Virus record (IMG/VR): IMGVR_UViG_3300042540_001822
Span: 1 to 64,000 of that record
DNA: 64,000 bases
Strand: one strand, 5' to 3'
Shown: in pieces, positions 1-64,000 of the stretch
Layout of the letters: the number at the start of each line of letters is the position of its first letter
How positions within the stretch are numbered: the stretch's first letter is position 1
Made by a program: the position numbers and the translations under genes
Notes under the pieces: model-generated
What the model saw: the letters and a program-made list of their open reading frames with translations, nothing else
Told to the model about the DNA's origin: nothing
The model's database searches: none

Positions 1-2
1 CC

Positions 3-311
3 CCAGGAGGAGGAAACCCCCCACCTCCCCCACCACCTCCTCCTCCCAAACCTGGAAATGAAGAAATTTGGCCTCCGAAAGGTTCAGATCCTAAGAATCC
101 ACCTCCTCCAAATGAAGATCCAGAAGATCCAGAAGGTCCAGAAGGTCCAGAAGGTCCAGGAGGAGGTAAACCAGGCGATAAACCTAAAGATAAACCTAAT
201 CCAGCTATTATCGGAAAAAAAGCTAGAATTACTTCTGGACCTAATGTCGGACAGATTGGCAAAATTACCGGAATCACCCCGGAAGGTAAGGTAATAATTC
301 AGCCCGACTAA
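3..311 (+). CDS. C-terminal part of a Pro/Gly-rich protein ending in a KOW-like motif (5' partial; absent from the ORF track)
   Basis: Frame 3 is open from the window edge: PGGGNPPPPPPPPPPKPG...PEGPEGPEG...IIGKKARITSGPNVGQIGKITGITPEGKVIIQPD*; TAA at 309-311. Confidence 0.8.
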   Translation, partial: PGGGNPPPPPPPPPPKPGNEEIWPPKGSDPKNPPPPNEDPEDPEGPEGPEGPGGGKPGDKPKDKPNPAIIGKKARITSGPNVGQIGKITGITPEGKVIIQPD

Positions 312-337
312 GATTATTTCCAATTAAAAATTAAATT

Positions 338-1321
338 ATGATAGAAGTAAATTTAGATGAATTGGTTATTCTAAATCCAGACAAAATGGAAGGAAGTGAG
401 AATGGTCAAAGAGGAAAGGTAGGAAAGGAACAAATTGATATTCCATCAGAAAGAGAAAATCCAGGAGAAGTTCCAATCCCAGACTTTGACGATTCAGAAA
501 AAACAAGGACCGGTATAGCAAGGAGTATTTCTAAGGTTACTGACGATGGAAAACAACACACAACAAGATCAACTTTAGGTGATGCTGGAACAATTTTTGA
601 CGTTAGTAAAAAATGGGAAAAATTAGCCAATGCTGCTTTATCAAAAGCTGGTTCAGGATTAAGTTCTCAAGCTAAAATGCTTCTCACTGGTTTAATTTCT
701 ACCAAACCCAAGGTAAACTGGAAAAAAGAACTAAAAAAATTCTTCGATTGGGGATTTTCTGGTCAAGAAGATACCCTTCCAAACCGTCGTCTTCTTGGTA
801 GTGGAGACATATTGTATGGAACTAAACCTAAAGAAAAAGAAACCGTCAGAACCCTTGTTGTGGCAGTAGACACCTCTGGTTCTATCTCAACAAAACAAGG
901 AGCTGTTTTTTTGAATGAATGTAATCATCTTTGTAAAATGTTTGATTTTGATGAGATGATTGTTATCTATTGTTCTGATGATATAGGAATAAACGGTAAG
1001 GGAGGGATTGAAAGAGTAAAAAGAGGAAAAAAAATTGAATTCAATCCAGATGGGTCTCCAAAAAATTGGCTCAGTACCGGAGGGAATGATAAAGGATTTG
1101 CTCCTCCTTTTGCCTGGTGTGAAAAAAATAAAATTGTTCCCAGCGCTTTTATTTATTTAACTGATACTGGAGCAGAATATCCATCCGCCACGGCATTTGG
1201 AATTCCAAAATACAAGAACAAAGTTTTTTGGTTTATCTGTTCTTTGTGGGGTGAAGAAAATTTGCCCCCTTTTGGTCGGTATGCTATCATACCCATGGAT
1301 CAAGAAGGAAATTTCACGTAA
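338..1321 (+). CDS. VWA-like (DUF2201-type) domain protein, paralog 1
   Basis: VNWKKEL...PNRR segment, MIDAS motif VAVDTSGSIS, YLTD motif. Confidence 0.8.
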   Translation: MIEVNLDELVILNPDKMEGSENGQRGKVGKEQIDIPSERENPGEVPIPDFDDSEKTRTGIARSISKVTDDGKQHTTRSTLGDAGTIFDVSKKWEKLANAALSKAGSGLSSQAKMLLTGLISTKPKVNWKKELKKFFDWGFSGQEDTLPNRRLLGSGDILYGTKPKEKETVRTLVVAVDTSGSISTKQGAVFLNECNHLCKMFDFDEMIVIYCSDDIGINGKGGIERVKRGKKIEFNPDGSPKNWLSTGGNDKGFAPPFAWCEKNKIVPSAFIYLTDTGAEYPSATAFGIPKYKNKVFWFICSLWGEENLPPFGRYAIIPMDQEGNFT

Positions 1322-1334
1322 AAAAATTTACAAA

Positions 1335-2276
1335 ATGATAGAAGTTAATGTTGAAGATATAGTAATCATAAATCCAGGAACGGTTCCTCAAACTCCAAAT
1401 GAAACAGAAGATGAAGGGGAGTTACAACCTGATGCCGAATTAGAAAATCCTCCAGAAAAACCTTCTGCTGGAAAAACTGCTGCAGGATCAGCTAGGATCC
1501 AAAGAAGTTTTGCTCCAGTAACAGGTGGGATTGGTAAACCTCAGATTAAAAAAGCAGAAAGTACCTTAGGTAAAGCTGGAACTATTTATGACGTAGCCCA
1601 AAAATGGGACAAACTAGCAAATGAAGCTGTTTCTAGGGGTATGTCTGGAATGAGTGATACAGCAAAAATGTTACTCAGAGATTTGATTTCTACCAAGGCA
1701 AAAGTCAATTGGAGAATTGTTCTGAAGAAATTTTTCGATAAGATTTTCAACAAGGAAGAGGATGTTTTACCCAATCGCAGGCTTTTGGGAACAGGAGACA
1801 TTCTATATGGTACCAAAAAATCAGATTCTGATGAGTTAAAAACTTTAGTTATAGCAATAGATACTTCTGGTTCTATTTCTAAAAAACAATGTTCTGTTTT
1901 TTTAAACGAAGTTTATAATCTGACTAAAACTTTCGAGTTTGATCAAACTGTAATTATCTATTGTGATGATAATATACCTAAAGGAGCCGTTGATCGTGTG
2001 AAGAAAAAAGGAAAATTAGATTTAGAAAAATGGCAAGGTGGTGGGGGCACTGCGTTTGCTCCTCCTTTTGCATGGTGTGAGGATAATAAGATTGTTCCAA
2101 CAGCTTTTATTTACTTTACGGATATGGAGGGTCCATTTCCCTCAGTTAATTCTTTTGGAATTAAAAAATACAAGGACAAAGTTTTATGGTTTGTTATTAC
2201 TCCAGGTGGATATAAAAAGCCTCCTTTTGGAAAACACATTCAAGTTCCCATCGACAACCAAGGAAATTTTGTATAA
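1335..2276 (+). CDS. VWA-like (DUF2201-type) domain protein, paralog 2
   Basis: IAIDTSGSIS and YFTDMEGPFP; start moved to ATG 1335 (MIEVNVEDIVIINP) because it matches the paralog 1 N-terminus. Confidence 0.8.
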   Translation: MIEVNVEDIVIINPGTVPQTPNETEDEGELQPDAELENPPEKPSAGKTAAGSARIQRSFAPVTGGIGKPQIKKAESTLGKAGTIYDVAQKWDKLANEAVSRGMSGMSDTAKMLLRDLISTKAKVNWRIVLKKFFDKIFNKEEDVLPNRRLLGTGDILYGTKKSDSDELKTLVIAIDTSGSISKKQCSVFLNEVYNLTKTFEFDQTVIIYCDDNIPKGAVDRVKKKGKLDLEKWQGGGGTAFAPPFAWCEDNKIVPTAFIYFTDMEGPFPSVNSFGIKKYKDKVLWFVITPGGYKKPPFGKHIQVPIDNQGNFV

Positions 2277-2282
2277 TCTTTT

Positions 2283-3431
2283 TTAATAAATCCCAAGATC
2301 CTCGAAGTCTGACATCATTTCTGTGTCACTTACCTCTTGATCAGTTAATTGAATTTTTTTCATCAATCTTTTGACAGCTGGATTTTGCATAATCGGATCT
2401 TTCCAAATTGGGGATAAGGCAAAAGATTTACCTTGAAGTGCCTGTGGTGAAATTGAATTTCTGATTGGATCTCTTTGTGCCTTACTCATCCTTTGAAATT
2501 TTTCAGTTGTAATAAGGTAAAAATATGCTGCCGTCCAAGAATTAAATTTTACTGCGTCATTATAAACCTCTTTTAAAACAGATTCTGGCATAAGACATCT
2601 CTTGGCTGAATTAACGGAGCATCTTTTGTCTAAAGGTAAACCTTCTAAAGAATACAATTGAAAATTATCTTCACAAGTAATGTAATATCCATCTCTACCC
2701 GCAGCAGGTGCTCCGATTAGTGTTTTTAGATTGTTATATCCACATTTGAAAATACCTGTGCTATTAAAAACTTTAGGACCTCCTTCTAAAGTTGATAAAT
2801 TACAATCTTGAACTTCAAAATTACGTTTTACATCACAATTTTCCGAACCTTGAAGAGAAACAAGACTTTGAGTATTTCCCAATTCGAAATCCCTACCTAC
2901 GAAATCTGGACATCCTTCTAAATTCTGGATTTTGCTTTCCCTAACGCGGAAATCCAGTCCTACTTTTCTGGGCGAACCAATTAAAGATTCAAGTTCATTA
3001 GAATTCACTTTGAAATTCCTTTTAACCTCCGTTGGAAAACCAGAAAAAGAAACTACAGGAAAACTAACTTCAAAATCATTTTCAATTGTACCGAATACAA
3101 CTTCAGGAACTAATTTTCCATTTTTAAACAAATGATTTCGGGTTTCTGGATTATTGTAAATATTTACCCCACCCTGTACGTTGATAATTCCGTCTTCTAA
3201 CTCCCAACTTCCTGAACAGATTGAATCTAGAACTTTTACCAGTTCCTCCGAAAATCCTGAAGAATCAGTAAGTGGTATATTTAAAGCTTTGCATGCTTCT
3301 TCGAAATCTACCCCTTGATTTTTACAGAATTCCCTAATTCTTTCTTTCCAATTTCTTAATTCTCTACTAGTATAAGACTCGTTTAGTTCTAAAAGTTTGG
3401 AGTAAAAATCAAAATCTTTGATTAAATGCAT
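2283..3431 (-). CDS. LRR-like repeat protein (L.SL.G.P..V..DF repeats) with C-terminal DFEDLGIY motif
   Basis: Repeats such as LESLIGSPRKVGLDF and IQNLEGCPDFVGRDF; ATG 3431 lies downstream of GATATATA (3450-3457). Confidence 0.75.
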   Translation of the reverse strand: MHLIKDFDFYSKLLELNESYTSRELRNWKERIREFCKNQGVDFEEACKALNIPLTDSSGFSEELVKVLDSICSGSWELEDGIINVQGGVNIYNNPETRNHLFKNGKLVPEVVFGTIENDFEVSFPVVSFSGFPTEVKRNFKVNSNELESLIGSPRKVGLDFRVRESKIQNLEGCPDFVGRDFELGNTQSLVSLQGSENCDVKRNFEVQDCNLSTLEGGPKVFNSTGIFKCGYNNLKTLIGAPAAGRDGYYITCEDNFQLYSLEGLPLDKRCSVNSAKRCLMPESVLKEVYNDAVKFNSWTAAYFYLITTEKFQRMSKAQRDPIRNSISPQALQGKSFALSPIWKDPIMQNPAVKRLMKKIQLTDQEVSDTEMMSDFEDLGIY

Positions 3432-3478
3432 TGGAGATATTTTTTTAATTATATATCTCAAAAATTTTAAAATTCTAA

Positions 3479-3943
3479 TTAGAAGTCACCAGGTGCAACT
3501 TGAAAACAGGGAATTCCGTTTCTTCTCCACATAGCAACCACCTTATCTCGGTCGTCGTAAACACAAAGAAGATTTTGTTTATCTGGAAATTCCTGATTTA
3601 GCCATTCCTCTTTTAAAACATCATCCGCTGTGAACATTCTGGAACCAGTTGCGGGCCTCATGAGCAACTTATTGGGTCGAATACCGTACATATCCAGCCA
3701 TTTCTCGGTTTCTTCTCTTGTTGCCTCACTTCTTCCGGAAAAAATAACCATGTTGAATCCAGCCTTTTGGAGGGATTTAAAAGATTCGATCACCGGAATG
3801 TTTGGTTTGTCCAAAGAAATGTTATTTGGATCGAAAAATTTAGGCCAATCAATTTTACCGCTGTCTTTTGTGGCCAGGGTTCTTCTTTCTCTGATGTCGG
3901 CCAATGTGCCGTCCAGGTCAAAGATAATTGTTTTATTTGTCAT
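3479..3943 (-). CDS. HAD 3'-phosphatase, T4 PseT/PNKP phosphatase-domain-like
   Basis: IIFDLDGTLAD, SGR, DDVLKE, VYDDRDKVVAMWRRNGIPCFQVAPGDF motifs. Confidence 0.85.
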   Translation of the reverse strand: MTNKTIIFDLDGTLADIRERRTLATKDSGKIDWPKFFDPNNISLDKPNIPVIESFKSLQKAGFNMVIFSGRSEATREETEKWLDMYGIRPNKLLMRPATGSRMFTADDVLKEEWLNQEFPDKQNLLCVYDDRDKVVAMWRRNGIPCFQVAPGDF

Positions 3944-4154
3944 TTGATTTTTGAGTTGGTACTCTAAGTATGATGAGAACAAGAATTGCTCCTAGGAAAG
4001 ATTTAAAGGTATAAACCACGTCAAAACCCATCCAATCCAAACCAAGCAAAAGTAGAAATGGAATGGCGAGGAAAATTGCTAGAACAAAGAAAATTACGAA
4101 ACTTGTGGCCCCTGCCGATGTTAATTTTCTGTTTAGTTTTTGAAGATCTGTCAT
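3933..4154 (-). CDS. small membrane protein
   Basis: Two hydrophobic segments; overlaps the next gene. Confidence 0.65.
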   Translation of the reverse strand: MTDLQKLNRKLTSAGATSFVIFFVLAIFLAIPFLLLLGLDWMGFDVVYTFKSFLGAILVLIILRVPTQKSNDK

Positions 4155-4173
4155 GTAGTTGAATTATTTTGAT

Positions 4174-4419
4174 TTAAAATTGTTCTTCCTCCCAGTATTT
4201 CACACCTGGTTCAGAACTGGCCCACACCTGTTTTCCATCTATGTCGATTCTGATGATGTTGTCCTTGAACTCAACCTTGGAAATGTAATTCTGTGGGCTC
4301 TTTATGTTGTCATAAACGTAAACCATTCCATCGTGACAGAAAAGTTTAACTACCGAACCTCCGGGTTGATGACTCAAAGGATTAGTTCTGTATTCATCTT
4401 GAACTTTGATTTCTTTCAT
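4174..4419 (-). CDS. hypothetical protein
   Basis: ORF in a tightly packed minus-strand run. Confidence 0.7.
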   Translation of the reverse strand: MKEIKVQDEYRTNPLSHQPGGSVVKLFCHDGMVYVYDNIKSPQNYISKVEFKDNIIRIDIDGKQVWASSEPGVKYWEEEQF

Positions 4420-4481
4420 GTTTAAATTTTTCGCTAAAGTAAGGCAGAAATTAGGTATTTTCTAATTTTTTAAAAAAAAAT

Positions 4482-4742
4482 TTATCGGTATTTTTTGAAC
4501 ATTTTCTCTATTTCAACCCAAGAAATCATTTTTCCACTCAAAACCCTCATGGTTAATAAAAAGTCCTCCGGATGTAAATTAAATTCACCTAGGTTGTGCC
4601 CTATAGATAGGTCCTTAGACATATGAATTTTTCTGGTTTTGATCGACTGCTGTCTAGCTATTCTGGAATTTTTTCTACTCAAACTATCCCTTCGTTGGCG
4701 TTCCCTCCAAACTAGAAATTGTCTTTTCCATGACGTCATCAA
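4482..4742 (-). CDS. hypothetical protein
   Basis: ORF in the same run. Confidence 0.55.
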   Translation of the reverse strand: MMTSWKRQFLVWRERQRRDSLSRKNSRIARQQSIKTRKIHMSKDLSIGHNLGEFNLHPEDFLLTMRVLSGKMISWVEIEKMFKKYR

Positions 4743-4750
4743 TCTTTTAT

Positions 4751-4948
4751 TTAAATTTTTGTTTTTTCAGCTGCCACCATTCGTATCATGTGGATTCGGA
4801 TTGCATTTTTTTCTTCGTCTCTAATTTTTGATTCGTTTAAATCCCTTACACACTCTTGGAGTTTCAAGTACACATTTCTTGCTGTACTCAGAACTTCTTG
4901 GTTGTAATTTGCCTTTAAACTTTGGGATCTAGGATCTTCCATGGTCAT
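4751..4948 (-). CDS. hypothetical protein
   Basis: ATGA overlap with the upstream ORF. Confidence 0.65.
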   Translation of the reverse strand: MTMEDPRSQSLKANYNQEVLSTARNVYLKLQECVRDLNESKIRDEEKNAIRIHMIRMVAAEKTKI

Positions 4949-5172
4949 TTAATTTTAAGTAGTTGTGTCAATTCTTCCTGGTTGAGATCTGAGAGAATGA
5001 TTGCGTTTGGATTTGTAATTTTGCACACGCACTTCCAACATAAAACTGAAGCAACCTCGGAGTCAACATTTTTCACCACCGTCTGACACTGGCGGCATGG
5101 TAAACTTGAATTCTTGTTTGAAGAATTTGAACTGTAGCCTATTTTTTTAGCCATAAATTTCTCGATAGTCAA
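4945..5172 (-). CDS. small Zn-binding protein
   Basis: CRQC...CWKC cysteine pairs. Confidence 0.65.
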   Translation of the reverse strand: MTIEKFMAKKIGYSSNSSNKNSSLPCRQCQTVVKNVDSEVASVLCWKCVCKITNPNAIILSDLNQEELTQLLKIK

Positions 5173-5473
5173 AAAGTGGGGTTGGATCAGAAAAGGATGT
5201 TTTGATTAATGCAGATTTCAGCAGTGAACACTTTTCAAATTCCTCTAAATCAGAATAAAGACCCATCATTCTACGAATTCCTAAAATTGTATCCTCATCA
5301 AAATTTAATCTTCTTCTTTTTTTCATGAAAGGCTCTAAAGCATGAATGGCCTCTTCACACACCAAATAGAAATTTTCGAATTTCGGATTTTCTGAAAATC
5401 GGGAAAAAAGTTCTGGGTTGGGCTTTGATTCCATCCCTCTATTTATTCTTTTGTCCATCAAATTATTCCTCAT
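5147..5473 (-). CDS. hypothetical protein with UVR-like helical C-terminus
   Basis: YSDLEEFEKCSLLK resembles a UVR motif; start uncertain. Confidence 0.6.
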   Translation of the reverse strand: MRNNLMDKRINRGMESKPNPELFSRFSENPKFENFYLVCEEAIHALEPFMKKRRRLNFDEDTILGIRRMMGLYSDLEEFEKCSLLKSALIKTSFSDPTPLFDYREIYG

Positions 5474-5705
5474 CTGATTCTAATTTAGTTCGCAAAATCA
5501 AATTCTTACACAAATTGGACTGTTTTAAATCCCGATATAAAGTTCTTCCGTGAGAAAGTATTTCAAACTCAACGTAAAAATCGTTCTTCAGATCTCTTAC
5601 CCTTTCTCTAATAATTGTGGCTCTATTGAAATTAATTTTGGATTTAATTTCCCAATAGTCCTTCTTGTTATCCGTGTTACAAAAAAATTTAACCAACATT
5701 TTCAA
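5463..5705 (-). CDS. hypothetical protein
   Basis: Overlapping ORFs in an operon. Confidence 0.6.
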   Translation of the reverse strand: MKMLVKFFCNTDNKKDYWEIKSKINFNRATIIRERVRDLKNDFYVEFEILSHGRTLYRDLKQSNLCKNLILRTKLESDEE

Positions 5706-5905
5706 TTTTTTTCAATTTCCATATCATACCCATTTTCGTGAACCAAAGGAGAATGTGATTTAACCCTGAGAGAATGAAGCCACCCTTTGAATAAAACCTT
5801 TTCTCTTGGTTTCATTTTTTGAAAAAAAGAAAGAAAAGAACCTTTGGATTTTTGAAAATCTTGGATAATTTGTGGTAAATCTCTGGGATCTGAAATTTCG
5901 TTCAT
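5702..5905 (-). CDS. hypothetical protein
   Basis: Overlapping ORFs in an operon. Confidence 0.6.
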   Translation of the reverse strand: MNEISDPRDLPQIIQDFQKSKGSFLSFFQKMKPREKVLFKGWLHSLRVKSHSPLVHENGYDMEIEKN

Positions 5906-5952
5906 GTAAACTTTAATTTCAAATTATACAAGAATATCTTGCCTTTGTTTCT

Positions 5953-6696
5953 TTATCCTATTTTTTCCCCTTCCCTCGTGAATTTATAATCCATCGAATC
6001 CATCCATTCGATTACAGCCTTATCTGAATTGATTGAACCATACTCTGCTTCTAATTCAGAATACAGTTCTCTAGATTTTTGTCTGGCCCATTTGGTTATG
6101 GAATCAGCCAAACTACCCAACCAATTGTCAAATTCTTTCTGCTCACTGGCATTGAAATTCCGTCCTTCCATGGGTTCTTCTACATCTATCTCTGCACTAA
6201 TTGTAAATTCATGATAATAGCGTGAACTATTTCTTTCGATGTTAATCCAAAAATCGTCAGGTGTTAAAGGGATAATTTTAGAATTGATTCCTAGCTCTTC
6301 GAATCCAGAAATCATAGCATCAATTTCGTCTTCTTCTTCTTTTTCTTCTTTTTCTTCTCCATAAGCAAACCACTTTACAGGTTGCAATTTAAGAGCTTCT
6401 TTAAAAAACTTTCCAACGTCTCTAACTCTGGCAGTGAAAGATGCACCATCTCCTTGAGACCAAAAACCGGAAAAATTACATTCAATATTTTCTAAACCCA
6501 ATTCCTCTAATCCGGATTTAAAATTTTCAATCACATCTTCGTACCACCAGGAATCTATCTTATCCCGGTATTCTTCTTTATAATTGGATAAAACCTTTTC
6601 CTGAATTTCCGGGGATAATTCATCGAATGAAAATTCTTGATTCTCTTCGTCAGATTCGAATAAACTGAAGTTCGAAAAGGGAATAATAAACCTCAT
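5953..6696 (-). CDS. acidic hypothetical protein with internal IDAMISGFEELGI motif
   Basis: N-terminus MRFIIPFSNFSLFE; GATATATA at 6701-6708. Confidence 0.75.
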   Translation of the reverse strand: MRFIIPFSNFSLFESDEENQEFSFDELSPEIQEKVLSNYKEEYRDKIDSWWYEDVIENFKSGLEELGLENIECNFSGFWSQGDGASFTARVRDVGKFFKEALKLQPVKWFAYGEEKEEKEEEDEIDAMISGFEELGINSKIIPLTPDDFWINIERNSSRYYHEFTISAEIDVEEPMEGRNFNASEQKEFDNWLGSLADSITKWARQKSRELYSELEAEYGSINSDKAVIEWMDSMDYKFTREGEKIG

Positions 6697-6713
6697 CCCT
6701 TATATATCTTTGA

Positions 6714-7019
6714 TTATTCTTTTTTATCCCAAAATTTAACCCAGCCAAAAATCTTGGCCCGATAATTTTCAAATCTGGTCATTGCTATCCATTTGCCTAG
6801 AACACTTCCGGACACATAAAAAAGGATAATCCAAACATCTCCCTTCAATAGATTTCCTATAGAATAGTAAACAGAAATTAAACTTACTAAATTGATGAAA
6901 ATAGAATTTAACAATAAACCTGATGTTTTGTTTTCATAAGTCAATTTTATTTCTAGAACTTTACCAATATTAAATAATAACTGGGAGAAAAAAACAACTA
7001 AATAAATTTGAAAAGACAT
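6714..7019 (-). CDS. small multi-pass membrane protein
   Basis: Three hydrophobic segments, GSVLG motif. Confidence 0.7.
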   Translation of the reverse strand: MSFQIYLVVFFSQLLFNIGKVLEIKLTYENKTSGLLLNSIFINLVSLISVYYSIGNLLKGDVWIILFYVSGSVLGKWIAMTRFENYRAKIFGWVKFWDKKE

Positions 7020-7445
7020 CTATCTTGATTCTAATTTCGTAACAAAAGTTCTTTTGATGATAGCATCGGGGCCTCCATCTTTTTCTCTGATAATAAAGTA
7101 CAATTCGTCATGAGGGTTTTTGAATAAATCAAGCAAAATTTGTTTCATTATCCAAGATGAAAGTTCATCCAAACTCGCAATAGAATAAGATGTTGAATCG
7201 AAAACGGAACCTTTGTAATTAGGACTTAATTTGTACATGTCCCAAAGAATACCATTCGAAATTAAACAATTTAAAATCTTTTCCTCGTTTCTATCACAGG
7301 TAATTGTTTTAGAAAAATGAACAAAACTATTTTTCTCTATTATTCTGTTTTTCACCCCTAATTCTATTTCAAGAGTAATTAGGGATCCTTCTTCGGTAAA
7401 TCCAAAGTTTGAAAATTCTTCTACAGCATATTTTTGTGTATCCAT
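7020..7445 (-). CDS. hypothetical protein
   Basis: ORF abuts its neighbours. Confidence 0.65.
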   Translation of the reverse strand: MDTQKYAVEEFSNFGFTEEGSLITLEIELGVKNRIIEKNSFVHFSKTITCDRNEEKILNCLISNGILWDMYKLSPNYKGSVFDSTSYSIASLDELSSWIMKQILLDLFKNPHDELYFIIREKDGGPDAIIKRTFVTKLESR

Positions 7446-7451
7446 TTGAAA

Positions 7452-8207
7452 TTAAAGCATATTTTCTGCCAATTCCCAAAGTTTGGTATTTATGGTATTG
7501 ACTCGTTGAAAGTTTTTTAAACCCGTAACCTTTCGGTTCTTACCTCCAGAGTTGACATGTTCGTTAGTTCCTCCAACAAATTTTTCTTGAACCAAATTGA
7601 ACGTGTTCCATAAAGTTGGCTCTGCATCTTCCTCCCGGCGGGGAATCAAGATTTGTTGATGGTTAATAATCGGGGTGTTTTCTTTGCCCCATCTAATAAT
7701 TTTGGCTGCCTCAACATAGGAGCATTGCTCCTTCCAGGTTAAATATTTTTCTGACATTCTTCTGACCTTTTCCGAAATAAACGGAAGTTTTTCTGCAAAA
7801 CTATCAGTGATTTCTCTAACCTGTTCAACACTAAAATTGACGTGTCTGAGTTTGAATGTGTGGGACAAAGCTGTGGGAACAGTTAAACCGTTTGAACAAA
7901 CCAAACGAAGTAAACCTGTACTTAAATTAAACGGAGTACTTCCATCGTGAGAATTTGATATCAGCAATTCTGGCAAACAGTCCCCCACCTGTGGGAGCGA
8001 GTCCAGCCTCATTCGCAAAAAGTGTTTACCGTGCAAATCCCTGCCCCTCTGGGTTGCGTGAGTTATTTGCCATCCCTCGGACAAGAATTTGTCCAAAATT
8101 TCGATGGTCGGAACAAAAGAATACCGATCGGTAACCTTTGGGGATCTGGATGTCGTAAAGACTGCTGGGGCAATACCAAGAACTTCTGTAGGGGATAATG
8201 TTGTCAT
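7452..8207 (-). CDS. DUF932 family protein
   Basis: NSHDGST, GLLRLVCSNGL, TLWNTFNLVQE motifs; start set at MTTLSP. Confidence 0.85.
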   Translation of the reverse strand: MTTLSPTEVLGIAPAVFTTSRSPKVTDRYSFVPTIEILDKFLSEGWQITHATQRGRDLHGKHFLRMRLDSLPQVGDCLPELLISNSHDGSTPFNLSTGLLRLVCSNGLTVPTALSHTFKLRHVNFSVEQVREITDSFAEKLPFISEKVRRMSEKYLTWKEQCSYVEAAKIIRWGKENTPIINHQQILIPRREEDAEPTLWNTFNLVQEKFVGGTNEHVNSGGKNRKVTGLKNFQRVNTINTKLWELAENML

Positions 8208-8296
8208 GTTTGTTTTTTTACAAGGTAAAAATATGAAAGTTTCTCCAAATAAAAAAATATTATTCAACTTATTTTTGAATCAAATTTTGGAAGATT

Positions 8297-8524
8297 TTGA
8301 TTTATATTTGGGACATGAAATCTACAAGACCATTATCAGAGGTTCAAAAATTAACCAGAAGTGAACAAATTAGTTCCACGTTGTCATGTCTTTGTGATGC
8401 ACTAAAGTCCTTAGAAGAATCGTCTGTACCCAACACATTTGAACTAAAATTAAAAATGGTGGCTACCGTAGAAGCTCTGGTGGAAAAACTTCAAAGACTC
8501 CATGGTATAGATGATTCATTTTGA
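8297..8524 (+). CDS. hypothetical helical protein
   Basis: Fills the gap between two minus-strand genes; start may be 8315. Confidence 0.55.
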   Translation: MIYIWDMKSTRPLSEVQKLTRSEQISSTLSCLCDALKSLEESSVPNTFELKLKMVATVEALVEKLQRLHGIDDSF

Positions 8525-8542
8525 ATTTTTCCAAAGTGAAAT

Positions 8543-9352
8543 TTAATTCTTCCAAAAATTCAAAGTAACCTCTGCTCCACTTCCGTGGAAAAGGGTAAAA
8601 TGGGAAAATCCATTGGACGCTAGTCTCTCTGTAATCAATTCTCTAGTTTCATTTCCCAAAATATCTGCATGAAATTCCATGGCAATTTTTTTAATTTTAC
8701 ACAGATTGTCATCTGTTAAATCATCCAGAATTTGTTTTTCTGCACCTTCGCAATCTATTTTCATAAAATCTATATGAGGTGGTAAAATCCCAATTTCAAA
8801 TAATTTGTTAAGGGTCACACACATCACATTTTCAAAGCCAGATTCTGAATGGTTTATATCTTTAACTATGCTAGCCCCACCAATTCCAGTAGACATATCA
8901 TATTTAAGGGATATGCTTCCATTTGATCCACCAACTGCCATTTTGTGACACTCCACCAAATTTCTAGGAGTGTTATCAAGTAAGCAAGAAAAAATCCTAG
9001 AGGCAGGTTCGAATGCTATTACTTTACTTGCTCCTCTCTGTATAGCTCTCCTAGAAAACATTCCTATATTTCCCCCTATATCAACAACTACATCACCCTG
9101 ATTAATAAAACATCCCATTCTTTCATAATCACATCCATTAGACTCGTGGATATAACAATCAAAAATTTCCCAGTACATATAATTCATATCATCAAGGCCG
9201 AATTGTTTAGAACAATATTTGTCCCAATCAAATCCTATAGTTTTATTTTCAAGACCAGGATCTCTTAAAATTTTTTTACCTTGGGAATTAATTACCCAAA
9301 AAGAAGAGGAGGAATTCTCAAAAGAGAATGGTATTTTATTTAATTCTGTCAC
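8543..9352 (-). CDS. FkbM family SAM-dependent methyltransferase
   Basis: VVDIGGNIGMFS, IAFEP, FMKIDCEGAE motifs; GTG start uncertain. Confidence 0.85.
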   Translation of the reverse strand: MTELNKIPFSFENSSSSFWVINSQGKKILRDPGLENKTIGFDWDKYCSKQFGLDDMNYMYWEIFDCYIHESNGCDYERMGCFINQGDVVVDIGGNIGMFSRRAIQRGASKVIAFEPASRIFSCLLDNTPRNLVECHKMAVGGSNGSISLKYDMSTGIGGASIVKDINHSESGFENVMCVTLNKLFEIGILPPHIDFMKIDCEGAEKQILDDLTDDNLCKIKKIAMEFHADILGNETRELITERLASNGFSHFTLFHGSGAEVTLNFWKN

Positions 9353-9432
9353 CTGAAATAGTATTTGATTTTTTATTAATTATAACCAAATTTGTTCCAT
9401 TCAGGAATTTTAAATTCAAAATATAACTTAAT

Positions 9433-10140
9433 TTAAAGTGATTTCCAAGTAAATCTTTTCACCAAATAATGGGTCACTTCAGAAGTTTCCGGAATATATT
9501 CCCTTGTAACGTTTGTATTAATCAAAACCCTAATTCTTCCTCTTAGCTTTAAAAATTCTTTCATCAGTTCAGGATCTTTAATTGTCCTGACTTTTCTATT
9601 ATCCCAATAAATTACAAATTTGTCGGGGAACCAATCTACTCTGTAAGAAATAAAATTTTTAGTTGGATCCTTGAATAAAAATCCTCTTCGAGCTCCCAAC
9701 ATTCTGTAGGGTTTAGGGTTGGATAAAAAAGCGTTGGATTCAATTTTATACCACCTAAAAGGGTTGAACAAATCAAAATTACGGTAATTAGGATTTTTTT
9801 TAGAATATCCCTCAAAGACGTCTAACTCCGGTGGCCACTGATCCAAAGGAGAAAGCCAAAAAGCAGGCCAAAGATTTTTTCCATAGGGGAGCTGTGCCTC
9901 TATCTCAAAGGTTCCAAAGTCAAAACCTTCAATGGAACAAACCAATCCGCAACCAGTTGGTATTGTCAAATCTCCAAATTGCCTGGGATTATGACGTGTT
10001 TTTAAATCTAGAATTCCGTCAGATCTAATTTCTGTAGCTTCCGGATCGGTCCACTTGTAGGTGTGATCTGGATGATAAGAACCCCATTCTTCCTGAAGTC
10101 TCCAATCATATCCGGACCAATTTATTTGTTCAATTTCCAT
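9433..10140 (-). CDS. GH16 glycoside hydrolase (laminarinase-like)
   Basis: LWPAFWL followed by the catalytic E-x-D-x-x-E motif (ELDVFE). Confidence 0.85.
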   Translation of the reverse strand: MEIEQINWSGYDWRLQEEWGSYHPDHTYKWTDPEATEIRSDGILDLKTRHNPRQFGDLTIPTGCGLVCSIEGFDFGTFEIEAQLPYGKNLWPAFWLSPLDQWPPELDVFEGYSKKNPNYRNFDLFNPFRWYKIESNAFLSNPKPYRMLGARRGFLFKDPTKNFISYRVDWFPDKFVIYWDNRKVRTIKDPELMKEFLKLRGRIRVLINTNVTREYIPETSEVTHYLVKRFTWKSL

Positions 10141-10144
10141 TTTT

Positions 10145-11002
10145 CTATGTTCCTAATTTTTTTAAAATTTCAGCTAAATTTCTAGCTCTTTCGCCAACCT
10201 GCTTAGCCCATCTTGATCTTAACATTTCAGATGCTGCTCTTTTAAATTTTTTAATTTTGAAATATTTTAAAAATGAATCGAATTTTAAAACACCGGTTGT
10301 TCCTAAATTAAAAACCATTTCTGTAAGAACACCTAATGCCGGCTCTGACATGTTTGTAGCCGAAGGTCCTAATATTCTACGTGCTCCTGCCAAAGCATTT
10401 TCTAAATCTAAAATTAGAAGATTCTCAGCTTGTTGTGGGGTTAGCTTTTGTGAACCTTTTTTTACTTTTGCTGAGTTAAGACCGATTTTCTTTAATTTTT
10501 CATCGGCGTCTTTTCTATTTAGATTAAATCCTACACCTACGGTGGGGATTCCTCTAGAATCCAAATACCTTTGAAATTTAACACCCTCGTGTTTTTTTAC
10601 TCTTTCTAGAATGGAGGAAATTATAGGATCTATTTTTGGATTAGCTTCCGATTGTTTAAGTCTTCGAAGATGGTTTTGAGCTTCTTGTTTATCTTTAAGG
10701 TCAAAAAGTCCTAATTCTCCAGTAATCGCGGATTGTACATCACGATATGAAAATTTAGGTGAAGAGGACATAATTTTGTTTACCATCTCCAATGTCTTCA
10801 AATCACCTATGGATCTTATTGCCTCTAAAAATTTTTTCTCGTCTGTTCCCAATCCACCAACCGAATTTTGGATTGAATTAGCAATATCCAATGTGTTAAT
10901 AGGTTGCCCAGTAGATTCATTTATTACGGAACGAGCAGAAAAAGATTTAAAATCTCGGAATTTAAAAATTCTAGAAGTAAAATTGAATTTCATCAAAAAC
11001 AA
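10145..11002 (-). CDS. T4-type (GH24) lysozyme with N-terminal annexin-like repeat
   Basis: HEG...YLDSRGIPTVGVGFNL and SRWAKQVGERA; N-terminal IANSIQNSVGGLGTDEKKFLEAI. Confidence 0.85.
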   Translation of the reverse strand: MFLMKFNFTSRIFKFRDFKSFSARSVINESTGQPINTLDIANSIQNSVGGLGTDEKKFLEAIRSIGDLKTLEMVNKIMSSSPKFSYRDVQSAITGELGLFDLKDKQEAQNHLRRLKQSEANPKIDPIISSILERVKKHEGVKFQRYLDSRGIPTVGVGFNLNRKDADEKLKKIGLNSAKVKKGSQKLTPQQAENLLILDLENALAGARRILGPSATNMSEPALGVLTEMVFNLGTTGVLKFDSFLKYFKIKKFKRAASEMLRSRWAKQVGERARNLAEILKKLGT

Positions 11003-11008
11003 TTCATC

Positions 11009-11257
11009 TTAATTTTTAGAATGATAAGTAGTCGTATTTCCCGTTTCTTTACGGGTTAAAATCTGTAGTTGTCTTTCAGTAGCGAATCCCCTTTGTCTTT
11101 TGAAAATAGAATCAACCACACCGTTTAGGTAAGCATCTCCACCCACTATGTTTCTCCAATAAGCCTCAGATTTAGGCATTCTTTGTGTTCTTTTTTTAGT
11201 TCCAGGAAGTTCTTCATTTGCCTCTTGGATAAATTGGGTAAATTTGATTAAAGCCAT
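11009..11257 (-). CDS. hypothetical protein with CTS-like N-terminus
   Basis: MALIKFTQFIQE. Confidence 0.7.
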   Translation of the reverse strand: MALIKFTQFIQEANEELPGTKKRTQRMPKSEAYWRNIVGGDAYLNGVVDSIFKRQRGFATERQLQILTRKETGNTTTYHSKN

Positions 11258-11260
11258 GTA

Positions 11261-11809
11261 TTAATTATTTTCTTCGTAGGATTTGATTGAATCTAGATTT
11301 TTGCCCACTAGAGTCATCAATTGTTGATTAACCTTTTTTAGGTTATCTATTATTTCATCCAATCTCATGTTATTTCTATAAACTTCGATGTGGTACATTT
11401 CCTGTTTTTTTGAAGATGAATTTCTACCCAATACATAAACCCCTTTAATATCAAATTGAGAAGAATCAGAGACTTCCCCAGAATCGTCTTGTTTGTTCAT
11501 AAGGTCAATTACTTCTTGAAAACTAAAGGTTCCATTTTTGATGGATTGAAAAATTTCTTCTCTCTCCTCTTCATCTATGTATTCATCAATTAAATCCTCG
11601 TCATAATAATTGAAAATTAAACCTGCTGCCTCTGATCTGGTGTGGGCTACACAAACAAATAAAAATCTGTCCAAGTCTCCTCCACAATTCGACTCCATGT
11701 CTAGCACCCAAGATTCTAAAGGTTGGTAAATTCCTAAATCTTCAAATCCAGAAATTAAATCTTCGATATCTTCGTTTTCAAATGTAATGAAATTTTTAAT
11801 GTTTTTCAT
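11261..11809 (-). CDS. acidic GFEDLG-motif protein
   Basis: MKNIKNFITFENEDIEDLISGFEDLGIY. Confidence 0.75.
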   Translation of the reverse strand: MKNIKNFITFENEDIEDLISGFEDLGIYQPLESWVLDMESNCGGDLDRFLFVCVAHTRSEAAGLIFNYYDEDLIDEYIDEEEREEIFQSIKNGTFSFQEVIDLMNKQDDSGEVSDSSQFDIKGVYVLGRNSSSKKQEMYHIEVYRNNMRLDEIIDNLKKVNQQLMTLVGKNLDSIKSYEENN

Positions 11810-11836
11810 GTACGGCTGGTTTTTTAGTTGAATTTT

Positions 11837-12517
11837 CTAAAAAATTCCCAAATCAGAAAATCCAGAAAATAGTTCTAGTTCATCGTCAAAACCAGGTGGT
11901 ATATTTATTTTTGCTTTAATGGGAGCAAAATCAGGCCAGTTCAAAACGGGGGCAATGATATGTATTCCTTGCGCAGGAAAAAATTCAAATAATTTATTCC
12001 AACAATCTGGATTCAAAAAAGAAGAAGTTTCAAGAGCTTTCTTTACATTCCCACATGCTGTAGTCCCACATGCTGTCTTAGACTCCAAAAGAACGTCTTT
12101 GGCATTCCAATCCTTACCTTTTTTGTCTATGTCTTTAGACTTAAAAGACCACCCGACAGAAAATGGCGACCCTGAATAATTTTCAAGTGGATTATCATCA
12201 ACATTGAATTTCTTTTTTACAAAAAAAGGAAATCCAGTTAGGTCTTTGAAATCGTTACTATAGGCATGGAAACTGCCTGAGACCTTTCCAAATTTTAGAC
12301 CGTGGGGAATCGCTTTTAATCTTTGAAATGAACAATCAAAATCTCCTTCTACGTTAATTAATTTTGATTTCGGATCTTGAGACCAAGACCCCTTGGTGCA
12401 TTTATTTAACCAATCCTTGAATGGATTGGGCAGTTCGTAAAACTCTTCACCTGCATCATTCGTGGACCAATCGTAATCTGATTCTTTGAAGAGTTTGAAA
12501 TTTTGAAGGTACTTCAT
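11837..12517 (-). CDS. LRR-like repeat protein with C-terminal GFSDLGIF motif
   Basis: MKYLQNFKLFKE; DLTGFP..V...F repeats; paralog of 2283 and 19794. Confidence 0.75.
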   Translation of the reverse strand: MKYLQNFKLFKESDYDWSTNDAGEEFYELPNPFKDWLNKCTKGSWSQDPKSKLINVEGDFDCSFQRLKAIPHGLKFGKVSGSFHAYSNDFKDLTGFPFFVKKKFNVDDNPLENYSGSPFSVGWSFKSKDIDKKGKDWNAKDVLLESKTACGTTACGNVKKALETSSFLNPDCWNKLFEFFPAQGIHIIAPVLNWPDFAPIKAKINIPPGFDDELELFSGFSDLGIF

Positions 12518-12528
12518 GTATTTTGTGT

Positions 12529-13017
12529 TTATGTTTGTGGAAACTTGATTAAATCTGCCATTCCAAATCCAAATTCATTTTTAATTTTTCGATCTGCCTC
12601 GAGAAATTGTTCGATCGAATTTAAATTAAAACTGCTCTCAAATCCATCTGACCCTGGTTTGGGATGGTCAATGATCCAAAAATTATCGATGGTATACTCT
12701 TTGGCAAACCTATGACTAGTCATGAGATAACCCAAATTATAGGAATCAAACTTTTCTTCGGAAAATTCAGATAAAATTTCTTCTATCTCAGATTTTTCAA
12801 ACTCTGCGTTATATAAAAAACTTTCTACAATTTCAAATGAAGAATTCCCTTCGATAATAAGAAGTTCACCCGAATGATTATATTCCTCTTGCACATAATA
12901 TTCAATGAATGCCAATTTTTTAACCTTATTTATTCCAAGTTCTTCAAATCCGGCAATCATGGAATCAATGTCAGATTCAGAAATCAAAAAACTCTGGATA
13001 TTTTGGAGATGCTTCAT
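12529..13017 (-). CDS. acidic GFEELG-motif protein
   Basis: MKHLQNIQSFLISESDIDSMIAGFEELGI; C-terminus FGFGMADL shared with 24346. Confidence 0.75.
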   Translation of the reverse strand: MKHLQNIQSFLISESDIDSMIAGFEELGINKVKKLAFIEYYVQEEYNHSGELLIIEGNSSFEIVESFLYNAEFEKSEIEEILSEFSEEKFDSYNLGYLMTSHRFAKEYTIDNFWIIDHPKPGSDGFESSFNLNSIEQFLEADRKIKNEFGFGMADLIKFPQT

Positions 13018-13036
13018 TCACGGAAGGAAATTTTCA

Positions 13037-13048
13037 GATATATATATC
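13037..13048. promoter_or_regulatory. palindromic GATATATATATC, putative bidirectional late promoter
   Basis: Lies between divergent genes 13017(-) and 13068(+); each strand reads GATATATA. Confidence 0.6.
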
Positions 13049-13067
13049 CAAAATTCAAATTCAAAAT

Positions 13068-13394
13068 ATGCGACATTTGGTTATTTATGAGTCTTGGTCC
13101 CAAGAGAAAACGATAGTTTTAGAATCTATCCGAAATCGTGCTAGAATTATTTTGAGCGTTCAGGCGGGCAGAATTCAAACAATAGATAATCCTAGGGGGA
13201 TTAGATTCCCTTGGTCTGAAGGCCAGACTTTAAACAGAAGTCTAGAAACTTGGGCTTGCAACAACGGGTTTACCATCAATGGAAAAGATCCATGTCCAGA
13301 AGAAAAAATATTTGGTATTAAAACCTCGGATATCCCAAAAGGTCACGAATGGAGAATGATGTTTCCGAATAAATTTAAAAAAACTAATTATTAA
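13068..13394 (+). CDS. hypothetical protein
   Basis: MRHLVIYESW N-terminus. Confidence 0.7.
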   Translation: MRHLVIYESWSQEKTIVLESIRNRARIILSVQAGRIQTIDNPRGIRFPWSEGQTLNRSLETWACNNGFTINGKDPCPEEKIFGIKTSDIPKGHEWRMMFPNKFKKTNY

Positions 13395-14920
13395 TGCCAA
13401 ATCCAGTTAAATATAATACTTCACCAGAATCCCTAGCTTTGAGAAGCGGGAATTTTTACCTTGGAACTGGTGATGTTCCAAAGGGAGGGACAACACTAGC
13501 ATATTGGGCTGGTGTAGATCCTCCAGGAGCAACAGCCTACACGATTTATCTTAATAAATCAGCAAATGGACCTTCTATCTACCAGGTCGGGGGAGGAGCA
13601 GATCTACAATCTTTGACAAATAGGATTGCAGGAACGATCCACACAACAGATGCACCTTGTATCGATTATTTCATGTCCCAATCGGATAAAATGATTGTTA
13701 ATAGGAATTTTGGACCCATCGTCACCAACGGTCTACAGTTTGCCGTGGATAAAAGATCTACTCTAAGCTGGAATGGAATTTCTGGGGTTATTGTTTATGA
13801 TATGCAAGGGGGAGGAACAAACTCTGTACCTTATCAGTGGGCTAATTCGTATGTTCAATCCTGGGCTGATTCTCCTTCTTCTCTAACAATCTGTTGTTTA
13901 ATAAGGAGAAGGGCAACACCTACAACATCCACACAATATCCCATTTCAAAATTAGGTACAATTGGTTCTAATTTTAACCTGGCTTCTTTTGGTTTAAGAG
14001 CTGTTTGGGATGGTTCTAATTCTTCCCTAACGTGGGTAGGTCCTGGTACTTCATCATATACTGCTTTGGGACAAGAAAATTTTGCAACTTTTGGAAGCGT
14101 AGTGGATCAAACCTCGTGGGTTGGTCTTCAGTATTCTTCTTCGACTGGTCAAGCTTGGTTCAATGGAAACAAAGTGGGAGGAACTGGTGGTACCACATTA
14201 GCAACTAACACTGGGAATTTAAGTTTATTAAGAATTCCCGGTACATCAACAACAGGAGCAGTCTCTTATGAAATTATTCAAGCTTTTTTTTACAACAGAG
14301 AATTGACAGATGCCGAAATGTACCAAAATTACCAAGCATCAATAGCTCCACCCGTTGGTTCTTTCTACGGAGGAGGTATAGTCTTTGCTACCGAACCCTT
14401 TGGAACCACGGGTGCTACCGGAACTGCATATATCGTGGCCAACGTGAATTCTGGTCCTCAGGAAAATCAAAATTCAAATTTTACTGTTACACCAACCCCT
14501 AATGCAACTAATGCTTTATATGCTGCGATTTCTGCATCGGAGTCAAATACAACGGCAATGCAAAATGCAGCTGCTTCTGCTGGTGTTACTGTCTCGGGAA
14601 TAGCCTGGGCCAGAAATTTATCAGAAGGGGGATTTGGGCCCGGATCTTGGTCATTGGCCTCTTTTGGGGCTGCAACAGCTATCCACAACAACATTTGGAA
14701 ACCATCGCCTGGAGCAAGCTCTGCAATAAATAGATTCGCATCGGGGATGACAATGTCAGCAGAATCTGTTTTGTGCTCCAATAAATCTGGTGCTTCTACC
14801 ACACAGGGAATGTCTTTTAATGATTCAGGAAGAACATCAATAATTAATCAAATAGCTCAGACTTCAAAAATTGCATGGGCTGTGAGATCTCAGACCTACT
14901 CGGTAACAGATGTAACCTAA
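13394..14920 (+). CDS. LamG/ConA-like beta-rich protein, possibly virion-associated
   Basis: Ser/Thr/Gly-rich; WFNG..VG and FFYNRELTDAEMYQNY typical of LamG C-termini. Confidence 0.65.
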   Translation: MPNPVKYNTSPESLALRSGNFYLGTGDVPKGGTTLAYWAGVDPPGATAYTIYLNKSANGPSIYQVGGGADLQSLTNRIAGTIHTTDAPCIDYFMSQSDKMIVNRNFGPIVTNGLQFAVDKRSTLSWNGISGVIVYDMQGGGTNSVPYQWANSYVQSWADSPSSLTICCLIRRRATPTTSTQYPISKLGTIGSNFNLASFGLRAVWDGSNSSLTWVGPGTSSYTALGQENFATFGSVVDQTSWVGLQYSSSTGQAWFNGNKVGGTGGTTLATNTGNLSLLRIPGTSTTGAVSYEIIQAFFYNRELTDAEMYQNYQASIAPPVGSFYGGGIVFATEPFGTTGATGTAYIVANVNSGPQENQNSNFTVTPTPNATNALYAAISASESNTTAMQNAAASAGVTVSGIAWARNLSEGGFGPGSWSLASFGAATAIHNNIWKPSPGASSAINRFASGMTMSAESVLCSNKSGASTTQGMSFNDSGRTSIINQIAQTSKIAWAVRSQTYSVTDVT

Positions 14921-15026
14921 AATTATGGTTTTTAATTCAATGTCCGATAATTACCACGGAAAATAAAGCCATGAAATATTTTTAATTTTTTTTCCAAGAT
15001 ATATAATTAAAAATTAGAATTTTAAA

Positions 15027-15485
15027 ATGAAAAATGTGATCAGATACGAAGACTTTGATGCCAATTCAAAACAAAGTATCCAAGAGTCTTTTTTTGGTTC
15101 AAATAAACCAAAACTTGGTTCTCTCCAGCCATACAAAAGACCAGGTATGCTCCAACAAATGACACGCAAGGCAAAAAGCTTTGTTGGTATAGAAAACAAA
15201 CAGGATCGGGAGAACTTCGAAAAGTTGATCACTGCACTGATGAATCCCCCTTACCCAGATTTTATCAGGGGAATCAAGGATGAAACTGGTTCTGACGGGG
15301 TGACCGCCATGGTGGCCTACACAGATATGGGAAATTTATTGGTTAGATGTGACGATAAAGATCCTATGATTTCTTTCAAAGGAAGAAATTTAGATTTAGC
15401 TGATTTAGAGGAAGAGTGTGAACGACTAGTCAGTCTTCTGAAATTAGAGGCAGAAGACCACGGTCCATATCCTAATTTTCACTAA
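15027..15485 (+). CDS. hypothetical protein with CTS-like N-terminus
   Basis: MKNVIRYEDF...IQE; GATATATA at 14998-15005. Confidence 0.7.
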   Translation: MKNVIRYEDFDANSKQSIQESFFGSNKPKLGSLQPYKRPGMLQQMTRKAKSFVGIENKQDRENFEKLITALMNPPYPDFIRGIKDETGSDGVTAMVAYTDMGNLLVRCDDKDPMISFKGRNLDLADLEEECERLVSLLKLEAEDHGPYPNFH

Positions 15486-15736
15486 AATTTAACCTCCTGA
15501 AGGTAGGTATATCTTCCGCACGAGTCTTTAATTTGTTTTCTATATGGAAGACCCTTTCCAGTAGATTGTTTTTGAATGAAATAAAATTCACAAAGTCCGT
15601 TTCCTAAATCTTTTTGATTTATCATTTGCCAGGAACTAGATTTATCTGGACCCAAGCAAGAAATGAAAATGCAAGAAAACAAAATAAATAGAAAAATCAA
15701 CTTTGACATCTTGTTTAAATTTTTGGAATTATACAA
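15482..15736 (-). CDS. putative lipoprotein
   Basis: Hydrophobic stretch followed by a lipobox-like FISC. Confidence 0.55.
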   Translation of the reverse strand: MYNSKNLNKMSKLIFLFILFSCIFISCLGPDKSSSWQMINQKDLGNGLCEFYFIQKQSTGKGLPYRKQIKDSCGRYTYLQEVKF

Positions 15737-15769
15737 GACAATTTGAGATTGTTCCGGTATAACTCCTTG

Positions 15770-16969
15770 CTACCTAGACCATCTTCTGGTGAAAAAATCA
15801 GATAAATTCCCACCAGGGCCAGCCTCATTTAAAGTCGCCCACCTAGATACAAGAATTGTGATTAGAGATGTAATAAGAGAGGTTACCCATATGGTCCACG
15901 TTGGTGGATCTACGCTCAAGTAAGAGAATTCTTTGAAGTCTTTTCTTACATAATGTTCAACCACCGAATTTTCAACTGCTTCAGATATTTCTAAAGGTTT
16001 GAATTTTCCAATTTTCATAATTTCTTCTCTTACCTCTGGAATAATTCTTCTGCTAGGCGACCACGTGAATGGACGGACCCATTCGATTTGGGCGTTCTTT
16101 GAATTCATACCAACGCAAACAACAAGTTCGTTGTCGTTGCCGCCATCCCAGTATGCTTCTTGCATGGATGCAGCCAAAGGTGGTTGATTCTTAAAAAACA
16201 AAAAGAAAATTCTAACCTTCTTTTTAGGTCCAAGTTTACCGTTTAAATGTGAAAACTTTTGTTTAAAAAATTTAACGTTGATTGGATTTAGTTGAACCAA
16301 AGAATCCAAACCCAAAACTGTTTCTTGTTTCCACTCATTTACTTTGGGGTATTCGAATAGTTTGTATGTTTTAACATCATCTGGAGTCACATTTGCAAAA
16401 TCAAAAGCAGAGTGTGCTGCCTGAACCCTATTTTCGTACCAGTGGCTGGTTGTTGTAGACTTAGAGTGTATTGGATTAAAATCCCAATCAATTTTGTACA
16501 TATCCCCGTCTTGTCCACATCCCCATCCTCCGTGGTTAATACTTCTGTCAAGTTCTACAAATTGAGGTGATGCTTTCCATAATTTGGTAAGGTACTGGTA
16601 GTAAGACTTAGATATAGAAAATTCTTCTCCCAAAGAATTTACAACAGTCCATCGGGGAGGATTCTTATCACAATACGAGCAATCGTAGGTTACCGTGTGA
16701 GATGTTTTTCCGTTAGAGATTGTTCTGGTACAAGTTTTGTGAACATATGTTTCCCAATATTCGTAATATCTAGCACCCGTAACCAACGCTCCATGGAATT
16801 CAGTGTCATTGACTTGAATTTTTTCAACAGAAAATTTGAAAATCAGAATGAAAAGAAAACAAACTATGGCTGGAACAATGACTTCCCACCAGGCCAAAGT
16901 GTGTTTATACCACCGAAGCAAAACAAATGAACCAATAAAGGGAATTACAAGACAAATCCAAATTGACAT
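15770..16969 (-). CDS. membrane protein with N- and C-terminal TM helices and a large soluble domain
   Basis: Hydrophobic termini; AYWDGGNDNELVVC segment; downstream of the LemA-like gene. Confidence 0.75.
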   Translation of the reverse strand: MSIWICLVIPFIGSFVLLRWYKHTLAWWEVIVPAIVCFLFILIFKFSVEKIQVNDTEFHGALVTGARYYEYWETYVHKTCTRTISNGKTSHTVTYDCSYCDKNPPRWTVVNSLGEEFSISKSYYQYLTKLWKASPQFVELDRSINHGGWGCGQDGDMYKIDWDFNPIHSKSTTTSHWYENRVQAAHSAFDFANVTPDDVKTYKLFEYPKVNEWKQETVLGLDSLVQLNPINVKFFKQKFSHLNGKLGPKKKVRIFFLFFKNQPPLAASMQEAYWDGGNDNELVVCVGMNSKNAQIEWVRPFTWSPSRRIIPEVREEIMKIGKFKPLEISEAVENSVVEHYVRKDFKEFSYLSVDPPTWTIWVTSLITSLITILVSRWATLNEAGPGGNLSDFFTRRWSR

Positions 16970-17108
16970 GGGAATTTATTTAAAAAAAGAAATAAGGGCT
17001 GATGTCGTTCTAACCGATTCTATCCTGTTAGACACGGCGAGTAATAAGAAACATCATTTTCTCTACACCCTTATTTTTCCGACACCTAGGTGTTGAGTTG
17101 AATTTGGT

Positions 17109-17666
17109 TTAGAAAATCTGAACGTCGTTGTCCTTGCCTTTTTGAATCACCTCGTCTGTACGATCTGAAGTGATAGGCTTATAAACCAACCTGGATCTTC
17201 CCATAAGATTCGATAAAATCCACCCAGAAGGAAACATGGTCATGATATTATCGTGTTCTAATACGATAGATTGAATCATCTTTTCTTCCATGAAAAATCC
17301 ATCTCTCTGTGCTTCAATTGCTCTACTGAGATCCCCATATAAGGAGGAAACAGCCTCAAAGTTGGAATTTGGATTTGACTCTTGAACCCACTTCATGAAT
17401 AAACCTTGGGCGTCTTTTCTACCTGCCATAATGGCGTCAACGTTTCGGGCAAAGGAGCTGTCGTTTCGAACAGCGACCTGTGATTTTTGGGACAAGGTCT
17501 TCCACATTTTATCGTAGAAGGCGGAGCGCTCGTCTATTTTTTGTTTAAATCTATTGGACAATGTTTTCTCTTGGTTTGAGATAGAAACTATGCTGATCAT
17601 CAGCAGTCCGAAAATAAGTCCACCAATACCTAGAATGGCGAACTTGACGATGTTTGAGTTTGTCAT
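17109..17666 (-). CDS. LemA-like membrane-anchored helical protein
   Basis: N-terminal TM, helical body, YGDLSRAIEAQRDGF, FPSGWIL. Confidence 0.65.
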   Translation of the reverse strand: MTNSNIVKFAILGIGGLIFGLLMISIVSISNQEKTLSNRFKQKIDERSAFYDKMWKTLSQKSQVAVRNDSSFARNVDAIMAGRKDAQGLFMKWVQESNPNSNFEAVSSLYGDLSRAIEAQRDGFFMEEKMIQSIVLEHDNIMTMFPSGWILSNLMGRSRLVYKPITSDRTDEVIQKGKDNDVQIF

Positions 17667-17707
17667 GTGTTTTTATTTTAAGGAGTTAGATATGAAAAGT
17701 TTCGTAA

Positions 17708-17857
17708 TTATAAACAATTCCAACAAATACCATCTGTGTATGAAGTTCCTAATAATTCTGGCAAATGAACACGGGTTCTATATTTTTTCTCACTTCCACA
17801 AAGAACACAGATGTGAATTTCTGTTGAGTACCAATATTTTCTGTCTTCGGACTTCAT
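17708..17857 (-). CDS. small Zn-binding protein
   Basis: CVLCG...CWNC; start set at MKSEDR. Confidence 0.5.
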   Translation of the reverse strand: MKSEDRKYWYSTEIHICVLCGSEKKYRTRVHLPELLGTSYTDGICWNCL

Positions 17858-18093
17858 TATTATTGAAAGTATGTTAGATTTTGGTTTTTTTTCTTCTGGT
17901 ATCAATTTGTAACCGTTTGAAATCCAAATATACGATTTTTTCTGATAACTTTCTCTTTTTCCGGAACTTTTTTTTTGTTTTAACTAAAATTATTTGCACA
18001 GCCTTTCCCGGTGATGTCCAGAGTCTTCTGACTTTCGAGTGGTTTTACCGCCACAAATGGATTTCAACAAAAAAAAAACAAAGGTAAAGCAAC

Positions 18094-18885
18094 ATGATAA
18101 ACACATCACATCTGTCTGTGGATTCTAGGAATCCCCAGGCATGGATCGCCATCCAAAAGAACAGGCTAAAAGTCCATTCGGGTCAAAAGGTATTTTTGAA
18201 CGATGGCCAGGAGTTTCAAATCGAACTCCATAATCCAACCCAGTCTAGATTGCTGGTAAAATTCCAACTTAATGGTCGATATCCCTCCCACCGGGGGTTA
18301 ATTTTAAACCCCGGACAAAGGTACTTTCTGGATCGATTTTTGGACGTCCAACGTCGTCTAACCTTTTCGACCTACGAGGTCGAAGACAATTCAGAATCTA
18401 GAGAGGCAATATCCAAAAACGGCTTGCTCAGGATTGAATTTTACGCGGAGGAAACACCTCCACCAACGAATTGGCTTACTTTCAACAACACCGGGACATT
18501 CAACGCAAATACCTGGAACAATTGTCTGAATCTTAAAGGTCATTCAGTAACGACCACGGGGACTTCTATATCTTCTAATTCAACATTTACCGGGACTTCG
18601 TATTATTCCGGAGAAACATTCGGTTCGCTCTGTGAAAATCTTTCCTCCAGGATAAACTCGTTAGAAACAGGAAGAATTGAGGAGGGCAAGAATTCAAACC
18701 AGTCGTTTTCTGAAGGTCACGGGAAATTCAATTCTTGGACCAGCTTTGTCACGGAAATTAAACTTCTCCCTTCTTCTAGAATGGAAATGGAAACTTCCGA
18801 GATGAAAACCTACTGTACACAGTGTGGAACAAAGAAAAAAAAGTCGGCGTGGAAATTCTGTCCACAATGTGGAAATAAAATGTAA
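18094..18885 (+). CDS. hypothetical protein with C-terminal zinc ribbon
   Basis: CTQCG...WKFCPQCGNKM. Confidence 0.75.
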   Translation: MINTSHLSVDSRNPQAWIAIQKNRLKVHSGQKVFLNDGQEFQIELHNPTQSRLLVKFQLNGRYPSHRGLILNPGQRYFLDRFLDVQRRLTFSTYEVEDNSESREAISKNGLLRIEFYAEETPPPTNWLTFNNTGTFNANTWNNCLNLKGHSVTTTGTSISSNSTFTGTSYYSGETFGSLCENLSSRINSLETGRIEEGKNSNQSFSEGHGKFNSWTSFVTEIKLLPSSRMEMETSEMKTYCTQCGTKKKKSAWKFCPQCGNKM

Positions 18886-18919
18886 ACCCAACGGGAAGGG
18901 TCAGTGTCAGTCCTCGGCT

Positions 18920-19432
18920 TTATCTCCGGGGACTTTTTGTGTCTCCCAGAATTTTTTTCACCATGCCATACACATCCCCATATTTGTCCATTGTTTGAAG
19001 TGTTTCTTCGTCCTTAATATCACAGTCTCGCAAATGAACTTTTTCCCCATTCAAGGGCTTAAAAAAAACTTTTAAAATACCTCTTCCCCTTTTGATATCT
19101 ACGTATGGTGAATATAAATATTCAACTTCTATAATGATATTACCCTTCAAATAAAATTCTAAAGAAAAATCACTTTCTCCTGCACGGCCTGTGACTCTAA
19201 TTACCTTTTCCCCCGTAGATTCTTCGATTTGTTTTTCAACATATCCCACCATTGAATTTTTATCATTCTCTGAGTTGAATTTATCCCAAATTTCAACTTC
19301 TGGATAAGGTGGGGGTTTTTGGTTTACCCCCAGATCCTCGAACCCTGAAATTAAATCATCAATTTCGTTTTGATTTGGAATTTCGTTTTCTTTAATTAAC
19401 CTTAAATCTTCGAATTTAAAAAGATGTTTCAT
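18920..19432 (-). CDS. GFEDLG-motif protein
   Basis: MKHLFKFEDL...EIDDLISGFEDLGV. Confidence 0.75.
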   Translation of the reverse strand: MKHLFKFEDLRLIKENEIPNQNEIDDLISGFEDLGVNQKPPPYPEVEIWDKFNSENDKNSMVGYVEKQIEESTGEKVIRVTGRAGESDFSLEFYLKGNIIIEVEYLYSPYVDIKRGRGILKVFFKPLNGEKVHLRDCDIKDEETLQTMDKYGDVYGMVKKILGDTKSPRR

Positions 19433-19467
19433 GGATTCAATTCATTAAATTGTAAATTGGGCTAACC

Positions 19468-19779
19468 CTATTCATAGCGATCGTCAAAAACTTTTTGTGC
19501 GAATTTCTCATCAAATTCTTTTAACTCTGATGGTGTTAGATCCTCACCATTTAAATATTTAGCATTCGTAATCCAAAATTTAAAAAATCCGTCATAATCT
19601 AAGCCTTCGACCTCGAGTTCAATGGAATCATCACTCACCCATTTGCCCTTGAAATACAAATCTTTAGGACCCGGTTTGGGATTAATCCCTAGCACCTCGA
19701 ATCCTGTAAGCATACCATCTAGTTCATCCTCTATATTCTCTTTTAAATTGAAATCTTCAAATTTAAAAAGATGTTTCAT
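19468..19779 (-). CDS. GFEVLG-motif protein
   Basis: MKHLFKFEDF...ELDGMLTGFEVLGI; AATATATA at 19784-19791. Confidence 0.75.
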   Translation of the reverse strand: MKHLFKFEDFNLKENIEDELDGMLTGFEVLGINPKPGPKDLYFKGKWVSDDSIELEVEGLDYDGFFKFWITNAKYLNGEDLTPSELKEFDEKFAQKVFDDRYE

Positions 19780-19793
19780 GTGTTATATATTTT

Positions 19794-20984
19794 CTAAAAC
19801 AACCCTAGCTCGTCAAATCCCGAGAACAAATCAAATTGGTCTTCGTATTCTGGTGGAATCTTTATTCCGGCTTTCACCTTCGGATCTAGATACTTCCAGA
19901 TAGGAGCCAACATGTGAACCGTCTTGCCCGGGTCCCGTTGGAATTCCTTGTTAAACCAGAGACTAGAAAGATAGGGCAAAGTCCCCATCATTTTTTTTGC
20001 ATCTGGATTTCCCTCCTTTAAAACTTCTAACCAACCGTTCACATCCCACTTGGCATCAAACCAATAGCCGGGTTTCTGATTTTTCATAAAATCCAATGTT
20101 CCTTTGGTTGTCAACACAAAATCATCAGAAATAACATCGCCTTGAACATGAAAAGGAGCCCCTTCCAGGCTTTTTAAAAGGATATTTTCTTCAAAGCGAA
20201 AATCTCCACCTATTTCCGAAGGAGAACCTCTTAGATTTTCAATCTTATTCCATGAACAGTGAAAATTTTTATCTACTGTGCGGGGAAACCCCATTCCGTC
20301 CATGGTGGTGAGATTTAAACCCGAAGCATCAAAATTGCCTTTCACATGGCCAAATTTGATGCCATTTTTGGCAGGTAAAGATGAAATATTTCGGTACGAT
20401 GGATGATGAATCTTATTTGATAAATTCACATCCCCATCCACATCGACCTCGCCGGTTCTGGAATTATAAATCCAGGTTTGAGGTTTTCCATTCTTAGTTT
20501 TACAAACAGATTCTAAAAATTTTAATTGTTGCGTAGTCAGGTTAGGATGTGGAGTTGAAAAAAATAAAGAGTCTTCTTCATCCCTAATTTTTTTAATTTC
20601 TGCCAAAATCGCCTGGTCCTCTGGACTTGGTTTGCGGCCAATTTTTTTTAGCCATCTGGAAAAATAACGTTCAATAAGATAAAAAAACATGGTGTCTATG
20701 TCTTCTTGTCCAAAAGTAGCAGATATTCCTGATTTTGGGGTTCTAACATAGCCTGCCTTGGTCAGGTGAAATCTTTTGCCATCCGGGGCTTCTACAACAA
20801 AGGTATCTTTTTGAACGTAGGGCGATTTTGAAACCTCTGAGAATCCCATTTGAGACAGAATATTCCATCTCGGAGAGTCTTCCAGTCGCAAAGGCCACGT
20901 TTTTAATTTTGGGGTTCTGACCGAAATTTTCCCGAAATCCTCCTGAAGTAAATTAAAATTTTTGAAATTTTGAAGATATTTCAT
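19794..20984 (-). CDS. LRR-like repeat protein with C-terminal GFDELGLF motif
   Basis: IENLRGSPSEIGGDF, LKSLEGAPFHVQGD; GATATATA at 21004-21011. Confidence 0.75.
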   Translation of the reverse strand: MKYLQNFKNFNLLQEDFGKISVRTPKLKTWPLRLEDSPRWNILSQMGFSEVSKSPYVQKDTFVVEAPDGKRFHLTKAGYVRTPKSGISATFGQEDIDTMFFYLIERYFSRWLKKIGRKPSPEDQAILAEIKKIRDEEDSLFFSTPHPNLTTQQLKFLESVCKTKNGKPQTWIYNSRTGEVDVDGDVNLSNKIHHPSYRNISSLPAKNGIKFGHVKGNFDASGLNLTTMDGMGFPRTVDKNFHCSWNKIENLRGSPSEIGGDFRFEENILLKSLEGAPFHVQGDVISDDFVLTTKGTLDFMKNQKPGYWFDAKWDVNGWLEVLKEGNPDAKKMMGTLPYLSSLWFNKEFQRDPGKTVHMLAPIWKYLDPKVKAGIKIPPEYEDQFDLFSGFDELGLF

Positions 20985-21046
20985 TCTTCGATTGAATTTC
21001 TTGTATATATCTTATTTAGCCAATTAAAATGACTAAATTAAAAATT

Positions 21047-22534
21047 CTAATTTTTCCCTGTACCTAGAGATTCTTTATTCCCAATATGAAAAAATCTTGG
21101 CCATTTGGTATAGATCTGTTTGAAATTGTTTTGCTGTCTAAATTTCAATTCGAATTCAAGATCTCGTTGAAATTTACAATTTTTAAAAATTTGTGTTCTG
21201 TATAATGATGGATTCAGAGAGAAATTTTTAAATATACCATCTTTCCATGCTCTATCTGCCAATGGGAATATGAAATCATTTTGTCCTTCATAACCAAAGT
21301 AATAAAGAAAATGCCTCAAATAACTAGGGAATGGATTTCTAAAATAATTTATATCTACATCAATTTCATTTTTAATTTCATCTACTTGTAAATCGAAATA
21401 TTCTGAAAATGAAATCAAATCGAATTTTCCTTCCAAAAGAGTTTGAACGTGTGTTTCCAAATTTAAAGGAGATAGGCTTTCCCAGTCATCTTCCAAATAC
21501 AAAATAAATTCGGAATCAATTTTATGAAGCCAATTCAATTTTTCTACAAATGCAAATTCTTCATCGTTGTCAAATGTGACAAGTTGAACCCTATTCTTTC
21601 CAAAAATTTCGGAAATATCTGAAAACATTTGTTCTCTTTCTTTCCATGGAGAACGATCATCCAAGATGTAAATTGAATCAATTTCATTTGGCAAAGATGG
21701 ATTATGAAAAATTAAAGAATTCAAAGTTCTTTTGAAAAGATGAAATCTTCTGGCCGTGCTAAAAACTAAGCTTGTTAGTTTTTTTGTAGTGGGAACTGGA
21801 ATTCCCTTTTGAGAAAAAAAATCAGCATTAAAGTCAATGGTTCCATTTTCTTTGGTAACATATCCACAACCATCCGAATAGAAATGATTTTGATATAAAA
21901 TTTTATCCTGAGAGGACACACCAGAATTCAAAGAATTTGTCCAAGTGTAATGGAGTGGCTGTGCAACCGAAGTTGGTATAATTCCTCCAGGATAACTTCG
22001 ATAATCTGTTTCCCCAATCAAAAAGTGACAGTCAAAATAGAAACTGGATACACCACCATCTCTTTGGAACCAAGCCAAACGACCGACATTGAAATCTAAA
22101 TAGGAGGTACAATTTCCAACCAAATTCTTGAAAGACATCTCATACCAATTAAAATGGTCATTAGATAAAACCCATTTTAAAACTTCAAAGATATCATCTT
22201 TTGTGTAAAATTCATCACTGTCCACTACCCAAAGGAGATCAATGTTTTGTTCTTTAAACCACGTTAATGATTCACTTCTTGTACCTTGGTCTGATGTGTT
22301 TCCATCATTACCTGGTGTCCAAAGAAAATCAACAACATCAGAAAATTCATTTTCTATTTTTTCCAAAGTCTTCTGATTCCGGTCAGGGAATCCAAGATCT
22401 TTATAAAGTTTGAATTGACCGCTGCCAACCCAAATTTTGAGATCCAACAGTTTTTTGGCCTGTCTCCAGGGCTCTAATAAACGGTCAAGCCTGTCGTGAC
22501 AGTTGTATGCTAAAATTTGTATTCCGATTCTCAC
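21047..22534 (-). CDS. two-domain GT2-like glycosyltransferase
   Basis: WVVDSDE in the first domain; ILDDRS and YLEDDW in the second. Confidence 0.65.
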   Translation of the reverse strand: MRIGIQILAYNCHDRLDRLLEPWRQAKKLLDLKIWVGSGQFKLYKDLGFPDRNQKTLEKIENEFSDVVDFLWTPGNDGNTSDQGTRSESLTWFKEQNIDLLWVVDSDEFYTKDDIFEVLKWVLSNDHFNWYEMSFKNLVGNCTSYLDFNVGRLAWFQRDGGVSSFYFDCHFLIGETDYRSYPGGIIPTSVAQPLHYTWTNSLNSGVSSQDKILYQNHFYSDGCGYVTKENGTIDFNADFFSQKGIPVPTTKKLTSLVFSTARRFHLFKRTLNSLIFHNPSLPNEIDSIYILDDRSPWKEREQMFSDISEIFGKNRVQLVTFDNDEEFAFVEKLNWLHKIDSEFILYLEDDWESLSPLNLETHVQTLLEGKFDLISFSEYFDLQVDEIKNEIDVDINYFRNPFPSYLRHFLYYFGYEGQNDFIFPLADRAWKDGIFKNFSLNPSLYRTQIFKNCKFQRDLEFELKFRQQNNFKQIYTKWPRFFHIGNKESLGTGKN

Positions 22535-22639
22535 GTTGAATTATACGTGGAAAAATTAGAAAAATTTCAAAAAATTTTGAAATTTGATTTTCTTGGTTTT
22601 TCATCAATCGAACTAGGATGATGAAGTTAATAATAAAAA

Positions 22640-23167
22640 TTATTTCAATGGAATTTTCAGTCCCATCTTTGCCATGGCGAGCAGGGCCTCTGCGTTTCCC
22701 TTGGCGTCATTGACCGGGTTGTGATCGTGTTTTGTGCGTCTAAATTTGGACTTCCATTCGGCATTCAATCCGGTATCCATTTTCATGCCGCAGTACAAAT
22801 CACCAATACGCCGACCTGAAAATCCAAATGGATTTCTTTCCAGATAAGAATGAAAGTAAAAATTGATCCACTGCCAGTCAAACGCGACGTTATCAGAGAT
22901 AAAGGTGGGCTTGCCAATAGAATTGGTTTTCAACCAATCTGCAAAGTTCGACATTACCACGGCGGGATCACCAAAATTTTCGTGCTCCTCCCTTGTGAAT
23001 CCGCTAACCGCCAGAGCATCAGACTTCCATTCATAGGATATGGGTTTGACCCTTCCAAGAAAAGTTTTTGAAAGGCTTGGCTCCAGCACCACGGCCCCAA
23101 AACAAACCATGGAGTACTTGCCTGGGATGGGCCCATCAGCCTCAACATCTACAATAATATATGACAT
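22640..23167 (-). CDS. DEDDh 3'-5' exo(ribo)nuclease (Rv2179c-like)
   Basis: IVDVEADGP, NVAFDW, HNPVNDAK motifs. Confidence 0.8.
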   Translation of the reverse strand: MSYIIVDVEADGPIPGKYSMVCFGAVVLEPSLSKTFLGRVKPISYEWKSDALAVSGFTREEHENFGDPAVVMSNFADWLKTNSIGKPTFISDNVAFDWQWINFYFHSYLERNPFGFSGRRIGDLYCGMKMDTGLNAEWKSKFRRTKHDHNPVNDAKGNAEALLAMAKMGLKIPLK

Positions 23168-23321
23168 GTTTTCTTTTTTAATTACCCCACAAATTTACAA
23201 AATAAAATTCAGATTGCCACGATTTTTCCTCATTTTTAAATCCCCCGTCTAAAATTGAAATTTCATGATGAAATTTAATTGCAAATTCAAATAAAATGAA
23301 TTTAAATTCATCACAAACCCC

Positions 23322-24248
23322 ATGTCTTCCATAGTCCTTATTTCTTCTTACTGTAACACCGATGAAAAATGTCAAGTACTACACGACAATCTTAAAATTA
23401 TGAAATCAGAGGGCTTGGAAATTGCACTCATTACTCCTCTTCAAATTTCTCCCGCAACCGCTTCCCTGTGTGATTATATTTTTTACACGAAAGAAAACCC
23501 AGTTTTGAAATATCCACAAAAGGCCATGATGTATTACCAGACATTTCCAGACGGAGACAAATTTTGGTGCGTCCAGAATGCTCTGCCTGATCCAGGATTT
23601 GCTTCTCTTAACCATATTAGGAGATTGGGGGAAATTTTCTCTTTACACGATTACAACCAATTTCATTTTGTGGTTTATGACATCCTTTTGGACGAATCCA
23701 CGATTCAATCTCTAAAGACGAACGGGATATCTATGTGTTATCCACATTACAGGGATGGAAAAATAAAATACGATTTGGGAGCAATTTTAATTTCTCTCAC
23801 TAGAAACCACCTCGCGGAGGTTCTACCTTTGCTTACCATTGAAAATTATCTTGCCGTCGCCAATAGGTCTATAGAAACATTTCTTTTCGACGTTCTCCAT
23901 CAAAAGATGGAAATCCCCATATCAGTTTTGCCAGTCTCTGATCTAATTTTCACCGAGCCCGATAATCCGACTAACCATTCCAATATCCCATCTCTTTTTT
24001 ACTCCATTATTTTGGAATACAACTCCATAGAAAACGTTCGTCTCTTTTTTCATGGAAGACATCAGGGCGAGGTTAGATGTGAAATTAACGGGAACACAAT
24101 TTTCTTTTTTTCTAACCAGCCTGGAGTTTTAGATTTAGGTATGGCAAAGTCACATATTAACTCGGCCATTATAATTTACAATGAAAAGTATTATGACATA
24201 ACAAATGACATTGTTAACCATGTACATTCAACTCTCGAAATCATCTGA
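23322..24248 (+). CDS. hypothetical protein, possibly glycan-related
   Basis: Long ORF; LISSYC N-terminus. Confidence 0.65.
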   Translation: MSSIVLISSYCNTDEKCQVLHDNLKIMKSEGLEIALITPLQISPATASLCDYIFYTKENPVLKYPQKAMMYYQTFPDGDKFWCVQNALPDPGFASLNHIRRLGEIFSLHDYNQFHFVVYDILLDESTIQSLKTNGISMCYPHYRDGKIKYDLGAILISLTRNHLAEVLPLLTIENYLAVANRSIETFLFDVLHQKMEIPISVLPVSDLIFTEPDNPTNHSNIPSLFYSIILEYNSIENVRLFFHGRHQGEVRCEINGNTIFFFSNQPGVLDLGMAKSHINSAIIIYNEKYYDITNDIVNHVHSTLEII

Positions 24249-24345
24249 TTAATTCAATAAGAAATTTTCTTTAATGATATTTTTCTAAAATAGATTTAAA
24301 GATGTTCAACACATAATACAGCAAGAAAAGTTGTAAAGTAATAAA

Positions 24346-24894
24346 TTACACTTTCCTTTTGGGCATTTTGTTTAAATCTGCCAATCCAAATCCAAAATTG
24401 CTTTTCAGTTCTTCATCCGTATCGACGGCTCCGTTCACTCCAACAAGACTCGTGTACACATAGCAGTTAGGATTAAATTTTTTGGATGTGGGCCAATCGA
24501 TGACCCATTCGGCATCCACTTCAAATTCTCCTTCGTCTTCCAAGATTTGACATAATTGATACCACGTGAAATCTTTTTGGCCCTGAAAATTCTTTTCTAA
24601 TTTTTTAATTTGAGATTCCTGGTTTTTTTGGAATTGCTCGAAATCCACGTCATACCCTAAAATAAAACTAACAGCCTTAAAGACAACTGGAAAAATATCC
24701 GTCTCGTCCGTCGGGATGGCGAGCAAAAAGCAACTGTGATCATTGTGTTCATAGGAAGTATATGTGATTTCCCCCACATAAATTTGAGGTTTTTGATTGA
24801 TGCCCAAGTCTTCAAATCCTTGAACGAGAGAATCCAAATCAAATTCTCCAAATTCCGATTCAAAAATCGATTTTAAAAGGGTGAGTCTTGGCAT
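24346..24894 (-). CDS. acidic GFEDLG-motif protein, paralog of 12529
   Basis: LDSLVQGFEDLGI; WVIDWP; FGFGLADL. Confidence 0.75.
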   Translation of the reverse strand: MPRLTLLKSIFESEFGEFDLDSLVQGFEDLGINQKPQIYVGEITYTSYEHNDHSCFLLAIPTDETDIFPVVFKAVSFILGYDVDFEQFQKNQESQIKKLEKNFQGQKDFTWYQLCQILEDEGEFEVDAEWVIDWPTSKKFNPNCYVYTSLVGVNGAVDTDEELKSNFGFGLADLNKMPKRKV

Positions 24895-24979
24895 AAAATT
24901 TAAAAAGTAATTTTACATTATATATTCTTTTTGCAAAATGAATTGATTGTTTATATCAAATTGGCTTTGCAATTTTCCG

Positions 24980-25462
24980 TCAATCCATTTCCCACATAGA
25001 CTCGTGAAAAGCCCTGATAAGGTCATCTACATTTCTTATTTTTACCAATTGATCTTCATCGTATTCGTCATCAAACATGTAGATTTGCCGATGTTCTTTT
25101 TCCTCTGGGGTAAGCTTGTAGGCAAAGGTCTGACCCCCGATATTGACAAAAGCAAGAACATGGATGGGCAAAACTTTTGAAAAATCCCCATCATAATCAT
25201 CTGCATAACCGCTATCGAGCCATCTATCATCGTCTTGTGGGTTTTGCCAAACCAGAAATGGAGTCTCTGGGTCTTTTCGATCTATGGTCAGAGAAAAGGG
25301 TTTTTTATTTATACCCAATTCTTCAAACCCAGTAATTAAATCATCAATTTCTGTGTTGTTTGTTGTTTGATCTTTTTGGTTCATCTGTTTCTCCATTTGT
25401 GCCACCATATGATCCAAGTTGTGAGAGAAATCAAATGATTCGAATAATTTAATGTGTCGCAT
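24980..25462 (-). CDS. GFEELG-motif protein
   Basis: MRHIKLFESF...EIDDLITGFEELGI. Confidence 0.75.
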   Translation of the reverse strand: MRHIKLFESFDFSHNLDHMVAQMEKQMNQKDQTTNNTEIDDLITGFEELGINKKPFSLTIDRKDPETPFLVWQNPQDDDRWLDSGYADDYDGDFSKVLPIHVLAFVNIGGQTFAYKLTPEEKEHRQIYMFDDEYDEDQLVKIRNVDDLIRAFHESMWEMD

Positions 25463-25486
25463 TTTTTCTAATTTAATTTTTTTCTT

Positions 25487-25687
25487 CTAATGTGTGTTTA
25501 TACAGTATTTTTTCACTTTTTCATTTCTCTCAATAAAAAAATCTACTCTCTTTTCTAATTCATCAGGAGTTGCCATAGGTTTGAACACAATACCATGTGT
25601 ATCTACCCAAAGTTCAACATCACAAGCACCATAAGATTCTTCTTTTAGAAGTTCTACCAAAATTTCTTTAAGTTTATTTGTTTCCAT
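25487..25687 (-). CDS. hypothetical protein
   Basis: Operon-packed ORF. Confidence 0.6.
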   Translation of the reverse strand: METNKLKEILVELLKEESYGACDVELWVDTHGIVFKPMATPDELEKRVDFFIERNEKVKKYCINTH

Positions 25688-25940
25688 TTATTCTTTCTTT
25701 AATTTTAGTTTCTAATTCACGAACAATCCTTTCCTTTTCTTCTAATTCTTTTTCGGATTTTTCAATTTCATCTTTTAATTCTTGATGATATTTTTTCATT
25801 TTTTTAAATTTAAGAACTGGATTTATTTCTGAATGAATATCATCAAACACCTCCTTGATAGTTTTTCCAAAGAGTATTTTACTCCAACTTACTTCTTCGT
25901 TTAGAAAATCCCCCAATTTCTTAATTTTTATATCTTTCAT
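25674..25940 (-). CDS. coiled-coil protein with CTS-like N-terminus
   Basis: KKLGDFLNEE; GATATATA at 25962-25969. Confidence 0.65.
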   Translation of the reverse strand: MKDIKIKKLGDFLNEEVSWSKILFGKTIKEVFDDIHSEINPVLKFKKMKKYHQELKDEIEKSEKELEEKERIVRELETKIKERINGNK

Positions 25941-25999
25941 AACATTGATTGATTTTTAGAATATATATCTAAATGAAACATTAATGTATCCCAGGAACG

Positions 26000-26278
26000 T
26001 TAGTCACAATTAATTTCTGCTATATTCACCCACATATATTCACATTTTGGGTCATTTTCATTTTCGGTTTTTCTGATTAACAAGTCATCTCCGTGTATCT
26101 CATCAACCCACCACCAACTCTTTCTATTATTTCTTTTTACTTTTTGATTGATGGACAAATCCCCGATTTTAAGAACAGATTGTTCCAATTGCAATTTATA
26201 AGCATCGACAATTTTTTGTGCTTCTAAATATTCTTTGTATTTTATCATAGGTTTGTGGTTTGGTGGTTTAAAATTCAC
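26000..26278 (-). CDS. hypothetical protein
   Basis: TATATTTG -7 box upstream, near 26314. Confidence 0.6.
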   Translation of the reverse strand: MNFKPPNHKPMIKYKEYLEAQKIVDAYKLQLEQSVLKIGDLSINQKVKRNNRKSWWWVDEIHGDDLLIRKTENENDPKCEYMWVNIAEINCD

Positions 26279-26336
26279 AAAAAATAAGTTTTCATATTTC
26301 TATATTTTCTGGACAAATATACCAGCTGATAAATTG

Positions 26337-26430
26337 CACGCAAGACGGGATTCGAACCAAACCTTAGTATATCCAGTCGTATCTCCTGAGTTGGCCGCAT
26401 CAGGCGCATTACCAATTATGCTACTTACGT
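26337..26430 (-). ncRNA. isolated tRNA-like element with a 10-nt anticodon loop
   Basis: ACGTAAG/CTTGCGT acceptor, GCAT/ATGC D stem, CCTGA/TCAGG stem with loop TGCGGCCAAC, GGTTCGAATCC in a weak T stem. Confidence 0.6.
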
Positions 26431-26526
26431 ATACTTATTTTAATCCATTGGAGATTAATCTACTTAATGAGAAATTACATTATATTCTTGGTGTATGGGT
26501 GAAGAAAAACTGGACAAATAAACGAG

Positions 26527-26736
26527 TTAGTGATAATTCATAGGTAAACAATCACAAGATGGTATATCATAAAATTTCTCACCAGTTTCTATATCTTCCA
26601 GTGTGTAATATTTTGTTCCTATTTTCCAAGGAGCATATGTTTTTAAAATTTTATGAACTTTTCCTCTATACTTAATCAATGAACTATCACTAACATCAGA
26701 TACATTCAATTCTGAGTTTTCGTTTTCTGATTTCAT
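26527..26736 (-). CDS. cassette-derived small protein
   Basis: Stop lies in GTTA at 26526; leader …LNVSDVSDS crosses the right cassette end. Confidence 0.65.
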   Translation of the reverse strand: MKSENENSELNVSDVSDSSLIKYRGKVHKILKTYAPWKIGTKYYTLEDIETGEKFYDIPSCDCLPMNYH

Positions 26737-26871
26737 TTTATTCTATGGCTTTATGGTTTGGTGTTTGTTTTTACAAATATACAAATAAGTTTCGGGATCT
26801 CCAAATCTTACTTACACAAATACATCATATTCCTGGTGTATAAGTGAAAGAAAACTGGACAAATAAACGAG

Positions 26872-27090
26872 TTATACAACATTTATAAAATCCTCTATCC
26901 GTTGATTAACTCGTTTTATTTTTTCGTGATTTTCGTCTTGATGGTAAATCAATTCTCTTCTACAATATTCTTCGTAATTATGACCACGTTCCGCAACCAT
27001 CCATTTTTCTTTCTTTTCAAGTCTTTCTGTGAGAATTGATTTGATTTGTTTTAAATCACTCAAACTCATTGTTTTAATATTAAGTTCCAT
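26872..27090 (-). CDS. cassette-borne small helical protein
   Basis: Lies within the 10-bp inverted ends 26871/27109. Confidence 0.65.
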   Translation of the reverse strand: MELNIKTMSLSDLKQIKSILTERLEKKEKWMVAERGHNYEEYCRRELIYHQDENHEKIKRVNQRIEDFINVV

Positions 27091-27102
27091 AAAATAAACG
27101 TT

Positions 27103-27196
27103 GTATAACAAGGTATATACGAAATACCCTATTAAGGTTTATACTAAATTTTAAAGTTTGTTGTTAGGGTACTTCGTATATACCCAACCGTTATGT
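27103..27196 (+). mobile_element. attC-like site a
   Basis: TAAC-AA-[20-bp stem with one A.C mismatch]-CAACC-GTTA. Confidence 0.75.
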
Positions 27197-27197
27197 T

Positions 27198-27425
27198 TCA
27201 TTTTAGACGAGCATACCATTTCAATCTATCATCATTACCAATTTCAACTAATTCAAATTTAACTTTACAGTTTTCTAATATTTTCCAAGGATGAAAATTA
27301 AAACTCAACGGGTCTATTGGTAATTCACCATTTCTATTACCTGTTAAATTTGAGTTATCGCATTTCACAACCCAATAAGGTGTTGTGTTGAAATTGGTTG
27401 ATTTAATTAATATTCCTATTTCCAT
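27198..27425 (-). CDS. cassette-associated hypothetical protein
   Basis: Ends next to GTT 27190. Confidence 0.6.
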   Translation of the reverse strand: MEIGILIKSTNFNTTPYWVVKCDNSNLTGNRNGELPIDPLSFNFHPWKILENCKVKFELVEIGNDDRLKWYARLK

Positions 27426-27468
27426 ATTTATTTAAGTTTAAAACGACATTTATCTGTAACCGTTATGT

Positions 27469-27690
27469 TCAAGTTTTTGAAACAGGACTAACCTCCACAA
27501 TTTCAATTTGGGAAGTTTTATTCAACAGTACCCTATTAGAATATTTAGAAATAATAAAATCTCTAATATCATCAACTGTTGAATTTTCGTCAATTCCATC
27601 TTTCTTCCAAAAAGTCATAGTGTAATTTTGATTATTTCTAAATCTATCACCACTTTTAACAGATACGTTTTTTAATTTAACTGATACCAT
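27469..27690 (-). CDS. cassette-associated hypothetical protein
   Basis: Ends next to GTT 27462. Confidence 0.6.
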   Translation of the reverse strand: MVSVKLKNVSVKSGDRFRNNQNYTMTFWKKDGIDENSTVDDIRDFIISKYSNRVLLNKTSQIEIVEVSPVSKT

Positions 27691-27736
27691 ATTTTTTTAA
27701 TTTATAAAACAATAATTTAACTAAATAAAACAAAAA

Positions 27737-27970
27737 TTATGAGTTTTTCAGTTTTCCCCATCTTTTGTTAAATTCTTCATCTGTTTTAAGTTTTTCCAAA
27801 AATTCATCCTCTGAATAGTTTGAAGTTGTTGTTGTCTTAAATGGTAATTCAACCGGTAATTCTCTCACAACTTCCCATTTTCTTTGTTCTTCAGGATTCA
27901 TTTTTTCAAGTTCATCCATATATTGTCTCCATAATGGATTTTCATCTTCTGTATTTAATTTCCAACTCAT
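27737..27970 (-). CDS. hypothetical protein ending in NS*
   Basis: Carries the shared AACTCATAATTTTTG tail. Confidence 0.6.
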   Translation of the reverse strand: MSWKLNTEDENPLWRQYMDELEKMNPEEQRKWEVVRELPVELPFKTTTTSNYSEDEFLEKLKTDEEFNKRWGKLKNS

Positions 27971-28017
27971 AATTTTTTGTTTTTTATATTAATTTGTATA
28001 ATTTTTGTTTTACATAC

Positions 28018-28071
28018 TTATAACAAATGATAGACAACATTAAAACGATTGTTTATCATCGAACGTTATAA
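28018..28071 (+). mobile_element. attC-like site b (54 nt, CATTAAAACGA loop family)
   Basis: ATGATAGACAA/TTGTTTATCAT stem between TAAC and GTTA. Confidence 0.75.
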
Positions 28072-28075
28072 GAAA

Positions 28076-28246
28076 TTATTTTTTAATCACTATTCCATTA
28101 TCTTTACAAAATTTTTGATCAACAATCCATTTGTTTTTATCCCAATCCCAAACATACATTCCATATATTCTACCAGGATAAGTCATAGGTGGAATTTTTG
28201 TAAAAACCCCTTCTAATATTATTTTTTCTTCTTTCTTTTTCCCCAT
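28076..28246 (-). CDS. 56-aa cassette ORF (below the ORF-track cut-off)
   Basis: MGKKKEEKIILEG...VIKK*; inside cassette 28065-28276. Confidence 0.6.
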   Translation of the reverse strand: MGKKKEEKIILEGVFTKIPPMTYPGRIYGMYVWDWDKNKWIVDQKFCKDNGIVIKK

Positions 28247-28316
28247 TTGTGTATATTAAAAATAACTACTTATAACAAAGTGTAAATAAACACGCAAAAC
28301 ATTATGTGCAAGCCTA

Positions 28317-28490
28317 CTATTCCGCTTCGATATGATTATATATTAATTTCATTACCCAAGCATTTTCAAACTCATAGAACCCACAAGTCGAGCAAGCATC
28401 TTCTTCGGTATCATAGTAGATTATTTTACCTTCTTTATTTTTCATAAAGTCCATATTTCTAAGGTCTATGATTACATATTGGTCTTTCAT
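28317..28490 (-). CDS. 57-aa cassette ORF (below the ORF-track cut-off)
   Basis: MKDQYVIIDL...HIEAE*; inside degenerate cassette 28301-28538. Confidence 0.6.
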   Translation of the reverse strand: MKDQYVIIDLRNMDFMKNKEGKIIYYDTEEDACSTCGFYEFENAWVMKLIYNHIEAE

Positions 28491-28637
28491 TTCGTTTTAA
28501 AATTAAATTTAATGATGATAAGCCGCCCAGCACATAAGAGCGGTTTGGCAAGGCTTGTTGGTTGGTTTTATGGGTTTAGGGTGTGGGGTCGGGGAAGGAA
28601 AACTGGACAAATAAACGATTTATGTGTAATAAAAAAA

Positions 28638-28922
28638 TTATTCAGCACTCACAAAATGACTTTTCTTCAATTCAGAAAAAGTTTCAAATCTTTTTTGTTT
28701 ATCGTCAATTGTTAAAAGATAGTAATACTGTTCACCATATTGAAAATGTGCCTTCTTTTCAATTTTAGCATTACCCTTAGTAAAGTTTCCTACTTTTTTA
28801 TGTTCATCTCCCGAAAATATAAAGTCCATATTAATTGTGTATTGATACTCGTCATTAAACCAGTAATACTTGTCAACATTTTTATCATCAAAAAAAGATT
28901 TGAATTTCTTAATTATACCCAT
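28638..28922 (-). CDS. cassette-borne protein with CTS-like N-terminus
   Basis: MGIIKKFKSFF; cassette 28619-28958. Confidence 0.6.
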   Translation of the reverse strand: MGIIKKFKSFFDDKNVDKYYWFNDEYQYTINMDFIFSGDEHKKVGNFTKGNAKIEKKAHFQYGEQYYYLLTIDDKQKRFETFSELKKSHFVSAE

Positions 28923-28963
28923 TTTGTTGTTTTAATTTATTTTTTACATACACATAACAAGGT

Positions 28964-29164
28964 TTAGGTGTATATGTAAAATAAATCCAAGTTTCTATGT
29001 TTCACTCTACAAAACTTACCATCTTTAGTTTCAATTAAGAAACTAATATCACCTCTATCTAAGTTTATCTTTTCTCGAATGTATCCATCAACTAATGATG
29101 TTCCGAGATTGAAACTGATATGTGTCCCAACTTCTAATTCTTTGTTCATTTTACAATCAATCAT
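28964..29164 (-). CDS. hypothetical protein
   Basis: Start set at MIDCKMNKEL. Confidence 0.5.
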   Translation of the reverse strand: MIDCKMNKELEVGTHISFNLGTSLVDGYIREKINLDRGDISFLIETKDGKFCRVKHRNLDLFYIYT

Positions 29165-29214
29165 GTGTATAAATTTTAAGTTACTAAATACAACAACAAA
29201 TATAAGAAATAAAA

Positions 29215-29559
29215 TTAAACGCCAAACCAAGAACCATTGTGTAGATAACACTGATTTATTACCTCACCAGTTTCAGTGTTTTTAATATCGTATCTTGGTT
29301 TATCCTCTGTCAGATAAATTTTCCTATCAAAATAACCTTTAGTGATTATTGAAATATTTTTAATAATATCATATCCCATGTTTTTGTATTCTGAAAAGGT
29401 AATATATCTTTCTTTGCCTATATTACCATCATAAACTAACATCAACGGTTCTTTTGAGTCAACCCATCCTGAAAATTTATCATGTTTGTTGATGATATTA
29501 AAAACATCCATTCCTTTTGTGGTTACTTTTTCACCTAAATTAAATTCTTTCATATTCAT
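29215..29559 (-). CDS. hypothetical protein
   Basis: Start set at MNMKEF; the upstream extension overlaps attC c. Confidence 0.55.
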   Translation of the reverse strand: MNMKEFNLGEKVTTKGMDVFNIINKHDKFSGWVDSKEPLMLVYDGNIGKERYITFSEYKNMGYDIIKNISIITKGYFDRKIYLTEDKPRYDIKNTETGEVINQCYLHNGSWFGV

Positions 29560-29581
29560 ATTTTTGTTTAATTTTACATTC

Positions 29582-29635
29582 ATACAACAAATGATAAAAA
29601 ACATTAAAACGAACACATATTCTTAACCGTTATAA
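29582..29635 (+). mobile_element. attC-like site c (chimeric arms)
   Basis: Left arm resembles b/d, right arm resembles i; joined at the shared loop. Confidence 0.6.
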
Positions 29636-29641
29636 GTAATA

Positions 29642-29761
29642 TTATTTTTGTTCAAGTAATTTAATTAATTCATCATATTCTTGTTGATTTTCTTCTTTTA
29701 TTACTTTTAACATATAACCCATCGGTGTTAGGTATTCTTTCTTTTCTTTCTTCTTTTTCAT
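29642..29761 (-). CDS. 39-aa cassette ORF
   Basis: MKKKKEKKEYLTPMGY...LLEQK*; lies between GTT 29629 and TAAC 29789. Confidence 0.45.
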   Translation of the reverse strand: MKKKKEKKEYLTPMGYMLKVIKEENQQEYDELIKLLEQK

Positions 29762-29794
29762 AATTTTAAATTTTTTAACTAAGTATAACAAAAA

Positions 29795-30277
29795 TTATTG
29801 TTCATCACTCTCAATAACTATATCTTCTGAATCTAAATTTTCAGAAACCAATTCATCAACAACTTGCTCTATTGTCTTTTTATATTCTTCCATCTGTTCT
29901 TTTTCATTAATGTAGTCAATAATCTCATTTAATTTATTTCTAAATTGCGAAAGTTTTTGACCAATTGTTTCTTCTTGAAAATTTGATTCTCTTGATGTTT
30001 TTAATCTTTCTATTTTTTTCATATTGTATAATTTTTGATACTCATCTACAATTAGTTTTATGTTGTATGTGTCTTTGCTAAACTCTGATTTATGAATATA
30101 CCAAGTCAAAAAATCAACTAACAATCCACTAACAACAGGTTCATTCAATTTAATAACCTCGCTTTCTAATATAATTTCAGCAATAGTTGTCATAGCAGCA
30201 TTTTCCTCTTTATTCCACATATCCATTCCATATCCTGTCTTTTCTATGTATTTCTCTATCAAGTAATCTGATGTCAT
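29795..30277 (-). CDS. hypothetical protein
   Basis: 5' leader GTTAGGTTTAGTTAAATTATTG is shared with gene 32456. Confidence 0.6.
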   Translation of the reverse strand: MTSDYLIEKYIEKTGYGMDMWNKEENAAMTTIAEIILESEVIKLNEPVVSGLLVDFLTWYIHKSEFSKDTYNIKLIVDEYQKLYNMKKIERLKTSRESNFQEETIGQKLSQFRNKLNEIIDYINEKEQMEEYKKTIEQVVDELVSENLDSEDIVIESDEQ

Positions 30278-30315
30278 AATTCTTTTTTTAATTTGTAAAA
30301 CAATAATTTAACTAA

Positions 30316-30369
30316 ACCTAACAAATGATAAACAACATTAAAACGATTGTTTATCATCGGACGTTAGCG
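30316..30369 (+). mobile_element. attC-like site d (54 nt)
   Basis: Perfect 11-bp stem ATGATAAACAA/TTGTTTATCAT. Confidence 0.8.
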
Positions 30370-30648
30370 ACCATTAAAAGACCGCCACAATTCGACAAAC
30401 TTTTCACGTTTCATTTGCCTTAATTCTCTATTATGCGCATATTTTCTTTCGTGGTAAATTTCTATTTCACTACCACCTGTGAAGTAAACTGAATACGTTA
30501 ACCAGGAACTATCCCCGCCAACTTGACCTACTCTTTCAATTTTTCGTAAATCAATGGTGTCGCCCCCAATATCAACTAAAGGATTAACGGCTTCTAACAC
30601 ATTATTTGCATCAGTGGGGGTGTCGTTTTTCAAATTATCTTTCTGCAT
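30364..30648 (-). CDS. cassette-derived protein
   Basis: Stop in GTTA; leader …TDANNVLEAV. Confidence 0.65.
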   Translation of the reverse strand: MQKDNLKNDTPTDANNVLEAVNPLVDIGGDTIDLRKIERVGQVGGDSSWLTYSVYFTGGSEIEIYHERKYAHNRELRQMKREKFVELWRSFNGR

Positions 30649-30721
30649 GTTATTAAAGTTTTGTGCTTCAATTTAAGAAAAAACTACATATATCTGTGAT
30701 CGTTAGCAGTAATACTACCAA

Positions 30722-31018
30722 TCAGTGCTGATTTTTCAAATAATTTGTTGTACATTCTATCCAACACTTTGCTTTATCCGTATTATCCATAAAATCAACT
30801 TTATGAACAAATAAACAAGTAAATTTTTCAGACCATCCCATTGGTAGCCAAAGAGTATTCATGTATCCTTCCAATAATTCCTTATTAGATTTTTCAAATT
30901 TAGTTTCATCTCTTTGTGATAGCCAATCCTCACACATTCTAACTATCGGTTGGAATTCTGGTATTCCAATCACATTTACTATTTTATTCAATATTTTTTC
31001 AGATTCAAATTGATTCAT
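30722..31018 (-). CDS. hypothetical protein
   Basis: Start set at MNQFES; the track extension is an attC half-site. Confidence 0.6.
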   Translation of the reverse strand: MNQFESEKILNKIVNVIGIPEFQPIVRMCEDWLSQRDETKFEKSNKELLEGYMNTLWLPMGWSEKFTCLFVHKVDFMDNTDKAKCWIECTTNYLKNQH

Positions 31019-31061
31019 ATTTTTAAGTTTTGTGGTAAGGTACTTCGCATATGCCCAGCCG

Positions 31062-31280
31062 TTATGCAAAAGGTAGCGGACAACCGTTCGGTATTGTATC
31101 AGCGTCTACAATTTCAACATCCAGTTTTTCACACCAGTGTTTACCCCATCTGTATTCATGATTACCATCATCGTGAATATGATGAGGACATTGCCAACAA
31201 CACTCAACAACCACTACCCTTCGCATAACATTATGTTGCTGCAATGTGGGCTGACCGTTTTCATTTTTACTGTTGTTCAT
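31062..31280 (-). CDS. cassette-derived Cys-rich small protein
   Basis: CCWQCPH...WC...CPLP; cassette 31061-31229. Confidence 0.7.
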   Translation of the reverse strand: MNNSKNENGQPTLQQHNVMRRVVVVECCWQCPHHIHDDGNHEYRWGKHWCEKLDVEIVDADTIPNGCPLPFA

Positions 31281-31321
31281 CTATGTTTCTTGTTTTGTTC
31301 TTTTTACTCAAATTCGTAAAA

Positions 31322-31504
31322 TTACTGTTTTGTGTTTTCTAATTTATTCTCTAATTCCTCCACTTTGTTTCTCCAATATCTCGTAACCGTATATTGTGCT
31401 GAACGAATATAATCGTATGGATGAACATATCCACCCCATCTTAATTTATATTCTTCTTCTTCTAGAGTTTTCTTAGCCTCTTTCAATTCTTCCTCTATGT
31501 TCAT
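31322..31504 (-). CDS. hypothetical coiled-coil protein
   Basis: ORF track. Confidence 0.55.
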   Translation of the reverse strand: MNIEEELKEAKKTLEEEEYKLRWGGYVHPYDYIRSAQYTVTRYWRNKVEELENKLENTKQ

Positions 31505-31511
31505 ATATTCT

Positions 31512-31787
31512 TTAATTTGTATTTTTTAATTTATTCAAAGTAATCACGTTATTTAGTTGCACTTCTTTTAATGTGATTTTTCGTGTATCTTTAAAGTTTT
31601 CGATTACTTCATCCAAATTTTTACTCATGTGTTTATCAAAATCACTTTCAGTTGGGTGGTCTAGATTAGCCTCAAACTCTACCTCAAAACCGTGTTCACT
31701 TAAAAATTTCTTTAATAAGTAAGTTAAACGAGATTTACCAGATGCAACTTGCCCTGATACTGTAATAATTAAATCTTTCTTTTCCAT
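31512..31787 (-). CDS. small P-loop-like protein fragment
   Basis: ITVSGQVASGKS; promoter at 31819. Confidence 0.6.
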   Translation of the reverse strand: MEKKDLIITVSGQVASGKSRLTYLLKKFLSEHGFEVEFEANLDHPTESDFDKHMSKNLDEVIENFKDTRKITLKEVQLNNVITLNKLKNTN

Positions 31788-31928
31788 TTTATTTTTTTAT
31801 AGTTTAGTGTTTGTTTTACAAATATACGAATAAGTTTTCAGATTTCCAAATTTTATCCACACAAATACATCATATTTCTGGTGTATAAGTGAAGAAAAAC
31901 TGGACAAATAAACGAGTTATAAACAATT

Positions 31929-32162
31929 TTAAGAAACATGTTCCCTTGTATTGAGTTCCGTTTTAATTAAACTCAAAAAATCTTTATGTTCATTGTATTT
32001 TTGCTCCATATCTGATTGTGTTGCTCGTGCTTCCCATATCATTTCACCACATCCACAACTGCACCAATACCCGACACCGTAAAATCTTCTACGTTCTGCT
32101 TTGTAAAATCGTAATAGATTTTTTGTATTTAATTTTCTTAATTCTTCGATTGACTTTCCCAT
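31929..32162 (-). CDS. cassette-borne small protein
   Basis: CSCGCG; cassette 31916-32181. Confidence 0.65.
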   Translation of the reverse strand: MGKSIEELRKLNTKNLLRFYKAERRRFYGVGYWCSCGCGEMIWEARATQSDMEQKYNEHKDFLSLIKTELNTREHVS

Positions 32163-32174
32163 AATAAAAACTGT

Positions 32175-32270
32175 TTATAACAAGGTGTATATGTAATTTT
32201 TTTTTACAAAGATATGAATAATTTTTGAAATTTCCAAATAAAAAACTACATATACACCCAACCGTTAGGT
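32175..32270 (+). mobile_element. attC-like site e with a promoter in its loop
   Basis: 17-bp stem (one A.C mismatch); loop holds TTTG-N20-TATCTTTG on the minus strand. Confidence 0.75.
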
Positions 32271-32456
32271 TCAATCATTAATTTGTTTTGATTTTTTTAA
32301 TTCTTCTTCTAACTCTTTTAATTGAATTTCCCAATGTTTCTTAAATTTAATCCAAAATTCATTTCCATTAGGTCCTTCCACCTCAATCTTTTCTCCACAA
32401 AATTTTATTGATGTTTTACAATGTTCAATTTTATCCTCTGTTGTTAAGTAATTCAT
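32271..32456 (-). CDS. cassette-borne small protein
   Basis: Cassette 32264-32504. Confidence 0.6.
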   Translation of the reverse strand: MNYLTTEDKIEHCKTSIKFCGEKIEVEGPNGNEFWIKFKKHWEIQLKELEEELKKSKQIND

Positions 32457-32546
32457 ATTTCTATTTTTTTTAATTTGTAAAACAATAATTTAACTAAACC
32501 TAACATATAAACGAAAACTCGTTTATTTGTCCACTCTTCTAATTAT

Positions 32547-32969
32547 TTAATAACCAAAATCTCCATACAAATCTTGAAAAGATAAATCATTCATAGCACC
32601 TAAATCATTCCAATGTTCAAGATTATTATTCTTTTTTGATTTGTGTTTTGGTGTTGCCCTTTCACTTCTCGATGGCGGTAATGAATTATAAGCATCATCC
32701 CAATATTTTTGCCAAAAATTCAAATCTTCTTTTGATAAGTCTCTTAATTTGATGGTACATTTACTCAAACTTGTTAGAGTTTCTTTTTCTTGTATAGTTG
32801 CTTCGTTTTCATGTAGTTTCCCAACTAAATTTTGAAGCCACCATCCTTTAATTTGATAGTAAGGATGTTTTAGTCCTCTGTTGTCTAATACAGATTTTGG
32901 TATCCAACCATTACCTTCTAGTTTATATGCTTTCTCTGTTTCTTGAATAATATTTAATTTTACTAACAT
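32547..32969 (-). CDS. hypothetical protein
   Basis: ETEKAY...WIPKS N-terminal beta motif. Confidence 0.65.
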   Translation of the reverse strand: MLVKLNIIQETEKAYKLEGNGWIPKSVLDNRGLKHPYYQIKGWWLQNLVGKLHENEATIQEKETLTSLSKCTIKLRDLSKEDLNFWQKYWDDAYNSLPPSRSERATPKHKSKKNNNLEHWNDLGAMNDLSFQDLYGDFGY

Positions 32970-33069
32970 AGTTTAATGTTTAAATTTATTAATTGCCTCT
33001 CTAAAATTTTGTATTTCAATTTAAGTTTAGTTAAACACTACGTTTATACCCAACCGTTAGCGGTAATTG

Positions 33070-33261
33070 TTAAAGTTCTTCTTTTTCCATTTTACCACAC
33101 CTTACACAATATCGTGTTTGGATTGTGCCAACATAAGGATATTGTTGCCCTTGTTTAACTAATAACATATCTATATTTTCTTGTTTCCATTTAGTCCACT
33201 TGTGTCTCCAAAAACAACTACCGTTAACAACGGTTTGGCTAGATTCAGGGGTTGCTTCCAT
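33070..33261 (-). CDS. cassette-derived small Zn-binding protein
   Basis: CFWRHKW...CVRCG; leader SSQTVVNGS; cassette 33056-33228. Confidence 0.7.
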   Translation of the reverse strand: MEATPESSQTVVNGSCFWRHKWTKWKQENIDMLLVKQGQQYPYVGTIQTRYCVRCGKMEKEEL

Positions 33262-33390
33262 AGGTTTAAAGTTTGTTTTTACAAATATACGAATAAGTTT
33301 TCAGATTTCCAAATTTTATCCACACAAATACATCATATTTCTAGTGTATAAGTGAAGAAAAACTGGACAAATAAACGAGTTATCGGAAAT

Positions 33391-33693
33391 TCATTTTTCT
33401 TCCGACTCCTGCTCCGAAGAAGGTTGTTGCTTTTCAAATTCTTCTCTGATTTTAGTTAATCTTGAAAACTCTGCTACCCAAGCATCTAATGTCATTCCAT
33501 TTACTGAAATGTTTTCAAGCCTGTCCCTACCATCACCATCCCAATCAATTACCACTTCTCTACTACTACCCATTTGCCCAAGACTTCGTAGTTTTGAAAA
33601 AAATTCTAATAGTGGCTTTACTGCATCATCTGAGCAGGTAAATGAAATGACATTTTGAAAAGCAATGTTTGGTGTTTTAAATTTTTGTTCCAT
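33391..33693 (-). CDS. cassette-borne protein
   Basis: MGSSR...DWDGDG; cassette 33379-33738. Confidence 0.7.
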   Translation of the reverse strand: MEQKFKTPNIAFQNVISFTCSDDAVKPLLEFFSKLRSLGQMGSSREVVIDWDGDGRDRLENISVNGMTLDAWVAEFSRLTKIREEFEKQQPSSEQESEEK

Positions 33694-33731
33694 TTTAAAT
33701 TAAGTTTATTACCCACGAAAAATGAACTATC

Positions 33732-33827
33732 CGATAACACGGGTTTGGCAAAATGCCACCAAATAGTTTGTGCCAAGATTGAAAGTTCGTGCAAGGTGGC
33801 ACTTCGCCAAGCCCGAAGCCGTTATGT
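33732..33827 (+). mobile_element. attC-like site f
   Basis: CGGGTTTGGCAAAATGCCACC/GGTGGCACTTCGCCAAGCCCG stem, 18 of 21 Watson-Crick pairs. Confidence 0.8.
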
Positions 33828-33834
33828 GTAATTG

Positions 33835-34152
33835 CTACATTCCGTACATTTGAAGAACTATATTCTTTGAACGACATAATTCAGCCCAAGCTTCTTGACA
33901 GTAATTTCTACCGTGTAATGCGTTATTAAATTCGTGACACAATTCAGTTACCAATGATTCAATGTCTTGTGTTAAATCAATTTGTGTTTCGTATTGGTAT
34001 CTTCCACGCAATATTCCATCCTCGTATAAGTGCAATTCACTTTTCGCTCTTGTTTCTAAATCTACATAGAATTGGTCTTTTTCGCTATTGTAGTGCATTG
34101 ATGTAGAAATTCCTTTCTTTGCCAACGCTTTCATTATGTCTTGTATTTCCAT
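33835..34152 (-). CDS. hypothetical protein
   Basis: Promoter at 34179; ends next to GTT 33821. Confidence 0.65.
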   Translation of the reverse strand: MEIQDIMKALAKKGISTSMHYNSEKDQFYVDLETRAKSELHLYEDGILRGRYQYETQIDLTQDIESLVTELCHEFNNALHGRNYCQEAWAELCRSKNIVLQMYGM

Positions 34153-34287
34153 TTTATTTTTGTTTACTGTTTGTTTTACAAATATACAAATAAATTTTTA
34201 GATTTACAAATTTTACCCCCCACAAATACATCATATTCCTGGTGTATAAGTGAAGGGAAACTGGACAAATAAACGAGTTATGTGCCA

Positions 34288-34488
34288 TTAAGAACCATAA
34301 CCGTTTTTAACCATTTTTTGACGAATTTGTTCAGCTATTTCTAACTTTATCTTTTCGTCTTGGTCATATCTTCCAACAAGGAAATTAAATGATTTTAACA
34401 TTGCAGTCCTTAACTCAAGTTGGTCATCATTTGGATATATTTTCCACATATATTCAACAAATTCGGCTTCGGTTTTACATAATTTCAT
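34288..34488 (-). CDS. cassette-borne small protein
   Basis: Cassette 34277-34513. Confidence 0.65.
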   Translation of the reverse strand: MKLCKTEAEFVEYMWKIYPNDDQLELRTAMLKSFNFLVGRYDQDEKIKLEIAEQIRQKMVKNGYGS

Positions 34489-34506
34489 GCTTCAAAAATT
34501 AACGGC

Positions 34507-34597
34507 ACATAACAAGGTATATGTGAAATACCTTATAAAGTTTCTACTAATTTTTAAGTTCGTCTTTAGGTACTTCACATATACCCAACTGTTATAT
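34507..34597 (+). mobile_element. attC-like site g
   Basis: TATATGTGAAATACCT/AGGTACTTCACATATA stem (one A.C mismatch). Confidence 0.8.
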
Positions 34598-34921
34598 TCA
34601 ATTTTCAATTTGTTTTGGAATTTCTACCCATTTATTATCAACCAATTTATATCGTGTTTCATAATCAAATGAAGTCTCGGAAGCATCATTATTAAAATAT
34701 AAAATATTTTCCATATCCCAACTACTTCTATAAAAGGTGTGTTCGTTATTTTCACAATGAATTACAGTGTTTCCGTCCATAACTATCATCGCATTTATAT
34801 GTGTTGAAAATAACTTACCCCCACATATCGGACATTTATGTTCATATTCATTTATATCACACCAATAATCACCCATTCTTTTTTGTTGGTATCTAAACCA
34901 TTCTAATTTTTCTTTTCCCAT
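34598..34921 (-). CDS. Zn-binding hypothetical protein
   Basis: CPICGG. Confidence 0.6.
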   Translation of the reverse strand: MGKEKLEWFRYQQKRMGDYWCDINEYEHKCPICGGKLFSTHINAMIVMDGNTVIHCENNEHTFYRSSWDMENILYFNNDASETSFDYETRYKLVDNKWVEIPKQIEN

Positions 34922-35008
34922 AATTTTATATTTTACTTACACAAATATATCATATTCTTGGTGTATGTGTGAAGGAAACCTGGACAAATAAACGAGTTAG
35001 CAGAAATA

Positions 35009-35278
35009 CTACTGAGCGTTACTAACAGGAATTGCATCTGCATCTAAATTATGGTCGTGTCTTTGCAGTTCAGAAACTAAATAGTTATCTCTAACAGACT
35101 TGTGAAATGGCTCAACATAACCTTCTTTTGCAAAATACCATTCGCCTTGATAGTTAAACTCAAAGCCACTATCTCGCATACAAATTGACATAGTTTCACC
35201 ACTTGCAGTTTTTAAAGTTAAACCGCTAAAAACTTCTTCTAATTGGATACCTAAATCCTCTGTTACTGTTACTTTCAT
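35009..35278 (-). CDS. cassette-borne protein
   Basis: Cassette 34996-35333. Confidence 0.65.
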   Translation of the reverse strand: MKVTVTEDLGIQLEEVFSGLTLKTASGETMSICMRDSGFEFNYQGEWYFAKEGYVEPFHKSVRDNYLVSELQRHDHNLDADAIPVSNAQ

Positions 35279-35326
35279 TTTGTTATTTATTTAAGTTAAA
35301 AATTCGTTTTAATTACACCGTACTTC

Positions 35327-35412
35327 TGCTAACAGCACATAAGCAAAAGCCCAAATCCAACCGCATAATGCCACCGCTATTTGTGCCTTCGCTTATCTGC
35401 AAACCGTTATAA
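35327..35412 (+). mobile_element. attC-like site h
   Basis: GCACATAAGCAAAAGC/GCCTTCGCTTATCTGC stem between TAAC and GTTA. Confidence 0.7.
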
Positions 35413-35427
35413 GTAATGAAACAAAAA

Positions 35428-35619
35428 TTATGAGTTTTCATTTTTCTTACTCCCATCTTCATTCCACTTCCTAAGAAATTCTTGATTTTCAGGTTTTGAA
35501 AGTTCTTCTTTCATCGCATCATCAAATTTCTTTTGCATTTCAAGATTTTGTTCCTCTGTCAGTGTATTCAAATCCTGAAAATCTTCTTTTGTTAATTTAC
35601 TTTTCATATTGTAAATCAT
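35428..35619 (-). CDS. hypothetical protein ending in NS*
   Basis: Shared 3' tail. Confidence 0.6.
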   Translation of the reverse strand: MIYNMKSKLTKEDFQDLNTLTEEQNLEMQKKFDDAMKEELSKPENQEFLRKWNEDGSKKNENS

Positions 35620-35696
35620 ATTGTAAAATTTTTGTTTTAAGTTTTGTGGTAAGGTACTTCACATATACCCAACCGTTATATTCAATATCAAAAATT

Positions 35697-35993
35697 TTAT
35701 GAGTTTTTATATTTTTCAACCCACTCATCATAAGATAGTCTATTTTCTACCAAATATCTTTTAGCAACCTTAGCGTTCCATTCTTTCATTTCTTCAAAAG
35801 TAACTCCTTTTATATACTTACTACAATTCAAATCAAATTTGTAATCTAACCCACCTTCCCACATCACTTCATAAAACACACTATCTTTATCGTGTCCAAT
35901 CGTTCCATTTATCTTATCAGACTGCATATCAACAAAAGCATCAGTTACTCTTTTCATATATGCTTCGTATTCTTTTTGAAATTCTTTTTTCAT
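35697..35993 (-). CDS. cassette-borne protein ending in NS*
   Basis: Cassette 35675-36023. Confidence 0.65.
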   Translation of the reverse strand: MKKEFQKEYEAYMKRVTDAFVDMQSDKINGTIGHDKDSVFYEVMWEGGLDYKFDLNCSKYIKGVTFEEMKEWNAKVAKRYLVENRLSYDEWVEKYKNS

Positions 35994-36035
35994 TTGTATA
36001 AAATTTTTGATACTAAATATAACAAAGAATATGTG

Positions 36036-36617
36036 TCATTGCCTTTCGTTCCAAACTGATTCTGCTTCATCAATAGTGTCAGACCACCAATCAAGTGAAT
36101 GTCCTTTTTGTTTACAATTCACCCTGTAATATTCTGTCATACTATCTCCAAAAGTCTTGTTTTCAATTTCCGTATCCGAACCACAAAAAGGACAAGGCAA
36201 CGCACACACAACAGCAGGTATATTCAATTGTGGGTTCTGTGGTTTATCCGAATTTTGTGTTTCTCTTGATGTGATTTCATTTAGTTCTTTGTATAATCCA
36301 TTATGCCAAGTTTTCATTTTATCTAAACAATCACTAATAACATCATCAATGTTTGTTTTATAAATTGAAACATCTTGTAATTCACCTTCTTTATATTCTT
36401 TTGTTGAAGGTAACATTTCAACAATATTATAAAACAAATCAATTGGTTTATTTTCCCAATTAAAAAAATTACCATCAAACTCACCATAACTTATTCTAAA
36501 TCCGCCACTAAGCAATCCGTGTGCGTATAATTTATAATTAACACCATCTACCATTAACATTTTTGGTAAATCTTTTTCACATCTTAACACGTGGTCTTTT
36601 TCTTCTTGTAATTCCAT
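36036..36617 (-). CDS. fusion of an unknown domain and a Lar-like (restriction alleviation) Zn finger, joined by an attC-derived linker
   Basis: PQLNIPAVVCALPCPFCG...WN; attC left-arm remnant at 36205-36240. Confidence 0.65.
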   Translation of the reverse strand: MELQEEKDHVLRCEKDLPKMLMVDGVNYKLYAHGLLSGGFRISYGEFDGNFFNWENKPIDLFYNIVEMLPSTKEYKEGELQDVSIYKTNIDDVISDCLDKMKTWHNGLYKELNEITSRETQNSDKPQNPQLNIPAVVCALPCPFCGSDTEIENKTFGDSMTEYYRVNCKQKGHSLDWWSDTIDEAESVWNERQ

Positions 36618-36618
36618 T

Positions 36619-36849
36619 TTATTTAGTTTTCAACATTTCTTTATAGGCATTACCTGTGCTAAATTGTTGTTCAAATGTTGGATTTGGATAATGTTCATTT
36701 TGAATCCAATTATCGTGATGTTCAAATGTTCTCCAACCATTATCACGTAATTCTTTTACCATATTCATTAACCCACTTCCAACTTTCATATCAGAAGGAA
36801 TTTCAATACCACCATCAGGTGTTACTTTTACAATAGTTTCTAATTTCAT
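36619..36849 (-). CDS. hypothetical protein
   Basis: ORF track. Confidence 0.6.
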   Translation of the reverse strand: MKLETIVKVTPDGGIEIPSDMKVGSGLMNMVKELRDNGWRTFEHHDNWIQNEHYPNPTFEQQFSTGNAYKEMLKTK

Positions 36850-36910
36850 AATTTATTTTTTTATAAATGAAGGAAAACTGGACAAATAAACGAGTTATAT
36901 TCAATAAAAA

Positions 36911-37090
36911 TTAATTTATGAGTTTATCTACATAATAGTTATCACCACCATAACCGTATTTAATTCTTGCTTGTTCAGCTTCTTCTTTTGTGTTATATGG
37001 TGCTAATATCACACCATTTTTCTCGTTTTGATGTGCTGGTTCTTTTTCATAAACCGCATAATACTCTTTTTTAAGTGCTTCGTATTTCAT
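36911..37090 (-). CDS. 59-aa cassette ORF (below the ORF-track cut-off)
   Basis: MKYEALKKEYY...DKLIN*; cassette 36894-37120. Confidence 0.6.
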   Translation of the reverse strand: MKYEALKKEYYAVYEKEPAHQNEKNGVILAPYNTKEEAEQARIKYGYGGDNYYVDKLIN

Positions 37091-37113
37091 ATGTATAAAT
37101 TAATTTTTACTAA

Positions 37114-37167
37114 ATATAACAAAGAATATGTGTCATTAAAACGAACACATATTCTCAATCGTTAGCG
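37114..37167 (+). mobile_element. attC-like site i (54 nt)
   Basis: Perfect GAATATGTGT/ACACATATTC stem with loop CATTAAAACGA. Confidence 0.8.
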
Positions 37168-37395
37168 GTAATTTTTACGAACATATCGTTCTACATATTT
37201 CCCGTAATCTTCCATCATTTCCCACCAAGTATCATTACTAATTAAGTTATCGGACAAATAATCTAATTTTGAACGACCATAAACTTTTACCACCCAACCA
37301 ATCGGGTCTAAAAAACTACCGCTAACACCAGATAAAAGCATTTTATTACTGCTAATATCTAACTTCTCTGCTTGTTTTTTACTTTTGTTTTTCAT
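37162..37395 (-). CDS. cassette-derived protein
   Basis: Leader …MLLSGVSGS; cassette 37161-37326. Confidence 0.65.
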   Translation of the reverse strand: MKNKSKKQAEKLDISSNKMLLSGVSGSFLDPIGWVVKVYGRSKLDYLSDNLISNDTWWEMMEDYGKYVERYVRKNYR

Positions 37396-37421
37396 ATTAA
37401 ATTATTGTTTATCATCAGTCG

Positions 37422-37667
37422 TTATAAAACATTTCCGAGAACGTTTCTTAGTTCGTCCTTATCTACGAATGAATTAAGAACAAAAATTTCTTTTCCTGTG
37501 TGATTTTTTTGAACAACATTATCGTTTATCCAAATATGTGCATTATAAATCTCAATTTCAGGTATTATTGTATATCTTGTAGGATATTTACCATCAGTCG
37601 TTTCGGTAATCAATATATTATGTTCACCAAAGAAATTTTTGTAAATCAGTTTTAATTTTGTTTTCAT
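37422..37667 (-). CDS. cassette-borne protein
   Basis: Stop in GTTA at 37421. Confidence 0.6.
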   Translation of the reverse strand: MKTKLKLIYKNFFGEHNILITETTDGKYPTRYTIIPEIEIYNAHIWINDNVVQKNHTGKEIFVLNSFVDKDELRNVLGNVL

Positions 37668-37736
37668 TTTATTTAGTTTTTAACATTTCGGTGTATGGAT
37701 GAAGAAAAACTGGACAAATAAACGAGTTAGCAACAA

Positions 37737-37946
37737 TTAGTGCTGACCATACCTCAAATGAATGTTATCATAATCAGTGTCATAATAAGCACCGTTTTCT
37801 TGCTTATGTTTCTTTATACATTGGTATAAATATATTTCGGTTAATCCAACCAAAGAACAATCACATTTATCCCAAACATTATACAGTTGTTTAATTTCGT
37901 CATCATTCAAATCTAATAAACTTTCTATTGTGTTCTTTTCATTCAT
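37737..37946 (-). CDS. hypothetical protein
   Basis: Follows attI-like junction 37726. Confidence 0.55.
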   Translation of the reverse strand: MNEKNTIESLLDLNDDEIKQLYNVWDKCDCSLVGLTEIYLYQCIKKHKQENGAYYDTDYDNIHLRYGQH

Positions 37947-38190
37947 AAATCAACGTTTTATATCAAGGTATAAATTCAATTAAATATTTTTACTATCTCT
38001 CTAACCTTATCAATCAAAAAATTAGTTTCTTCAATATGATGTTGTTCCAATCTTTTATACCTTTCTTCCCAAGTCAATGTATCATCATCCTTGTATTTTT
38101 TGATTTTAATCCACTTGTATGTTTCAAGTATTTCTTTCTTTTCTAATTCTTCCATAATAAAATATTTAATTAGATTTATACTAAGGAATA

Positions 38191-38409
38191 TTATTTTTGT
38201 TTTGAGAATGTTGATATAACACTATCAATAACTTCTTCTTTACTACCAATATCCCACCAATCTGGATTTTGTTTTAGTTTATACTCTGGATTATCGTTAT
38301 GATAAGTTTCTACCAACCCATCAACTAATCCATTCCACGAAATATTGTTCTGTTCTAAAACTGAAACAATCTCCGCATATTTAATCATTTTTTCTACTAT
38401 TTCTTCCAT
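38191..38409 (-). CDS. hypothetical protein
   Basis: ORF track. Confidence 0.55.
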   Translation of the reverse strand: MEEIVEKMIKYAEIVSVLEQNNISWNGLVDGLVETYHNDNPEYKLKQNPDWWDIGSKEEVIDSVISTFSKQK

Positions 38410-38549
38410 AATTTATATTTTTTAATAAGTTTCATATAACAAGGTGTATGGGAAATTTTTTATCAAATATACATCATATTCCTGATGTATGGATGAAGGA
38501 AACCTGGACAAATAAACGAGTTATAGCCAATACTACCGAAGTACTTCGA

Positions 38550-38978
38550 TTAAGCATTTAGTGGCTCATCAAAGATTACATTCCAACTATCTAATGGTTG
38601 CCAACCGCCACCCATAGTCATTACTTCTAAATCTGATGATGGTATATTTTTGAACGTAATATATTCGTCACCTTTATTATTTACTATTCTTGGTGATAGT
38701 TGAAAATCATCAGTCAATTTTGTTCTCAAAACACACATTTTACTAATCCCACCTTTTGATTTAGCATAGTATTTAGCATAATCTAAATCGTTTGTAAAAC
38801 TAATTGATGGTTGTTCTTCACCAGTTCTATTTGGTTTCATATATCCATCGTACTGTATATTCATTGCTTGTCCTTTACCTGTTCCATGATAAATATAATC
38901 ATCTTGTTTTATATCTTCATTTACAAATTGATTGAATGATTTAACCTCATCAATCATATCTCGTATTTCTTTACTCAT
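38550..38978 (-). CDS. ADP-ribosyltransferase-like protein with CTS-like N-terminus
   Basis: YIYHGT...PSISFTNDLDYAKYYA; N-terminus …KSFNQFVNE. Confidence 0.55.
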   Translation of the reverse strand: MSKEIRDMIDEVKSFNQFVNEDIKQDDYIYHGTGKGQAMNIQYDGYMKPNRTGEEQPSISFTNDLDYAKYYAKSKGGISKMCVLRTKLTDDFQLSPRIVNNKGDEYITFKNIPSSDLEVMTMGGGWQPLDSWNVIFDEPLNA

Positions 38979-39091
38979 TTTGTTTATGTTTATATAAAAA
39001 TATTTCTATGTTTCTACAAAAATACATCATATTCCTGGTGTATAAGTGAAAGAAAACTGGACAAATAAACGAGTTATAGATAATAAAATAT

Positions 39092-39340
39092 CTATTTAAT
39101 CTTAGTTCCTTTTGGAACAAATTTCTTCAAATCTTTTTTCAATTGTTTATCTACTGATTTAGAGTATTCTTCATCATTTTCAATCATCCAAGTATGAAGT
39201 TGAAGAAATTCTTTTTCTGATAGAGTTTCACCATCTAATTTACGTTGAATAAGTTTAGATATTTTACTATCTATAAAATCAGATATATTCAAGTTTTCTT
39301 GATGTTCGTTGAAACTTTGTATGTGTTTATTACCTTTCAT
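39092..39340 (-). CDS. hypothetical protein with CTS-like N-terminus
   Basis: KHIQSFNE; AATATATA at 39360-39367. Confidence 0.6.
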   Translation of the reverse strand: MKGNKHIQSFNEHQENLNISDFIDSKISKLIQRKLDGETLSEKEFLQLHTWMIENDEEYSKSVDKQLKKDLKKFVPKGTKIK

Positions 39341-39382
39341 CTTCGTAAATTGTTTTTAGTATATATTAAAAAGAAAACCTAA

Positions 39383-39436
39383 ATACAACAAATGAGAAAC
39401 AACATTAAAACGATTGTTTATCACACGACGTTGGCA
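39383..39436 (+). mobile_element. attC-like site j (54 nt)
   Basis: CAAC-AAATGAGAAACAA-CATTAAAACGA-TTGTTTATCACACGAC-GTTGGCA. Confidence 0.7.
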
Positions 39437-39720
39437 ACCACCTCTGTTGGAATTATTGTAAAATCCACCACTCTATACACACCATTTTCGTCTTCAAAAG
39501 AAATCTTACCAAATGTTTGTCCATTTTTAGTTTCCGAATCAGATACGTTAGTTTCAAACTTCAAATTTGAGTTTAATCGATCTTGTAAAATTTCTTTCAA
39601 ATCATCTACTGGTCCAAATAAGTTTTCTTCTATGAAAGACTTTACCTCGACTTCCACCAACATTCCTCTGTGACTTCTGTTTTCTATTTTCATCATGATT
39701 TTGGGTTTTAATTTGTGCAC
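39421..39720 (-). CDS. hypothetical protein whose C-terminus reads into attC j
   Basis: Ends …EVVANVV*; -7 box at 39742. Confidence 0.55.
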   Translation of the reverse strand: MHKLKPKIMMKIENRSHRGMLVEVEVKSFIEENLFGPVDDLKEILQDRLNSNLKFETNVSDSETKNGQTFGKISFEDENGVYRVVDFTIIPTEVVANVV

Positions 39721-39789
39721 CTTAGTTTATGGTTTGTTTTACAAATATACAAATAGGTTTTTTATTTAGTCTATATAAATATTCAAAAA

Positions 39790-40284
39790 TTAAAATCCCC
39801 CGCCGCCCCCTTTAAAATTAGGAACTAAATTGTATTTGATCCTATTATCATTCAGCATTTTTTGGACATCATCAAACTTATGATCATTTTTAAGATGTTC
39901 TAAAATGTCAATTTGTATAATGTAATCAAATATTGGAAAAGTTTCTTTGTTGGTAAAAATTCGTTCTTCCGATTGTGATTTATTAAATTTAAAGTAGGTG
40001 ACTGGTTTTATAACAAAACGATTTGATATTTTATCCCCGTCTAACATTATCCTGATACCACCCCATGTAAGAGATTTGTTTCTTGTACAGGAAACACTAT
40101 AATCGTAATTATATTTAGGCAAGTCATTATATCTTGTCAGAAATGTTTTGCTTTCTAATATAAAATATAAATTCATAAGATGGGTGAAATGGTATATTAT
40201 TCCTTCATTTTTTGATTCCTCTAAATGATCCTTCATCAAGAAGTTTTTAAACTTGTCAATGTGTTGTCTCATTTCTTTACTCAT
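39790..40284 (-). CDS. ART-like protein (DarT/DUF4433-like YHFT motif) with CTS-like N-terminus
   Basis: IIYHFTHLMNLYFILES...SVSCTR; AATATATA at 40296-40303. Confidence 0.5.
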   Translation of the reverse strand: MSKEMRQHIDKFKNFLMKDHLEESKNEGIIYHFTHLMNLYFILESKTFLTRYNDLPKYNYDYSVSCTRNKSLTWGGIRIMLDGDKISNRFVIKPVTYFKFNKSQSEERIFTNKETFPIFDYIIQIDILEHLKNDHKFDDVQKMLNDNRIKYNLVPNFKGGGGGF

Positions 40285-40416
40285 AGTTTTATCTTTATAT
40301 ATTAAATCTCAGAACTAAATGTTTTGAAGAAACTTTATGGGCAATGCTAATAATCAGATGTCTTAACAAAATTATACATTTAACATTCTACTTCATTTAA
40401 ATCCGATATAACTCGA

Positions 40417-40671
40417 TTTACTCTGCCCTACTTGACTTCATCTTAGACTTCACCATAGACTCTGCCCTAGACTTCACCATAGACTCTGCCCTAGACTTCA
40501 CCATAGACTCTGCCCTAGACTTCACCATAGACTTCACCATAGACTTCACCATAGACTCTGCCCTAGACTCTGCCCTAGACTTCACCATAGACTCTGCCCT
40601 AGACTTCACCATAGACTCTGCCCTAGACTTCACCATAGACTCTGCCCTAGACTTCACCATAGACTCTGCCC
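40417..40671. repeat. tandem array of two 12-bp units (TAGACTTCACCA x10, TAGACTCTGCCC x9)
   Basis: 19 perfect units at 40444-40671 plus degenerate leading copies. Confidence 0.95.
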
Positions 40672-41121
40672 ATTTTACATAACCCCTTTGTGCAAGCGCC
40701 CCCCGACCCAGTGCTTATTGTATATACGTGAGGGCCCCGGGTTTTTCCATGCTAAGGGTCCCCTAAATTGGTCCATTTAGACCCCTTCTAAGTCCGAGGG
40801 TCCCCCATTTATAACCGGGCCCTGTATAAGGGGCCTTTTACCCCCTAAAAAAGGACCCTGTTTTTACCCCCCTCCATGGACCGGAGGGGACCTATTTTAG
40901 GGTCCATTTGGGTGCTTCGGATTTCCCGGAATTTAAGGCTTATTTATAGAATAGGGTCCCCGGGATGGATTTGGATCCTTGGTCCCCAGCCCTCCCCCAG
41001 CCCATGGCCATTCTTGGGCCCCAAAAAAACCCCCAAAAACACCCGTTGTTTAATCTGTTCATTACCTGGTTTTCCGATGGATTCTTAACCCCGTTTAACC
41101 TCACGCCTAACCTCGGTCCAC

Positions 41122-41149
41122 AAAAAACCCCAGACCGTTAGGCCTGGGG
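41122..41149 (-). terminator. intrinsic terminator
   Basis: CCCCAGGCC-TAAC-GGTCTGGGG followed by a T-run. Confidence 0.85.
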
Positions 41150-41196
41150 CTTGAAGGAGGTCCAACCACGAACCCCCTTCGGGAGGGGGTCCCTTC

Positions 41197-41556
41197 TTAG
41201 TCTTCCCCCTCCTGGTCCATTGATTTTTTACGGTCCAGCCCTTCCAGCCCCCCAAACAACTTTTCCATCATTTTCATGACTTGGTCGTGATCGGATTTTT
41301 TCGTTGCGTGGATTTTCCCGAGGAAATAACCGGCCAGAAGAAGTTTCTTTTCGTAGCGTGACAGGGGACCAGGAACGTCCAGTTCTTCGTCCCGGATTTT
41401 CCTGCCAGATACGAGAATGGCTTCGGACAACTTGCTTTGACTTCGGAAAGATTGAATACAATCCTCCGCAAGTTGGTCGAAGTATTGTTCGGTGAGACCG
41501 AGGCCTCCGGAGATGGTCGAATCGTCGACCGGTGCGTCATGTGGATGCTGTGACAT
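41197..41556 (-). CDS. hypothetical protein, paralog of 51870
   Basis: MSQHPHDAP...SRYEKKLLLAGYF...MDQEGED. Confidence 0.75.
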   Translation of the reverse strand: MSQHPHDAPVDDSTISGGLGLTEQYFDQLAEDCIQSFRSQSKLSEAILVSGRKIRDEELDVPGPLSRYEKKLLLAGYFLGKIHATKKSDHDQVMKMMEKLFGGLEGLDRKKSMDQEGED

Positions 41557-41794
41557 AAAAGAAGGGTTTAAAAGGTTAGTGATGTAAAGATAAGAAAACG
41601 GGACGAAAGAAAAAAATGGAACCCCAAAAAAATCTGGGATTAGTTATCTGAAATGAAGTTGTCCTTTCCCCGCTTATAGAGCTTGGCTGACGGCTTTGCT
41701 TTCGTGGTCATTTTCCTACGGACAATTTGGGCAATGTGCCTTAAGGATAGACCGTGTTGCCAGGTGGTGGTTTCTTTTTGCATGGTGTGGTTGG

Positions 41795-42079
41795 TTATTT
41801 CTTTTTAAATTGTTCAAACCATCTTTCACAATGTTCATTTTTCAAATCTAATTCTTGTACAGGACTTCCATATCCTATATTAAAACCAATTTTAAAAGCA
41901 CTTTTTAATTCTTTCTCACTATGCATTCTTTCAGCTTGCCATTTAGCACCTTCAATCCAAAAAAGGCGTTTAATGGTTATAATTCTATTTTCAGAATCAT
42001 CTTTTGTGAAAGGAAATAATCTTTCAGCTGCCTCTTCAATTGTTTCTTGTTTAGGTTCTTCTGCTGTTGGTATGTTCAT
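41795..42079 (-). CDS. hypothetical protein
   Basis: QETIEEAAE...GAKWQAERM motif common in Bacteroidota-phage small ORFs. Confidence 0.65.
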   Translation of the reverse strand: MNIPTAEEPKQETIEEAAERLFPFTKDDSENRIITIKRLFWIEGAKWQAERMHSEKELKSAFKIGFNIGYGSPVQELDLKNEHCERWFEQFKKK

Positions 42080-42080
42080 A

Positions 42081-42449
42081 TTATTTATTTTTAACTATTT
42101 CTATCAATTTAATTAAACAAGCAAGTTCTGCTTCTTCTTCCTTTCCACCTCCAATAATATAATTAAACATTATTGTATGATGTGGAAATACACCATACTT
42201 ATCTTTTAGATTATACTTCTCTCTAAACCATCTAAATGCTTGTGAGAATGTTGGGGCGGATATACAATCCCCAATACTACCATAATAAGATTCTTGGTTA
42301 GTTTTTGGTGTGAGTTTACCCCAGTCACAGATACAAGGTATCAATTTGGGTGCATAAGTCCATTGCATAAAACAAGGTTCATTAAACCCAAGTTCTTTGA
42401 GTTCTAAGGCTTGTTCGTAAGGAACGAATTCTTTTTCTAAGGAGTTCAT
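42081..42449 (-). CDS. hypothetical protein
   Basis: ALELKELGFNEPC...APTFSQAFRWFREK. Confidence 0.7.
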   Translation of the reverse strand: MNSLEKEFVPYEQALELKELGFNEPCFMQWTYAPKLIPCICDWGKLTPKTNQESYYGSIGDCISAPTFSQAFRWFREKYNLKDKYGVFPHHTIMFNYIIGGGKEEEAELACLIKLIEIVKNK

Positions 42450-42802
42450 AACAAGTTTTTTAAAGTGTATTCGATAGCAGCTTCATAGGCTTCTGTTGGT
42501 GAGTTAGATTCCCCAATTTTTCCTGATAAAACTGCCATATCTCCAAACTTATGTTGAATACACGGATGCCATATCTTACCATTTGTATAGACATAGCACC
42601 AATATTCATGTTTCTCATACAACCACATTATCACTTCCACAATGGTTGGTATTGAAACAGATTGTTTGGTTAAGTTGTAGTTACCTAATGGCGCGTTATC
42701 AATTTGTGTATTACTAATTAGATCATAAAAAGAAGTGCATTTTTTTTTAAAATCTTTCTCTTTTAGCAACTTGCCTAATTCAAAACTTACTGAGGTGTTC
42801 AT
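42446..42802 (-). CDS. hypothetical protein, distant relative of 42081
   Basis: VSFELGKLLKEK...PTIVEVIMWLYEKH...SPTEAYEAAIEY. Confidence 0.7.
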   Translation of the reverse strand: MNTSVSFELGKLLKEKDFKKKCTSFYDLISNTQIDNAPLGNYNLTKQSVSIPTIVEVIMWLYEKHEYWCYVYTNGKIWHPCIQHKFGDMAVLSGKIGESNSPTEAYEAAIEYTLKNLL

Positions 42803-42814
42803 TTCTTTTATGTT

Positions 42815-42967
42815 TTAATCGTGTAGTTTTGTCCATTTAAAGAATCCTATTAGATACATTAGTAACATTCCAATACTTGGTGCTTCTCTAATAATTTCAT
42901 TACCATTTAAGAAAATACAAACTAAAACACCTAACCAAAATGGGTAATACTTTTTTATTTTTTCCAT
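42815..42967 (-). CDS. small membrane protein
   Basis: Start set at MEKIKKYY; two hydrophobic segments. Confidence 0.5.
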   Translation of the reverse strand: MEKIKKYYPFWLGVLVCIFLNGNEIIREAPSIGMLLMYLIGFFKWTKLHD

Positions 42968-43038
42968 TTTATAAATAATTTTTGGTAATGTAAATATAAG
43001 AAAAGACTTGGAAAGAAAAACCGAATCCCCGTTTTTTT

Positions 43039-44004
43039 CTATTCTGGATATAAACGAGCAAGGGCGCGCATCTCTAGAGAATCCCCGTCCAAAATCTGTT
43101 TTTGAACCCTTTCTTCTGTCGGGAGTTCCTGAGGTTCCACGGTTGGCTCTGCCCAAATAATTTCCCCGCCATTTCTGAGGTCAAAGTAAAGCCTTTTCCC
43201 GATGGATCCTCTTCTGTTTTTTGTGAACTCTAAGAAGGTGATGGATTTGTCCTCCTCGTCAAATCTCATTTCCAGCATGCCGGTCGTGGCGTGCTTTAAA
43301 CGATTGGATCCAAGAAAAACTCCGTCTTTGGTCACCTGTTGGATACACAGAAACGTGGTAAACTTGGACTGGGGGTTTCCTCCCATGTTGTGTTTCTTCA
43401 TAAGATTCACTAACCACTTCTGAGCAACAACAGATGAAATTTTGAGGGACTCCTGAACATATTCTTGAACCTCTACAAAAGAATCAATTAGGACAACATC
43501 GAACCCGAGGTCTAAGGCCTGTTCGAGTATGGTTTGAGGATTGTGGTCTATGAACTCCCCTAAAAACAGAGTTTGCAAAGTTGAGAGTCGAGGGAATCTT
43601 TGAACGTATTTGGCTAGATCTACCCTCGTCATTTCCGCAGAGACGAACAGACATTTGGCACCTTGCTCTGTCAGTGAAGCTAGGGTGTCCATGCCAACAG
43701 TGGATTTGCCAACACCCGGGTCTCCAACAAGAATCCAGTTGGTGGCTTTGGGTACTCCACCCTCCGGGGTGAAAAGGAAATCAAGGGCTGTCTGCGTGAG
43801 GTGATTTTCCCACAGAGAATCTGGAAATGACATAGAACCTAAAGAAAGGATCTCTAGCGCCTTGGCTGGTTTGGGAGATAGGGCAACGTGAGGGCCCTTT
43901 GTATTTACCCGGGCCGCAGCGGCCTTCTTCACAGCCGCAGCTATGCGGGCTTTGGCTTCTTCGGACATTGGTCTGCGTTGTCCTGTGGTGGTTTTTCTAG
44001 GCAT
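43039..44004 (-). CDS. RadA/Sms-like RecA-superfamily ATPase
   Basis: Walker A GDPGVGKST, Walker B VVLIDS, QVTKDG, KNRRG. Confidence 0.8.
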   Translation of the reverse strand: MPRKTTTGQRRPMSEEAKARIAAAVKKAAAARVNTKGPHVALSPKPAKALEILSLGSMSFPDSLWENHLTQTALDFLFTPEGGVPKATNWILVGDPGVGKSTVGMDTLASLTEQGAKCLFVSAEMTRVDLAKYVQRFPRLSTLQTLFLGEFIDHNPQTILEQALDLGFDVVLIDSFVEVQEYVQESLKISSVVAQKWLVNLMKKHNMGGNPQSKFTTFLCIQQVTKDGVFLGSNRLKHATTGMLEMRFDEEDKSITFLEFTKNRRGSIGKRLYFDLRNGGEIIWAEPTVEPQELPTEERVQKQILDGDSLEMRALARLYPE

Positions 44005-44081
44005 GGTTTGGAATTGAAATTTGAAGTAAAAAAAACCACGGGCCGAGAGGAGTGCTGTCTCCTCCCAAGCCCGTGGAGTTG

Positions 44082-44582
44082 TTAGGCTGGCTGAGAATCC
44101 AACCGATTGAGTTCGGTTGGAATTGCTGGGGTGGTTGGGTTGGTGTTGGCGAAGCAGTCATCCCCAAGGCCCCTTTCGATAGATTGGGGATTGGTGAGGG
44201 GAAGGCCACACCGGCAACACCGACCTTCGTGAAGAAGGGAAATTCCCTTGGTGCGAAGAAGGTGTGGATGAGCAACAGCGTTGAGGACGAAGTTGAACAC
44301 CTGGGCGAGTTGGGAGTTGGGGAGAAGATTTTTTGCGGGTTTGTAGGTCATGGTGTCCTGGAAGATGGTCCCCGCAAAAACCATGCCTTGTTCCTTGTCA
44401 CCCAGAAGGGAAATGTTGACAAAGAAAATGGGGAGACGGACCTTGCGGTCTTTTTTGTCCCGGGCCTGCTTCACATGCACTGTGATGTGCTTTTCGGTCG
44501 CAGGGTTGAAGAAGGTGAGGACTGCACGACCTGCAAAGAAGAGGCGTGGGAGGGAGAGGGGGTTGACGTTGGAACGTATCAT
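44082..44582 (-). CDS. DUF6011-type Zn-finger protein
   Basis: CCRCGLPLTNPQSIERGLGDDC; start set at MIRSNV. Confidence 0.75.
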   Translation of the reverse strand: MIRSNVNPLSLPRLFFAGRAVLTFFNPATEKHITVHVKQARDKKDRKVRLPIFFVNISLLGDKEQGMVFAGTIFQDTMTYKPAKNLLPNSQLAQVFNFVLNAVAHPHLLRTKGISLLHEGRCCRCGLPLTNPQSIERGLGDDCFANTNPTTPAIPTELNRLDSQPA

Positions 44583-45070
44583 AGGTGGTTGGTTTATAAT
44601 GTAAAGATACGACATATCCCCGAGGATAAAAAATTAAACCCCGTTTTTTTCCAATTTATTTTTGGTCCAAAATTCCCCGGAGAAAACAAAGAATGCATAC
44701 GCATAAAACCCCGGGGTTTCCCATCCTGGCTTGGCCCAGCCTGGGCAGGCTGGGGCTCGGGCCTTGGCTGGGGATGGATAGGCCTTACCAGGCCAGGCTG
44801 GACCTGAGGTTAATAACCCGACGGTTTGATGTGTTTTATGGTTGGTTTCGTTCGGGGTTTTCGTGTGAAGTGGAAAGGGTATAAGAAGGTAGGATTAATT
44901 TAATGGAAAAAAACATACTCAAAACCTTTACTTTATGGAAAAAATGAATTGAAAATTGCCAATGATGATATTTTGGTGGAATAAAAAAGGCCCTCTTTTA
45001 TCGCGCGCTAAGAGTATGTTAGTGACATACTATGTTTTTGGGGGCCTTACCTATTTAAGCAAATAAGTTT

Positions 45071-45262
45071 TTACAAGGAATGATTATACCCATTAACCAA
45101 TCGTTCTGCAAATTCTTTATCCCTAGTTTTTAGGATAAGGTTTTTTGTTTGTTCTACATGCCCTCTGTGTATCTCATATTCTGTTGGAAATTTGCGTTCC
45201 AACAAAACAAGAGAATCTTTACCTTTAACAAATGCTTGACAGGAATCAGGGTTTGGTTTCAT
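45071..45262 (-). CDS. hypothetical protein
   Basis: ORF track. Confidence 0.55.
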   Translation of the reverse strand: MKPNPDSCQAFVKGKDSLVLLERKFPTEYEIHRGHVEQTKNLILKTRDKEFAERLVNGYNHSL

Positions 45263-45300
45263 GGGTTAGGTGTTACACGAATATACAAGTTATCGGAAAT

Positions 45301-45645
45301 TCATTTTTTTCCCGGATCAGTGTAAAAACAAAGTGTGTGGAATAAACCAAATGAAATTGATTTGAACTCTCTCGAAAAAATGTTGTAAGTGTTGAATAGT
45401 TCTTCAAACTCAAAATACATTTTATGTAGAATTTCATTTGCTTTTTCCCTTTCAATCTTACCTTTCTCTTGTTCAATTCTAACATCTAATGCGTTCCAAG
45501 CCAACGAATATACTCTTGCAATTAGTTTATCTGAAAATACCCCACACAACTGCATATTAGCCAGAAGTTTATTGTGTGCTTCGTAGTTTGGTTGAAGTTT
45601 TTTTAATTCTTTTGGTGGTTCACCAACTTGATAATCTAAGTTCAT
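45301..45645 (-). CDS. hypothetical protein
   Basis: Promoter at 45666; left end GTTATCGGAAATTCATTTTT identical to 33379. Confidence 0.65.
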   Translation of the reverse strand: MNLDYQVGEPPKELKKLQPNYEAHNKLLANMQLCGVFSDKLIARVYSLAWNALDVRIEQEKGKIEREKANEILHKMYFEFEELFNTYNIFSREFKSISFGLFHTLCFYTDPGKK

Positions 45646-45708
45646 ATGTTTAGTGTTTGTTTTTACAAATATACAAATAAATTTCTAAATTTTCAAATCT
45701 TATCTACA

Positions 45709-45948
45709 CTAATATACAAGTTGTAGGTAATGCCTTGAAAACCATTCCTCAAATTTCAATGCTTTGTCAGGAACATCTTTAATATCAGTATCCACACTTC
45801 TATTTTTGTATTGTTCCATATCAAACATTCTACCATTACTCCACGCCTTTCTAAGATGTTCCTTGAAAAAGGCACTACTCATAACAGCAGATATAAGCAA
45901 TTGCTCATCGCTGTTATTAAGTTTTTGTTGTTTATTATCATTCTTCAT
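45709..45948 (-). CDS. cassette-derived protein that starts inside the attC k loop
   Basis: Leader …EQLLISAVMSSA. Confidence 0.65.
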   Translation of the reverse strand: MKNDNKQQKLNNSDEQLLISAVMSSAFFKEHLRKAWSNGRMFDMEQYKNRSVDTDIKDVPDKALKFEEWFSRHYLQLVY

Positions 45949-46008
45949 ATTATCAAATTTTGTCTGTTAATTAAAAGAGCAACTGCTCATATCTGCAAAC
46001 CGTTTTAG
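45879..46008 (+). mobile_element. attC-like site k
   Basis: GCAGATATAAGCAATTGCTC/GAGCAACTGCTCATATCTGC, 18 of 20 pairs with two A.C mismatches; R' degenerate. Confidence 0.7.
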
Positions 46009-46021
46009 CTAATAAAATTTA

Positions 46022-46237
46022 CTACGCCTTTACCCATTTTTTACCATTGTGTTTTAATTCTACAACTTGTTTTAATTTCGTTTGTTCATCGTATGCTTCA
46101 ACATTACTACTGTCTAAAGGGTGTTCACCCCATCTGCTGTAAGTAAGTTGTTGTTCCCACAATTCTCTTGCCTGTTTTTCGTCCTTTGCCATTATTACAA
46201 CTTCTGCTTTAATAATGAATTTTTTAATTGTTTTCAT
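46022..46237 (-). CDS. hypothetical protein
   Basis: ORF track. Confidence 0.55.
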   Translation of the reverse strand: MKTIKKFIIKAEVVIMAKDEKQARELWEQQLTYSRWGEHPLDSSNVEAYDEQTKLKQVVELKHNGKKWVKA

Positions 46238-46278
46238 AATCCGTAAATTTTCAAATCTTACCTACACTAATATACAAG

Positions 46279-46656
46279 TTAGCGGTCAGCTTTAGACAGT
46301 TCACTTTTCAGCCACTCTTTACGCCAATTAAGACAGTAGTTAATGGCATCTTCAAGTTTCTTAAACTCTTTACTATGCGGTAATTCCATAAACATTGAAA
46401 TATCGTGAACATTACACACATCGTGTTTAGTTCTTGGACACACCCACCAATGAGTTTTTTTGTATTTAGTATAATCTTTGTTATCAGGTGGACAACCATC
46501 TAACCCACAAATAACATCAAAAGGCATAAAGATACCTTTCCAAACAACTTCCCAGCATCCACTACCTTCTGAATAGTTTTTGGGAGTTTTCAATGACCAA
46601 GCCGAACCGCTAACACGGGTTTGGCAAAATGGCTGTTCAGTAATTCTATTTGACAT
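46279..46656 (-). CDS. cassette-derived protein
   Basis: Leader …PFCQTRVSGSA; cassette 46278-46614. Confidence 0.65.
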   Translation of the reverse strand: MSNRITEQPFCQTRVSGSAWSLKTPKNYSEGSGCWEVVWKGIFMPFDVICGLDGCPPDNKDYTKYKKTHWWVCPRTKHDVCNVHDISMFMELPHSKEFKKLEDAINYCLNWRKEWLKSELSKADR

Positions 46657-46682
46657 ACCTATAACATAACAAGTGATATATG

Positions 46683-47183
46683 TTATTTGACTTCGTACAA
46701 GTGAAAGCAAATTACATATTCAAAGTCATCACCAAAATCTTCATCATCTAAATATTCACATTTAGGTTCTAACTTACCAATGTATTCACCCCATTTGTGC
46801 CAACGCCATCCCCCACCTTTGCCTTTATTTTCTTTATCTTGAAATACGGGTGTAACTGCAATAAAGTATTTCCTGTTGGGGTCTTCAATTTCTTCCTTAA
46901 AATACTCTTTTATTTGTTCAATACTATCACCAACACCATATTGTGCTTTAAGATAACTTGGAGCAAAAACTTCAAAACTTTGGTCAAATGGGATACTACC
47001 CATATCATCAAATTCTAAAAACTCTTCGTGAGAAAAATTAAATTCAATGTTACATTGGTAAACACCAATACCGAACTGCATCCATAATTCATCACACTGC
47101 GGGATGTATTCAAAATTGTGCTCTTTTGATATGGCACTTCTTCTTTCTATTTCTTTCCAATTTGGAGTTAAGTTTACTAACAT
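46683..47183 (-). CDS. hypothetical protein
   Basis: GGWRWHKWGEYIG motif. Confidence 0.7.
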   Translation of the reverse strand: MLVNLTPNWKEIERRSAISKEHNFEYIPQCDELWMQFGIGVYQCNIEFNFSHEEFLEFDDMGSIPFDQSFEVFAPSYLKAQYGVGDSIEQIKEYFKEEIEDPNRKYFIAVTPVFQDKENKGKGGGWRWHKWGEYIGKLEPKCEYLDDEDFGDDFEYVICFHLYEVK

Positions 47184-47239
47184 TTGTGTTTCAAATTAAA
47201 TTGTCTTATTGTCTAGAAAAAAGTTTTAAGTCTGGTGAT

Positions 47240-47767
47240 TTATTTATTTAGAACTATCTTTGCAAATGACGAATCCACATTCATCTTTTGAATTAATTCA
47301 TCCGTGGTCATATTTTTAGCTTCATTTAATATCTTCTCCTTTTGGTTTGCGATATTCAAATCAACTTTAGCATCTGCCGCCATATTTTTTAATTCGGTTA
47401 CAACAAAGTTAGATAACTCATGTGGAATTTGTTTAGCACTAGAATCTGTTGTTAAAAAGTTCATTGTTTGACCACCCGCCACAATTAATAAAGCGTCTTT
47501 CTTAGATGGTGTGAACACCAAAAGTGCCCACCACAAAAACATAAAAGGATAACTCCACAATATCCATTTTCTAGATGATTTTGCTGTTTGTAAATAATCT
47601 TCCTTGTCACTTTCAGGGGTTTCAGAACTCAAATATTTACCACGACAAATAATATTAATAATAGTAGCTACAACAGCAATGGTCGTAAAAATAGCAACAC
47701 CCCAACCAAATAGTGTTCTTGCATTGTCAGCTACTGCGAGCCAATAAAATAATTTTGTGTAATTCAT
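47240..47767 (-). CDS. membrane protein
   Basis: Two TM segments, PSKKDALLI motif. Confidence 0.7.
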   Translation of the reverse strand: MNYTKLFYWLAVADNARTLFGWGVAIFTTIAVVATIINIICRGKYLSSETPESDKEDYLQTAKSSRKWILWSYPFMFLWWALLVFTPSKKDALLIVAGGQTMNFLTTDSSAKQIPHELSNFVVTELKNMAADAKVDLNIANQKEKILNEAKNMTTDELIQKMNVDSSFAKIVLNK

Positions 47768-47791
47768 AATTTTTGTTTTGAAAAGTTTGAG

Positions 47792-48151
47792 TTATTGATT
47801 TTTTAATAAGGGATTTCCTAATGCAATACTTCTAAGTGCTAACATTGCGTTATTATACTGTTTTGCAGTCATTGTATTTTCATAGTCTCGAAATAAATAC
47901 TTCAAAACATATTTACATCTTTCTTCCAGTAAATCCTTTTCTTTGTCTAAATATTGTTTAGATCTGTTGTCTTCAATTACACCATTTGAATTCTCAAAGT
48001 AAATTTCCTCACCTTTAGAATCATATTCCCACTTTTCCCAATATCCACCTGAAATCTCAAAGTAAACTAGATTACCATTCGTGTCTTTAATTGCCAAGGA
48101 AGGATTGGCCTTAAAATCCCATTTGATTAGTTGTCCTACTGTTTGTTCCAT
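47792..48151 (-). CDS. dispersed member of the 21-aa repeat family, fused to a different C-terminus
   Basis: QLIKWDFK...YFEISGGYWEKWEYDSKG. Confidence 0.7.
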   Translation of the reverse strand: MEQTVGQLIKWDFKANPSLAIKDTNGNLVYFEISGGYWEKWEYDSKGEEIYFENSNGVIEDNRSKQYLDKEKDLLEERCKYVLKYLFRDYENTMTAKQYNNAMLALRSIALGNPLLKNQ

Positions 48152-48155
48152 GGTT

Positions 48156-48365
48156 TCACTTTTCTAAAACATACCGCATCATTTCTTGCATCTTGAGAAT
48201 CAAAACTTTCATTTCATCCTCATTAAGATACAACCTACTGTTAGGTGTTTTATCATCTAATTCTTTGGTTTCTATGATGATTCCATCGAACTCTTCCATG
48301 GGGTAAATTCCAACATTCTGGGATTCTGTTGAAATAATAGTTTTGATCCAAACTTTGTTAGCCAT
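48156..48365 (-). CDS. hypothetical protein
   Basis: ORF track. Confidence 0.6.
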   Translation of the reverse strand: MANKVWIKTIISTESQNVGIYPMEEFDGIIIETKELDDKTPNSRLYLNEDEMKVLILKMQEMMRYVLEK

Positions 48366-48420
48366 TCCGTGAAAATTGATGTTTTAGTTTATGGTGTAAA
48401 TATAGGATAAAAATGGAAAT

Positions 48421-48454
48421 AAAAAAAATGGAACCCCGGAAATTCCGGGGCTCC
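48421..48454 (-). terminator. intrinsic terminator overlapping the promoter upstream element
   Basis: GGAGCCCCGG-AATTT-CCGGGGTTCC followed by A and a T-run; similar structure near 48946-48977. Confidence 0.75.
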
Positions 48455-48460
48455 TTCAAT

Positions 48461-48895
48461 TTACTTCAAAATCAAAATTCTTTTTCCTGTTGAAATTTCT
48501 TGGGTCAAAATCATTTCAAAGTTTGGATTTTGAATCAAAAATTCCAAAACAAAATTCACTTTGTCATGAATTTGGGGTTGGGTTGGAATGGTTTGGACTT
48601 TTGGTTTTGGTTGAGAAATCTTTTTGAGACAAACTTGAACATAACCATGTTGAGCTCCAACAATTCTGGCAATGTCTTTGGATGAGAGTTCGGGGAATTT
48701 CTTTTTCAACCTCAAAATTTTCTGACTTTTTGTGGTTTTCTTTTCCTCCCTCAAACAAAAGTGAACATAACCAATGTGAACTCCCAATTTCTTGGAAATG
48801 TCCATGAATGACATTTTGGGATTTTCCTTTCGGATTTGCAGGATTTTTTCCTTTTTGAAAATTGGTTTGGGGGTTGGGATTTGGATGTTTTGCAT
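48461..48895 (-). CDS. tandem-HTH putative DNA-binding protein
   Basis: Two repeats: KILQIRKENP..SFMDISKKLGV..GYV and KILRLKKKFP..SSKDIARIVGA..GYV. Confidence 0.65.
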   Translation of the reverse strand: MQNIQIPTPKPIFKKEKILQIRKENPKMSFMDISKKLGVHIGYVHFCLREEKKTTKSQKILRLKKKFPELSSKDIARIVGAQHGYVQVCLKKISQPKPKVQTIPTQPQIHDKVNFVLEFLIQNPNFEMILTQEISTGKRILILK

Positions 48896-48984
48896 AAGTG
48901 GTTGGTTTTAGTTAATGATGTAAAGATAATCCAAAACTTAGAAAAATAAAAATGGAACCCCGGAAAATTGGGGCTCCATTTCAA

Positions 48985-49521
48985 TTAAACAACTGGACCA
49001 ACAAGTTCGGTTTTGGATTTCCGAATTTTGAGGATGGATTCAAAGGAGTAGGTTCGAATGATAACCTTGTCAATCAAACCACCTTGTTCTCCCTCTGTTT
49101 TTGTGGGTAAACCTTGGACTTCTTCTTTGGAAATTTCCACCCCATCCAAGAGGTAGGTTGATTGACCGCCTCTCAGGAAAATACACTCAAGATATTCCTT
49201 TCCTTTGTGGGTGATGAAAGGGGAGTTTGGGATCCTTTCTCCCCATGCCCTAGGTCCTGGCTCCCAACATCCATTGGGGGAATCTGTTGCAAGGATTTCA
49301 AACACTCTGTTGGCTTCATGTTGCTTTGAAAGCCTCCGGTTGACCATGTTGAAGTAACCTTTGCCATTTTTGAAAATCATCACCCTTGAATTGGTGGTAA
49401 GTTTGGTGACCCTTCCTTGTTGAGGATTGGATTTTCCCCCAAGCAAATCTACTTTGACGAGGGTATCAAGGCTGACGATTTGGCAACCTTTGAAAGAATT
49501 GATTTGAGATTTTTGAAACAT
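48985..49521 (-). CDS. hypothetical protein
   Basis: Start set at MFQKSQ; promoter at 49541. Confidence 0.7.
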   Translation of the reverse strand: MFQKSQINSFKGCQIVSLDTLVKVDLLGGKSNPQQGRVTKLTTNSRVMIFKNGKGYFNMVNRRLSKQHEANRVFEILATDSPNGCWEPGPRAWGERIPNSPFITHKGKEYLECIFLRGGQSTYLLDGVEISKEEVQGLPTKTEGEQGGLIDKVIIRTYSFESILKIRKSKTELVGPVV

Positions 49522-49619
49522 ATGTGGTTGGTTTATGTCGTAAAGATACGACATTTTTACTAAGAATAAAACCAAAACCCCGAAAAGTTTTTCCCCAATT
49601 TATGGGGCTAAGTAAATTG

Positions 49620-49693
49620 TGATTCCACTAGGACTCGAACCTAGGACCTACAAATTATGAGTTTGCAGCTCTAACCAACTGAGCTATGGAATC
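49620..49693 (-). tRNA. tRNA with CAT anticodon (elongator Met or Ile2)
   Basis: Canonical cloverleaf GATTCCA/TGGAATC, loop CTCATAA, TTCGAGT; CCA not encoded. Confidence 0.92.
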
Positions 49694-50000
49694 TTTGGGT
49701 AAATTCTGTTTACGGTTTGTAGGGGTTTGTAAACAAAATTATGGTGGGTTGTTTAATTCATTTTTTTGATTTCCTCTATTAACTGAATAAACATGGATTT
49801 TGTTATATGTTCTTGTTTAACCCACATATAAATTATGCCCATCCTTTCATGGTAATCTTTTTTAGTTTGTAATTTTTCAATGAGTTCCTTTATCATTTAA
49901 CTATTTGTTTTTTCTTCTTTTGACCCGCCCGCGTTCGACGTATGTTAGTAATATACTATGTTAAAAAGTAACACCTAGCCGTTGTCTGTTTCGGAACGTG

Positions 50001-50098
50001 TAGTCAGGACAGGATTCGAACCTGCACACCTCAGTGTTTTATAGTTCATCAACTATGCGTTTCCCAAATGATATGTCTACCAATTTCGCCACCTGACT
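50001..50098 (-). ncRNA. AGTCAGG-family tRNA-like element 1
   Basis: AGTCAGG…GCAGGTTCGAATCCTGTCCTGACTA; Leu-type D loop; no canonical anticodon arm. Confidence 0.8.
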
Positions 50099-50201
50099 AT
50101 TTGTTTAACGATACGGTATTACATTATTTTCAATACACCATAAGTAATACTCTCTGTTGTCAATGTAATAATCTTTCATTGTTTCTATTTTTAATTGTTA
50201 G

Positions 50202-50333
50202 TAGTCAGGACAGGACTCGAACCTGTGCCTTGAGACTGACCCCTTGCTGACCTTTAGGTATCCACATCCTACCAGACTTGATGTGATATTTCTTTATCTG
50301 GGGAGCTGCTCTAACCAACTGAGCTACCTGACT
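50202..50333 (-). ncRNA. AGTCAGG-family tRNA-like element 2 (132 nt)
   Basis: Class-I D arm GCTCAGTTGGTTAGAGC; long insert. Confidence 0.8.
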
Positions 50334-50338
50334 GTGTT

Positions 50339-50536
50339 TTATTCCTCAATATATGTCCACTTTTTAATATCTTTCTCATCACAATAATCATCATATGATG
50401 GAAGATACCACTCACCATTTTTATAATAACACACCTCAAACTTTGGTGTGTTTTTTAATGATGTCCGAATCAAAACCCAACTATTATCTTTGGGAGGTAT
50501 TTTGTCTTTTTTGAAATCTATCCAATTCATATCCAT
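50339..50536 (-). CDS. DUF551-like small protein
   Basis: MNWID...PP...W motif. Confidence 0.6.
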   Translation of the reverse strand: MDMNWIDFKKDKIPPKDNSWVLIRTSLKNTPKFEVCYYKNGEWYLPSYDDYCDEKDIKKWTYIEE

Positions 50537-50538
50537 AC

Positions 50539-50745
50539 TTAAGAATTAAACAATCTTTTATATTCACTTTCACAAGTATCTCGTTTGTTTAATGGGTGAA
50601 CGTCATTCCACTCACCTATATCAACACATTTGACATCTTTTACCTTGGGGTAAATGTAACTAGTGTTTTCAATTAATTGTGTAATTTCTTGTTCACCGAC
50701 ATTTTTTATATCAATAACCAGTAATTCTACTTTATATGCTTTCAT
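50539..50745 (-). CDS. hypothetical protein
   Basis: DIGEWNDVHPLN motif. Confidence 0.65.
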   Translation of the reverse strand: MKAYKVELLVIDIKNVGEQEITQLIENTSYIYPKVKDVKCVDIGEWNDVHPLNKRDTCESEYKRLFNS

Positions 50746-50759
50746 ATTTTTATTTTTAG

Positions 50760-50892
50760 CAGTCAGGACAGGATTCGAACCTGTGGTGCAAGTTATTAGG
50801 TGAAGTAATACTCTTCATTCATCAGACTGAGCTGAACCTCTCATTACCTTGCCGACTTGTAGTAGTTGCGTCTGCCATTCCGCCACATGACT
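50760..50892 (-). ncRNA. AGTCAGG-family tRNA-like element 3 (133 nt)
   Basis: G73; insert with GCAAG/CTTGC and GTAAT/ATTAC stems. Confidence 0.8.
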
Positions 50893-51022
50893 ATTTTATT
50901 TTTTTATGCTGTCAACATTCTTATTACAACACCTAACAATACTGAGTAAATCATTGCGGTAATTGCAAAACCAATCATTATACCATCAAAATATGTTTTT
51001 TCCTTTTTCATAACTTTAAATT

Positions 51023-51232
51023 TTAGGATTTCTGTCTTATCCAAACCTCACCACATTTTTCACACTCTTGTCGGTCTTTAAAATTTCGTACATCATGCTC
51101 GCAAACCGATTTCATAACAGCAGATTGGCGTAATACTTTGGCATACTCATCGGCAAAGTTAAGTGCCATTTCTAAAGTCCAGTGTCTCGTTTCAATCATT
51201 CGAGTTGATTTGTAATATTCTTTTGCTGTCAT
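51023..51232 (-). CDS. hypothetical protein
   Basis: Contains …QSAVMKSVCEH...CEKCG. Confidence 0.55.
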   Translation of the reverse strand: MTAKEYYKSTRMIETRHWTLEMALNFADEYAKVLRQSAVMKSVCEHDVRNFKDRQECEKCGEVWIRQKS

Positions 51233-51421
51233 AACCTTTATTTATGAACTGTGAGGTATTGACTTATCCTTTTGAATTACTTCTAGTGTATCTAGCTGTT
51301 CTTTCAAAGATTTAAGTTCTGTGTGACAAATTAATAACTGCCTTTCCTTTTCTTTAATATGCAATTTTACATCGTAAATTGCTTTCTCAATTTTATTCAT
51401 TGTGTTAATTAAAAATTTTAG

Positions 51422-51515
51422 TAGTCAGACAGGGTTCGAACCTGTATGTCAGCTTTACATTTCGTTGACTGACCGCACCTTGAAGCGAGCGTCTATCCAA
51501 TTCCGCCACTTGACT
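51422..51515 (-). pseudogene. AGTCAGG-family element 4: tRNA-Leu-like with an 8-nt anticodon loop
   Basis: CGC-TTCAAGGT-GCG; 1-nt deletion in the acceptor 3' strand; long variable arm. Confidence 0.7.
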
Positions 51516-51521
51516 ATTTAT

Positions 51522-51737
51522 TTAAGTAAGCAAATCCCCACACTTTAGTATATCCCCAACCATTTTCTTGGTACCATTTTCATCAGTAATAGAATTTAGT
51601 TGATAGTGTTTTCCACTGTTGATTGCATCAGCAGTTAAAAGGAATAATGCTTGGATAAATCCATTACAATAAGCAGTCAATTCATATGTGTGTCCATTAC
51701 TGCTTTTAAATAAGCCTATGTACTTGTTATGTTTCAC
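51522..51737 (-). CDS. hypothetical protein
   Basis: Promoter at 51757. Confidence 0.6.
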   Translation of the reverse strand: MKHNKYIGLFKSSNGHTYELTAYCNGFIQALFLLTADAINSGKHYQLNSITDENGTKKMVGDILKCGDLLT

Positions 51738-51869
51738 TGTATTTATTTTATTAAGACAAATATACTATTGAAATGAGATTAGAAAAAATGAAACCCCAGG
51801 CCAAAAGACCTGGGGCTTGAAAGGGACCCAACCACAGATCCCTTTCGGGAGGGGGACTTTGGACTCCTA

Positions 51870-52220
51870 TTAGTCTTCCCCCTCCTGGTCCATTTCTTTT
51901 TTACGTTCAAGACCCCCAAACAAACCCCCCATCATTTTCTGAATTTCTTCTCGTTTGTTTTCGAATCCTGCGTGGATTTTTCCAACAAAATAACCTGCCA
52001 GAAGAAGTTTCTTTTCGTAACGTGTTAGGGAACCAGGAACATCCAGTTCCTCGGAACGAACAAAGTTACCACAGTCAAGAATGGTGTCAGAAACTGAATC
52101 ACATTTCTTAAAGGAATTCACACATTCCTTAGCCAATGAATCGAAACAGGAATCTGATAAACTGAGACCTCCGGAGATAGTTTTTGGGTAGAATGGTGCG
52201 TCATGCGGATGATTTGACAT
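51870..52220 (-). CDS. hypothetical protein, paralog of 41197
   Basis: MSNHPHDAP...TRYEKKLLLAGYF...MDQEGED. Confidence 0.75.
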   Translation of the reverse strand: MSNHPHDAPFYPKTISGGLSLSDSCFDSLAKECVNSFKKCDSVSDTILDCGNFVRSEELDVPGSLTRYEKKLLLAGYFVGKIHAGFENKREEIQKMMGGLFGGLERKKEMDQEGED

Positions 52221-52320
52221 AAAATAAGGGTTTAAAGGTTAATGATGTAAAGGTAAGATAAAATTTAGTGAAAAAAAAATGGAACCCCGATTTTATAAAA
52301 TAAATTTGAAATTGTTTTAG

Positions 52321-52407
52321 TAGTCAGGACAGGATTCGAACCTGTGTTCAGGGACTCAAAGTAAGTAACCCTCTGAGTTTGAATGGCAATCTTTTCGCCA
52401 CCTGACT
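52321..52407 (-). ncRNA. AGTCAGG-family tRNA-like element 5
   Basis: Long ACTCAGAG/CTTTGAGT hairpin replaces the anticodon arm. Confidence 0.8.
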
Positions 52408-52471
52408 ATTTGTAATTTTGGCTTTTCATTTAGTATCCACAGAGCCCAAATTACTAAAATGAACTGTGCTG

Positions 52472-52593
52472 TAGTCAGGACAGGATTCGAACCTGTGACA
52501 TTGCAACCCTTATACTTCCCGCGTCCTAATGATTATGAACCGTGTTGTTTTCGGGATGTGATAAACCTCTTTCACATTACGCAATACCTGACT
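52472..52593 (-). ncRNA. AGTCAGG-family tRNA-like element 6
   Basis: No D arm; ATGTGA/TCACAT and TCCCG/CGGGA stems. Confidence 0.75.
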
Positions 52594-52596
52594 ATG

Positions 52597-52806
52597 TTTC
52601 CCCACCCTGAGATTTGGGGTGAGTAGTCATTCTGGTTTTTTCCTATTGATAAAACCTACAGGGCATCCCCTATTAAAACAGTCACACTACGAAGGAGGGG
52701 CTGTGAGTGGCACCTTTAGCCCTAAGAACCGGCATTCCGCTGTCCGATTTAAGCGAGTCCATTGTTTAAGTCTTGAACCAAAGACTCTGAGTATCTCTTA
52801 CTCATT
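52597..52806 (-). ncRNA. candidate structured ncRNA
   Basis: Non-coding; hairpins at 52603-52621, 52769-52786, 52788-52804. Confidence 0.45.
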
Positions 52807-52807
52807 G

Positions 52808-52928
52808 CAGTCAGGACAGGACTCGAACCCGTGGAGAACGGCTTGATAGTTTCTGCGCGAGGGCTACTTAATTCGCCACCCCTCAATCCTTGTTCTCAAT
52901 TACGCTGCGGAACCACCGCCACCTGACT
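52808..52928 (-). ncRNA. AGTCAGG-family tRNA-like element 7
   Basis: G73; GCGG/CCGC D hairpin; GAGAAC/GTTCTC and GAGGG/CCCTC stems. Confidence 0.8.
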
Positions 52929-53089
52929 ATATTTAAAGTAACCCAACTCAGAGGGGTATTTGTTACATTATCACAGCTTTTGCAAAGTACTCTGGTTAAT
53001 TACTCCGTCTGTACCCAACTGCTTTATGTTGGCTTATAGCTGGCTATTTTAATGCAACTCACAACTTTATTTGTTGGAATTACTTTTTG

Positions 53090-53170
53090 TAGTCAGGGCA
53101 GGACTCGAACCTGCGGGAACTGTTTTGCCACGTAGGACTTATGTAGGCTCCACCATTTTGCCACCTGACT
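53090..53170 (-). ncRNA. AGTCAGG-family tRNA-like element 8 (81 nt)
   Basis: Perfect acceptor and T arm; non-canonical middle. Confidence 0.75.
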
Positions 53171-53340
53171 GTGTGTACCGTTCCTATCTACTTTATGAAC
53201 ATACGGTACCAGATGCTTCATCATGACCTTCGGATAGGTAAGTTTTGAGGATGAGAAGACCTCTGTGTTGTAAGTTGCCTACCATAAATGGTATCCTTTA
53301 GCATCTACTCAAGCAATTCCTTTCTCAAGGGAACAACACT
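53171..53340 (-). ncRNA. candidate structured ncRNA
   Basis: Stems GTACCGT/ACGGTAC, GTGTTG/CAACAC, TACCAT/ATGGTA. Confidence 0.5.
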
Positions 53341-53342
53341 AG

Positions 53343-53463
53343 CAGTAAGGACAGGCTTCGAACCTGTAAGGTCTCCATGACAGAGCCTATGGTGTGATTA
53401 CGCTCACTCATCTTAGGGATGCGAACCCATTCCAATACCGTTTACCAATTTCGGCACCTAACT
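53343..53463 (-). ncRNA. AGTCAGG-family tRNA-like element 9
   Basis: AGTTAGG/CCTTACT acceptor, CCG/CGG D stem, G73. Confidence 0.75.
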
Positions 53464-53975
53464 AAAAAAGAAGGTTCTGGATCGTACCTGGACCAATCAG
53501 GAGAACCTTCAAATTGTATATAAAAGGTCATTTATAATCCTACCTATATTTCCAAGATCCTTTGGAATATAGTAACCATCCAAGGTAGGCCTATACTCTG
53601 GCACTCCGTCTGTACTTGTTGGCCTAATCAATGTGTCATAGGTTTTCAGATACAGCGTTCAGTGTTACCCTCAGGACTTCTTCATCCTGCCCCCAAAGTT
53701 ACGTGGGAACCTCACTTAGAAGTTTAAGTGTGTATCGTAGAATTGTCCAGTATTTCTACGACTTGTGGATTACAACACGACCAATTAAGGCCCCTTACCC
53801 TCTCAATCCATAATGAGGGACTCATTTATTCTCGTTCCCGACGTAACCTACTGAATACCTTCTGTGGTTATACGAATTTCACTTTTGTGTATCTTTCACC
53901 CATAGCCACGAAGACTTCCAGTCGTGGATCACACACCATAACGGATGAGTACTTCCGTTAATTGTGGGCTCTTTT
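53464..53975 (-). ncRNA. candidate large structured ncRNA (about 500 nt)
   Basis: At least 7 clear stems; no plausible minus-strand ORF in the track. Confidence 0.5.
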
Positions 53976-54072
53976 GTTGATTAATAAGGATTCGAACCTT
54001 AATCCTCCAGCCCTGTAGCGTTTCGTGTTCCCGAACCTACCGGGGCCAGTGTGCCCATTACACTATAATCAA
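53976..54072 (-). ncRNA. tRNA-like element with a 29-nt structured anticodon loop
   Basis: TTGATTA/TAATCAA acceptor, GTGT/ACAC D stem, GGCCC/GGGCT stem, TAAGG-TTCGAAT-CCTTA. Confidence 0.65.
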
Positions 54073-54122
54073 TCGAGAGTTTCGAACCTCTCAGGTACCA
54101 AGGTAATTAATCTTGGACTTTG

Positions 54123-54262
54123 CAATCGGTGTGAGAATCGAACTCACTCAAAAGGACGGTTCCTTTATCAGTTACACAAAGTAATTACTCCTTGCTTTAC
54201 CTGCCGTGTAACGTTTTGTGGCCACTCCGCGTTACCAAATGTCAACCAAAGACATACCAATT
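54123..54262 (-). ncRNA. tRNA-like element (140 nt)
   Basis: AATTGGT/ACCGATT acceptor, GTGAG-TTCGATT-CTCAC T arm; 5' boundary uncertain. Confidence 0.5.
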
Positions 54263-54340
54263 CCGCTGTCTTCCCAGCTGTGTGGGTTTAGTATTGACTT
54301 ACCCGTCAATGACGAGCTCTTGCCCCAAACCAAGGCTAGG

Positions 54341-54436
54341 TAGTCAGGACAGGAATCGAACCTGTGAGTATAGGATTAGCGCTTAGCCTATACACATCTT
54401 ATTTCTAGAGTGCGTCTACCACTCCGCCACCTGACC
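54341..54436 (-). ncRNA. AGTCAGG-family tRNA-like element 10
   Basis: Leu-type D arm, 7-bp GTATAGG/CCTATAC variable arm, collapsed anticodon stem. Confidence 0.8.
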
Positions 54437-54655
54437 AAATAAAGGGACTGGTTACCCCTTAAGTACCGTTTTCCCGGTTGACGATCTTTCTGTTCACACC
54501 ATGCCACTTTTTTTAGGCATTACAGTGACTGGTTGTTCCCTACTCCAACTACCAGAAAGATCTCGTTGAAAGCAAGGCCGGGTCTAAAAATGGAAAGCAA
54601 TAACTTTCCAAATGAACCATTTTCCATTTTCAGTCTCCCGACTGAAGATGATGAT
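54437..54655 (-). ncRNA. candidate structured ncRNA
   Basis: 10-bp GATCTTTCTG/CAGAAAGATC; TGGAAAG/CTTTCCA; TTCAGTC/GACTGAA. Confidence 0.5.
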
Positions 54656-54687
54656 TTTTCCAAAATGTCAAAGAACAAAATCTTTAG

Positions 54688-54758
54688 TAGCGGGTGGGGG
54701 TAACGCTCCCCCTACACACCTTGGGTTATGAGCCCAGGCTGCTACTAAGCTACCCGCA
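54688..54758 (-). tRNA. divergent initiator-like tRNA(CAT)
   Basis: 1-72 mismatch, GGG/CCC in the anticodon stem, loop CTCATAA; T loop AGCGTTA and reduced D arm. Confidence 0.6.
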
Positions 54759-54770
54759 TAAATATCTATC

Positions 54771-55178
54771 TTACCACCATGAATCGTACCAAATTGTGAA
54801 TCCTTCCTTTAATGCCTGTGATGCCTTTTCTAGAAATTCAATGTCTTTCTCCTTCATTTCATCAGACGACTTACCAAAATTAAAACCTTCAGTAATGGGA
54901 AGTTCATCATCAATAACCAAAGCACCAATCCTATCTAAATCTTCCTGGGTAAGTTTGACAGGAGTACAGTTGAAATGATTTTCTTTACCTCCCTTTTCCC
55001 TGTAAATTTTTTCCATCAAACCATGAAGATTTGGATGGTTTCTCCAGTGAAAAAATTTTTCTGGTTTATGAATGGTTCCATCATTTTCCACAAGGAAATC
55101 TATTTCTTCATGGAAATCGACAGTGTTAGAAGGTTTGAATTCCTTCATTTTATAAACATACATATCTAATCCACCCAT
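54771..55178 (-). CDS. conserved phage hypothetical protein
   Basis: GLDMY...FHWRNHPNLHGLME...YDSWW. Confidence 0.8.
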   Translation of the reverse strand: MGGLDMYVYKMKEFKPSNTVDFHEEIDFLVENDGTIHKPEKFFHWRNHPNLHGLMEKIYREKGGKENHFNCTPVKLTQEDLDRIGALVIDDELPITEGFNFGKSSDEMKEKDIEFLEKASQALKEGFTIWYDSWW

Positions 55179-55274
55179 ACTTTGTTTTTGTTTTGTGAAA
55201 GCAAATTTATGTAAAGAATCGAAATTAAAAAAATTAAACCTCTGTTTTTAAACCGGAAAATTTCAAAAATGTTT

Positions 55275-55475
55275 CTACTTTTTTTTCAGTAATCCAAATA
55301 AAACAATTACACCCAAAACAAAAAAAGCAAATTGTGAAAAGGAAATCCCAGACTCAATTCCTGCCAATTCTGTTAATAGCCAGTAGAAAAATCCAATTAC
55401 TAAAATATTCCACAATAAAATTAGTAGTCCTGCTAGAACTACTAATTTAATGAAACAGCCAATCAAATCACTCAT
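55275..55475 (-). CDS. small membrane protein
   Basis: Two TM segments. Confidence 0.6.
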   Translation of the reverse strand: MSDLIGCFIKLVVLAGLLILLWNILVIGFFYWLLTELAGIESGISFSQFAFFVLGVIVLFGLLKKK

Positions 55476-55918
55476 TTGATTTCTCCTTTTCTGAAGTAAA
55501 ATGGGTTTTCCATTCCAGGTGATTTTTTGATTTTGTCCAACATGTGATTGTTGAATTCAATTGCAGATTCAAATTCTGGAACATTCAATTTTTCTGATTC
55601 CACCCATTCGAAGGGTAGAACCATCATTCTGGTTGCCAGTTGGGTTTTTTCCCAGAATTTGGTGACAACATTTTCCTGCTTTGAAAAACCATCAGCTGGA
55701 GAATTGAGGTAGGCATGAAGCTGAGATGGATTGTTGGGTTTGATGATTGCAAACATTCCTTTCATAACTCCATACATAGATTCATGAACCAAACCAACCA
55801 AAACCTTGTCTCCATTCTTGGCAAGTTCTCCAAGAAGCAATTCGATAGGGGTTGGTTGATAGGTTTGACCTGAATTGTCGTTGACAATTACTGTTTGTGG
55901 TTTTTGGTTTTTGTTCAT
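55472..55918 (-). CDS. hypothetical protein
   Basis: Promoter at 55941. Confidence 0.65.
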   Translation of the reverse strand: MNKNQKPQTVIVNDNSGQTYQPTPIELLLGELAKNGDKVLVGLVHESMYGVMKGMFAIIKPNNPSQLHAYLNSPADGFSKQENVVTKFWEKTQLATRMMVLPFEWVESEKLNVPEFESAIEFNNHMLDKIKKSPGMENPFYFRKGEIK

Positions 55919-55988
55919 AAGTGGTTGTTTTTAGTAAAAGCAAATGTACAATAATTCTTAGAAAAGTAAAAATGAAACCTCATTTTTT

Positions 55989-56765
55989 TCAAATCCCCAA
56001 TTCTGCAAAATCATGAATTGTTGTACCTACTTCCTCCCCAAATACTTCTTGAATAGTTTTTAGTTCCCCATATGGAATATCCATATTATAAACAGAGATG
56101 CTATAATAAAATTCCCGATCTTCTTTGAATCCCATCTCATAAGTGAATGAATTGATTTTTTTCTCGGGTTTACTTTGGTATCTCTTCCACAATTTAAATT
56201 TGGGGTTTAGAGGTTCAACCCTCACATATTTGGAACCAGCTGAAACAACTTTAAAAACATCTCCAAGTTCATATCTTGGTCTGTAAGAATCTTTGGAAAT
56301 TAAACACAATGACCCAACCTTAAATTTCTCTTTTGCTGATTGTATTTTAGTATTCAATACTTTGTCGATTGGTAAAAAAATAATACTGTTAGCAGAAATC
56401 GTAACATTTACATTTGGTTCATCCACCAAATAACCTTTAACACACAAATTCGATTTACTTCTCACACACATTTTATACCCGTGTTTGGAAAAAGAGGGAG
56501 AGTTAATTTGAATTATTTCACCTGGTTTTACTAATTTGTAATTGATAGCACCAATGATATTTTGATTAATTTCAGTTCTAGTAGCAACAAAATACTCTTG
56601 ATAACCATACACAATTTTAGGAATCTCTAATTTTACATCTTCCATCAGAATTTCCAAAATATGGGGCGCATAACCATAGATAGCAGGTAATTCTGCTTCA
56701 AATTTTTCCCTTGTAGGTTCAAACCTAACAATGTTACGTGCTAATGAAAGTCTAGTTCTAGGCAT
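55989..56765 (-). CDS. hypothetical protein with weak C-terminal DFAELGI motif
   Basis: ORF track. Confidence 0.7.
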   Translation of the reverse strand: MPRTRLSLARNIVRFEPTREKFEAELPAIYGYAPHILEILMEDVKLEIPKIVYGYQEYFVATRTEINQNIIGAINYKLVKPGEIIQINSPSFSKHGYKMCVRSKSNLCVKGYLVDEPNVNVTISANSIIFLPIDKVLNTKIQSAKEKFKVGSLCLISKDSYRPRYELGDVFKVVSAGSKYVRVEPLNPKFKLWKRYQSKPEKKINSFTYEMGFKEDREFYYSISVYNMDIPYGELKTIQEVFGEEVGTTIHDFAELGI

Positions 56766-56817
56766 AAGATTTAATACCGTAAGAATAAAAGAATCAAGTG
56801 AACAAAAAAAATGAAAC

Positions 56818-57051
56818 CTATCTTCTATTTCTAAATACTCCCACCAAAATTAAAAACACTACCATAAAGAAAATCACATATTCTCTATCCTCTGGTTTGT
56901 TTTCAATTGCCGCTTGTATCACAATCCAAACTGATTTTCCAATTAATTGGATAACATACCAAAAGAATTTAGCAATATCTCCAAATAGGGGAACATTGAT
57001 TATAACATACCCAAAGGCAAAAAAAACCAACAACCTAAATGCTTGATTCAT
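56818..57051 (-). CDS. small membrane protein
   Basis: Hydrophobic segments. Confidence 0.55.
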   Translation of the reverse strand: MNQAFRLLVFFAFGYVIINVPLFGDIAKFFWYVIQLIGKSVWIVIQAAIENKPEDREYVIFFMVVFLILVGVFRNRR

Positions 57052-57053
57052 TT

Positions 57054-57320
57054 TTATTTGGTTTGGGTTTTCTTTAACCTTTCCTTCTTGGCCTTCTCCC
57101 TTCTTGCTATCCAGGCGAATTCAGCATTAACCCTCTTCATTTCCCGATCTGCTGCCTTCTGAAAAACGGTGGAATTAAAGGTTGATTTTTGGGGTGTTGG
57201 TTTGGGTTGATTCCTTTCGTTTTCGATTTGGGTCCAACGTAAAACTGGATCTTGGGTAACCTGTTGGGCAAAGGTTTGGATACAACAGATAAGGCAGAGG
57301 AAAAAAAGAGATGCTTTCAT
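57054..57320 (-). CDS. small protein with a signal peptide
   Basis: MKASLFFLCLICCIQTFAQ. Confidence 0.55.
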   Translation of the reverse strand: MKASLFFLCLICCIQTFAQQVTQDPVLRWTQIENERNQPKPTPQKSTFNSTVFQKAADREMKRVNAEFAWIARREKAKKERLKKTQTK

Positions 57321-57367
57321 AGGGTTGGGTTTCGCGAGCGCTGAGTATGTTAGTAATATAGTATGTT

Positions 57368-57943
57368 TTAAAATGTGTTGTTGTCAATTTGGGATTTCTC
57401 TTCCGTGTTTATCTTCGTAACTTCCTCGTCTTCGTAAGAAATTCTAATTTCAGCTTCTCCGTATTTCACAGAGGTAATTTCAAGTAAAATAGAACCACCG
57501 GGTATATTCCAATTGTACAAACAAACTACCTTGTCAAGATTAAGAGCCAACATCTCGTGACCATCTCCTTCTTCATAAGGGTTTCTAAAATAGAAATATT
57601 GATCGGAATGTGCACCGTATTTTTTGGTGAAAATTTCGATGTATTTATTCAAGGAAGCCTTGGTGTCATACCAATCTGTATGAGTCTCGGCTACCACTAA
57701 AAATTTCCAAACCAATTTTGATTTGGGAGTTGAAACTGTGTAAATCTTACCGGTTTTTCCGCCGAAAGTACCTTCCCAGGTAATAACATTACCTTTGGAT
57801 GATTTTTGAACAAATCCCTTTGCAATAAAGTTTTTCTTTGTGATTTCCAAACTTTCTCCTACCCTCATGCCGTTAAACTCGACTTGAGAGTGTGAAAGAA
57901 ATGGAATTAGAAAAAGAAGAGGGATTAAAAGAAATTTTTTCAT
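57368..57943 (-). CDS. exported protein with a signal peptide
   Basis: MKKFLLIPLLFLIPFLSHSQ, Bacteroidota-style Q after the cleavage site. Confidence 0.7.
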   Translation of the reverse strand: MKKFLLIPLLFLIPFLSHSQVEFNGMRVGESLEITKKNFIAKGFVQKSSKGNVITWEGTFGGKTGKIYTVSTPKSKLVWKFLVVAETHTDWYDTKASLNKYIEIFTKKYGAHSDQYFYFRNPYEEGDGHEMLALNLDKVVCLYNWNIPGGSILLEITSVKYGEAEIRISYEDEEVTKINTEEKSQIDNNTF

Positions 57944-57967
57944 GGGTTTGTGATTTGGAAATTAAAG

Positions 57968-58321
57968 TTAAAGTGAATATGACGATTCTTGGTTGGCAAA
58001 ATAACCAACCTCCTGTAATTCTGTGATTGCTGCCTGGTCCCATTTATCGGGAAGACCAGATTCGATTTTCAACATCCACTCAACGTGCTCCTCTTTGTCC
58101 TCATCATAAACAAGGGCCAGGTCAAGATAAGTGCCAAAGTCGTGGGGACAATGTAAGGTTTTGAATCGTGCTCCTTCGGGAGGAACACCATGAATTCGAA
58201 GTAACTGCCGGGTAAATGCCTGGACTTCTTGTCTTGCCCTGGTGGAATAATTTTCAGAGCCAATTTGGGCACATTCCTCTTCGTGAGGAACTGTGGTTGC
58301 TAATTCTAGAGTTTCTAACAT
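57968..58321 (-). CDS. conserved phage hypothetical protein
   Basis: TVPHEEECAQIG...PHDFGTY...LPDKWD. Confidence 0.75.
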   Translation of the reverse strand: MLETLELATTVPHEEECAQIGSENYSTRARQEVQAFTRQLLRIHGVPPEGARFKTLHCPHDFGTYLDLALVYDEDKEEHVEWMLKIESGLPDKWDQAAITELQEVGYFANQESSYSL

Positions 58322-58418
58322 GTGTGTGTTTTTATGAAGGTAAATGTACAAATAAACTGGGAAACAAAAAAACGAAACCCTACAAAACTAGGGATTTTTA
58401 ATCAATATTTTAAGAACA

Positions 58419-59126
58419 TTAATTAATAATAAATTTACTGAAATTACTGAATGATGTTTCAAAGTATTCATCTTCAAAGTATTTATTTGAATATTCATTT
58501 TTTTCATATGGAACATAAAATCTAACATCTTCATTTTCCATTTTTCTTATAGGAAAAATATAAGTTGTATTATGTACATATTTTGGATAATTTAATTCAT
58601 TTTGTATTAGGTCCAAAAATAAGGTTTCTTCATATTCTTCATAATATGATCCTAATTCTACTGTTAGTTGTGTTTTTAAATCTAGATTAGTCTTTATATT
58701 TTTAAGTTTATTATATTCAGTTTCTTCAAAAATATAACCATACATAGTTTTAAATTCTCTCCAATTATACATTATTTCCTTATATTCATAATTACCATTC
58801 CATTTTTCAACTAATATAACATAATATCTAATATCTTTGTAAATTAAAACTTTAGTTTGGATTGATATAAAATTTTGTTCATTATTTTTAGACATCATAT
58901 AAGAACCTTGTAAATTACTCCAAGTTTCTTTCCATTTTTTATCTTCACAAATAACATTCTTATAATCAATCCATTCTCCAATTGTATGGTTATAAGACCA
59001 ACCAATTGATGATGTTAATTGAAAGGAAGAGTCAATAAATTTCAATTTTTGTCTATTAACCCTATCTTGAGCTAAAGTTAATAACGAAAGAAAAATAAAA
59101 AAAATTGTTAAAATTTTGTGTTTCAT
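58419..59126 (-). CDS. exported protein with a signal peptide
   Basis: MKHKILTIFFIFLSLLTLAQ. Confidence 0.7.
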   Translation of the reverse strand: MKHKILTIFFIFLSLLTLAQDRVNRQKLKFIDSSFQLTSSIGWSYNHTIGEWIDYKNVICEDKKWKETWSNLQGSYMMSKNNEQNFISIQTKVLIYKDIRYYVILVEKWNGNYEYKEIMYNWREFKTMYGYIFEETEYNKLKNIKTNLDLKTQLTVELGSYYEEYEETLFLDLIQNELNYPKYVHNTTYIFPIRKMENEDVRFYVPYEKNEYSNKYFEDEYFETSFSNFSKFIIN

Positions 59127-59155
59127 GAATTCTCGTTTTTTTAAAATCCCTTTTT

Positions 59156-59371
59156 TTACATGTCTCTTTCTTCTAGAAAAGCTTGAATTTCTTCCACCAA
59201 AGCTGGATCCTCAATGGAAAAACCATCTTTGTCTCTTAACTGAAAATCTATGACCTTTCCTTTTTCATTCAACCATTCCTTATAGATAAGCTTTCCTTTA
59301 GAATCTTGAAGGATGAAGGTTTCTTCAGTAATAGGACCTGAAGTGTCGTGATTCAAAATTTCAAATCTCAT
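59156..59371 (-). CDS. hypothetical protein
   Basis: Promoter at 59393. Confidence 0.65.
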   Translation of the reverse strand: MRFEILNHDTSGPITEETFILQDSKGKLIYKEWLNEKGKVIDFQLRDKDGFSIEDPALVEEIQAFLEERDM

Positions 59372-59435
59372 GAGTGTGTGTTTTTATGAAGGTAAATGTA
59401 CAAATAAACTGGGAATCAAAAAAACGAAACCCCGT

Positions 59436-59747
59436 TTATAATTTTACAAGTTTAAATTTTTCACCACCAATTACGATTTCTTTATCTTCACAAGGTTTAG
59501 GCCGATTATCTATGATTTTACCTTTTGAATCCTCGTAGTAGATTCTATTACCTTGAGAATCCCACTCCTGCTTTGACCAATATCCATTTGAATTCTCAAA
59601 GTAGATTAATTTACCTTGAGAATTCCATTCCTTCTTTGCCCAAAATCCACCTGAACCCTCAAAGTAGATTTCTTTGCCATTCTTGTCTAGTATTGCCAAG
59701 TTTCCATTGGTCTTGAAGTCCCATTTGATTTGTTGTGCTATTGTCAT
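59436..59747 (-). CDS. 21-aa repeat family paralog 1 (2 full units)
   Basis: MTIAQQIKWDF...GEKFKLVKL. Confidence 0.8.
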   Translation of the reverse strand: MTIAQQIKWDFKTNGNLAILDKNGKEIYFEGSGGFWAKKEWNSQGKLIYFENSNGYWSKQEWDSQGNRIYYEDSKGKIIDNRPKPCEDKEIVIGGEKFKLVKL

Positions 59748-59992
59748 ACTTTTACAAGTTTAAATTTTTCACCACCGATTACAATCTCTTTACCTTCACA
59801 GGGTTTGGGTCGTTTGTCTATGATGTAACCATCTGAATCCTCATAGTAAATTCTATTACCTTGAGAATTGTATTCACGCTTTGTCCAACCTCCATTTGAA
59901 TTCTCCCAGTAGATTACTTTACCATTCTTGTCTTTGACTACCAATTCACCATTGGTCTTAAAATCCCATTTGATTTGTTGTGCAATTGTCAT
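59744..59992 (-). CDS. 21-aa repeat family paralog 2 (1 full unit)
   Basis: ATGA-coupled to its neighbours. Confidence 0.8.
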   Translation of the reverse strand: MTIAQQIKWDFKTNGELVVKDKNGKVIYWENSNGGWTKREYNSQGNRIYYEDSDGYIIDKRPKPCEGKEIVIGGEKFKLVKV

Positions 59993-60303
59993 ACTTTCAC
60001 GAGTTTAAATTTTTCACCACCAAATTCTACAATCTTACCTTCACAGGTTTTAGGTCGGTTGTCTATGATTAGACCATCTGAATCCCCAAAGTAGATTTGA
60101 TTACCTTTAGAATCGTATTCACACTTTTCCCAATCCCCATGTGAATTCTCCCAGTAGATTAATCTACCTTGAGAATCGTATTCATACTTTACCCAAAGTC
60201 CAGTTGAATCCTCAGAGTAGATTACTCTACCATTCTTGTCTTGGATATCCAAGGAACCATTGGTCTCAAAATCCCATTTGATTTGTTGTGCGATTGTTTT
60301 TAT
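59989..60303 (-). CDS. 21-aa repeat family paralog 3 (2 full units; ATA in place of ATG)
   Basis: In-frame (I)KTIAQQIKWDFETNG upstream of the track start. Confidence 0.7.
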   Translation of the reverse strand: MKTIAQQIKWDFETNGSLDIQDKNGRVIYSEDSTGLWVKYEYDSQGRLIYWENSHGDWEKCEYDSKGNQIYFGDSDGLIIDNRPKTCEGKIVEFGGEKFKLVKV

Positions 60304-60674
60304 ACTTTTACAAGTTTAAATTTTTCACCACCGATTAGGATTTCTTTACCTTCACAGGGTTTGGGTCGTTTGTCTATAATTCCACCATTTGAATTCTCGT
60401 AGTAGAGTTCATTGCCTTGAGAATCCCGTTCATACTTTGCCCAATCACCATTTGAATTCTCTATGTAGATTCTATTTCCTTTGGAATCCAGTTCCCTCTT
60501 TACCCAAAATCCACCTGAATTTTCATAGTAGATTTCATTTCCTTGGGAATCGTATTCTCGTTTTGCCCAATCCCCAAATGAATTCTCCCAGTAGATTCTA
60601 TTACCATTCTTGTCTTTGATTGTCAATTTACCATTGGTCTTGAAATCCCATTTGATTTGTTGTGCTATTGTCAT
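60300..60674 (-). CDS. 21-aa repeat family paralog 4 (3 full units)
   Basis: ATGA-coupled. Confidence 0.8.
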   Translation of the reverse strand: MTIAQQIKWDFKTNGKLTIKDKNGNRIYWENSFGDWAKREYDSQGNEIYYENSGGFWVKRELDSKGNRIYIENSNGDWAKYERDSQGNELYYENSNGGIIDKRPKPCEGKEILIGGEKFKLVKV

Positions 60675-60985
60675 ACTTTCACAAGTTTAAATTTTTCACC
60701 ACCAAATTCTACTATCTTACCTTCGCAAGACTTGGGTCGTTTGTCTTTAATTAGACCATCTGAATTCTCAAAGTAGATTTGATTGCCTCCAGAATCGTAT
60801 TCATACTTTGCCCAAAATCCATCTGAATTCTCAAAGTAGATTACTTTTCCTCGAGAATCGTATTCACGCTTTAACCAATACCCAGTTGAATCCTCAGAGT
60901 AGATTGGGTTACCATTCTTGTCTTTGATTTCCAAGGGGCCATTGGTGAAATCCCATTTGATTTGTTGTCCTATTGTTTGGTTCAT
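60671..60985 (-). CDS. 21-aa repeat family paralog 5 (2 full units)
   Basis: Start MNQTIGQQ; promoter at 61005. Confidence 0.8.
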   Translation of the reverse strand: MNQTIGQQIKWDFTNGPLEIKDKNGNPIYSEDSTGYWLKREYDSRGKVIYFENSDGFWAKYEYDSGGNQIYFENSDGLIKDKRPKSCEGKIVEFGGEKFKLVKV

Positions 60986-61088
60986 TTTCGGATTTTTACA
61001 AAGGTAAATGTAAGAATAAAAGGGGAAACAAAAAAACGAAACACACAAAAAGTCTTGAATTTAACTTCATCAAAAATTGGATTGTTTT

Positions 61089-61511
61089 TTACATATCAAT
61101 AGAGAAACAATGGTTCCAATCATCTTTTGATGGATTTTCAGAATAAAACCATGAACCATTACGGAAAAGAAAAATATTAATTGGTCTAAATAAGTCACAA
61201 TAAAACAAAAATTCATTCATGTTTTCGAAAACCTTGGCTTCTGTTCCAGTTTCTCCCTTATCTCTTTTATATGCAACTGTAATACCTACAGCGGGATTTT
61301 CAAAATCGTGTGATTGACCTTGTTCAGGAGACAATTTCTTCTCAAGATAAGATAAATCTCCTAACCCCAAAATTTGAGATGCTGCAAGTAATGAGTTGTA
61401 GTGGGTGTGAAGCATGTGACCCAATGCTTCTGTCTGACCAAATTTAGAACAGTATATCGCCTCAATAGTTCCATTTGGCATTTCAACACCTATAACTGAA
61501 TGGTTTTGCAT
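61089..61511 (-). CDS. conserved phage hypothetical protein
   Basis: IYC...G...LGHML..HY...LGDLSYL...AYKRDKGE. Confidence 0.75.
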   Translation of the reverse strand: MQNHSVIGVEMPNGTIEAIYCSKFGQTEALGHMLHTHYNSLLAASQILGLGDLSYLEKKLSPEQGQSHDFENPAVGITVAYKRDKGETGTEAKVFENMNEFLFYCDLFRPINIFLFRNGSWFYSENPSKDDWNHCFSIDM

Positions 61512-61575
61512 AATTATATTTTATTAATGAGCCAAATGTAGAAAACAAAATTGGATCAAAAAAATTAAACCCCAC

Positions 61576-61601
61576 AAAAAACCCGGTTTGAAGACCGGGT
61601 T
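61576..61601 (-). terminator. intrinsic terminator (identical copy at 62618-62643)
   Basis: AACCCGGTC-TTCA-AACCGGGTT followed by a T-run. Confidence 0.85.
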
Positions 61602-61615
61602 ATTTTGGATTGGAT

Positions 61616-62122
61616 TTAAACAACTTTGAAAATCAATGTTATTCTTGGATTCATAAACATTCCAGATCCAGATACAACTGCTTTACAGTGATTTAAGAAT
61701 TCTGGTGTGTATTTTCTCTTATCCGGGTCTTCTAAAACCTCTTCACATTGATCTTTTTCAATCTCTGGATTTTCATTAAAGTTATTTATAAAATCTTCCA
61801 ATTCCCTTTTGAAATCCTCTGGTGAGATTGAAGGATCTGCTGCAAATATTACCATTCCATTATCACGTTGACTAAGATTCATACCATTTTGGTCACCCCC
61901 AATTATTTCTTCAACACCTTGTTCAAGGTCTAATGTTTCGCCAGGGGTTGAACCTTCTAAATCACGCAGTTTTTGAGAGGGATTAGTGTGATAGGTTACC
62001 ATATAAGTGTTAGGTTGTGTCCAATCAATGGGGGAACCGTCTTTTGTGAGTTTTGAAAAATCACCAGTTGCTGTGATAATTGGATTGGTTCCAAAATTTT
62101 CGAATAATTTAATGTGTTTCAT
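61616..62122 (-). CDS. hypothetical protein with CTS-like N-terminus
   Basis: MKHIKLFENF; GATATATA at 62139-62146. Confidence 0.75.
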   Translation of the reverse strand: MKHIKLFENFGTNPIITATGDFSKLTKDGSPIDWTQPNTYMVTYHTNPSQKLRDLEGSTPGETLDLEQGVEEIIGGDQNGMNLSQRDNGMVIFAADPSISPEDFKRELEDFINNFNENPEIEKDQCEEVLEDPDKRKYTPEFLNHCKAVVSGSGMFMNPRITLIFKVV

Positions 62123-62176
62123 TTTTTTGTTTTTTTTTTATATATCTAAATGTGAGGAAGAATTTTTGGTTGGTTT

Positions 62177-62551
62177 CTATTTCAGATTCTTGGCAATAAC
62201 TTCCCATTGATTTAAAATCTCTTCCATCATATTTGTGCCATTTTTCAAAATTGCGTAGTAGCATTCTTCATATCTCAGTTCCTCAAGATTCTCCTCCAAT
62301 TCACTCACAGATTTAACCAAACCATGTGAAAGATTTTCCAAAAAATTTTCCCAATTTCTTTCAATGGGTGCATTGTTGTAGGATTTCACTTGTTCTAGGG
62401 TTTTCTGCCATACAGATTCTTCTGCTTCTTGCAAAGTTAGAAAAGTTCCAACCGGATCTTTCTCACCCCTATATAAATTGTAGTACATAACAAGGAATGG
62501 TCCTGAATTAGATGAAGCCCCAAAATTTTCGAATAATTCTACGTGTTTCAT
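62177..62551 (-). CDS. hypothetical protein with CTS-like N-terminus
   Basis: MKHVELFENF; GATATATA at 62567-62574. Confidence 0.75.
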   Translation of the reverse strand: MKHVELFENFGASSNSGPFLVMYYNLYRGEKDPVGTFLTLQEAEESVWQKTLEQVKSYNNAPIERNWENFLENLSHGLVKSVSELEENLEELRYEECYYAILKNGTNMMEEILNQWEVIAKNLK

Positions 62552-62736
62552 TTTTTATTTTTTTTTTATATATCTAAATGTAAGAAAAAATTTTGGAGCA
62601 AAAAAACCAAACCCCACAAAAAACCCGGTTTGAAGACCGGGTTCTTAATTTTTGTATTTTAAAGTTTTGTTTTTTAATTTAAGTTCTCGTTAGCACTGCG
62701 TATATACGCAAAACGTTATAAGTAATAAAACAAAAA

Positions 62737-63153
62737 TTATGAGTTTATTATATTAATTAACGATTTCTTACAATTTTCAATAACTTCATTTGAGACATAT
62801 TCATCTTTGTATGTTTTTAATTCGTCCAGGTAGAATTTTGATAATTCTTTTAACCCTTCATCCGAAGTTAGAAATCTATAACCGATCCTTCCAAGTTCAT
62901 AATCAAAATCATTATCACCCTGATTTATTTTAATAAACTTAATTAAGAAATCTTTATCAAAATTACCTTCATTTGGTTTTACTTTATATCGTTGAACTCC
63001 ACCATATAATCCTTCGTATATGGATTCAAATAAATCATGAATTCCCATCATACCTGTAAAAAAATCAATAATAATATTATTATAATTCATACTTTCTTGT
63101 TTTAGTTGTTCGTTAATAAACTGACTTAGAGTTCTTTTAATATTCTTTTTCAT
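62737..63153 (-). CDS. hypothetical protein with CTS-like N-terminus and cassette-type NS* tail
   Basis: LSQFINE; followed by GTTATAAGTAAT at 62715 and an attC-like half-site. Confidence 0.65.
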   Translation of the reverse strand: MKKNIKRTLSQFINEQLKQESMNYNNIIIDFFTGMMGIHDLFESIYEGLYGGVQRYKVKPNEGNFDKDFLIKFIKINQGDNDFDYELGRIGYRFLTSDEGLKELSKFYLDELKTYKDEYVSNEVIENCKKSLINIINS

Positions 63154-63186
63154 ATTTATTATTTTTATATGTATAGTTTTAATTTT

Positions 63187-63534
63187 TTACCCACCCACTT
63201 TTGAAATAGATGTTTTAGTTGCCCCACATTTAAAACCATCATCAAAAATCAAATTTACCATAGCACTATCATTTTTACCTCGTTCTACCCAAGTTACAGT
63301 TGCTATATCACCAGATAATGCCTTATCATATAACCCATCATGTTGTCCAGCCATATGTATTTCTCTTTTAAAATGTTTGCCTAACGCTTTTTTCATCATT
63401 TTTTCGTAGCTTTCCATTTGATTTTTAATGATTTCAGGATTGACTAAAACCTTATCACCTTTTTTAAAATCAGTAGTTATTTCTTCATTCAAGAATTGTT
63501 GCCAGTTCTTTACTTTGTTTATTTGTTCTCCCAT
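63187..63534 (-). CDS. hypothetical protein with CTS-like N-terminus
   Basis: KVKNWQQFLNEE. Confidence 0.7.
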   Translation of the reverse strand: MGEQINKVKNWQQFLNEEITTDFKKGDKVLVNPEIIKNQMESYEKMMKKALGKHFKREIHMAGQHDGLYDKALSGDIATVTWVERGKNDSAMVNLIFDDGFKCGATKTSISKVGG

Positions 63535-63617
63535 TTTTTGCTATTATTTTTATTTTTTATGTATCTAAATGTAATTAAGAATTTTTGACCAAAAAAATCA
63601 AACCCCATTTTTACAAT

Positions 63618-63935
63618 CTAGAAATCGGAATCCTTGGAAACTGTGTTACCTTCTTTGGTTCCAAAATAATAGGAAAAGATCATAAGAACCAAAGTTCTAA
63701 TTAAATCAAAAAGCTGGTCGCTTTGTTCTGGTGAAAGTAGGGATACTTTCCATGCAATTGTTTTATCCACAATAAACAAAGCAACCAAAGAGGTAAAAAT
63801 AACTAAAATGTATCTTACCAAAATTTCTTTGGTGCTTTTAGCAAACATCCTATAAACAAAAAAGGATGTGCCTAAGATAAATCCTAGAGCCATGAAAATC
63901 CCTAGCATCATAATGGTGGGAGAAGAGGAAAACAT
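63618..63935 (-). CDS. small 3-TM membrane protein (holin-like topology)
   Basis: Three hydrophobic helices, SYYFGTK; GATATATA at 63940-63947. Confidence 0.6.
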   Translation of the reverse strand: MFSSSPTIMMLGIFMALGFILGTSFFVYRMFAKSTKEILVRYILVIFTSLVALFIVDKTIAWKVSLLSPEQSDQLFDLIRTLVLMIFSYYFGTKEGNTVSKDSDF

Positions 63936-63947
63936 GGATTATATATC

Positions 63948-63979
63948 AAAAAAAAAGACCCAAACTTTCGTTTGGGTCT
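63948..63979 (-). terminator. intrinsic terminator
   Basis: AGACCCAAAC-GAAA-GTTTGGGTCT followed by a T-run. Confidence 0.85.
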
Positions 63980-64000
63980 GGCGTCAATTTTAATTCTTTT

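Follow-up and report, generated by a model that had tools for sequence, protein, structure and literature searches.

A region of small genes in a large environmental phage genome is organized as a long array of gene cassettes, in which about 40 minus-strand ORFs are bounded by their own pairs of complementary ends and separated by DNA hairpins or by promoter and leader modules. Comparison with related phages favors, with fairly good confidence, an integron-like gene-exchange system borne by phages and associated with a small tyrosine recombinase, which seems not to have been described. The window, i.e., the whole analyzed stretch of 64,000 nucleotides, is part of a phage genome of 219-231 kb. 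The array occupies positions 26.5-40.3 kb and 45-46.7 kb of the window, and each unit is bounded by GTTA...TAAC. The two array segments, defined from the ORF lists, the intergenic map, base composition, and repeats, and the units analyzed are as follows.

26526..40284 (-), main cassette array with about 38 small ORFs (56-193 aa), all on the minus strand, 27-31% GC
45071..46710 (-), second short array segment with B'-type junctions
26526..26694 (-), cassette unit with complementary ends (13/15 after GTT), the ORF reads on upstream through the 5' end
26871..27109 (-), cassette unit, ends 12/15
28065..28276 (-), cassette unit, ends 13/15
31061..31229 (-), cassette unit, ends 12/15
31916..32181 (-), cassette unit, ends 12/15
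32264..32504 (-), cassette unit, ends 8/9 and then diverging
33056..33228 (-), cassette unit, ends 11/15
33379..33738 (-), cassette unit, ends 9/9, then a 1-nt indel, after which pairing resumes
34277..34513 (-), cassette unit, ends 11/15; its head-to-tail junction around hairpin 34510-34594 folds in silico at -51 kcal/mol
34996..35333 (-), cassette unit, ends 10/15
35675..36023 (-), cassette unit, ends 13/15
36894..37120 (-), cassette unit, ends 13/15
37161..37326 (-), cassette unit, ends 12/15
46278..46614 (-), cassette unit, ends 10/15
27462..27702 (-), cassette with a 90% identical homologue in another phage (locus L014); homology starts exactly at GTTA, and the junction on that side differs

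The earlier note had claimed that the GTT end and the AAC end of a unit are complementary to each other and differ between units, and this observation was confirmed. All 14 end pairs listed in it, the first 14 single units above, were found at their coordinates with the match counts given there, e.g., 26526/26694 with 10/10 (15/16 when extended), 28065/28276 with 14/16, and 34277/34513 with 13/14. Within-unit and between-unit complementarity, the comparison proposed in the note, was tested by permutation in two forms over 43 minus-strand ORF units. For the unanchored best 16-nt complementarity between stop-side and start-side flanks, the own-unit sum was 537 and was reached by 0 of 20,000 permutations. 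When anchored on GTT/AAC, with only the 15 following bases scored, the own mean was 7.26 against 5.58 and was reached by 0 of 50,000 permutations. About 16 of the 43 single-ORF units carry the signal (10-13 of 15), and the rest are decayed, multi-ORF, or bounded by other modules. The claim that ends differ between units is mostly true; however, units 33056, 37161, and 46278 share GTTAGCGGT, and units 35675 and 36894 share GTTATATTC, although their extensions still discriminate (18/20 own against about 13/20 cross).

The pairing proved longer than described in the note. In 253 well-paired cassettes from other phages it spans exactly 15 nt, with positions 5-8 paired in 97-99% and identity dropping to background at position 16. 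Position 11 is a systematic mismatch, with G at the 5' end in 87% and T at the 3' end in 100%. In 388 unique cassettes from about 220 viral loci, own ends matched at 8.8 of 14 positions, ends of different cassettes at 4.9, and the two ends facing each other across one hairpin at 4.8. The cassette can be written 5'-GTTA K N5 G T N3 ... N3 A T N5 M TAAC-3'. Units are coding in the sense direction, with an open-frame fraction of 0.83 against 0.54.

The junctions between cassettes comprise polar hairpins (TAAC, 5 nt, stem-loop-stem, 2 nt, GTTA), half sites, and type B or B' modules that follow TAAC and supply a promoter-like motif and leader.

27106..27193 (-), full junction hairpin, type A: TAAC, 5 nt, 20-bp stem, loop, stem, 2 nt, GTTA
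28021..28068 (-), full junction hairpin, type C, 48 nt, loop CGTTTTAATG
30319..30366 (-), full junction hairpin, type C
32178..32267 (-), full junction hairpin, type A, with a TTTG...TAnnTTTG promoter-like motif in the loop facing the next ORF
33735..33824 (-), full junction hairpin, G+C-richer type D
34510..34594 (-), full junction hairpin, type A
35330..35409 (-), full junction hairpin, type D-like
37117..37164 (-), full junction hairpin, type C-like
29585..29632 (-), chimeric hairpin whose two arms come from different families and are joined in the conserved loop; one core is GTTG
39386..39433 (-), type C variant hairpin with CAAC/GTTG cores
27426..27465 (-), half site: TAAC plus 5' arm only, then the leader of the next ORF
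30649..30705 (-), half site (TAAC plus 5' arm only)
31019..31064 (-), half site (TAAC plus 5' arm only)
32970..33059 (-), half site (TAAC plus 5' arm only)
35620..35678 (-), half site (TAAC plus 5' arm only)
26507..26525 (-), type B core directly after a cassette's TAAC (sense TCGTTTATTTGTCCAGTTT), an entry-site-like leader module
26852..26870 (-), type B core, long form with hairpin and TTTG/TAnnTTTG promoter (26737-26870)
28600..28618 (-), type B core, G+C-rich leader variant as in 52% GC phages; the preceding core is degenerate (TAAA)
31897..31915 (-), type B core, long form
33360..33378 (-), type B core, long form
34258..34276 (-), type B core, long form
34977..34995 (-), type B core
36875..36893 (-), type B core, short form, 25 nt before the next ATG
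37707..37725 (-), type B core, short form
38501..38519 (-), type B core followed by a type A 3' arm and GTTA
39054..39072 (-), type B core
32519..32537 (+), inverted copy of the type B core, forming a small hairpin before GTTA
45263..45288 (-), B' module after TAAC (TTGTATATTCGTGTAACACCTAACCC), closest in the window to the entry-site region of recombinase loci
46238..46277 (-), B' module after TAAC
45646..45719 (-), B' module, long form with promoter

The eight full sites of 48-90 nt have TAAC/GTTA cores and 10- to 20-bp stems in several sequence families and, judged by anatomy only, correspond to attC sites; the two variants with CAAC or GTTG cores come in addition. The polarity of the hairpins is fixed, with 5/2 or 5/1 spacers at the 8 sites of the window and at 564 of 735 sites across loci, these counts being conditional on a detector that requires TAAC/GTTA and a paired stem. 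The sense strand folded better for 10 of 10 sites. The same hairpin families occur in more than 120 viral contigs each. The type C hairpin 20-mer, the one family scanned in bacteria, was found in only one true context, a 1.4-kb AT-rich fragment, among 185,579 bacterial species genomes.

In related phages, a 265-aa Xer-like tyrosine recombinase with an intact R-K-HxxR-H-Y set lies just downstream of the array in 15 of 15 loci. In 80 loci chosen by the recombinase alone, 327 hairpins lie upstream on the same strand, against 19 downstream and 9 on the opposite strand, i.e., the cassette ORFs, which are co-oriented, read towards the recombinase. A conserved motif, TAAC|TATWATATATA, follows the last cassette's TAAC in at least 61 of 74 loci, mostly 51-52 nt before the ATG. 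Three contig pairs with 99.7-100% identity over 700 nt of entry site plus recombinase carry unrelated cassettes upstream, switching exactly at TAAC, which points to very recent cassette replacement. One near-identical pair (loci L090 and L171) switches just before GTTA instead, so exchange is not confined to one point. Homologous cassettes in different contexts keep the upstream hairpin in 10 of 24 cases and the downstream hairpin in 3 of 23, against a chance level of 0.036. The hairpin is thus linked to the ORF downstream of it rather than upstream, but only in about 40% of informative comparisons, as 14 of 24 upstream hairpins differ.

The window itself contains no recombinase: no Phage_integrase hit was obtained among the 40 ORFs scanned, a tblastn search with the array-linked recombinase gave no homologue (E > 0.05), and no integrase-family Pfam hit was found in the 98 kb of this genome that was examined. 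The entry-site motif TAACTATWATATATA gave one match at chance level in the window, the motif was absent from the flanks checked, and the type B and B' modules resemble the entry site only loosely. The array is therefore either served in trans or no longer active, and its many half sites suggest partial decay.

The anatomy of cassettes and junctions is demonstrated by these data, whereas the mechanism, including strand exchange on a folded strand, excision, insertion, and circular intermediates, is inferred from related phages, and no circular or excised form has been observed. We propose that the recombinase exchanges strands at the conserved TAAC/GTTA cores of folded hairpins, excises a cassette together with the hairpin upstream of its ORF, and inserts such units at the entry site about 50 nt upstream of its own gene on the same strand. 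In the excised, closed form the cassette's own 3' and 5' ends would flank the hairpin and extend its stem by 15 bp, a requirement that would keep the two ends of each cassette complementary while letting them differ between cassettes. In silico, head-to-tail junctions around a hairpin gained -19.2 kcal/mol with own ends against -5.4 with foreign ends, which is what a circular form would need. In this view, the G.T at position 11 and the excess of G.T over A.C mismatches indicate that the sense strand is the one that folds.

The hairpins and end pairings could alternatively be RNA-level signals, such as terminators, processing sites, or stabilizers, with the 5' and 3' ends of each mRNA pairing. 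Mosaicism would then arise from homologous or illegitimate recombination between conserved regulatory repeats, as proposed for PeSL motifs in T4-type phages (PMC2839356, PMC4122927), and selection would remove recombinants that break a stem. Mismatches are overwhelmingly G.U-compatible on the sense (mRNA) strand, 137 against 26 outside position 11 and 220 of 253 at position 11, and the greater stability of the sense strand agrees with this. Some loops and all long type B modules carry TTTG/TAnnTTTG promoter motifs, hairpins are followed by T-rich TTGTTAT, and the chimeric hairpin joined in the conserved loop shows that some exchange occurs inside repeats. The sense-strand G.U bias, promoter-like loops, and T-rich tails could equally reflect RNA-level roles. 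This explanation appears unlikely, as it does not account for the tight, polar association with a tyrosine recombinase and a fixed entry site, nor for switches exactly at a 4-5 nt core between contigs that are 100% identical on one side and unrelated on the other, and a 15-bp stem enclosing a translated ORF has no obvious role. The two readings are not exclusive, and hairpins may serve both purposes.

It is very improbable that the hairpins are selfish miniature palindromic elements (REPIN/MITE-like) inserted between phage genes, with ORF units that are not themselves mobile. A few conserved hairpin families have many copies across many phages, and ORF-less mini-units such as GTTA-N6-CGTTTTAATG-N5-TAAC exist. 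However, insertion of a palindrome cannot make the two ends of the neighboring ORF complementary to each other rather than to the facing end across the hairpin, and homologous ORF units occur in different contexts, bounded at GTTA/TAAC. No HUH Y1 (RAYT-type) transposase was found among the ten families Pfam-scanned out of the most widespread gene families of about 245 loci or in the window ORFs scanned.

The interpretation in the earlier note, that these are integron cassettes whose ends pair as R'' and R' in an excised circle, was only partly supported. The units behave as exchangeable cassettes bounded by GTT.../...AAC cores and separated by attC-like hairpins, and related phages show a tyrosine recombinase and a fixed entry site with cassette turnover, but the units are not canonical integron cassettes. 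An origin as ordinary bacterial cassettes picked up from a host integron and moved by a host IntI, with the paired ends as the usual R''/R' relation, is very unlikely. It is favored by the AAC...GTT cores, by the attC-like imperfect palindromes, and by reports of clusters of attC sites lacking an integrase (CALINs), with 2-3 attC sites, in virulent phages, including a Polaribacter phage, such attCs having been recombined by IntI1 (PMC9892861). It is opposed by the near absence of the type C hairpin from bacterial species genomes, the non-IntI recombinase and entry site of the relatives, the linkage of the hairpin to the downstream ORF, the ORF orientation, and pairing over 15 nt rather than the 6-7 nt of R''/R'.

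It is somewhat more likely than not that large environmental phages, probably of Bacteroidota, possess their own analogue of the integron. Its proposed parts are a short Xer-like recombinase, the entry site, hairpin-plus-ORF cassettes reading towards the recombinase, and 15-nt cassette-specific end pairing with a fixed G.T wobble, which closes the recombination site in the excised form or guides synapsis. Such a system would circulate accessory genes among phages rather than bacteria and would be either a sister or ancestor of bacterial integrons or a convergent invention. The window would hold one of its largest arrays, now without a recombinase in cis.

Integrons (IntI, attI, and attC cassettes, in sedentary chromosomal and mobile classes) share with the phage loci a tyrosine recombinase of the Xer/IntI clade next to a fixed entry site, arrays of co-oriented small, mostly ORFan cassettes, imperfect palindromes with AAC/GTT cores, and a variable newest-cassette position. 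In both, the start of each cassette is complementary to the far core of its own site, and read outward from the recombinase gene, the order (gene, entry site, G|TTA, cassettes) is that of integrons. In contrast to IntI, the recombinase has 265 aa against 315-337, lacks the IntI-specific insert, and scores 155 bits against a cut-off of 265 for the NCBIfam integron-integrase model TIGR02249, in two stretches broken near residue 180. It matches IntI4 (2a3v) in two stretches and its best PDB relative, archaeal XerA, in one. Integron cassettes join at G|TT in an attI site next to the integrase gene, and IntI recombines the folded bottom strand, with circular cassette intermediates. Integron attC sites are imperfect inverted repeats (R''-L''...L'-R') of about 57-141 nt with AAC and GTT cores, conserved in structure and variable in sequence, belong to the cassette whose ORF lies upstream, and move with it, and the ORFs read away from intI/attI, whereas here the hairpin lies upstream of its ORF and is only loosely linked to it, the ORFs of related loci read towards the recombinase, promoter-like motifs sit inside some hairpin loops, and the system is found in phage contigs and, to judge from the one hairpin family scanned, essentially not in bacterial genomes.

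Descriptively, and by hairpin anatomy alone, the array of the window may be called a CALIN, a class defined by at least two attC sites called by the IntegronFinder model with no integron integrase nearby; the absence of an integrase agrees with this. Compared with the phage CALINs of Qi et al. 2023 (PMC9892861), about 40 cassettes are present here, and relatives have a dedicated phage recombinase and entry site; no nucleotide similarity to GenBank phages was found, except to one 462-kb uncultured phage. PeSL mobile regulatory cassettes of T4-type phages (PMC2839356, PMC4122927) likewise occur in hyperplastic regions of small ORFs in large phages, with repeated promoter-plus-stem-loop modules flanking ORFs, and shuffling via small circles has been proposed for them. 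The type B long form (hairpin plus TTTG/TAnnTTTG promoter, about 130 nt, at least 5 copies) is comparable, but most junctions here are other hairpin families with exchange points at 4-nt cores, whereas PeSL exchange is thought to use homology between repeats with no dedicated recombinase, and PeSL units have no cassette-specific inverted ends. Among Xer recombinases with dif-like sites (XerC/D, XerA, and IMEX elements), the phage enzyme is closest in sequence to XerA, XerD, and XerC and has the same two Pfam domains, but there is no dif-like 28-bp site, and the enzyme sits at the end of hairpin-separated cassette arrays rather than serving chromosome dimer resolution or single-element integration.

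The window is phage DNA from IMG/VR contig IMGVR_UViG_3300042540_001822 (219 kb) and is 100% identical to positions 37709-101708 of a 231-kb JGI contig. Nearly all genes lie on the minus strand. Pfam searches of 40 window ORFs and PHROGs searches of 10 of them returned phage backbone functions, namely, a phage lysozyme, DUF932, HNH endonucleases, and a DnaB/RecA-like ATPase, while no recombinase was found and the cassette ORFs had essentially no hits. The one exception was a weak match to the Lar restriction-alleviation family. From 26.5 to 40.3 kb, and again at 45-46.7 kb, the G+C content falls to 27-31%, and there the genome consists of about 40 ORFs of 56-193 aa. Promoter-like TTTG...TAnnTTTG motifs, the Bacteroidota consensus, occur in intergenic modules. 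To the left of the window, the same genome encodes a ribosomal protein S21 homologue, a ClpB-like AAA protein, and a long run of glycosyltransferases and methyltransferases (L350:256-450 and L351, two stretches of this genome). Rfam at gathering thresholds found only tRNAs, with no RNA family over the junctions between cassettes, and ARAGORN called only tRNA-Met at 49619-49693. Further features in and around the array are as follows.

About 26330-26440, minus strand: a tRNA-like stretch with a GGTTCGAATCC T-loop just downstream of the last cassette, called by neither tool.
36036-36617, minus strand: the largest cassette ORF (193 aa), with the weak C-terminal match to the Lar family (E 9.5e-5, below the cut-off).
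40386-40697: a tandem repeat with 12-nt period and at least 17 copies, overlapping ORF 40418-40660, at the upstream border of the array.
40661-41196 and 44162-45070: G+C-rich stretches with no long minus-strand ORF inside an otherwise 28-39% G+C genome, flanking a replication-like module; a plus-strand ORF, 44268-44807, overlaps the second.
41569-41637, 44580-44643, 48381-48449, 48905-48973, and 49519-49582: a second repeated intergenic module, unrelated to the cassette junctions, in several copies of which a CCCCGG..CCGGGG hairpin and T-run precede a conserved ..TTTACA..AAC.. box.
50001-50098, 50202-50333, 52321-52407, and 54341-54436, minus strand: Rfam tRNA matches spanning 87-132 nt, well above tRNA length and not called by ARAGORN, which may be tRNA genes with inserts or introns.
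59436-60985 and 47792-48151: a tandem family of four or five paralogous small proteins, 44-64% identical, with a different copy number in a related contig (L349).

The observation in the earlier note, that each cassette carries its own pair of complementary ends, was confirmed, as every one of the 14 end pairs is present as described. The permutation test proposed there was run in two ways on 43 ORF units, and own-end complementarity exceeded every one of 20,000 and 50,000 random re-pairings. About 16 units carry the signal, whereas the others are bounded by different modules or have decayed. The pairing is longer than the note had recorded, often 15-18 of 20, and has a systematic mismatch at position 11, with A on the left end against G in the reverse complement of the right end, in plus-strand terms. 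No protein paralogy exists among the cassettes of the array, and unit-specific ends are therefore not a by-product of duplicated genes.

On the sense (minus) strand, a cassette reads GTTA, extension, short leader, ORF, extension, and TAAC, with the stop codon often inside or just before TAAC. Between cassettes lie four kinds of junction. Eight full hairpins, plus two variants with CAAC or GTTG cores, measure 48-90 nt, belong to several sequence families, and have the same polarity: TAAC, 5 nt (GNNNG), stem, loop, stem, 1-2 nt (usually TT), and GTTA. One hairpin (29585-29632) is a chimera of two families joined in the conserved loop CGTTTTAATG. For all ten hairpins the sense strand folds more stably than the antisense strand. 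Half sites keep only TAAC and the 5' arm. The 19-nt core of the type B modules, searched with up to 3 mismatches, gave 11 copies plus one inverted (9 of them exact), and it directly follows TAAC and leads, with or without a hairpin and a promoter, to the next ATG. Three related copies, termed B' modules, lie at 45-46.3 kb.

The same hairpins were found in other viral contigs. The type A 15-mer and the type C 20-mer each occurred in at least 120 stretches in IMG/VR, in contigs of 4-464 kb, and the type B 20-mer in 22 other contigs, including phages of 52% G+C. A reading of the type B core as a simple host promoter was rejected as the sole explanation, as the same 20-mer sits after varied cassette ends in phages of 30% and 52% GC. 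In the 52% G+C contigs (among L001-L027; e.g., L024:13478-13572), the identical 20-mer plus a C/A-rich leader and ATG-AAA-CCA-ACC start precedes the next small ORF, in many of these contigs one and the same ORF, and a start with the same first residues (MKPTPT) is also seen on the gene upstream of the core in L024. In 185,579 bacterial and archaeal species genomes, the type C 20-mer gave 14 hits, of which 13 lack the hairpin context (most lie in protein-coding sequence, several in one conserved gene) and one is a 1.4-kb, 30% G+C fragment with the true context. So the type C family, the only one scanned against bacterial genomes, belongs to phages, not to sequenced host integrons. Among GenBank phages, the array has no nucleotide relative except a 56-nt hairpin match in the 462-kb uncultured phage LR756500 (LR756500.1), in which the same GTTA...TAAC units with the position-11 A/G difference, and type A-like hairpins, occur in a 25% G+C region at 386-416 kb.

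A simple detector, which required TAAC and GTTA 34-170 nt apart, spacers of 4-6 and 1-3 nt, and at least 9 of 10 stem pairs of which at least 8 are Watson-Crick, found 735 sites in about 220 viral loci, with the 5/2 and 5/1 spacer combinations accounting for 564 of them. Between consecutive sites, 388 unique cassettes showed own-end matches of 8.8 of 14 positions, compared to 4.9 for unrelated ends and 4.8 for the two ends facing each other across one hairpin. In the 253 well-paired cassettes, positions 5-8 are 97-99% complementary yet variable, pairing stops after position 15, and position 11 is G at the 5' end in 87% and T at the 3' end in 100%. Outside position 11, mismatches that are G.T on the sense strand outnumber those that are G.T on the antisense strand by 137 to 26. 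The units are coding in the sense direction (open-frame fraction 0.83 against 0.54), although ORF-less mini-units of about 29 nt also exist.

Clustering of all ORFs of at least 150 aa from the viral loci retrieved put a roughly 265-aa protein second among gene families. It carries Phage_int_SAM_4 and Phage_integrase domains, and its best NCBIfam matches are XerA/'integron integrase' (185 bits, cut-off 220) and integron integrase TIGR02249 (155 bits, cut-off 265), the latter in two stretches. Its best PDB relatives are Pyrococcus XerA, then Vibrio IntI4 in two stretches broken near residue 179, then XerD. It is therefore a member of the Xer/IntI clade without the IntI insert. The catalytic R, K, HxxR, H, and Y residues are invariant in 13 sequences. 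In all 15 loci the gene lies just downstream of the array on the same strand. A search with the alignment found at least 471 viral stretches encoding relatives, and in the best 80 loci, chosen without regard to hairpins, 327 hairpins lie upstream on the same strand, 19 downstream, and 9 on the other strand. Metagenome protein clusters of this family number in the thousands and are labelled only as XerD. The nearest cultured-phage recombinases (Polaribacter Freya and Cellulophaga Ingeline) are only 38-41% identical, and Freya, which has no such hairpins upstream of its integrase, was rejected as a model.

In these loci, the AT-N6-TAAC of the last cassette is followed by a conserved TATWATATATA-like motif in at least 61 of 74 cases, mostly 51-52 nt before the recombinase ATG. 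Three contig pairs (L266/L267, L269/L271, and L336/L338) are 99.7-100% identical over 700 nt of this entry site plus recombinase, yet have unrelated sequence immediately upstream, with the switch falling at TAAC. In L266/L267, the replaced block begins just after an upstream TAAC-G, with a hairpin, and ends with a cassette's TAAC. Near-identical copies of the genome under study (L347 and L348) were also compared for recent cassette differences, but they are colinear, and apparent differences came from gene calling.

Thirty-one homologous cassette pairs were found in differing contexts. The hairpin upstream of the ORF is shared in 10 of 24 cases and the downstream hairpin in 3 of 23, against a chance level of 0.036. 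A window cassette (27462-27702) has a 90% identical homologue in L014, a contig of another phage, whose homology starts exactly at GTTA, next to a different junction. An initial reading in which the hairpin travels with the upstream ORF, as in integrons, was rejected by these comparisons. So the usual unit is the hairpin plus the ORF after it, with looser exchange on the other side. One near-identical pair (L090/L171) switches just before GTTA.

Read outward from the recombinase gene, the order is gene, entry site, G|TTA, and cassettes, which is the integron layout, except that cassette ORFs read towards the recombinase and each hairpin precedes its ORF. Strand exchange is inferred to take place at the TAAC/GTTA cores of folded hairpins. 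If a cassette is excised and closed on itself, its 3' extension, the hairpin, and its 5' extension become contiguous and form one long stem. Junctions modelled in this way gain -19.2 kcal/mol with own ends against -5.4 with foreign ends on the sense strand, and -13.5 against -3.9 on the antisense strand. In this view, the ends must match within a cassette and are free to differ between cassettes, as the earlier note argued. The invariant G.T at position 11 makes the two arms distinguishable. The anatomy, the statistics, the association with recombinase and entry site, and the breakpoints rest directly on the sequence comparisons, whereas catalysis by this recombinase, the reactive strand, the exact cleavage bond, and the circular intermediate are inferred. 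The interpretation of the earlier note, which had compared the units to integron cassettes, is partly supported, being right in spirit (cassettes, site-specific exchange, and a closed intermediate as the reason for self-complementary ends) but wrong in family assignment.

In the window itself, neither a recombinase homologue nor an entry-site motif above chance was present. No integrase-family gene was found in the 98 kb of the 231-kb source contig that was read (record positions 18.5-116.6 kb, leaving about 130 kb outside the search). Type B and B' modules occupy the position of the entry site after TAAC, share a loose T-N-G-T-W-T-A-T core with it, and B' also shares AACACCTAaCCC, but this relation is only suggestive. 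The array may depend on a recombinase encoded elsewhere in the genome or in a co-infecting phage, or it may be a decaying record. Fragments of 25-46 aa, 83-93% identical to the array-linked recombinase, are detectable in six loci retrieved through their hairpin motifs (L142, L155, L170, L172, L212, and L229), which suggests arrays that lost their recombinase.

Integrons are regarded as bacterial devices, and their phage occurrences so far are a few borrowed attC sites. A dedicated, widespread phage system of the same logic would explain how hyperplastic ORFan regions of large phages are built and exchanged. It would also give a tractable model for two open integron questions, namely, how cassettes acquire their sites and what a minimal, IntI-insert-free recombinase needs to act on folded DNA. 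The 15-nt cassette-specific pairing with a fixed wobble is a new, testable specificity feature. The cassettes are a large pool of unknown phage accessory genes, plausibly with host-takeover or anti-defence functions.

The closest systems are integrons and the CALINs reported in virulent phages (PMC9892861). Literature searches found no description of a phage-specific system with a Xer-like recombinase, although the coverage was incomplete and prior description elsewhere cannot be excluded. The PeSL promoter-stem-loop cassettes of T4-type phages are a functional parallel without a dedicated recombinase. Membership in the integron family fails on the integrase, on ORF orientation, and on attC linkage; the working principle is nevertheless integron-like.

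What the first reader, a model, noticed from the sequence alone, without database searches (positions are those of the whole stretch)
26527..46656. ORFs run antisense to attC and gain N-terminal leaders from the attC arm
All cassette ORFs are on the inferred bottom strand, and many stop exactly at the TAA complementary to GTTA. Several start outside the cassette and read through the attC left arm, which gives a recurring leader ending in V-[SMIN]: LNVSDVSDS (26736), TLQQHNVMRR (31280), SSQTVVNGS (33261), MLLSGVSGS (37395), QLLISAVMSS (45948), PFCQTRVSGS (46656). For 45948 the start codon lies inside the loop of the intact site k. This suggests recombination sites double as translation-initiation modules that make in-frame fusions, and may explain similar pseudo-conserved leaders in many small phage ORFs.
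Basis: partly seen in the sequence, partly recalled or inferred. Interest (0 to 1): 0.8.

Follow-up and report, generated by a model that had tools for sequence, protein, structure and literature searches.

The report
Hairpin-bounded gene modules in a phage
A giant uncultured freshwater phage carries about 45 tiny genes, each bracketed by its own pair of matching end sequences and separated by hairpin spacers that can supply the start codon and a short leader, so related phages reshuffle genes and leaders like building blocks.

Summary
All small ORFs at 26.5-39.8 kb and 45.1-46.7 kb lie on the minus strand.

The anatomy is two kinds of abutting stem-loops on the ORF-sense strand:
- Gene modules, GTTA-N6-GT...ORF...AT-N6-TAAC. 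Their own ends pair over 12-22 nt, with an invariant G.T at position 11.
- Linker hairpins, TAAC-ggttg-stem...stem-tt-GTTA. Their loops hold promoter-like sites, 5'UTRs, ATGs and leaders.

Related metagenome contigs carry the same modules at 92-98% identity in other orders. One protein body occurs with at least seven different leaders, all joined at the box-encoded VSGS. Every body without its own ATG reads GTT as Val.

So leader swapping at the junction is supported by comparison, but translation itself is not shown.

"Antisense to attC" is not supported, because two strand criteria conflict. No integrase was found in the 74 kb examined. Indel junctions are short direct repeats of 2-24 nt.

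Best reading: PeSL-like regulatory cassettes with attC-like geometry, shuffled by short-homology recombination. This is a new variant of a known kind. The fixed G.T mark is unexplained.

The parts
26470..39760 (-). Main array: about 40 small minus-strand ORFs (GC 27-31%) alternating with linkers
45060..46720 (-). Second piece of the array, separated from the first by a GC-richer block (RecA/KaiC-like ATPase, DUF6011)
26526..26694 (-). Gene module. The ends pair at 15 of 16 positions. ORF 26736-26527 has its only early ATG 42 nt upstream of GTTA, giving the leader MKSENENSELNVSD
26871..27109 (-). Gene module, ends pair 15/16. ORF 27090-26872 has its own ATG 19 nt after GTTA
   Evidence: L170 shares it at 98.5% identity, with the break exactly at GTTA
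28065..28276 (-). Gene module, ends pair 14/16, ORF 28246-28076
31061..31229 (-). Gene module, ends pair 14/16. ORF 31280-31062 has a leader ATG at -51 and a second ATG inside GTTATG
31916..32181 (-). Gene module, ends pair 14/16, ORF 32162-31929
32264..32504 (-). Gene module, ends pair 11/16 with T.G at position 9 and G.T at position 11, ORF 32456-32271
33056..33228 (-). Gene module, ends pair 14/16. ORF 33261-33070 has its ATG 33 nt upstream of GTTA. The homologue in L018 lacks the leader
33379..33738 (-). Gene module with a 1-nt indel in the pairing, ORF 33693-33391
34277..34513 (-). Gene module, ends pair 14/16, ORF 34488-34288
34996..35333 (-). Gene module, ends pair 13/16, ORF 35278-35009
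35675..36023 (-). Gene module, ends pair over 22 nt, ORF 35993-35697
36894..37120 (-). Gene module, ends pair over 22 nt, ORF 37090-36911
37161..37326 (-). Gene module, ends pair 15/16. ORF 37395-37162 has both early ATGs (-69 and -15) upstream of GTTA
45720..45885 (-). Gene module, weaker pairing (12/16). ORF 45948-45709 has a leader ATG at -63 and a second ATG inside GTTATG
46278..46614 (-). Gene module, ends pair with a 1-nt bulge. ORF 46656-46279 has its ATG 42 nt upstream, and the leader ends in the 3' arm of linker family F
27106..27193 (-). Hairpin linker, family B: TAAC + 5 nt + 20-bp stem, then stem + 2 nt + GTTA
28021..28068 (-). Hairpin linker, family C. The loop ATG at -16 opens a mini-ORF
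30319..30366 (-). Hairpin linker, family C. The 6-aa mini-ORF ends at the TAG in the GTTAG box
   Evidence: L185 shares it, with the break exactly at TAAC
32178..32267 (-). Hairpin linker, family B, with a promoter-like site in its loop
33735..33824 (-). Hairpin linker, family F. It lies where ORF 33877-33695 was listed, so that ORF is doubtful
34510..34594 (-). Hairpin linker, family B
35330..35409 (-). Hairpin linker, family E
   Evidence: L165 differs from here on, with the break exactly after TAAC
37117..37164 (-). Hairpin linker, family D. The 8-aa mini-ORF from the loop ATG ends at the TAG at box positions 9-11
37323..37424 (-). Degenerate C-like linker whose loop holds ATG 37395 and the leader
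45882..46005 (-).
26510..26528 (-). Family A linker box (conserved 19-mer starting at the AAC of TAAC). Ten more copies: 26855-26873, 28603-28621, 31900-31918, 33363-33381, 34261-34279, 34980-34998, 36878-36896, 37710-37728, 38504-38522, 39057-39075
   Evidence: The exact 19-mer occurs in 27 viral and 42 metagenome stretches
26774..26805 (-). Promoter-like site TTTG-N20-TAnnTTTG inside a family A linker. Others: 29197-29226, 31819-31850, 32207-32238, 33282-33313, 34179-34210, 45666-45697

Best explanation
The region is the hyperplastic accessory-gene array of an uncultured 219-kb freshwater phage. The host is probably a member of Bacteroidota, which is inferred.

Architecture, read on the ORF-sense strand, is a chain of abutting stem-loops of two polarities:
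- Gene modules run GTTA-N6-GT...ORF...AT-N6-TAAC. Their two ends pair with each other over 12-22 bp, always with G.T at position 11.
- Linker hairpins run TAAC + 5 nt + stem...stem + 2 nt + GTTA. Their loops hold the expression signals: promoter-like TTTG/TAnnTTTG sites, A-rich 5'UTRs, an ATG and sometimes 8-23 leader codons.

Modules and linkers reassort among related phages. This happens by recombination between the short repeated boxes, linker copies and UTR copies. It works like the promoter/stem-loop (PeSL) cassettes of T4-like phages and needs no integron integrase.

The junction GTTA often lies between a linker's ATG and a body that has no ATG of its own. Such a body therefore takes its start codon and leader from whichever linker is upstream. 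The frame is kept because all such bodies read GTT as Val, while the frame that would be hit by the loop ATGs of C and D linkers is closed by a TAG in the box.

Shown: the anatomy, its statistics, the shuffling, and leader-body recombinants.
Inferred: the recombination mechanism, that the hairpins act mainly in the transcript or the sense strand, and that the leader ATGs are used.
For: Anatomy:
- 12 end pairings against about 2 in shuffles.
- 39 of 41 distinct pairs have G/A at position 11.
- A module's box matches its own partner at 13.5 of 16 positions on average, against 6-11 for the neighbour's.
- 37 distinct linkers, 29 of them with the 5 nt versus 1-2 nt bulge geometry.

Sense-strand signal:
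- Wobble-type mismatches are 37 on the sense strand against 5 on the antisense strand.
- Sense folds are more stable in 7 of 8 linkers, with 29 G.U pairs against 7.

Expression signals in linkers:
- Seven promoter-like sites, all on the minus strand upstream of ORFs.
- Loop ATGs and mini-ORFs that end at the box TAG.

Shuffling:
- Metagenome contigs hold the same modules at 92-98% identity in other orders.
- Indels with conserved flanks are bounded by direct repeats. The repeats are 16 nt of linker A, 24 nt of 5'UTR, 12 nt of a TAAC box, one of 9 nt and one of 2 nt.
- A D/C hybrid linker is joined in the shared loop.

Leaders:
-.

Recombinase:
- None in any ORF of at least 110-150 aa across 74 kb.
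- A RecA/KaiC-like ATPase sits inside the array.

Precedent:
- PeSL cassettes (PMC2839356).
Against: - Homology-driven shuffling does not explain why unrelated linker and module families all end in TAAC(GG) and (TT)GTTA.
- It does not explain why each module's two ends stay complementary over up to 22 nt.
- It does not explain the G.T mark fixed one helical turn from the junction.
- Several homology breaks fall exactly at TAAC or GTTA (27109, 28070, 30366, 35406). A site-specific enzyme would also give that.
- An RNA-level role is awkward where the GTTA box lies inside a coding leader, and where the promoter lies inside the hairpin loop.
- Only 74 of 219 kb of the phage could be checked for a recombinase.
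Confidence: 0.55

Rival explanations
1. These are genuine integron attC sites (a very large cluster of attC sites lacking an integrase, a CALIN, carried by a phage). A phage or host IntI recombines them on a folded single strand. The ORFs lie on the recombinogenic strand.
For: - The sites are imperfect palindromes of 48-131 nt ending in AAC...GTT, with an unpaired spacer next to the R box.
- The cassette's 5' end is complementary to its own AAC-side box, as in integron cassettes.
- ORF-less modules exist.
- CALINs of 2-3 sites are known in virulent phages, including a Polaribacter phage, and IntI1 can recombine them (PMC9892861).
Against: - No IntI was found in 74 kb.
- Exchange points occur at both TAAC and GTTA, and also elsewhere.
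- The linker does not consistently travel with the upstream ORF.
- The RYYY/RRRY positions are not kept.
- The bulge side and the stable strand give opposite strand calls.
- The end pairing is 12-22 nt rather than 7.
- The attC covariance models could not be run here.
Confidence: 0.12
2. This is a new, dedicated structure-specific cassette system. An unidentified phage protein recognises roughly 22-bp stems marked by a central G.T on the sense strand, cuts at the TAACGG/TTGTTA junctions, and moves modules and linkers.
For: - The junction boxes and the G.T position are invariant across unrelated stem sequences.
- The complementarity is specific to each module's own ends.
- Some breaks fall exactly at the junctions.
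- ATG-less bodies keep one frame convention, 10 of 10 in one frame.
Against: - There is no candidate enzyme.
- All five indels with conserved flanks are explained by direct repeats of 2-24 nt.
- Many breaks lie inside linkers, UTRs or ORFs.
- The invariants could equally serve RNA processing or stability.
Confidence: 0.2
3. The leaders are an artefact of taking the longest ORF. Translation really starts at or after the GTT, at the ATG in GTTATG or at a non-ATG codon, so the hairpins give no N-terminal residues.
For: - ORFs 31280 and 45948, and seven of 46 modules in all, have an ATG at box positions 4-6.
- The leaders are not conserved among homologues.
- There are no expression data.
Against: - In 26736, 33261, 37395 and 46656 there is no ATG between the GTT and the conserved core.
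- The core of 33261 begins 5 codons after the GTT, and the core of 46656 begins right after VSGS.
- At least 10 distinct ATG-less bodies all keep the leader frame open.
Confidence: 0.08

Closest known systems
PeSL (promoter-early stem-loop) regulatory cassettes of T4-like phages (PMC2839356, PMC4122927)
   Same: - Repeated intergenic motifs combine a host-type promoter with a stem-loop.
- They are concentrated in a hyperplastic region of small orphan genes.
- Close relatives differ by insertion, deletion and reordering of genes, with exchange points inside the repeated motifs, including hairpin loops.
- No dedicated recombinase is known.
   Different: - Here the promoter-like sites are of the TTTG/TAnnTTTG type.
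- All hairpin families share invariant TAAC/GTTA ends and a fixed bulge.
- Each gene has its own 12-22 nt end pairing with a fixed G.T.
- The linker can also supply the start codon and a leader that is fused in frame.
Integron gene cassettes and attC sites, including attC clusters without an integrase (CALINs) in phages (PMC9892861; PMC5027507)
   Same: - The sites are defined by structure rather than sequence and end in AAC...GTT.
- They have an unpaired spacer.
- The cassette's 5' end is complementary to its own AAC-side box.
- The array is co-oriented and made mostly of single small ORFs. ORF-less units also occur.
   Different: - No integrase or attI was found.
- Exchange occurs on both sides of the hairpin and elsewhere.
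- The end pairing is much longer.
- The ORF-sense strand is the stable one.
- The array has tens of sites, against the 2-3 reported so far in virulent phages.
attI1 ORF-11/ORF-18 translational coupling and fused cassettes in class 1 integrons (PMC8876359)
   Same: - A short ORF starts in the recombination site and ends at a TAG inside the GTTAG core of the next cassette.
- Alternatively it is fused to the cassette gene and gives it a foreign N-terminus.
   Different: - Here the start codons sit in the loops of the sites between cassettes, not in attI.
- The fusions are frequent: about a quarter of modules.
RNase III processing hairpins between early genes of T7-like phages, and the long-range stems flanking rRNAs (own knowledge)
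   Same: - Stems of about 20 bp with an asymmetric internal loop lie between cistrons.
- Complementary sequences bracket a whole functional unit.
- The wobble bias is specific to the sense strand.
   Different: - No RNA ends have been mapped.
- Cleavage in the module stem would cut leader-type ORFs off from their ATG.

Membership tests
Integron attC site / cassette array | Imperfect palindrome of about 57-141 nt with R'' RYYYAAC and R' GTTRRRY at its ends | tested here: inconclusive
   AAC and GTT, in fact TAAC and GTTA, are invariant, and lengths are 48-131 nt. The RYYY/RRRY positions are often not met, for example ATAAC and GTTAT.
Integron attC site / cassette array | [quoted passage not shown] | tested here: not met
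   The bulge (5 nt against 1-2 nt) sits next to TAAC on the ORF-sense strand, which makes that strand 'top' (rule in PMC5027507). Yet the ORF-sense strand is the more stable one, with wobble pairs 37 to 5. The two marks disagree.
Integron attC site / cassette array | The first bases of a cassette (TTRRRY) are complementary to its own R'', not to the upstream neighbour's | tested here: met
   Own box 11-15 of 16, neighbour's 6-11 of 16. The pairing extends to 22 nt.
Integron attC site / cassette array | Exchange only at G|TT, so the attC always travels with the upstream ORF | tested here: not met
   Breaks occur at TAAC (27462, 28070, 30366, 35406), at GTTA (27109), and inside linkers, UTRs and ORFs.
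Integron attC site / cassette array | An integron integrase (IntI) with attI and Pc next to the array (not required for a CALIN) | tested here: not met
   No Phage_integrase or other recombinase domain was found in the ORFs of the window or of the next 10 kb. The remaining 145 kb of the contig were not available.
Integron attC site / cassette array | Detection by attC covariance models, and recombination by IntI in an attC x attI assay | not testable with these tools
   The IntegronFinder and HattCI models are not on hand, and Rfam has no attC family (one search found none).
PeSL-type mobile regulatory cassette | A repeated intergenic motif made of a host-type early promoter plus a stem-loop, upstream of orphan genes in a hyperplastic region | tested here: met
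   Family A, B and E linkers carry TTTG-N20-TAnnTTTG together with hairpins. There are about 45 small ORFs, almost none with a family match. Promoter activity itself was not tested.
PeSL-type mobile regulatory cassette | Close relatives differ by gain, loss or reordering of genes, with exchange points inside the repeated motifs | tested here: met
   One example is a 1359-nt indel bounded by two linker A copies. A D/C hybrid linker is joined in the shared loop.
PeSL-type mobile regulatory cassette | Sigma-70 -35/-10 consensus, stem-loops that terminate transcription, and mini-circles detectable by inverse PCR | not testable with these tools
   This needs experiments. The hairpins here are not followed directly by a T run (read from the sequence).
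RNase III-type intercistronic processing site | Mapped RNA 5' and 3' ends inside a stem of about 20 bp in the transcript | not tested

The most novel reading that the evidence does not exclude
The TAACGG/TTGTTA junctions and the fixed G.T mark are the recognition features of a so far unknown phage cassette system, a structure-directed enzyme acting on sense-strand hairpins. This system moves gene bodies and expression/leader modules independently. It keeps a universal reading-frame rule, so that any leader can be fused to any body. It would be a phage counterpart of the integron that also shuffles N-termini.
Probability: 0.2. Interest if true: 0.85.

Novelty: new variant of a known kind. Interest (0 to 1): 0.62.

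Why it matters
Small orphan genes of large phages are thought to be the main pool of host-takeover and counter-defence functions. How they are gained, lost and kept expressible is known in detail only for T4-like coliphages (PeSLs) and for bacterial integrons.

This array shows a third, very regular solution in an uncultured freshwater phage lineage:
- Every gene and every spacer is a self-paired unit with standard ends.
- The spacer can provide the promoter, the start codon and the leader.
- Natural relatives show the same body with many leaders, and the same leader with different bodies.

This has three practical consequences:
- It explains why the N-termini of such phage proteins look 'pseudo-conserved' or hypervariable.
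- It warns annotators about start-codon calls. It also warns about spurious ORFs such as 33877-33695.
- It gives a precise motif, GTTA-N6-G / T-N6-TAAC, for finding such arrays elsewhere.

Tried and rejected
- The 321-aa ORF 43039-44004 as the integrase: it is a RecA/KaiC/DnaB-like ATPase.
- Identifying the phage by DNA or protein similarity to isolated phages: no useful match. The sigma factor hits give no host.
- Looking for the family A box in bacterial genomes: my 15-mer was too short and the 120 loci returned are chance hits.
- Rfam: no family on the hairpins.
- 'Stops exactly at the TAA of TAAC' as a special feature: 15 of 46 is the expected third.
- Linkers as plain intrinsic terminators: no T run directly after the stems.
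- A distant relative of the phage (L149, RecA-like protein 45% identical) has no such end pairs, so the architecture is lineage-specific.
- A literature search for inverted-repeat-flanked small phage genes found nothing.

Full report
**What the window is.**
- The window equals positions 1-64000 of a 219,475-bp viral contig, IMGVR_UViG_3300042540_001822.
- It encodes phage-type proteins: a lysozyme, an HNH/DUF2201 protein, a PNKP-type phosphatase, DUF932, a RecA/KaiC-like ATPase, a Lar-like protein and DUF6011.
- It has no close relative among isolated phages.
- Between 26.5 and 39.8 kb, and again at 45.1-46.7 kb, GC falls to 27-31%.
- About 45 ORFs of 40-190 aa there all lie on the minus strand.

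**Checking the observation.**
- All six quoted leaders are present at the stated starts.
- In each, V-[SMIN] is a GTTA box read as GTT-A...
- The ATG at 45948 lies in the loop of an intact hairpin, 46005-45882.
- Stops that use the TAA of TAAC occur, but at the one-in-three rate expected by chance: 15 of 46.

**Gene modules.** Read on the minus (ORF-sense) strand, each small gene is bracketed by its own inverted repeat.
- The 5' end is GTTA-N6-GT and the 3' end is AT-N6-TAAC.
- Twelve such pairs score at least 10 in the window, against about 2 in shuffles, and 11 of them enclose exactly one ORF.
- With related contigs added there are 41 distinct pairs. They extend to 22 nt, and 39 of them have G opposite T at position 11, often with T opposite G at position 9.
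- The GTTA box matches the TAAC box of its own gene at 11-15 of 16 positions. It matches the neighbouring upstream box at only 6-11.

**Linkers.** Between modules lie linkers of several unrelated sequence families.
- 37 distinct ones form hairpins with one geometry: TAAC, 5 nt (usually ggttg), an 11-22-bp stem, a loop, the stem, 1-2 nt (tt), then GTTA.
- Their mismatches are overwhelmingly of the kind that still pairs on the sense strand, 37 against 5. The G is nearly always on the 5' arm within an AGT/ATT motif.
- Sense folds are more stable than antisense folds in 7 of 8 linkers.
- Many sites are half-sites or hybrids.

**What the linkers carry.**
- Family A is a 19-mer box found exactly in 27 viral and 42 metagenome stretches. 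Some B and E linkers share a feature with it: they contain TTTG-N20-TAnnTTTG.
- There are seven such sites, all on the minus strand upstream of ORFs.
- From my own knowledge this is the Bacteroidota promoter pattern. Together with the absence of Shine-Dalgarno sequences, it is my only basis for the host guess.
- C and D linkers have a conserved loop with an ATG 16 nt before GTT. That frame is closed by a TAG at box positions 3-5 or 9-11, giving 6-8-aa mini-ORFs. This recalls ORF-11 of attI1 (PMC8876359).
- Other linkers carry an ATG plus 8-23 codons in the loop and 3' arm, in the frame where GTT is Val.

**Leaders.** Of 46 distinct modules:
- at least 10 have no ATG of their own near the start and depend on an upstream ATG, and all 10 use that same frame;
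- seven have an ATG inside GTTATG;
- modules with their own ATG use all three frames.

The same linker and leader (MEpTPESxQTVV) is joined to two unrelated bodies. The ..SDVSDS junction is joined to three, and ..CQTRVS to two. The 28 database homologues of ORF 46656 share a core that starts right after VSGS. At least seven different leaders precede VSGS, and distant homologues start directly at the core. In L193 the leader is the 3' arm of a 135-nt hairpin whose loop holds the 5'UTR and the ATG. The homologue of the ORF 33261 body in L018 has a different 9-aa start and no box. Leader swapping at the GTTA junction is therefore real in nature. Whether the leader ATGs are translated was not measured.

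**Mobility.**
- Metagenome contigs carry window modules at 92-98% identity in quite different orders (L162, L185, L191, L187, L153, L158).
- Some homology breaks are exactly at GTTA (27109) or at TAAC (27462, 28070, 30366, 35406).
- Others lie inside linkers, in a shared 5'UTR motif, or inside ORFs.
- Five indels with conserved flanks are bounded by direct repeats: 16 nt of linker A, 24 nt of 5'UTR with ATG, 12 nt of a TAAC box, one of 9 nt and one of 2 nt.
- This is the pattern of short-homology recombination at portable repeats, as described for PeSL cassettes (PMC2839356). It is not the pattern of a single-bond site-specific reaction.

**Is it an integron?**
- The resemblance is real. The sites are structure-defined and end in AAC...GTT, they have an unpaired spacer, and each module's ends are complementary to each other. 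Small attC clusters without an integrase (CALINs) are already known in virulent phages (PMC9892861).
- Several defining features fail. No integrase was found in 74 kb. Exchange occurs on both sides of the hairpin. The linker does not always travel with the upstream ORF.
- The two marks that define the bottom strand disagree. By bulge position the ORF strand is 'top', which is the canonical sense orientation. By stability it is 'bottom'.
- I therefore do not file this as attC, and 'antisense to attC' cannot be upheld.

**What remains unexplained.**
- The invariant junction boxes and the fixed G.T one helical turn from the junction, present in both stem types.
- The maintenance of 12-22-nt end pairing around each gene.
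- These features point to recognition of the sense strand, as RNA or as single-stranded DNA, by some protein.

**Verdict.**
- Observation confirmed.
- Interpretation partly supported. The leader-fusion part is supported. The attC, antisense and recombinase parts are not.
- Best explanation: PeSL-like regulatory hairpin cassettes with attC-like geometry in a new phage lineage.
- Novelty: new variant of a known kind.
- There is a 0.2 chance that a dedicated structure-specific system underlies it.

Noticed in passing
window 26337-26430 (-): A tRNA-like sequence (Rfam tRNA, 32.4 bits) that ARAGORN does not call. It lies inside the array between a family A linker and ORF 26248, and is 95% conserved in contig L166.
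   Followed up: partly
window 33695-33877 (-): The listed 60-aa ORF is probably not a gene. The stretch 33824-33735 is a 90-nt family F hairpin linker.
   Followed up: yes
window 29795-30277 (-): The 160-aa ORF looks like a fusion of two modules. In L185 the two halves are separate, and the second half has its own 5'UTR and ATG, which lie inside the window ORF near 30037.
   Followed up: partly
window 29588-29640 (-): A hybrid linker with the 5' arm of family D and the 3' arm of family C, joined in the shared loop. It cannot fold, and its loop ATG is fused to ORF 29604 because the box there lacks the TAG.
   Followed up: partly
window 40386-40697: A tandem array of a 12-nt unit, 17 or more copies, inside ORF 40660-40418.
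   Followed up: no
window 40661-41196 and 44616-45070: Two long intergenic stretches rich in G runs and C runs. They lie in a GC-richer block (40-46 kb) that splits the array and holds the RecA/KaiC-like ATPase and DUF6011 genes.
   Followed up: no
L173 8469-9353 (-), about 8 kb right of the window on the same contig: A phage-encoded sigma-70-family factor (regions 1.2, 2 and 4). It could read one of the conserved linker boxes as a promoter. More modules and a family A box lie nearby (L009).
   Followed up: no
window 3479-3982 (-), 22640-23167 (-), 36036-36617 (-): A PNKP-type phosphatase domain, an Rv2179c-like 3'-5' exoribonuclease domain, and a Lar-like restriction-alleviation domain. The last of these lies inside the array.
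   Followed up: no
L154 about 480-580: An ORF-less module: a 97-nt unit with 20-bp GTTA...TAAC end pairing, again with G/A at the fixed position, and no coding capacity.
   Followed up: partly
window 49619-49693 (-): A tRNA-Met gene just right of the array.
   Followed up: no

What the first reader, a model, noticed from the sequence alone, without database searches (positions are those of the whole stretch)
26774..46278. Multiplied promoter plus attI-like module abutting cassette starts
An element of up to about 55 bp ending ACAAATAAACGA|GTT (11 copies) and a second ending CTAATATACAA|GTT (3 copies) never form hairpins, yet always end at a cassette's GTT. Their ends recall attI1 (…AAAACAAAG|TT). 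At 26774, 31819, 33282, 34179 and 45666 a leftward TTTG-N20-TATATTTG promoter sits just left of the element, the geometry of Pint relative to attI. Inference: an intI-promoter/attI segment has been copied many times, giving several cassette entry points, each also driving the gene to its left.
Basis: partly seen in the sequence, partly recalled or inferred. Interest (0 to 1): 0.8.

Follow-up and report, generated by a model that had tools for sequence, protein, structure and literature searches.

The report
Promoter-bearing junction repeat between phage cassettes
A repeat of about 30-140 bases, often carrying a host-type promoter, sits directly after many small gene cassettes in a large freshwater phage and in many other lake phages; it marks where genes get swapped, but it is not a copied integron attI/integrase-promoter segment.

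Summary
ACAAATAAACGA|GTT occurs 10 times exactly and once with one mismatch on the + strand (0.47 expected). The element does not fold, and Bacteroidetes-type promoters (TTTG-N19-21-TAnnTTTG) sit at the five coordinates given. All genes here are on the minus strand, so the element (E) follows the 3' inverse-core box (N5-TAAC) of a cassette and precedes the next co-directional gene. No integrase was found in the window or next to E in the 66 related loci, and E is absent from 185,579 bacterial and archaeal genomes apart from one chance match. By alignment, E plus promoter derives from the attC-like hairpins of the same array, one of which carries the same promoter in its loop. The second type is E with 43 nt missing. 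The junction is nevertheless a real recombination joint. There are 61 distinct copies with 32 different cassette boxes. The same gene is followed by E or by various hairpins. Low-GC cassettes end at TAAC|E in 52%-GC phages. Exchange points are spread across the module, and lake populations carry deletions between module copies. This fits homologous, PeSL-like shuffling better than a single attI crossover. It is a new variant of known kinds. A true attI-like role is not excluded (about 0.2).

The parts
26466..26528 (-). E copy without promoter (core 26501-26525, AAC/GTT at 26526-28), after the 69-aa gene 26527-26736
26737..26873 (-). E plus promoter module (promoter 26774-26805), after the cassette 26872-27090
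28560..28621 (-). Truncated E core (TAAA in place of TAAC) followed by a C-rich leader, as in the 52%-GC phages
31788..31918 (-). E plus promoter module (promoter 31819-31850)
33262..33381 (-). E plus promoter module (promoter 33282-33313)
34153..34279 (-). E plus promoter module (promoter 34179-34210)
34922..34998 (-). E copy without promoter, directly upstream of gene 34598-34921
36850..36896 (-). Truncated E copy (core only)
37668..37728 (-). Short E copy without promoter
38440..38522 (-). E copy that still ends in a 3' arm plus core box (CCCATACACC-TT-GTTAT), promoter deleted
38979..39075 (-). E copy without promoter
32516..32546 (-). Small hairpin GGACAAATAAACGA-GTTT-TCGTTTATATG followed by G|TTAGG. 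Its 5' arm is the exact complement of the E core
45646..45722 (-). Type 2 module: AAC-T-TGTATATTAGTGTAG plus promoter 45666-45697, which is type 1 lacking 43 nt
46238..46280 (-). Type 2 module, promoter truncated
45263..45291 (-). Type 2 module, short
32179..32266 (-). attC-like hairpin with the same promoter (32207-32238) in its loop; the closest intact relative of the E plus promoter module
27107..27192 (-). attC-like hairpin (ATTN5TAAC, 5 nt, stem ... stem, TT, GTTAN5)
28022..28067 (-). 46-nt hairpin family member
30320..30365 (-). 46-nt hairpin family member
33736..33823 (-). attC-like hairpin
34511..34593 (-). attC-like hairpin
35331..35408 (-). attC-like hairpin
37118..37163 (-). 46-nt hairpin family member
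39387..39432 (-). 46-nt hairpin family member (diverged)
45883..46004 (-). attC-like hairpin

Best explanation
The window is the hyperplastic small-gene region of a 219-kb virulent phage of freshwater Bacteroidota.

Layout. About 40 co-directional ORFan genes are each bracketed by short inverted boxes (GTTA-N5 ... N5-TAAC), like the core and inverse-core boxes of integron cassettes. Between one gene's TAAC and the next gene's GTTA lies one of two interchangeable linkers. One is an imperfect attC-like hairpin. The other is the hairpin-less element E: TAAC|TCGTTTATTTGTCCAGTTTTYYTTCA, then a weak stem, then often a promoter.

Origin (inferred from alignment). E plus promoter derives from a hairpin that carried a host promoter in its loop. 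It gained about 43 nt after AAC and usually lost the 3' arm and GTTA box.

Function (inferred). (a) The promoter restarts host-RNAP transcription for the next gene or genes. (b) The identical 26-140-bp tract, present many times in this genome and in co-infecting phages, acts as a homology patch. The phage's own recombination machinery then swaps, deletes and imports genes at it.

Shown versus inferred. The layout, the pairing of boxes, the many contexts, the spread-out exchange points and the natural deletion variants are shown. Promoter activity and the recombination pathway are inferred.
For: - Genes and layout.
- Hairpins: they are real and asymmetric (5-nt against 1-2-nt spacer, all on the minus strand). 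They fold with z = -4.3 to -4.5. In the 46-nt family, 7 of 12 stem pairs change on both sides while keeping the pair.
- Boxes: the box upstream of a gene pairs with the box downstream of the same gene. 13 of 29 pairs match 5/5 against 0.26% in the null, and 0 of 10000 permutations reach this.
- Alignment: E, type 2 and the promoter-loop hairpin 32179-32266 align in one register. Copies at 38440-38522 and in L046 and L036 still end in a 3' arm, TT and GTTAT.
- Promoter: it matches the published Bacteroidetes -33/-7 consensus (PMC6847099).
- Distribution: 101 copies, 61 distinct; 28 carry a promoter, 13 a C-rich leader and 20 something else.
- Shuffling: the same upstream gene is followed by E or by different hairpin arms in 8 clusters. 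The same downstream gene has different predecessors.
- Exchange points inside the module lie at 0-20, 58-75, 78-105 and beyond 125 nt.
- Lake metagenomes hold variants. A 1083-nt deletion between two hairpin arms is seen in two runs. There is a deletion between two promoter copies, and two skips that each remove exactly one ORF.
- Cassette genes are ORFans. Neighbouring genes are for replication and nucleotide metabolism, with no integrase.
Against: - E has no stable stem-loop, so it is not a promoter-terminator unit like a PeSL.
- 33 of 61 copies lack a promoter, so the conserved 26-nt core must have some reason of its own, which this model does not give.
- The left edge is always exactly TAAC, with a near-palindrome (ATAAAC-GA-GTTAT). 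That fits a site-specific enzyme as well as it fits homology.
- Only 7 informative pairs underlie the exchange-point analysis.
- The metagenome joints come from short assembled contigs, and some have short sides.
- No transcript data were available.
Confidence: 0.5

Rival explanations
1. E is a double-stranded attI-like target, as the first reader proposed but without the intI origin. An integron-type or other site-specific recombinase, from the phage or the host, would insert folded hairpin cassettes at TAA|C-E. Each E would then be a separate entry point.
For: - The left boundary is sharp at TAAC in 59 of 61 copies, and the junction ATAAAC-GA-GTTAT looks like L and R boxes.
- Cassettes next to E have matching boxes: of 21 E-followed pairs, 11 match 5/5 and 18 at least 4/5.
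- 7 of the 10 window hairpins are followed by exactly one gene and then E.
- One E copy in a 52%-GC phage lineage has five alternative arrangements of low-GC cassettes on one side and conserved genes on the other.
- The break falls exactly at AAC in 8 gene clusters.
Against: - No recombinase was found in the window or beside any copy.
- By the classical rule (crossover on the arm without extra bases), the crossover would be at the GTT side of the hairpin, away from E.
- Cassette genes point toward E rather than away from it.
- The right edge of E is ragged, and exchange points are spread through the module.
- Breaks also occur at |GTT and at ORF ends.
- Loci were fetched by E, so its frequency next to cassettes is biased upward.
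Confidence: 0.2
2. The E core is a binding or processing site unrelated to recombination. It could be a factor-dependent termination or anti-termination site, an RNA cleavage site, or an operator for a phage regulator of early genes. It would spread only because it is useful downstream of any gene.
For: - The core is the best-conserved part of the module in the 11 window copies.
- It occurs with and without the promoter and in phages of 28-53% GC.
- It is G-poor and unstructured.
- It resembles the -7 box region (TCGTTTATTTGT against TCGTATATTTGT).
Against: - No Rfam family matches it, and there is no terminator-like structure.
- No candidate binding protein was found.
- The idea does not explain why the element always begins at the cassette's TAAC box.
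Confidence: 0.15
3. E is only a decayed half of an attC-like hairpin with no present function, multiplied by duplication of neighbouring DNA.
For: - Many other half-sites exist in the array.
- E's first 14 nt are the exact complement of the 5' arm of the hairpin at 32516-32546.
- No intact palindromic version exists in 2.9 million viral contigs.
Against: - Flanking genes are unrelated between copies, so these are not segmental duplications.
- The core is near-identical in 61 contexts across several phage lineages. Neutral decay would not give that.
Confidence: 0.1

Closest known systems
PeSL (promoter-early stem-loop) mobile regulatory cassettes of T4-type phages (Arbiol et al. 2010, PMC2839356; Comeau et al. 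2014, PMC4122927)
   Same: Both are short repeated intergenic motifs carrying a host-type promoter. Both are concentrated in a hyperplastic region of small ORFan genes, and both lie at the break points of insertions, deletions and replacements between related phages. Exchange points lie at varying positions inside the motif (for the papers' description).
   Different: The promoter here is of the Bacteroidetes -33/-7 type. E has no stable stem-loop or terminator. The genes carry gene-specific inverted boxes of integron type, which the passages of the PeSL papers that I read do not mention. The same element is shared by phages of 28% and 52% GC.
Clusters of attC sites lacking an integrase (CALIN) in virulent phages (Qi et al. 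2023, PMC9892861)
   Same: This is also an array of co-directional small genes separated by imperfect hairpins flanked by ...AAC / GTT... boxes, in a virulent phage with no integrase nearby. A Bacteroidota phage (Polaribacter P12002L) is among the published cases.
   Different: Here there are 10 full hairpins plus 14 hairpin-less modules in 20 kb. The asymmetry is a 5-nt against 1-2-nt spacer rather than extrahelical bases in the stem. The boxes are TAAC/GTTA plus N5, not RYYYAAC/GTTRRRY. Promoters sit inside the linkers. Recognition by an integron integrase is untested.
Integron attI site with Pint (class 1 paradigm)
   Same: A non-hairpin sequence ends at G|TT next to a cassette box, with an imperfect inverted repeat around the junction and a promoter pointing away from that cassette.
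   Different: There is no intI. There are many copies rather than one. The element lies at the 3' end of cassettes that are transcribed toward it. It is homologous to the array's own hairpins and is not found in bacterial genomes.

Membership tests
integron attI | Lies between an integron integrase gene and the first cassette | tested here: not met
   No tyrosine recombinase among 30 window ORFs of 150 aa or more or among 37 large ORFs in flanking loci. The other 155 kb of the contig could not be read.
integron attI | Single site at the promoter-proximal (5') end of the array, with cassette genes reading away from it | tested here: not met
   11 + 3 copies. The adjacent cassette gene reads toward the element, which follows its 3' TAAC box.
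integron attI | Double-stranded simple site: imperfect inverted L and R boxes with crossover at G|TT of GTTRRRY | tested here: inconclusive
   ATAAAC-GA-G|TTAT-N5 is present in all copies. It resembles attI1 only as I recall that site, and the crossover position is unknown.
integron attI | Recombines with folded attC under IntI | not testable with these tools
   Needs an attC x attI-type conjugation assay.
integron attC / cassette array (CALIN) | Imperfect palindrome that folds as a single strand | tested here: met
   Met for the 10 hairpin sites: z = -4.3 to -4.5 for three of four folded, compensatory changes in 7 of 12 pairs. Not met for E itself: z = -1.0 to +0.5.
integron attC / cassette array (CALIN) | The box at the 5' end of a cassette is complementary to the inverse box at its own 3' end | tested here: met
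   13 of 29 pairs match 5/5 and 22 of 29 at least 4/5; null 0.26%; 0 of 10000 permutations.
integron attC / cassette array (CALIN) | R''/R' consensus RYYYAAC/GTTRRRY and extrahelical bases that mark the bottom strand | tested here: inconclusive
   Only TAAC/GTTA is shared. The asymmetry is a 5-nt against 1-2-nt spacer, always the same way round. IntegronFinder and HattCI were not available.
integron attC / cassette array (CALIN) | The hairpin travels with the upstream gene, with the crossover only at G|TT | tested here: not met
   In 8 clusters the same upstream gene is followed by different arms or by E, with the break at AAC. Breaks at |GTT also occur.
PeSL-type mobile regulatory cassette | Repeated intergenic motif with a host primary-sigma promoter consensus | tested here: met
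   6 of 15 modules in the window (5 of the 14 hairpin-less modules plus the promoter-loop hairpin) and 28 of 61 distinct copies overall. Promoter activity was not measured.
PeSL-type mobile regulatory cassette | Adjacent stable stem-loop acting as a terminator | tested here: not met
   E folds like shuffled sequence, and there is no terminator-like site at any copy.
PeSL-type mobile regulatory cassette | Sits in an ORFan-rich hyperplastic region and at indel and replacement break points between relatives | tested here: met

The most novel reading that the evidence does not exclude
E is a true double-strand recombination site of a phage cassette system. An unidentified recombinase would insert hairpin-bearing cassettes at TAA|C-E on the opposite side from classical integrons. 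A virulent phage would then carry a dozen independent, promoter-equipped capture sites, and unrelated phages of one lake community would share one cassette pool through the same site.
Probability: 0.18. Interest if true: 0.85.

Novelty: new variant of a known kind. Interest (0 to 1): 0.55.

Why it matters
It joins two ideas that have so far been described separately: integron-like cassettes in virulent phages, and promoter-bearing repeats that shuffle ORFan genes. It does so in uncultured freshwater Bacteroidota phages, including relatives of the 460-640-kb huge phages. One 26-nt junction sequence links at least 45 different genes across phages of 28-53% GC. It therefore gives a handle, usable as a PCR or capture primer site, for sampling the mobile small-gene pool of a phage community. 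Those genes probably include anti-defence functions; one cassette is Lar-like. It also offers a concrete test of whether such shuffling is site-specific or homologous.

Tried and rejected
- Intact palindromic ancestor of E (E arm, loop of 3-64 nt, complementary arm): none in viral contigs.
- E in bacterial or archaeal genomes, as an integron attI would be: one chance hit inside an Anabaena ORF.
- Near matches in cultured phages: none. Only three uncultured huge phages share hairpin or leader modules.
- Homology of the two genes that share a 3' end (33391-33693 and 45301-45645): only the last ~30 nt and the junction are shared.
- E as an intrinsic terminator or E. coli-type promoter: no enrichment and no site at E.
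- Rfam: only tRNAs.
- RNA evidence: the one 'RNA' run is probably DNA, and all but one of the runs are kept only as contigs.
- Several read laying joints between E copies (31921->34224, 34281->36869) have sides under 30 nt. I treated them as repeat artefacts.
- Deciding from the hairpin asymmetry which side (AAC or GTT) is the crossover: the structure differs from classical attC, so the rule cannot be carried over. Empirically both sides are break points.
- One alignment row (L046) and one row were given on the wrong strand and were ignored.
Full report
**Observation.** The 15-mer ACAAATAAACGAGTT occurs 10 times exactly on the + strand between 26514 and 39075, and once more with one mismatch at 28607. 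Only 0.47 matches are expected by chance. One exact copy lies on the - strand at 32516-32530. The second motif has three copies at 45278, 45709 and 46267. That count is not significant alone. The repeat finder extends the first element to 49-139 nt in register. Six copies folded as single-stranded DNA score z = -1.0 to +0.5 against shuffles, so the element does not form a hairpin. Neighbouring hairpin sites score z = -4.3 to -4.5. The motif TTTG-N18-21-TAnnTTTG occurs on the minus strand at 26774, 31819, 33282, 34179 and 45666, exactly as reported. It also occurs at 32207 and 29197, giving 9 matches against 3.9 expected. This is the published -33/-7 consensus of the Bacteroidetes primary sigma factor (PMC6847099). 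E. coli-type promoters and intrinsic terminators are not enriched, and none coincides with the element.

**Context.** The window is part of IMG/VR contig 3300042540_001822, which is 219 kb long. It carries phage genes: a lysozyme, a methyltransferase, a DnaB/KaiC-like ATPase and PHROG families. It has no close relative among deposited phages. Only three uncultured huge phages of 462-642 kb share short linker modules. Between 24 and 48 kb every plausible gene is on the minus strand, and most encode 45-190 aa. Of 40 such ORFs, one is Lar-like and three hit any PHROG. None of the 30 ORFs of 150 aa or more that I scanned is a tyrosine recombinase.

**The array around the element.** Read on the gene strand, ten intergenic regions hold imperfect hairpins of one design: ATT-N5-TAAC, a 5-nt spacer, stem, loop, stem, a 1-2-nt spacer, then GTTA-N5. 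All are the same way round. Many more occur in related loci, and seven stand in tandem in the 462-kb phage LR756500. In the 46-nt family, ten distinct sequences keep all pairs. Seven of the 12 stem pairs change on both sides, and the loop TCGTTTTAATG stays fixed. The N5 after GTTA upstream of a gene is complementary to the N5 before TAAC downstream of the same gene. 13 of 29 distinct pairs match 5/5 and 22 match at least 4/5. The null rate is 0.26%, and 0 of 10000 permutations reach the observed count. That is the hallmark of integron cassettes. Arrays of this kind without an integrase (CALIN) have been reported in virulent phages, including a Polaribacter phage (PMC9892861).

**Anatomy of the element (E).** On the gene strand it reads: stop codon ... 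ATT-N5-TAAC | TCGTTTATTTGTCCAGTTTTYYTTCA - CACTTATACACC-AGRAATATGA-TGTATTTGTGTGG. In five copies there follows TTTG-N20-TATATTTG, a leader and ATG. E therefore follows the 3' box of a cassette and takes the place of a hairpin. It precedes the next co-directional gene.

Alignment A5 puts three things in one register: type 1, type 2 and the hairpin 32179-32266, whose loop holds the same promoter. The stretch GATGTATTTGTGTGG of E corresponds to the 5' arm of that hairpin. Type 2 is type 1 without the 43 nt that follow AAC. The copy at 38440-38522 and copies in L046 and L036 still end in a 3' arm, TT and GTTAT. The - strand copy at 32516-32546 is a small hairpin whose 5' arm is the exact complement of the E core. 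No intact palindromic version of E exists in 2.9 million viral contigs. The first 12 nt of the core resemble the -7 region of the promoter (TCGTTTATTTGT against TCGTATATTTGT).

**Distribution.** The core was found in 27 viral and 39 metagenome loci, all from lake or freshwater samples as far as the run records say. There are 101 copies, 61 of them distinct over 130 nt. They show at least 45 upstream contexts and 32 different N5 boxes. TAAC precedes the core in 59 of 61 copies. 28 copies continue with a promoter, 13 with a C-rich leader and 20 otherwise. The first 14-22 nt were fixed by the search, so their conservation across loci is partly built in. Within the window, where no such bias applies, the core is the best-conserved part.

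Twenty loci belong to phages of about 52% GC. There, a segment of 270-740 nt with 31-41% GC holds one or two small genes in five alternative arrangements. It ends exactly at TAAC|E, and homology between strains resumes at position -4. In 185,579 bacterial and archaeal genomes the 22-mer has one hit, inside an Anabaena coding sequence with unrelated flanks. Thirty-seven large ORFs next to E in other loci are genes for replication, nucleotide metabolism and virion parts. No integrase family is among the 25 of 37 matched Pfam families that the tool listed.

**Where recombination has happened.**
- The same upstream gene is followed, right after AAC, by E in one contig and by a different hairpin arm in another. 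This is seen in 8 clusters. One example is the 73-aa gene at 27469-27690 compared with L014.
- The same downstream gene has different predecessors, with the break at |GTT. So neither side alone is the crossover.
- Among promoter-type copies that share one flank but not the other, the switch falls at 0-20, 58-75, 78-105 or beyond 125 nt from the junction. Only 7 pairs were informative.
- Contigs from other lake metagenomes laid on 31001-37000 show several variants. A 1083-nt deletion between two homologous hairpin arms (34551->35635) appears in two runs. A deletion lies between two promoter copies (32202->34226). Two skips each remove exactly one ORF (34293->34491 and 35700->35992). One rearrangement joins 31059 to 34588 at the AAC box.
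- I discounted joints with sides under 30 nt between E copies.

The junction really is a cassette boundary, and different cassettes do abut the same copy in relatives. The first half is met: the element is unrelated to any intI-proximal sequence that I could find. In addition, the polarity is wrong for attI. The cassette is transcribed toward E, and by the classical rule the crossover would be on the other arm of the hairpin. E is also homologous to the array's own hairpins, and exchange points are not fixed. 'Pint geometry' reduces to an ordinary promoter between two co-directional genes.

**Most likely mechanism (confidence about 0.5).** E plus promoter is a hairpin-less derivative of a promoter-carrying attC-like linker. 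It restarts transcription for the next gene, which is inferred from the consensus only. As an identical tract present many times and in many co-infecting phages, it also serves as a homology patch for the shuffling, loss and import of ORFan cassettes. This is what PeSLs do in T4-type phages (PMC2839356; PMC4122927). What this leaves unexplained is why the promoter-less 26-nt core is kept and why it always starts at TAAC.

**Rivals.**
- A true attI-like site for an unknown recombinase (about 0.2).
- A regulatory or processing site (about 0.15).
- Neutral decay of a hairpin half (about 0.1).

**Limits.** 155 kb of the contig could not be read. No attC-specific model or transcript data were available. 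Loci were collected by exact match to E. All but one of the metagenome runs used are assembled contigs, not reads.

Noticed in passing
window 49995-54436, minus strand: Rfam finds four more tRNA-like matches of 87-132 nt (50202-50333, 54341-54436, 50001-50098, 52321-52407). ARAGORN does not call them; it calls only tRNA-Met at 49619-49693. Their length suggests tRNA genes with insertions or introns, or degenerate copies.
   Followed up: no
window 40434-40671: A 12-nt tandem repeat (GACTTCACCATA, about 19 copies, also periodic at 48 nt) fills the 80-aa ORF 40418-40660. It lies at the edge of a higher-GC island (40-46 kb, GC 0.39-0.43) that interrupts the low-GC cassette array.
   Followed up: partly
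window 41583, 42989, 44600, 48395, 48919, 52246 (minus strand): A second upstream motif, CTTATMTTTACA, gives 7 matches with up to 1 mismatch against 1.5 expected. Three of its copies (41583, 42989, 48395) lie about 25-35 nt before an ATG, downstream of a G/C-rich hairpin with a T run. It may be a different promoter class, perhaps phage middle or late, for the higher-GC block.
   Followed up: partly
L068 (LR756500.1 positions about 400.3-403.7 kb): The 462-kb uncultured huge phage carries seven tandem hairpin cassettes of the same design, with matching boxes and very short inter-hairpin genes (150-250 nt). No E element lies within 40 kb.
   Followed up: partly
L004 about 6838-7070 on its minus strand (the same in L007 and L043): A 62-aa ORF starts inside the loop of a 125-nt hairpin and reads through the hairpin's 3' arm and GTTA box into the next unit. 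Coding sequence and linker therefore overlap.
   Followed up: no
L018, L008, L002, L022 (52%-GC phages), just downstream of E: A C-rich leader plus the first codons (CCCCTAACCC ATG AAA CCA ACC CC, giving MKPTP...) is repeated in front of several unrelated genes, including a conserved zinc-ribbon ORF of about 50 aa right after E. A degenerate copy follows the truncated E at window 28560-28593.
   Followed up: partly
window 36036-36617, minus strand: This 193-aa cassette protein has a C-terminal Lar-like restriction-alleviation domain (Pfam E = 9.5e-5, below the curated cutoff; phrog_599 E = 2.6e-6). It is the only cassette with a functional hint, a possible anti-restriction gene.
   Followed up: no
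window 29567-29648, minus strand: A chimeric linker: the 5' arm comes from one 46-nt hairpin variant (AGAATATGTGT) and the 3' arm from another (TTATCAT). They are joined in the shared loop TCGTTTTAATG, which looks like recombination inside the loop.
   Followed up: no
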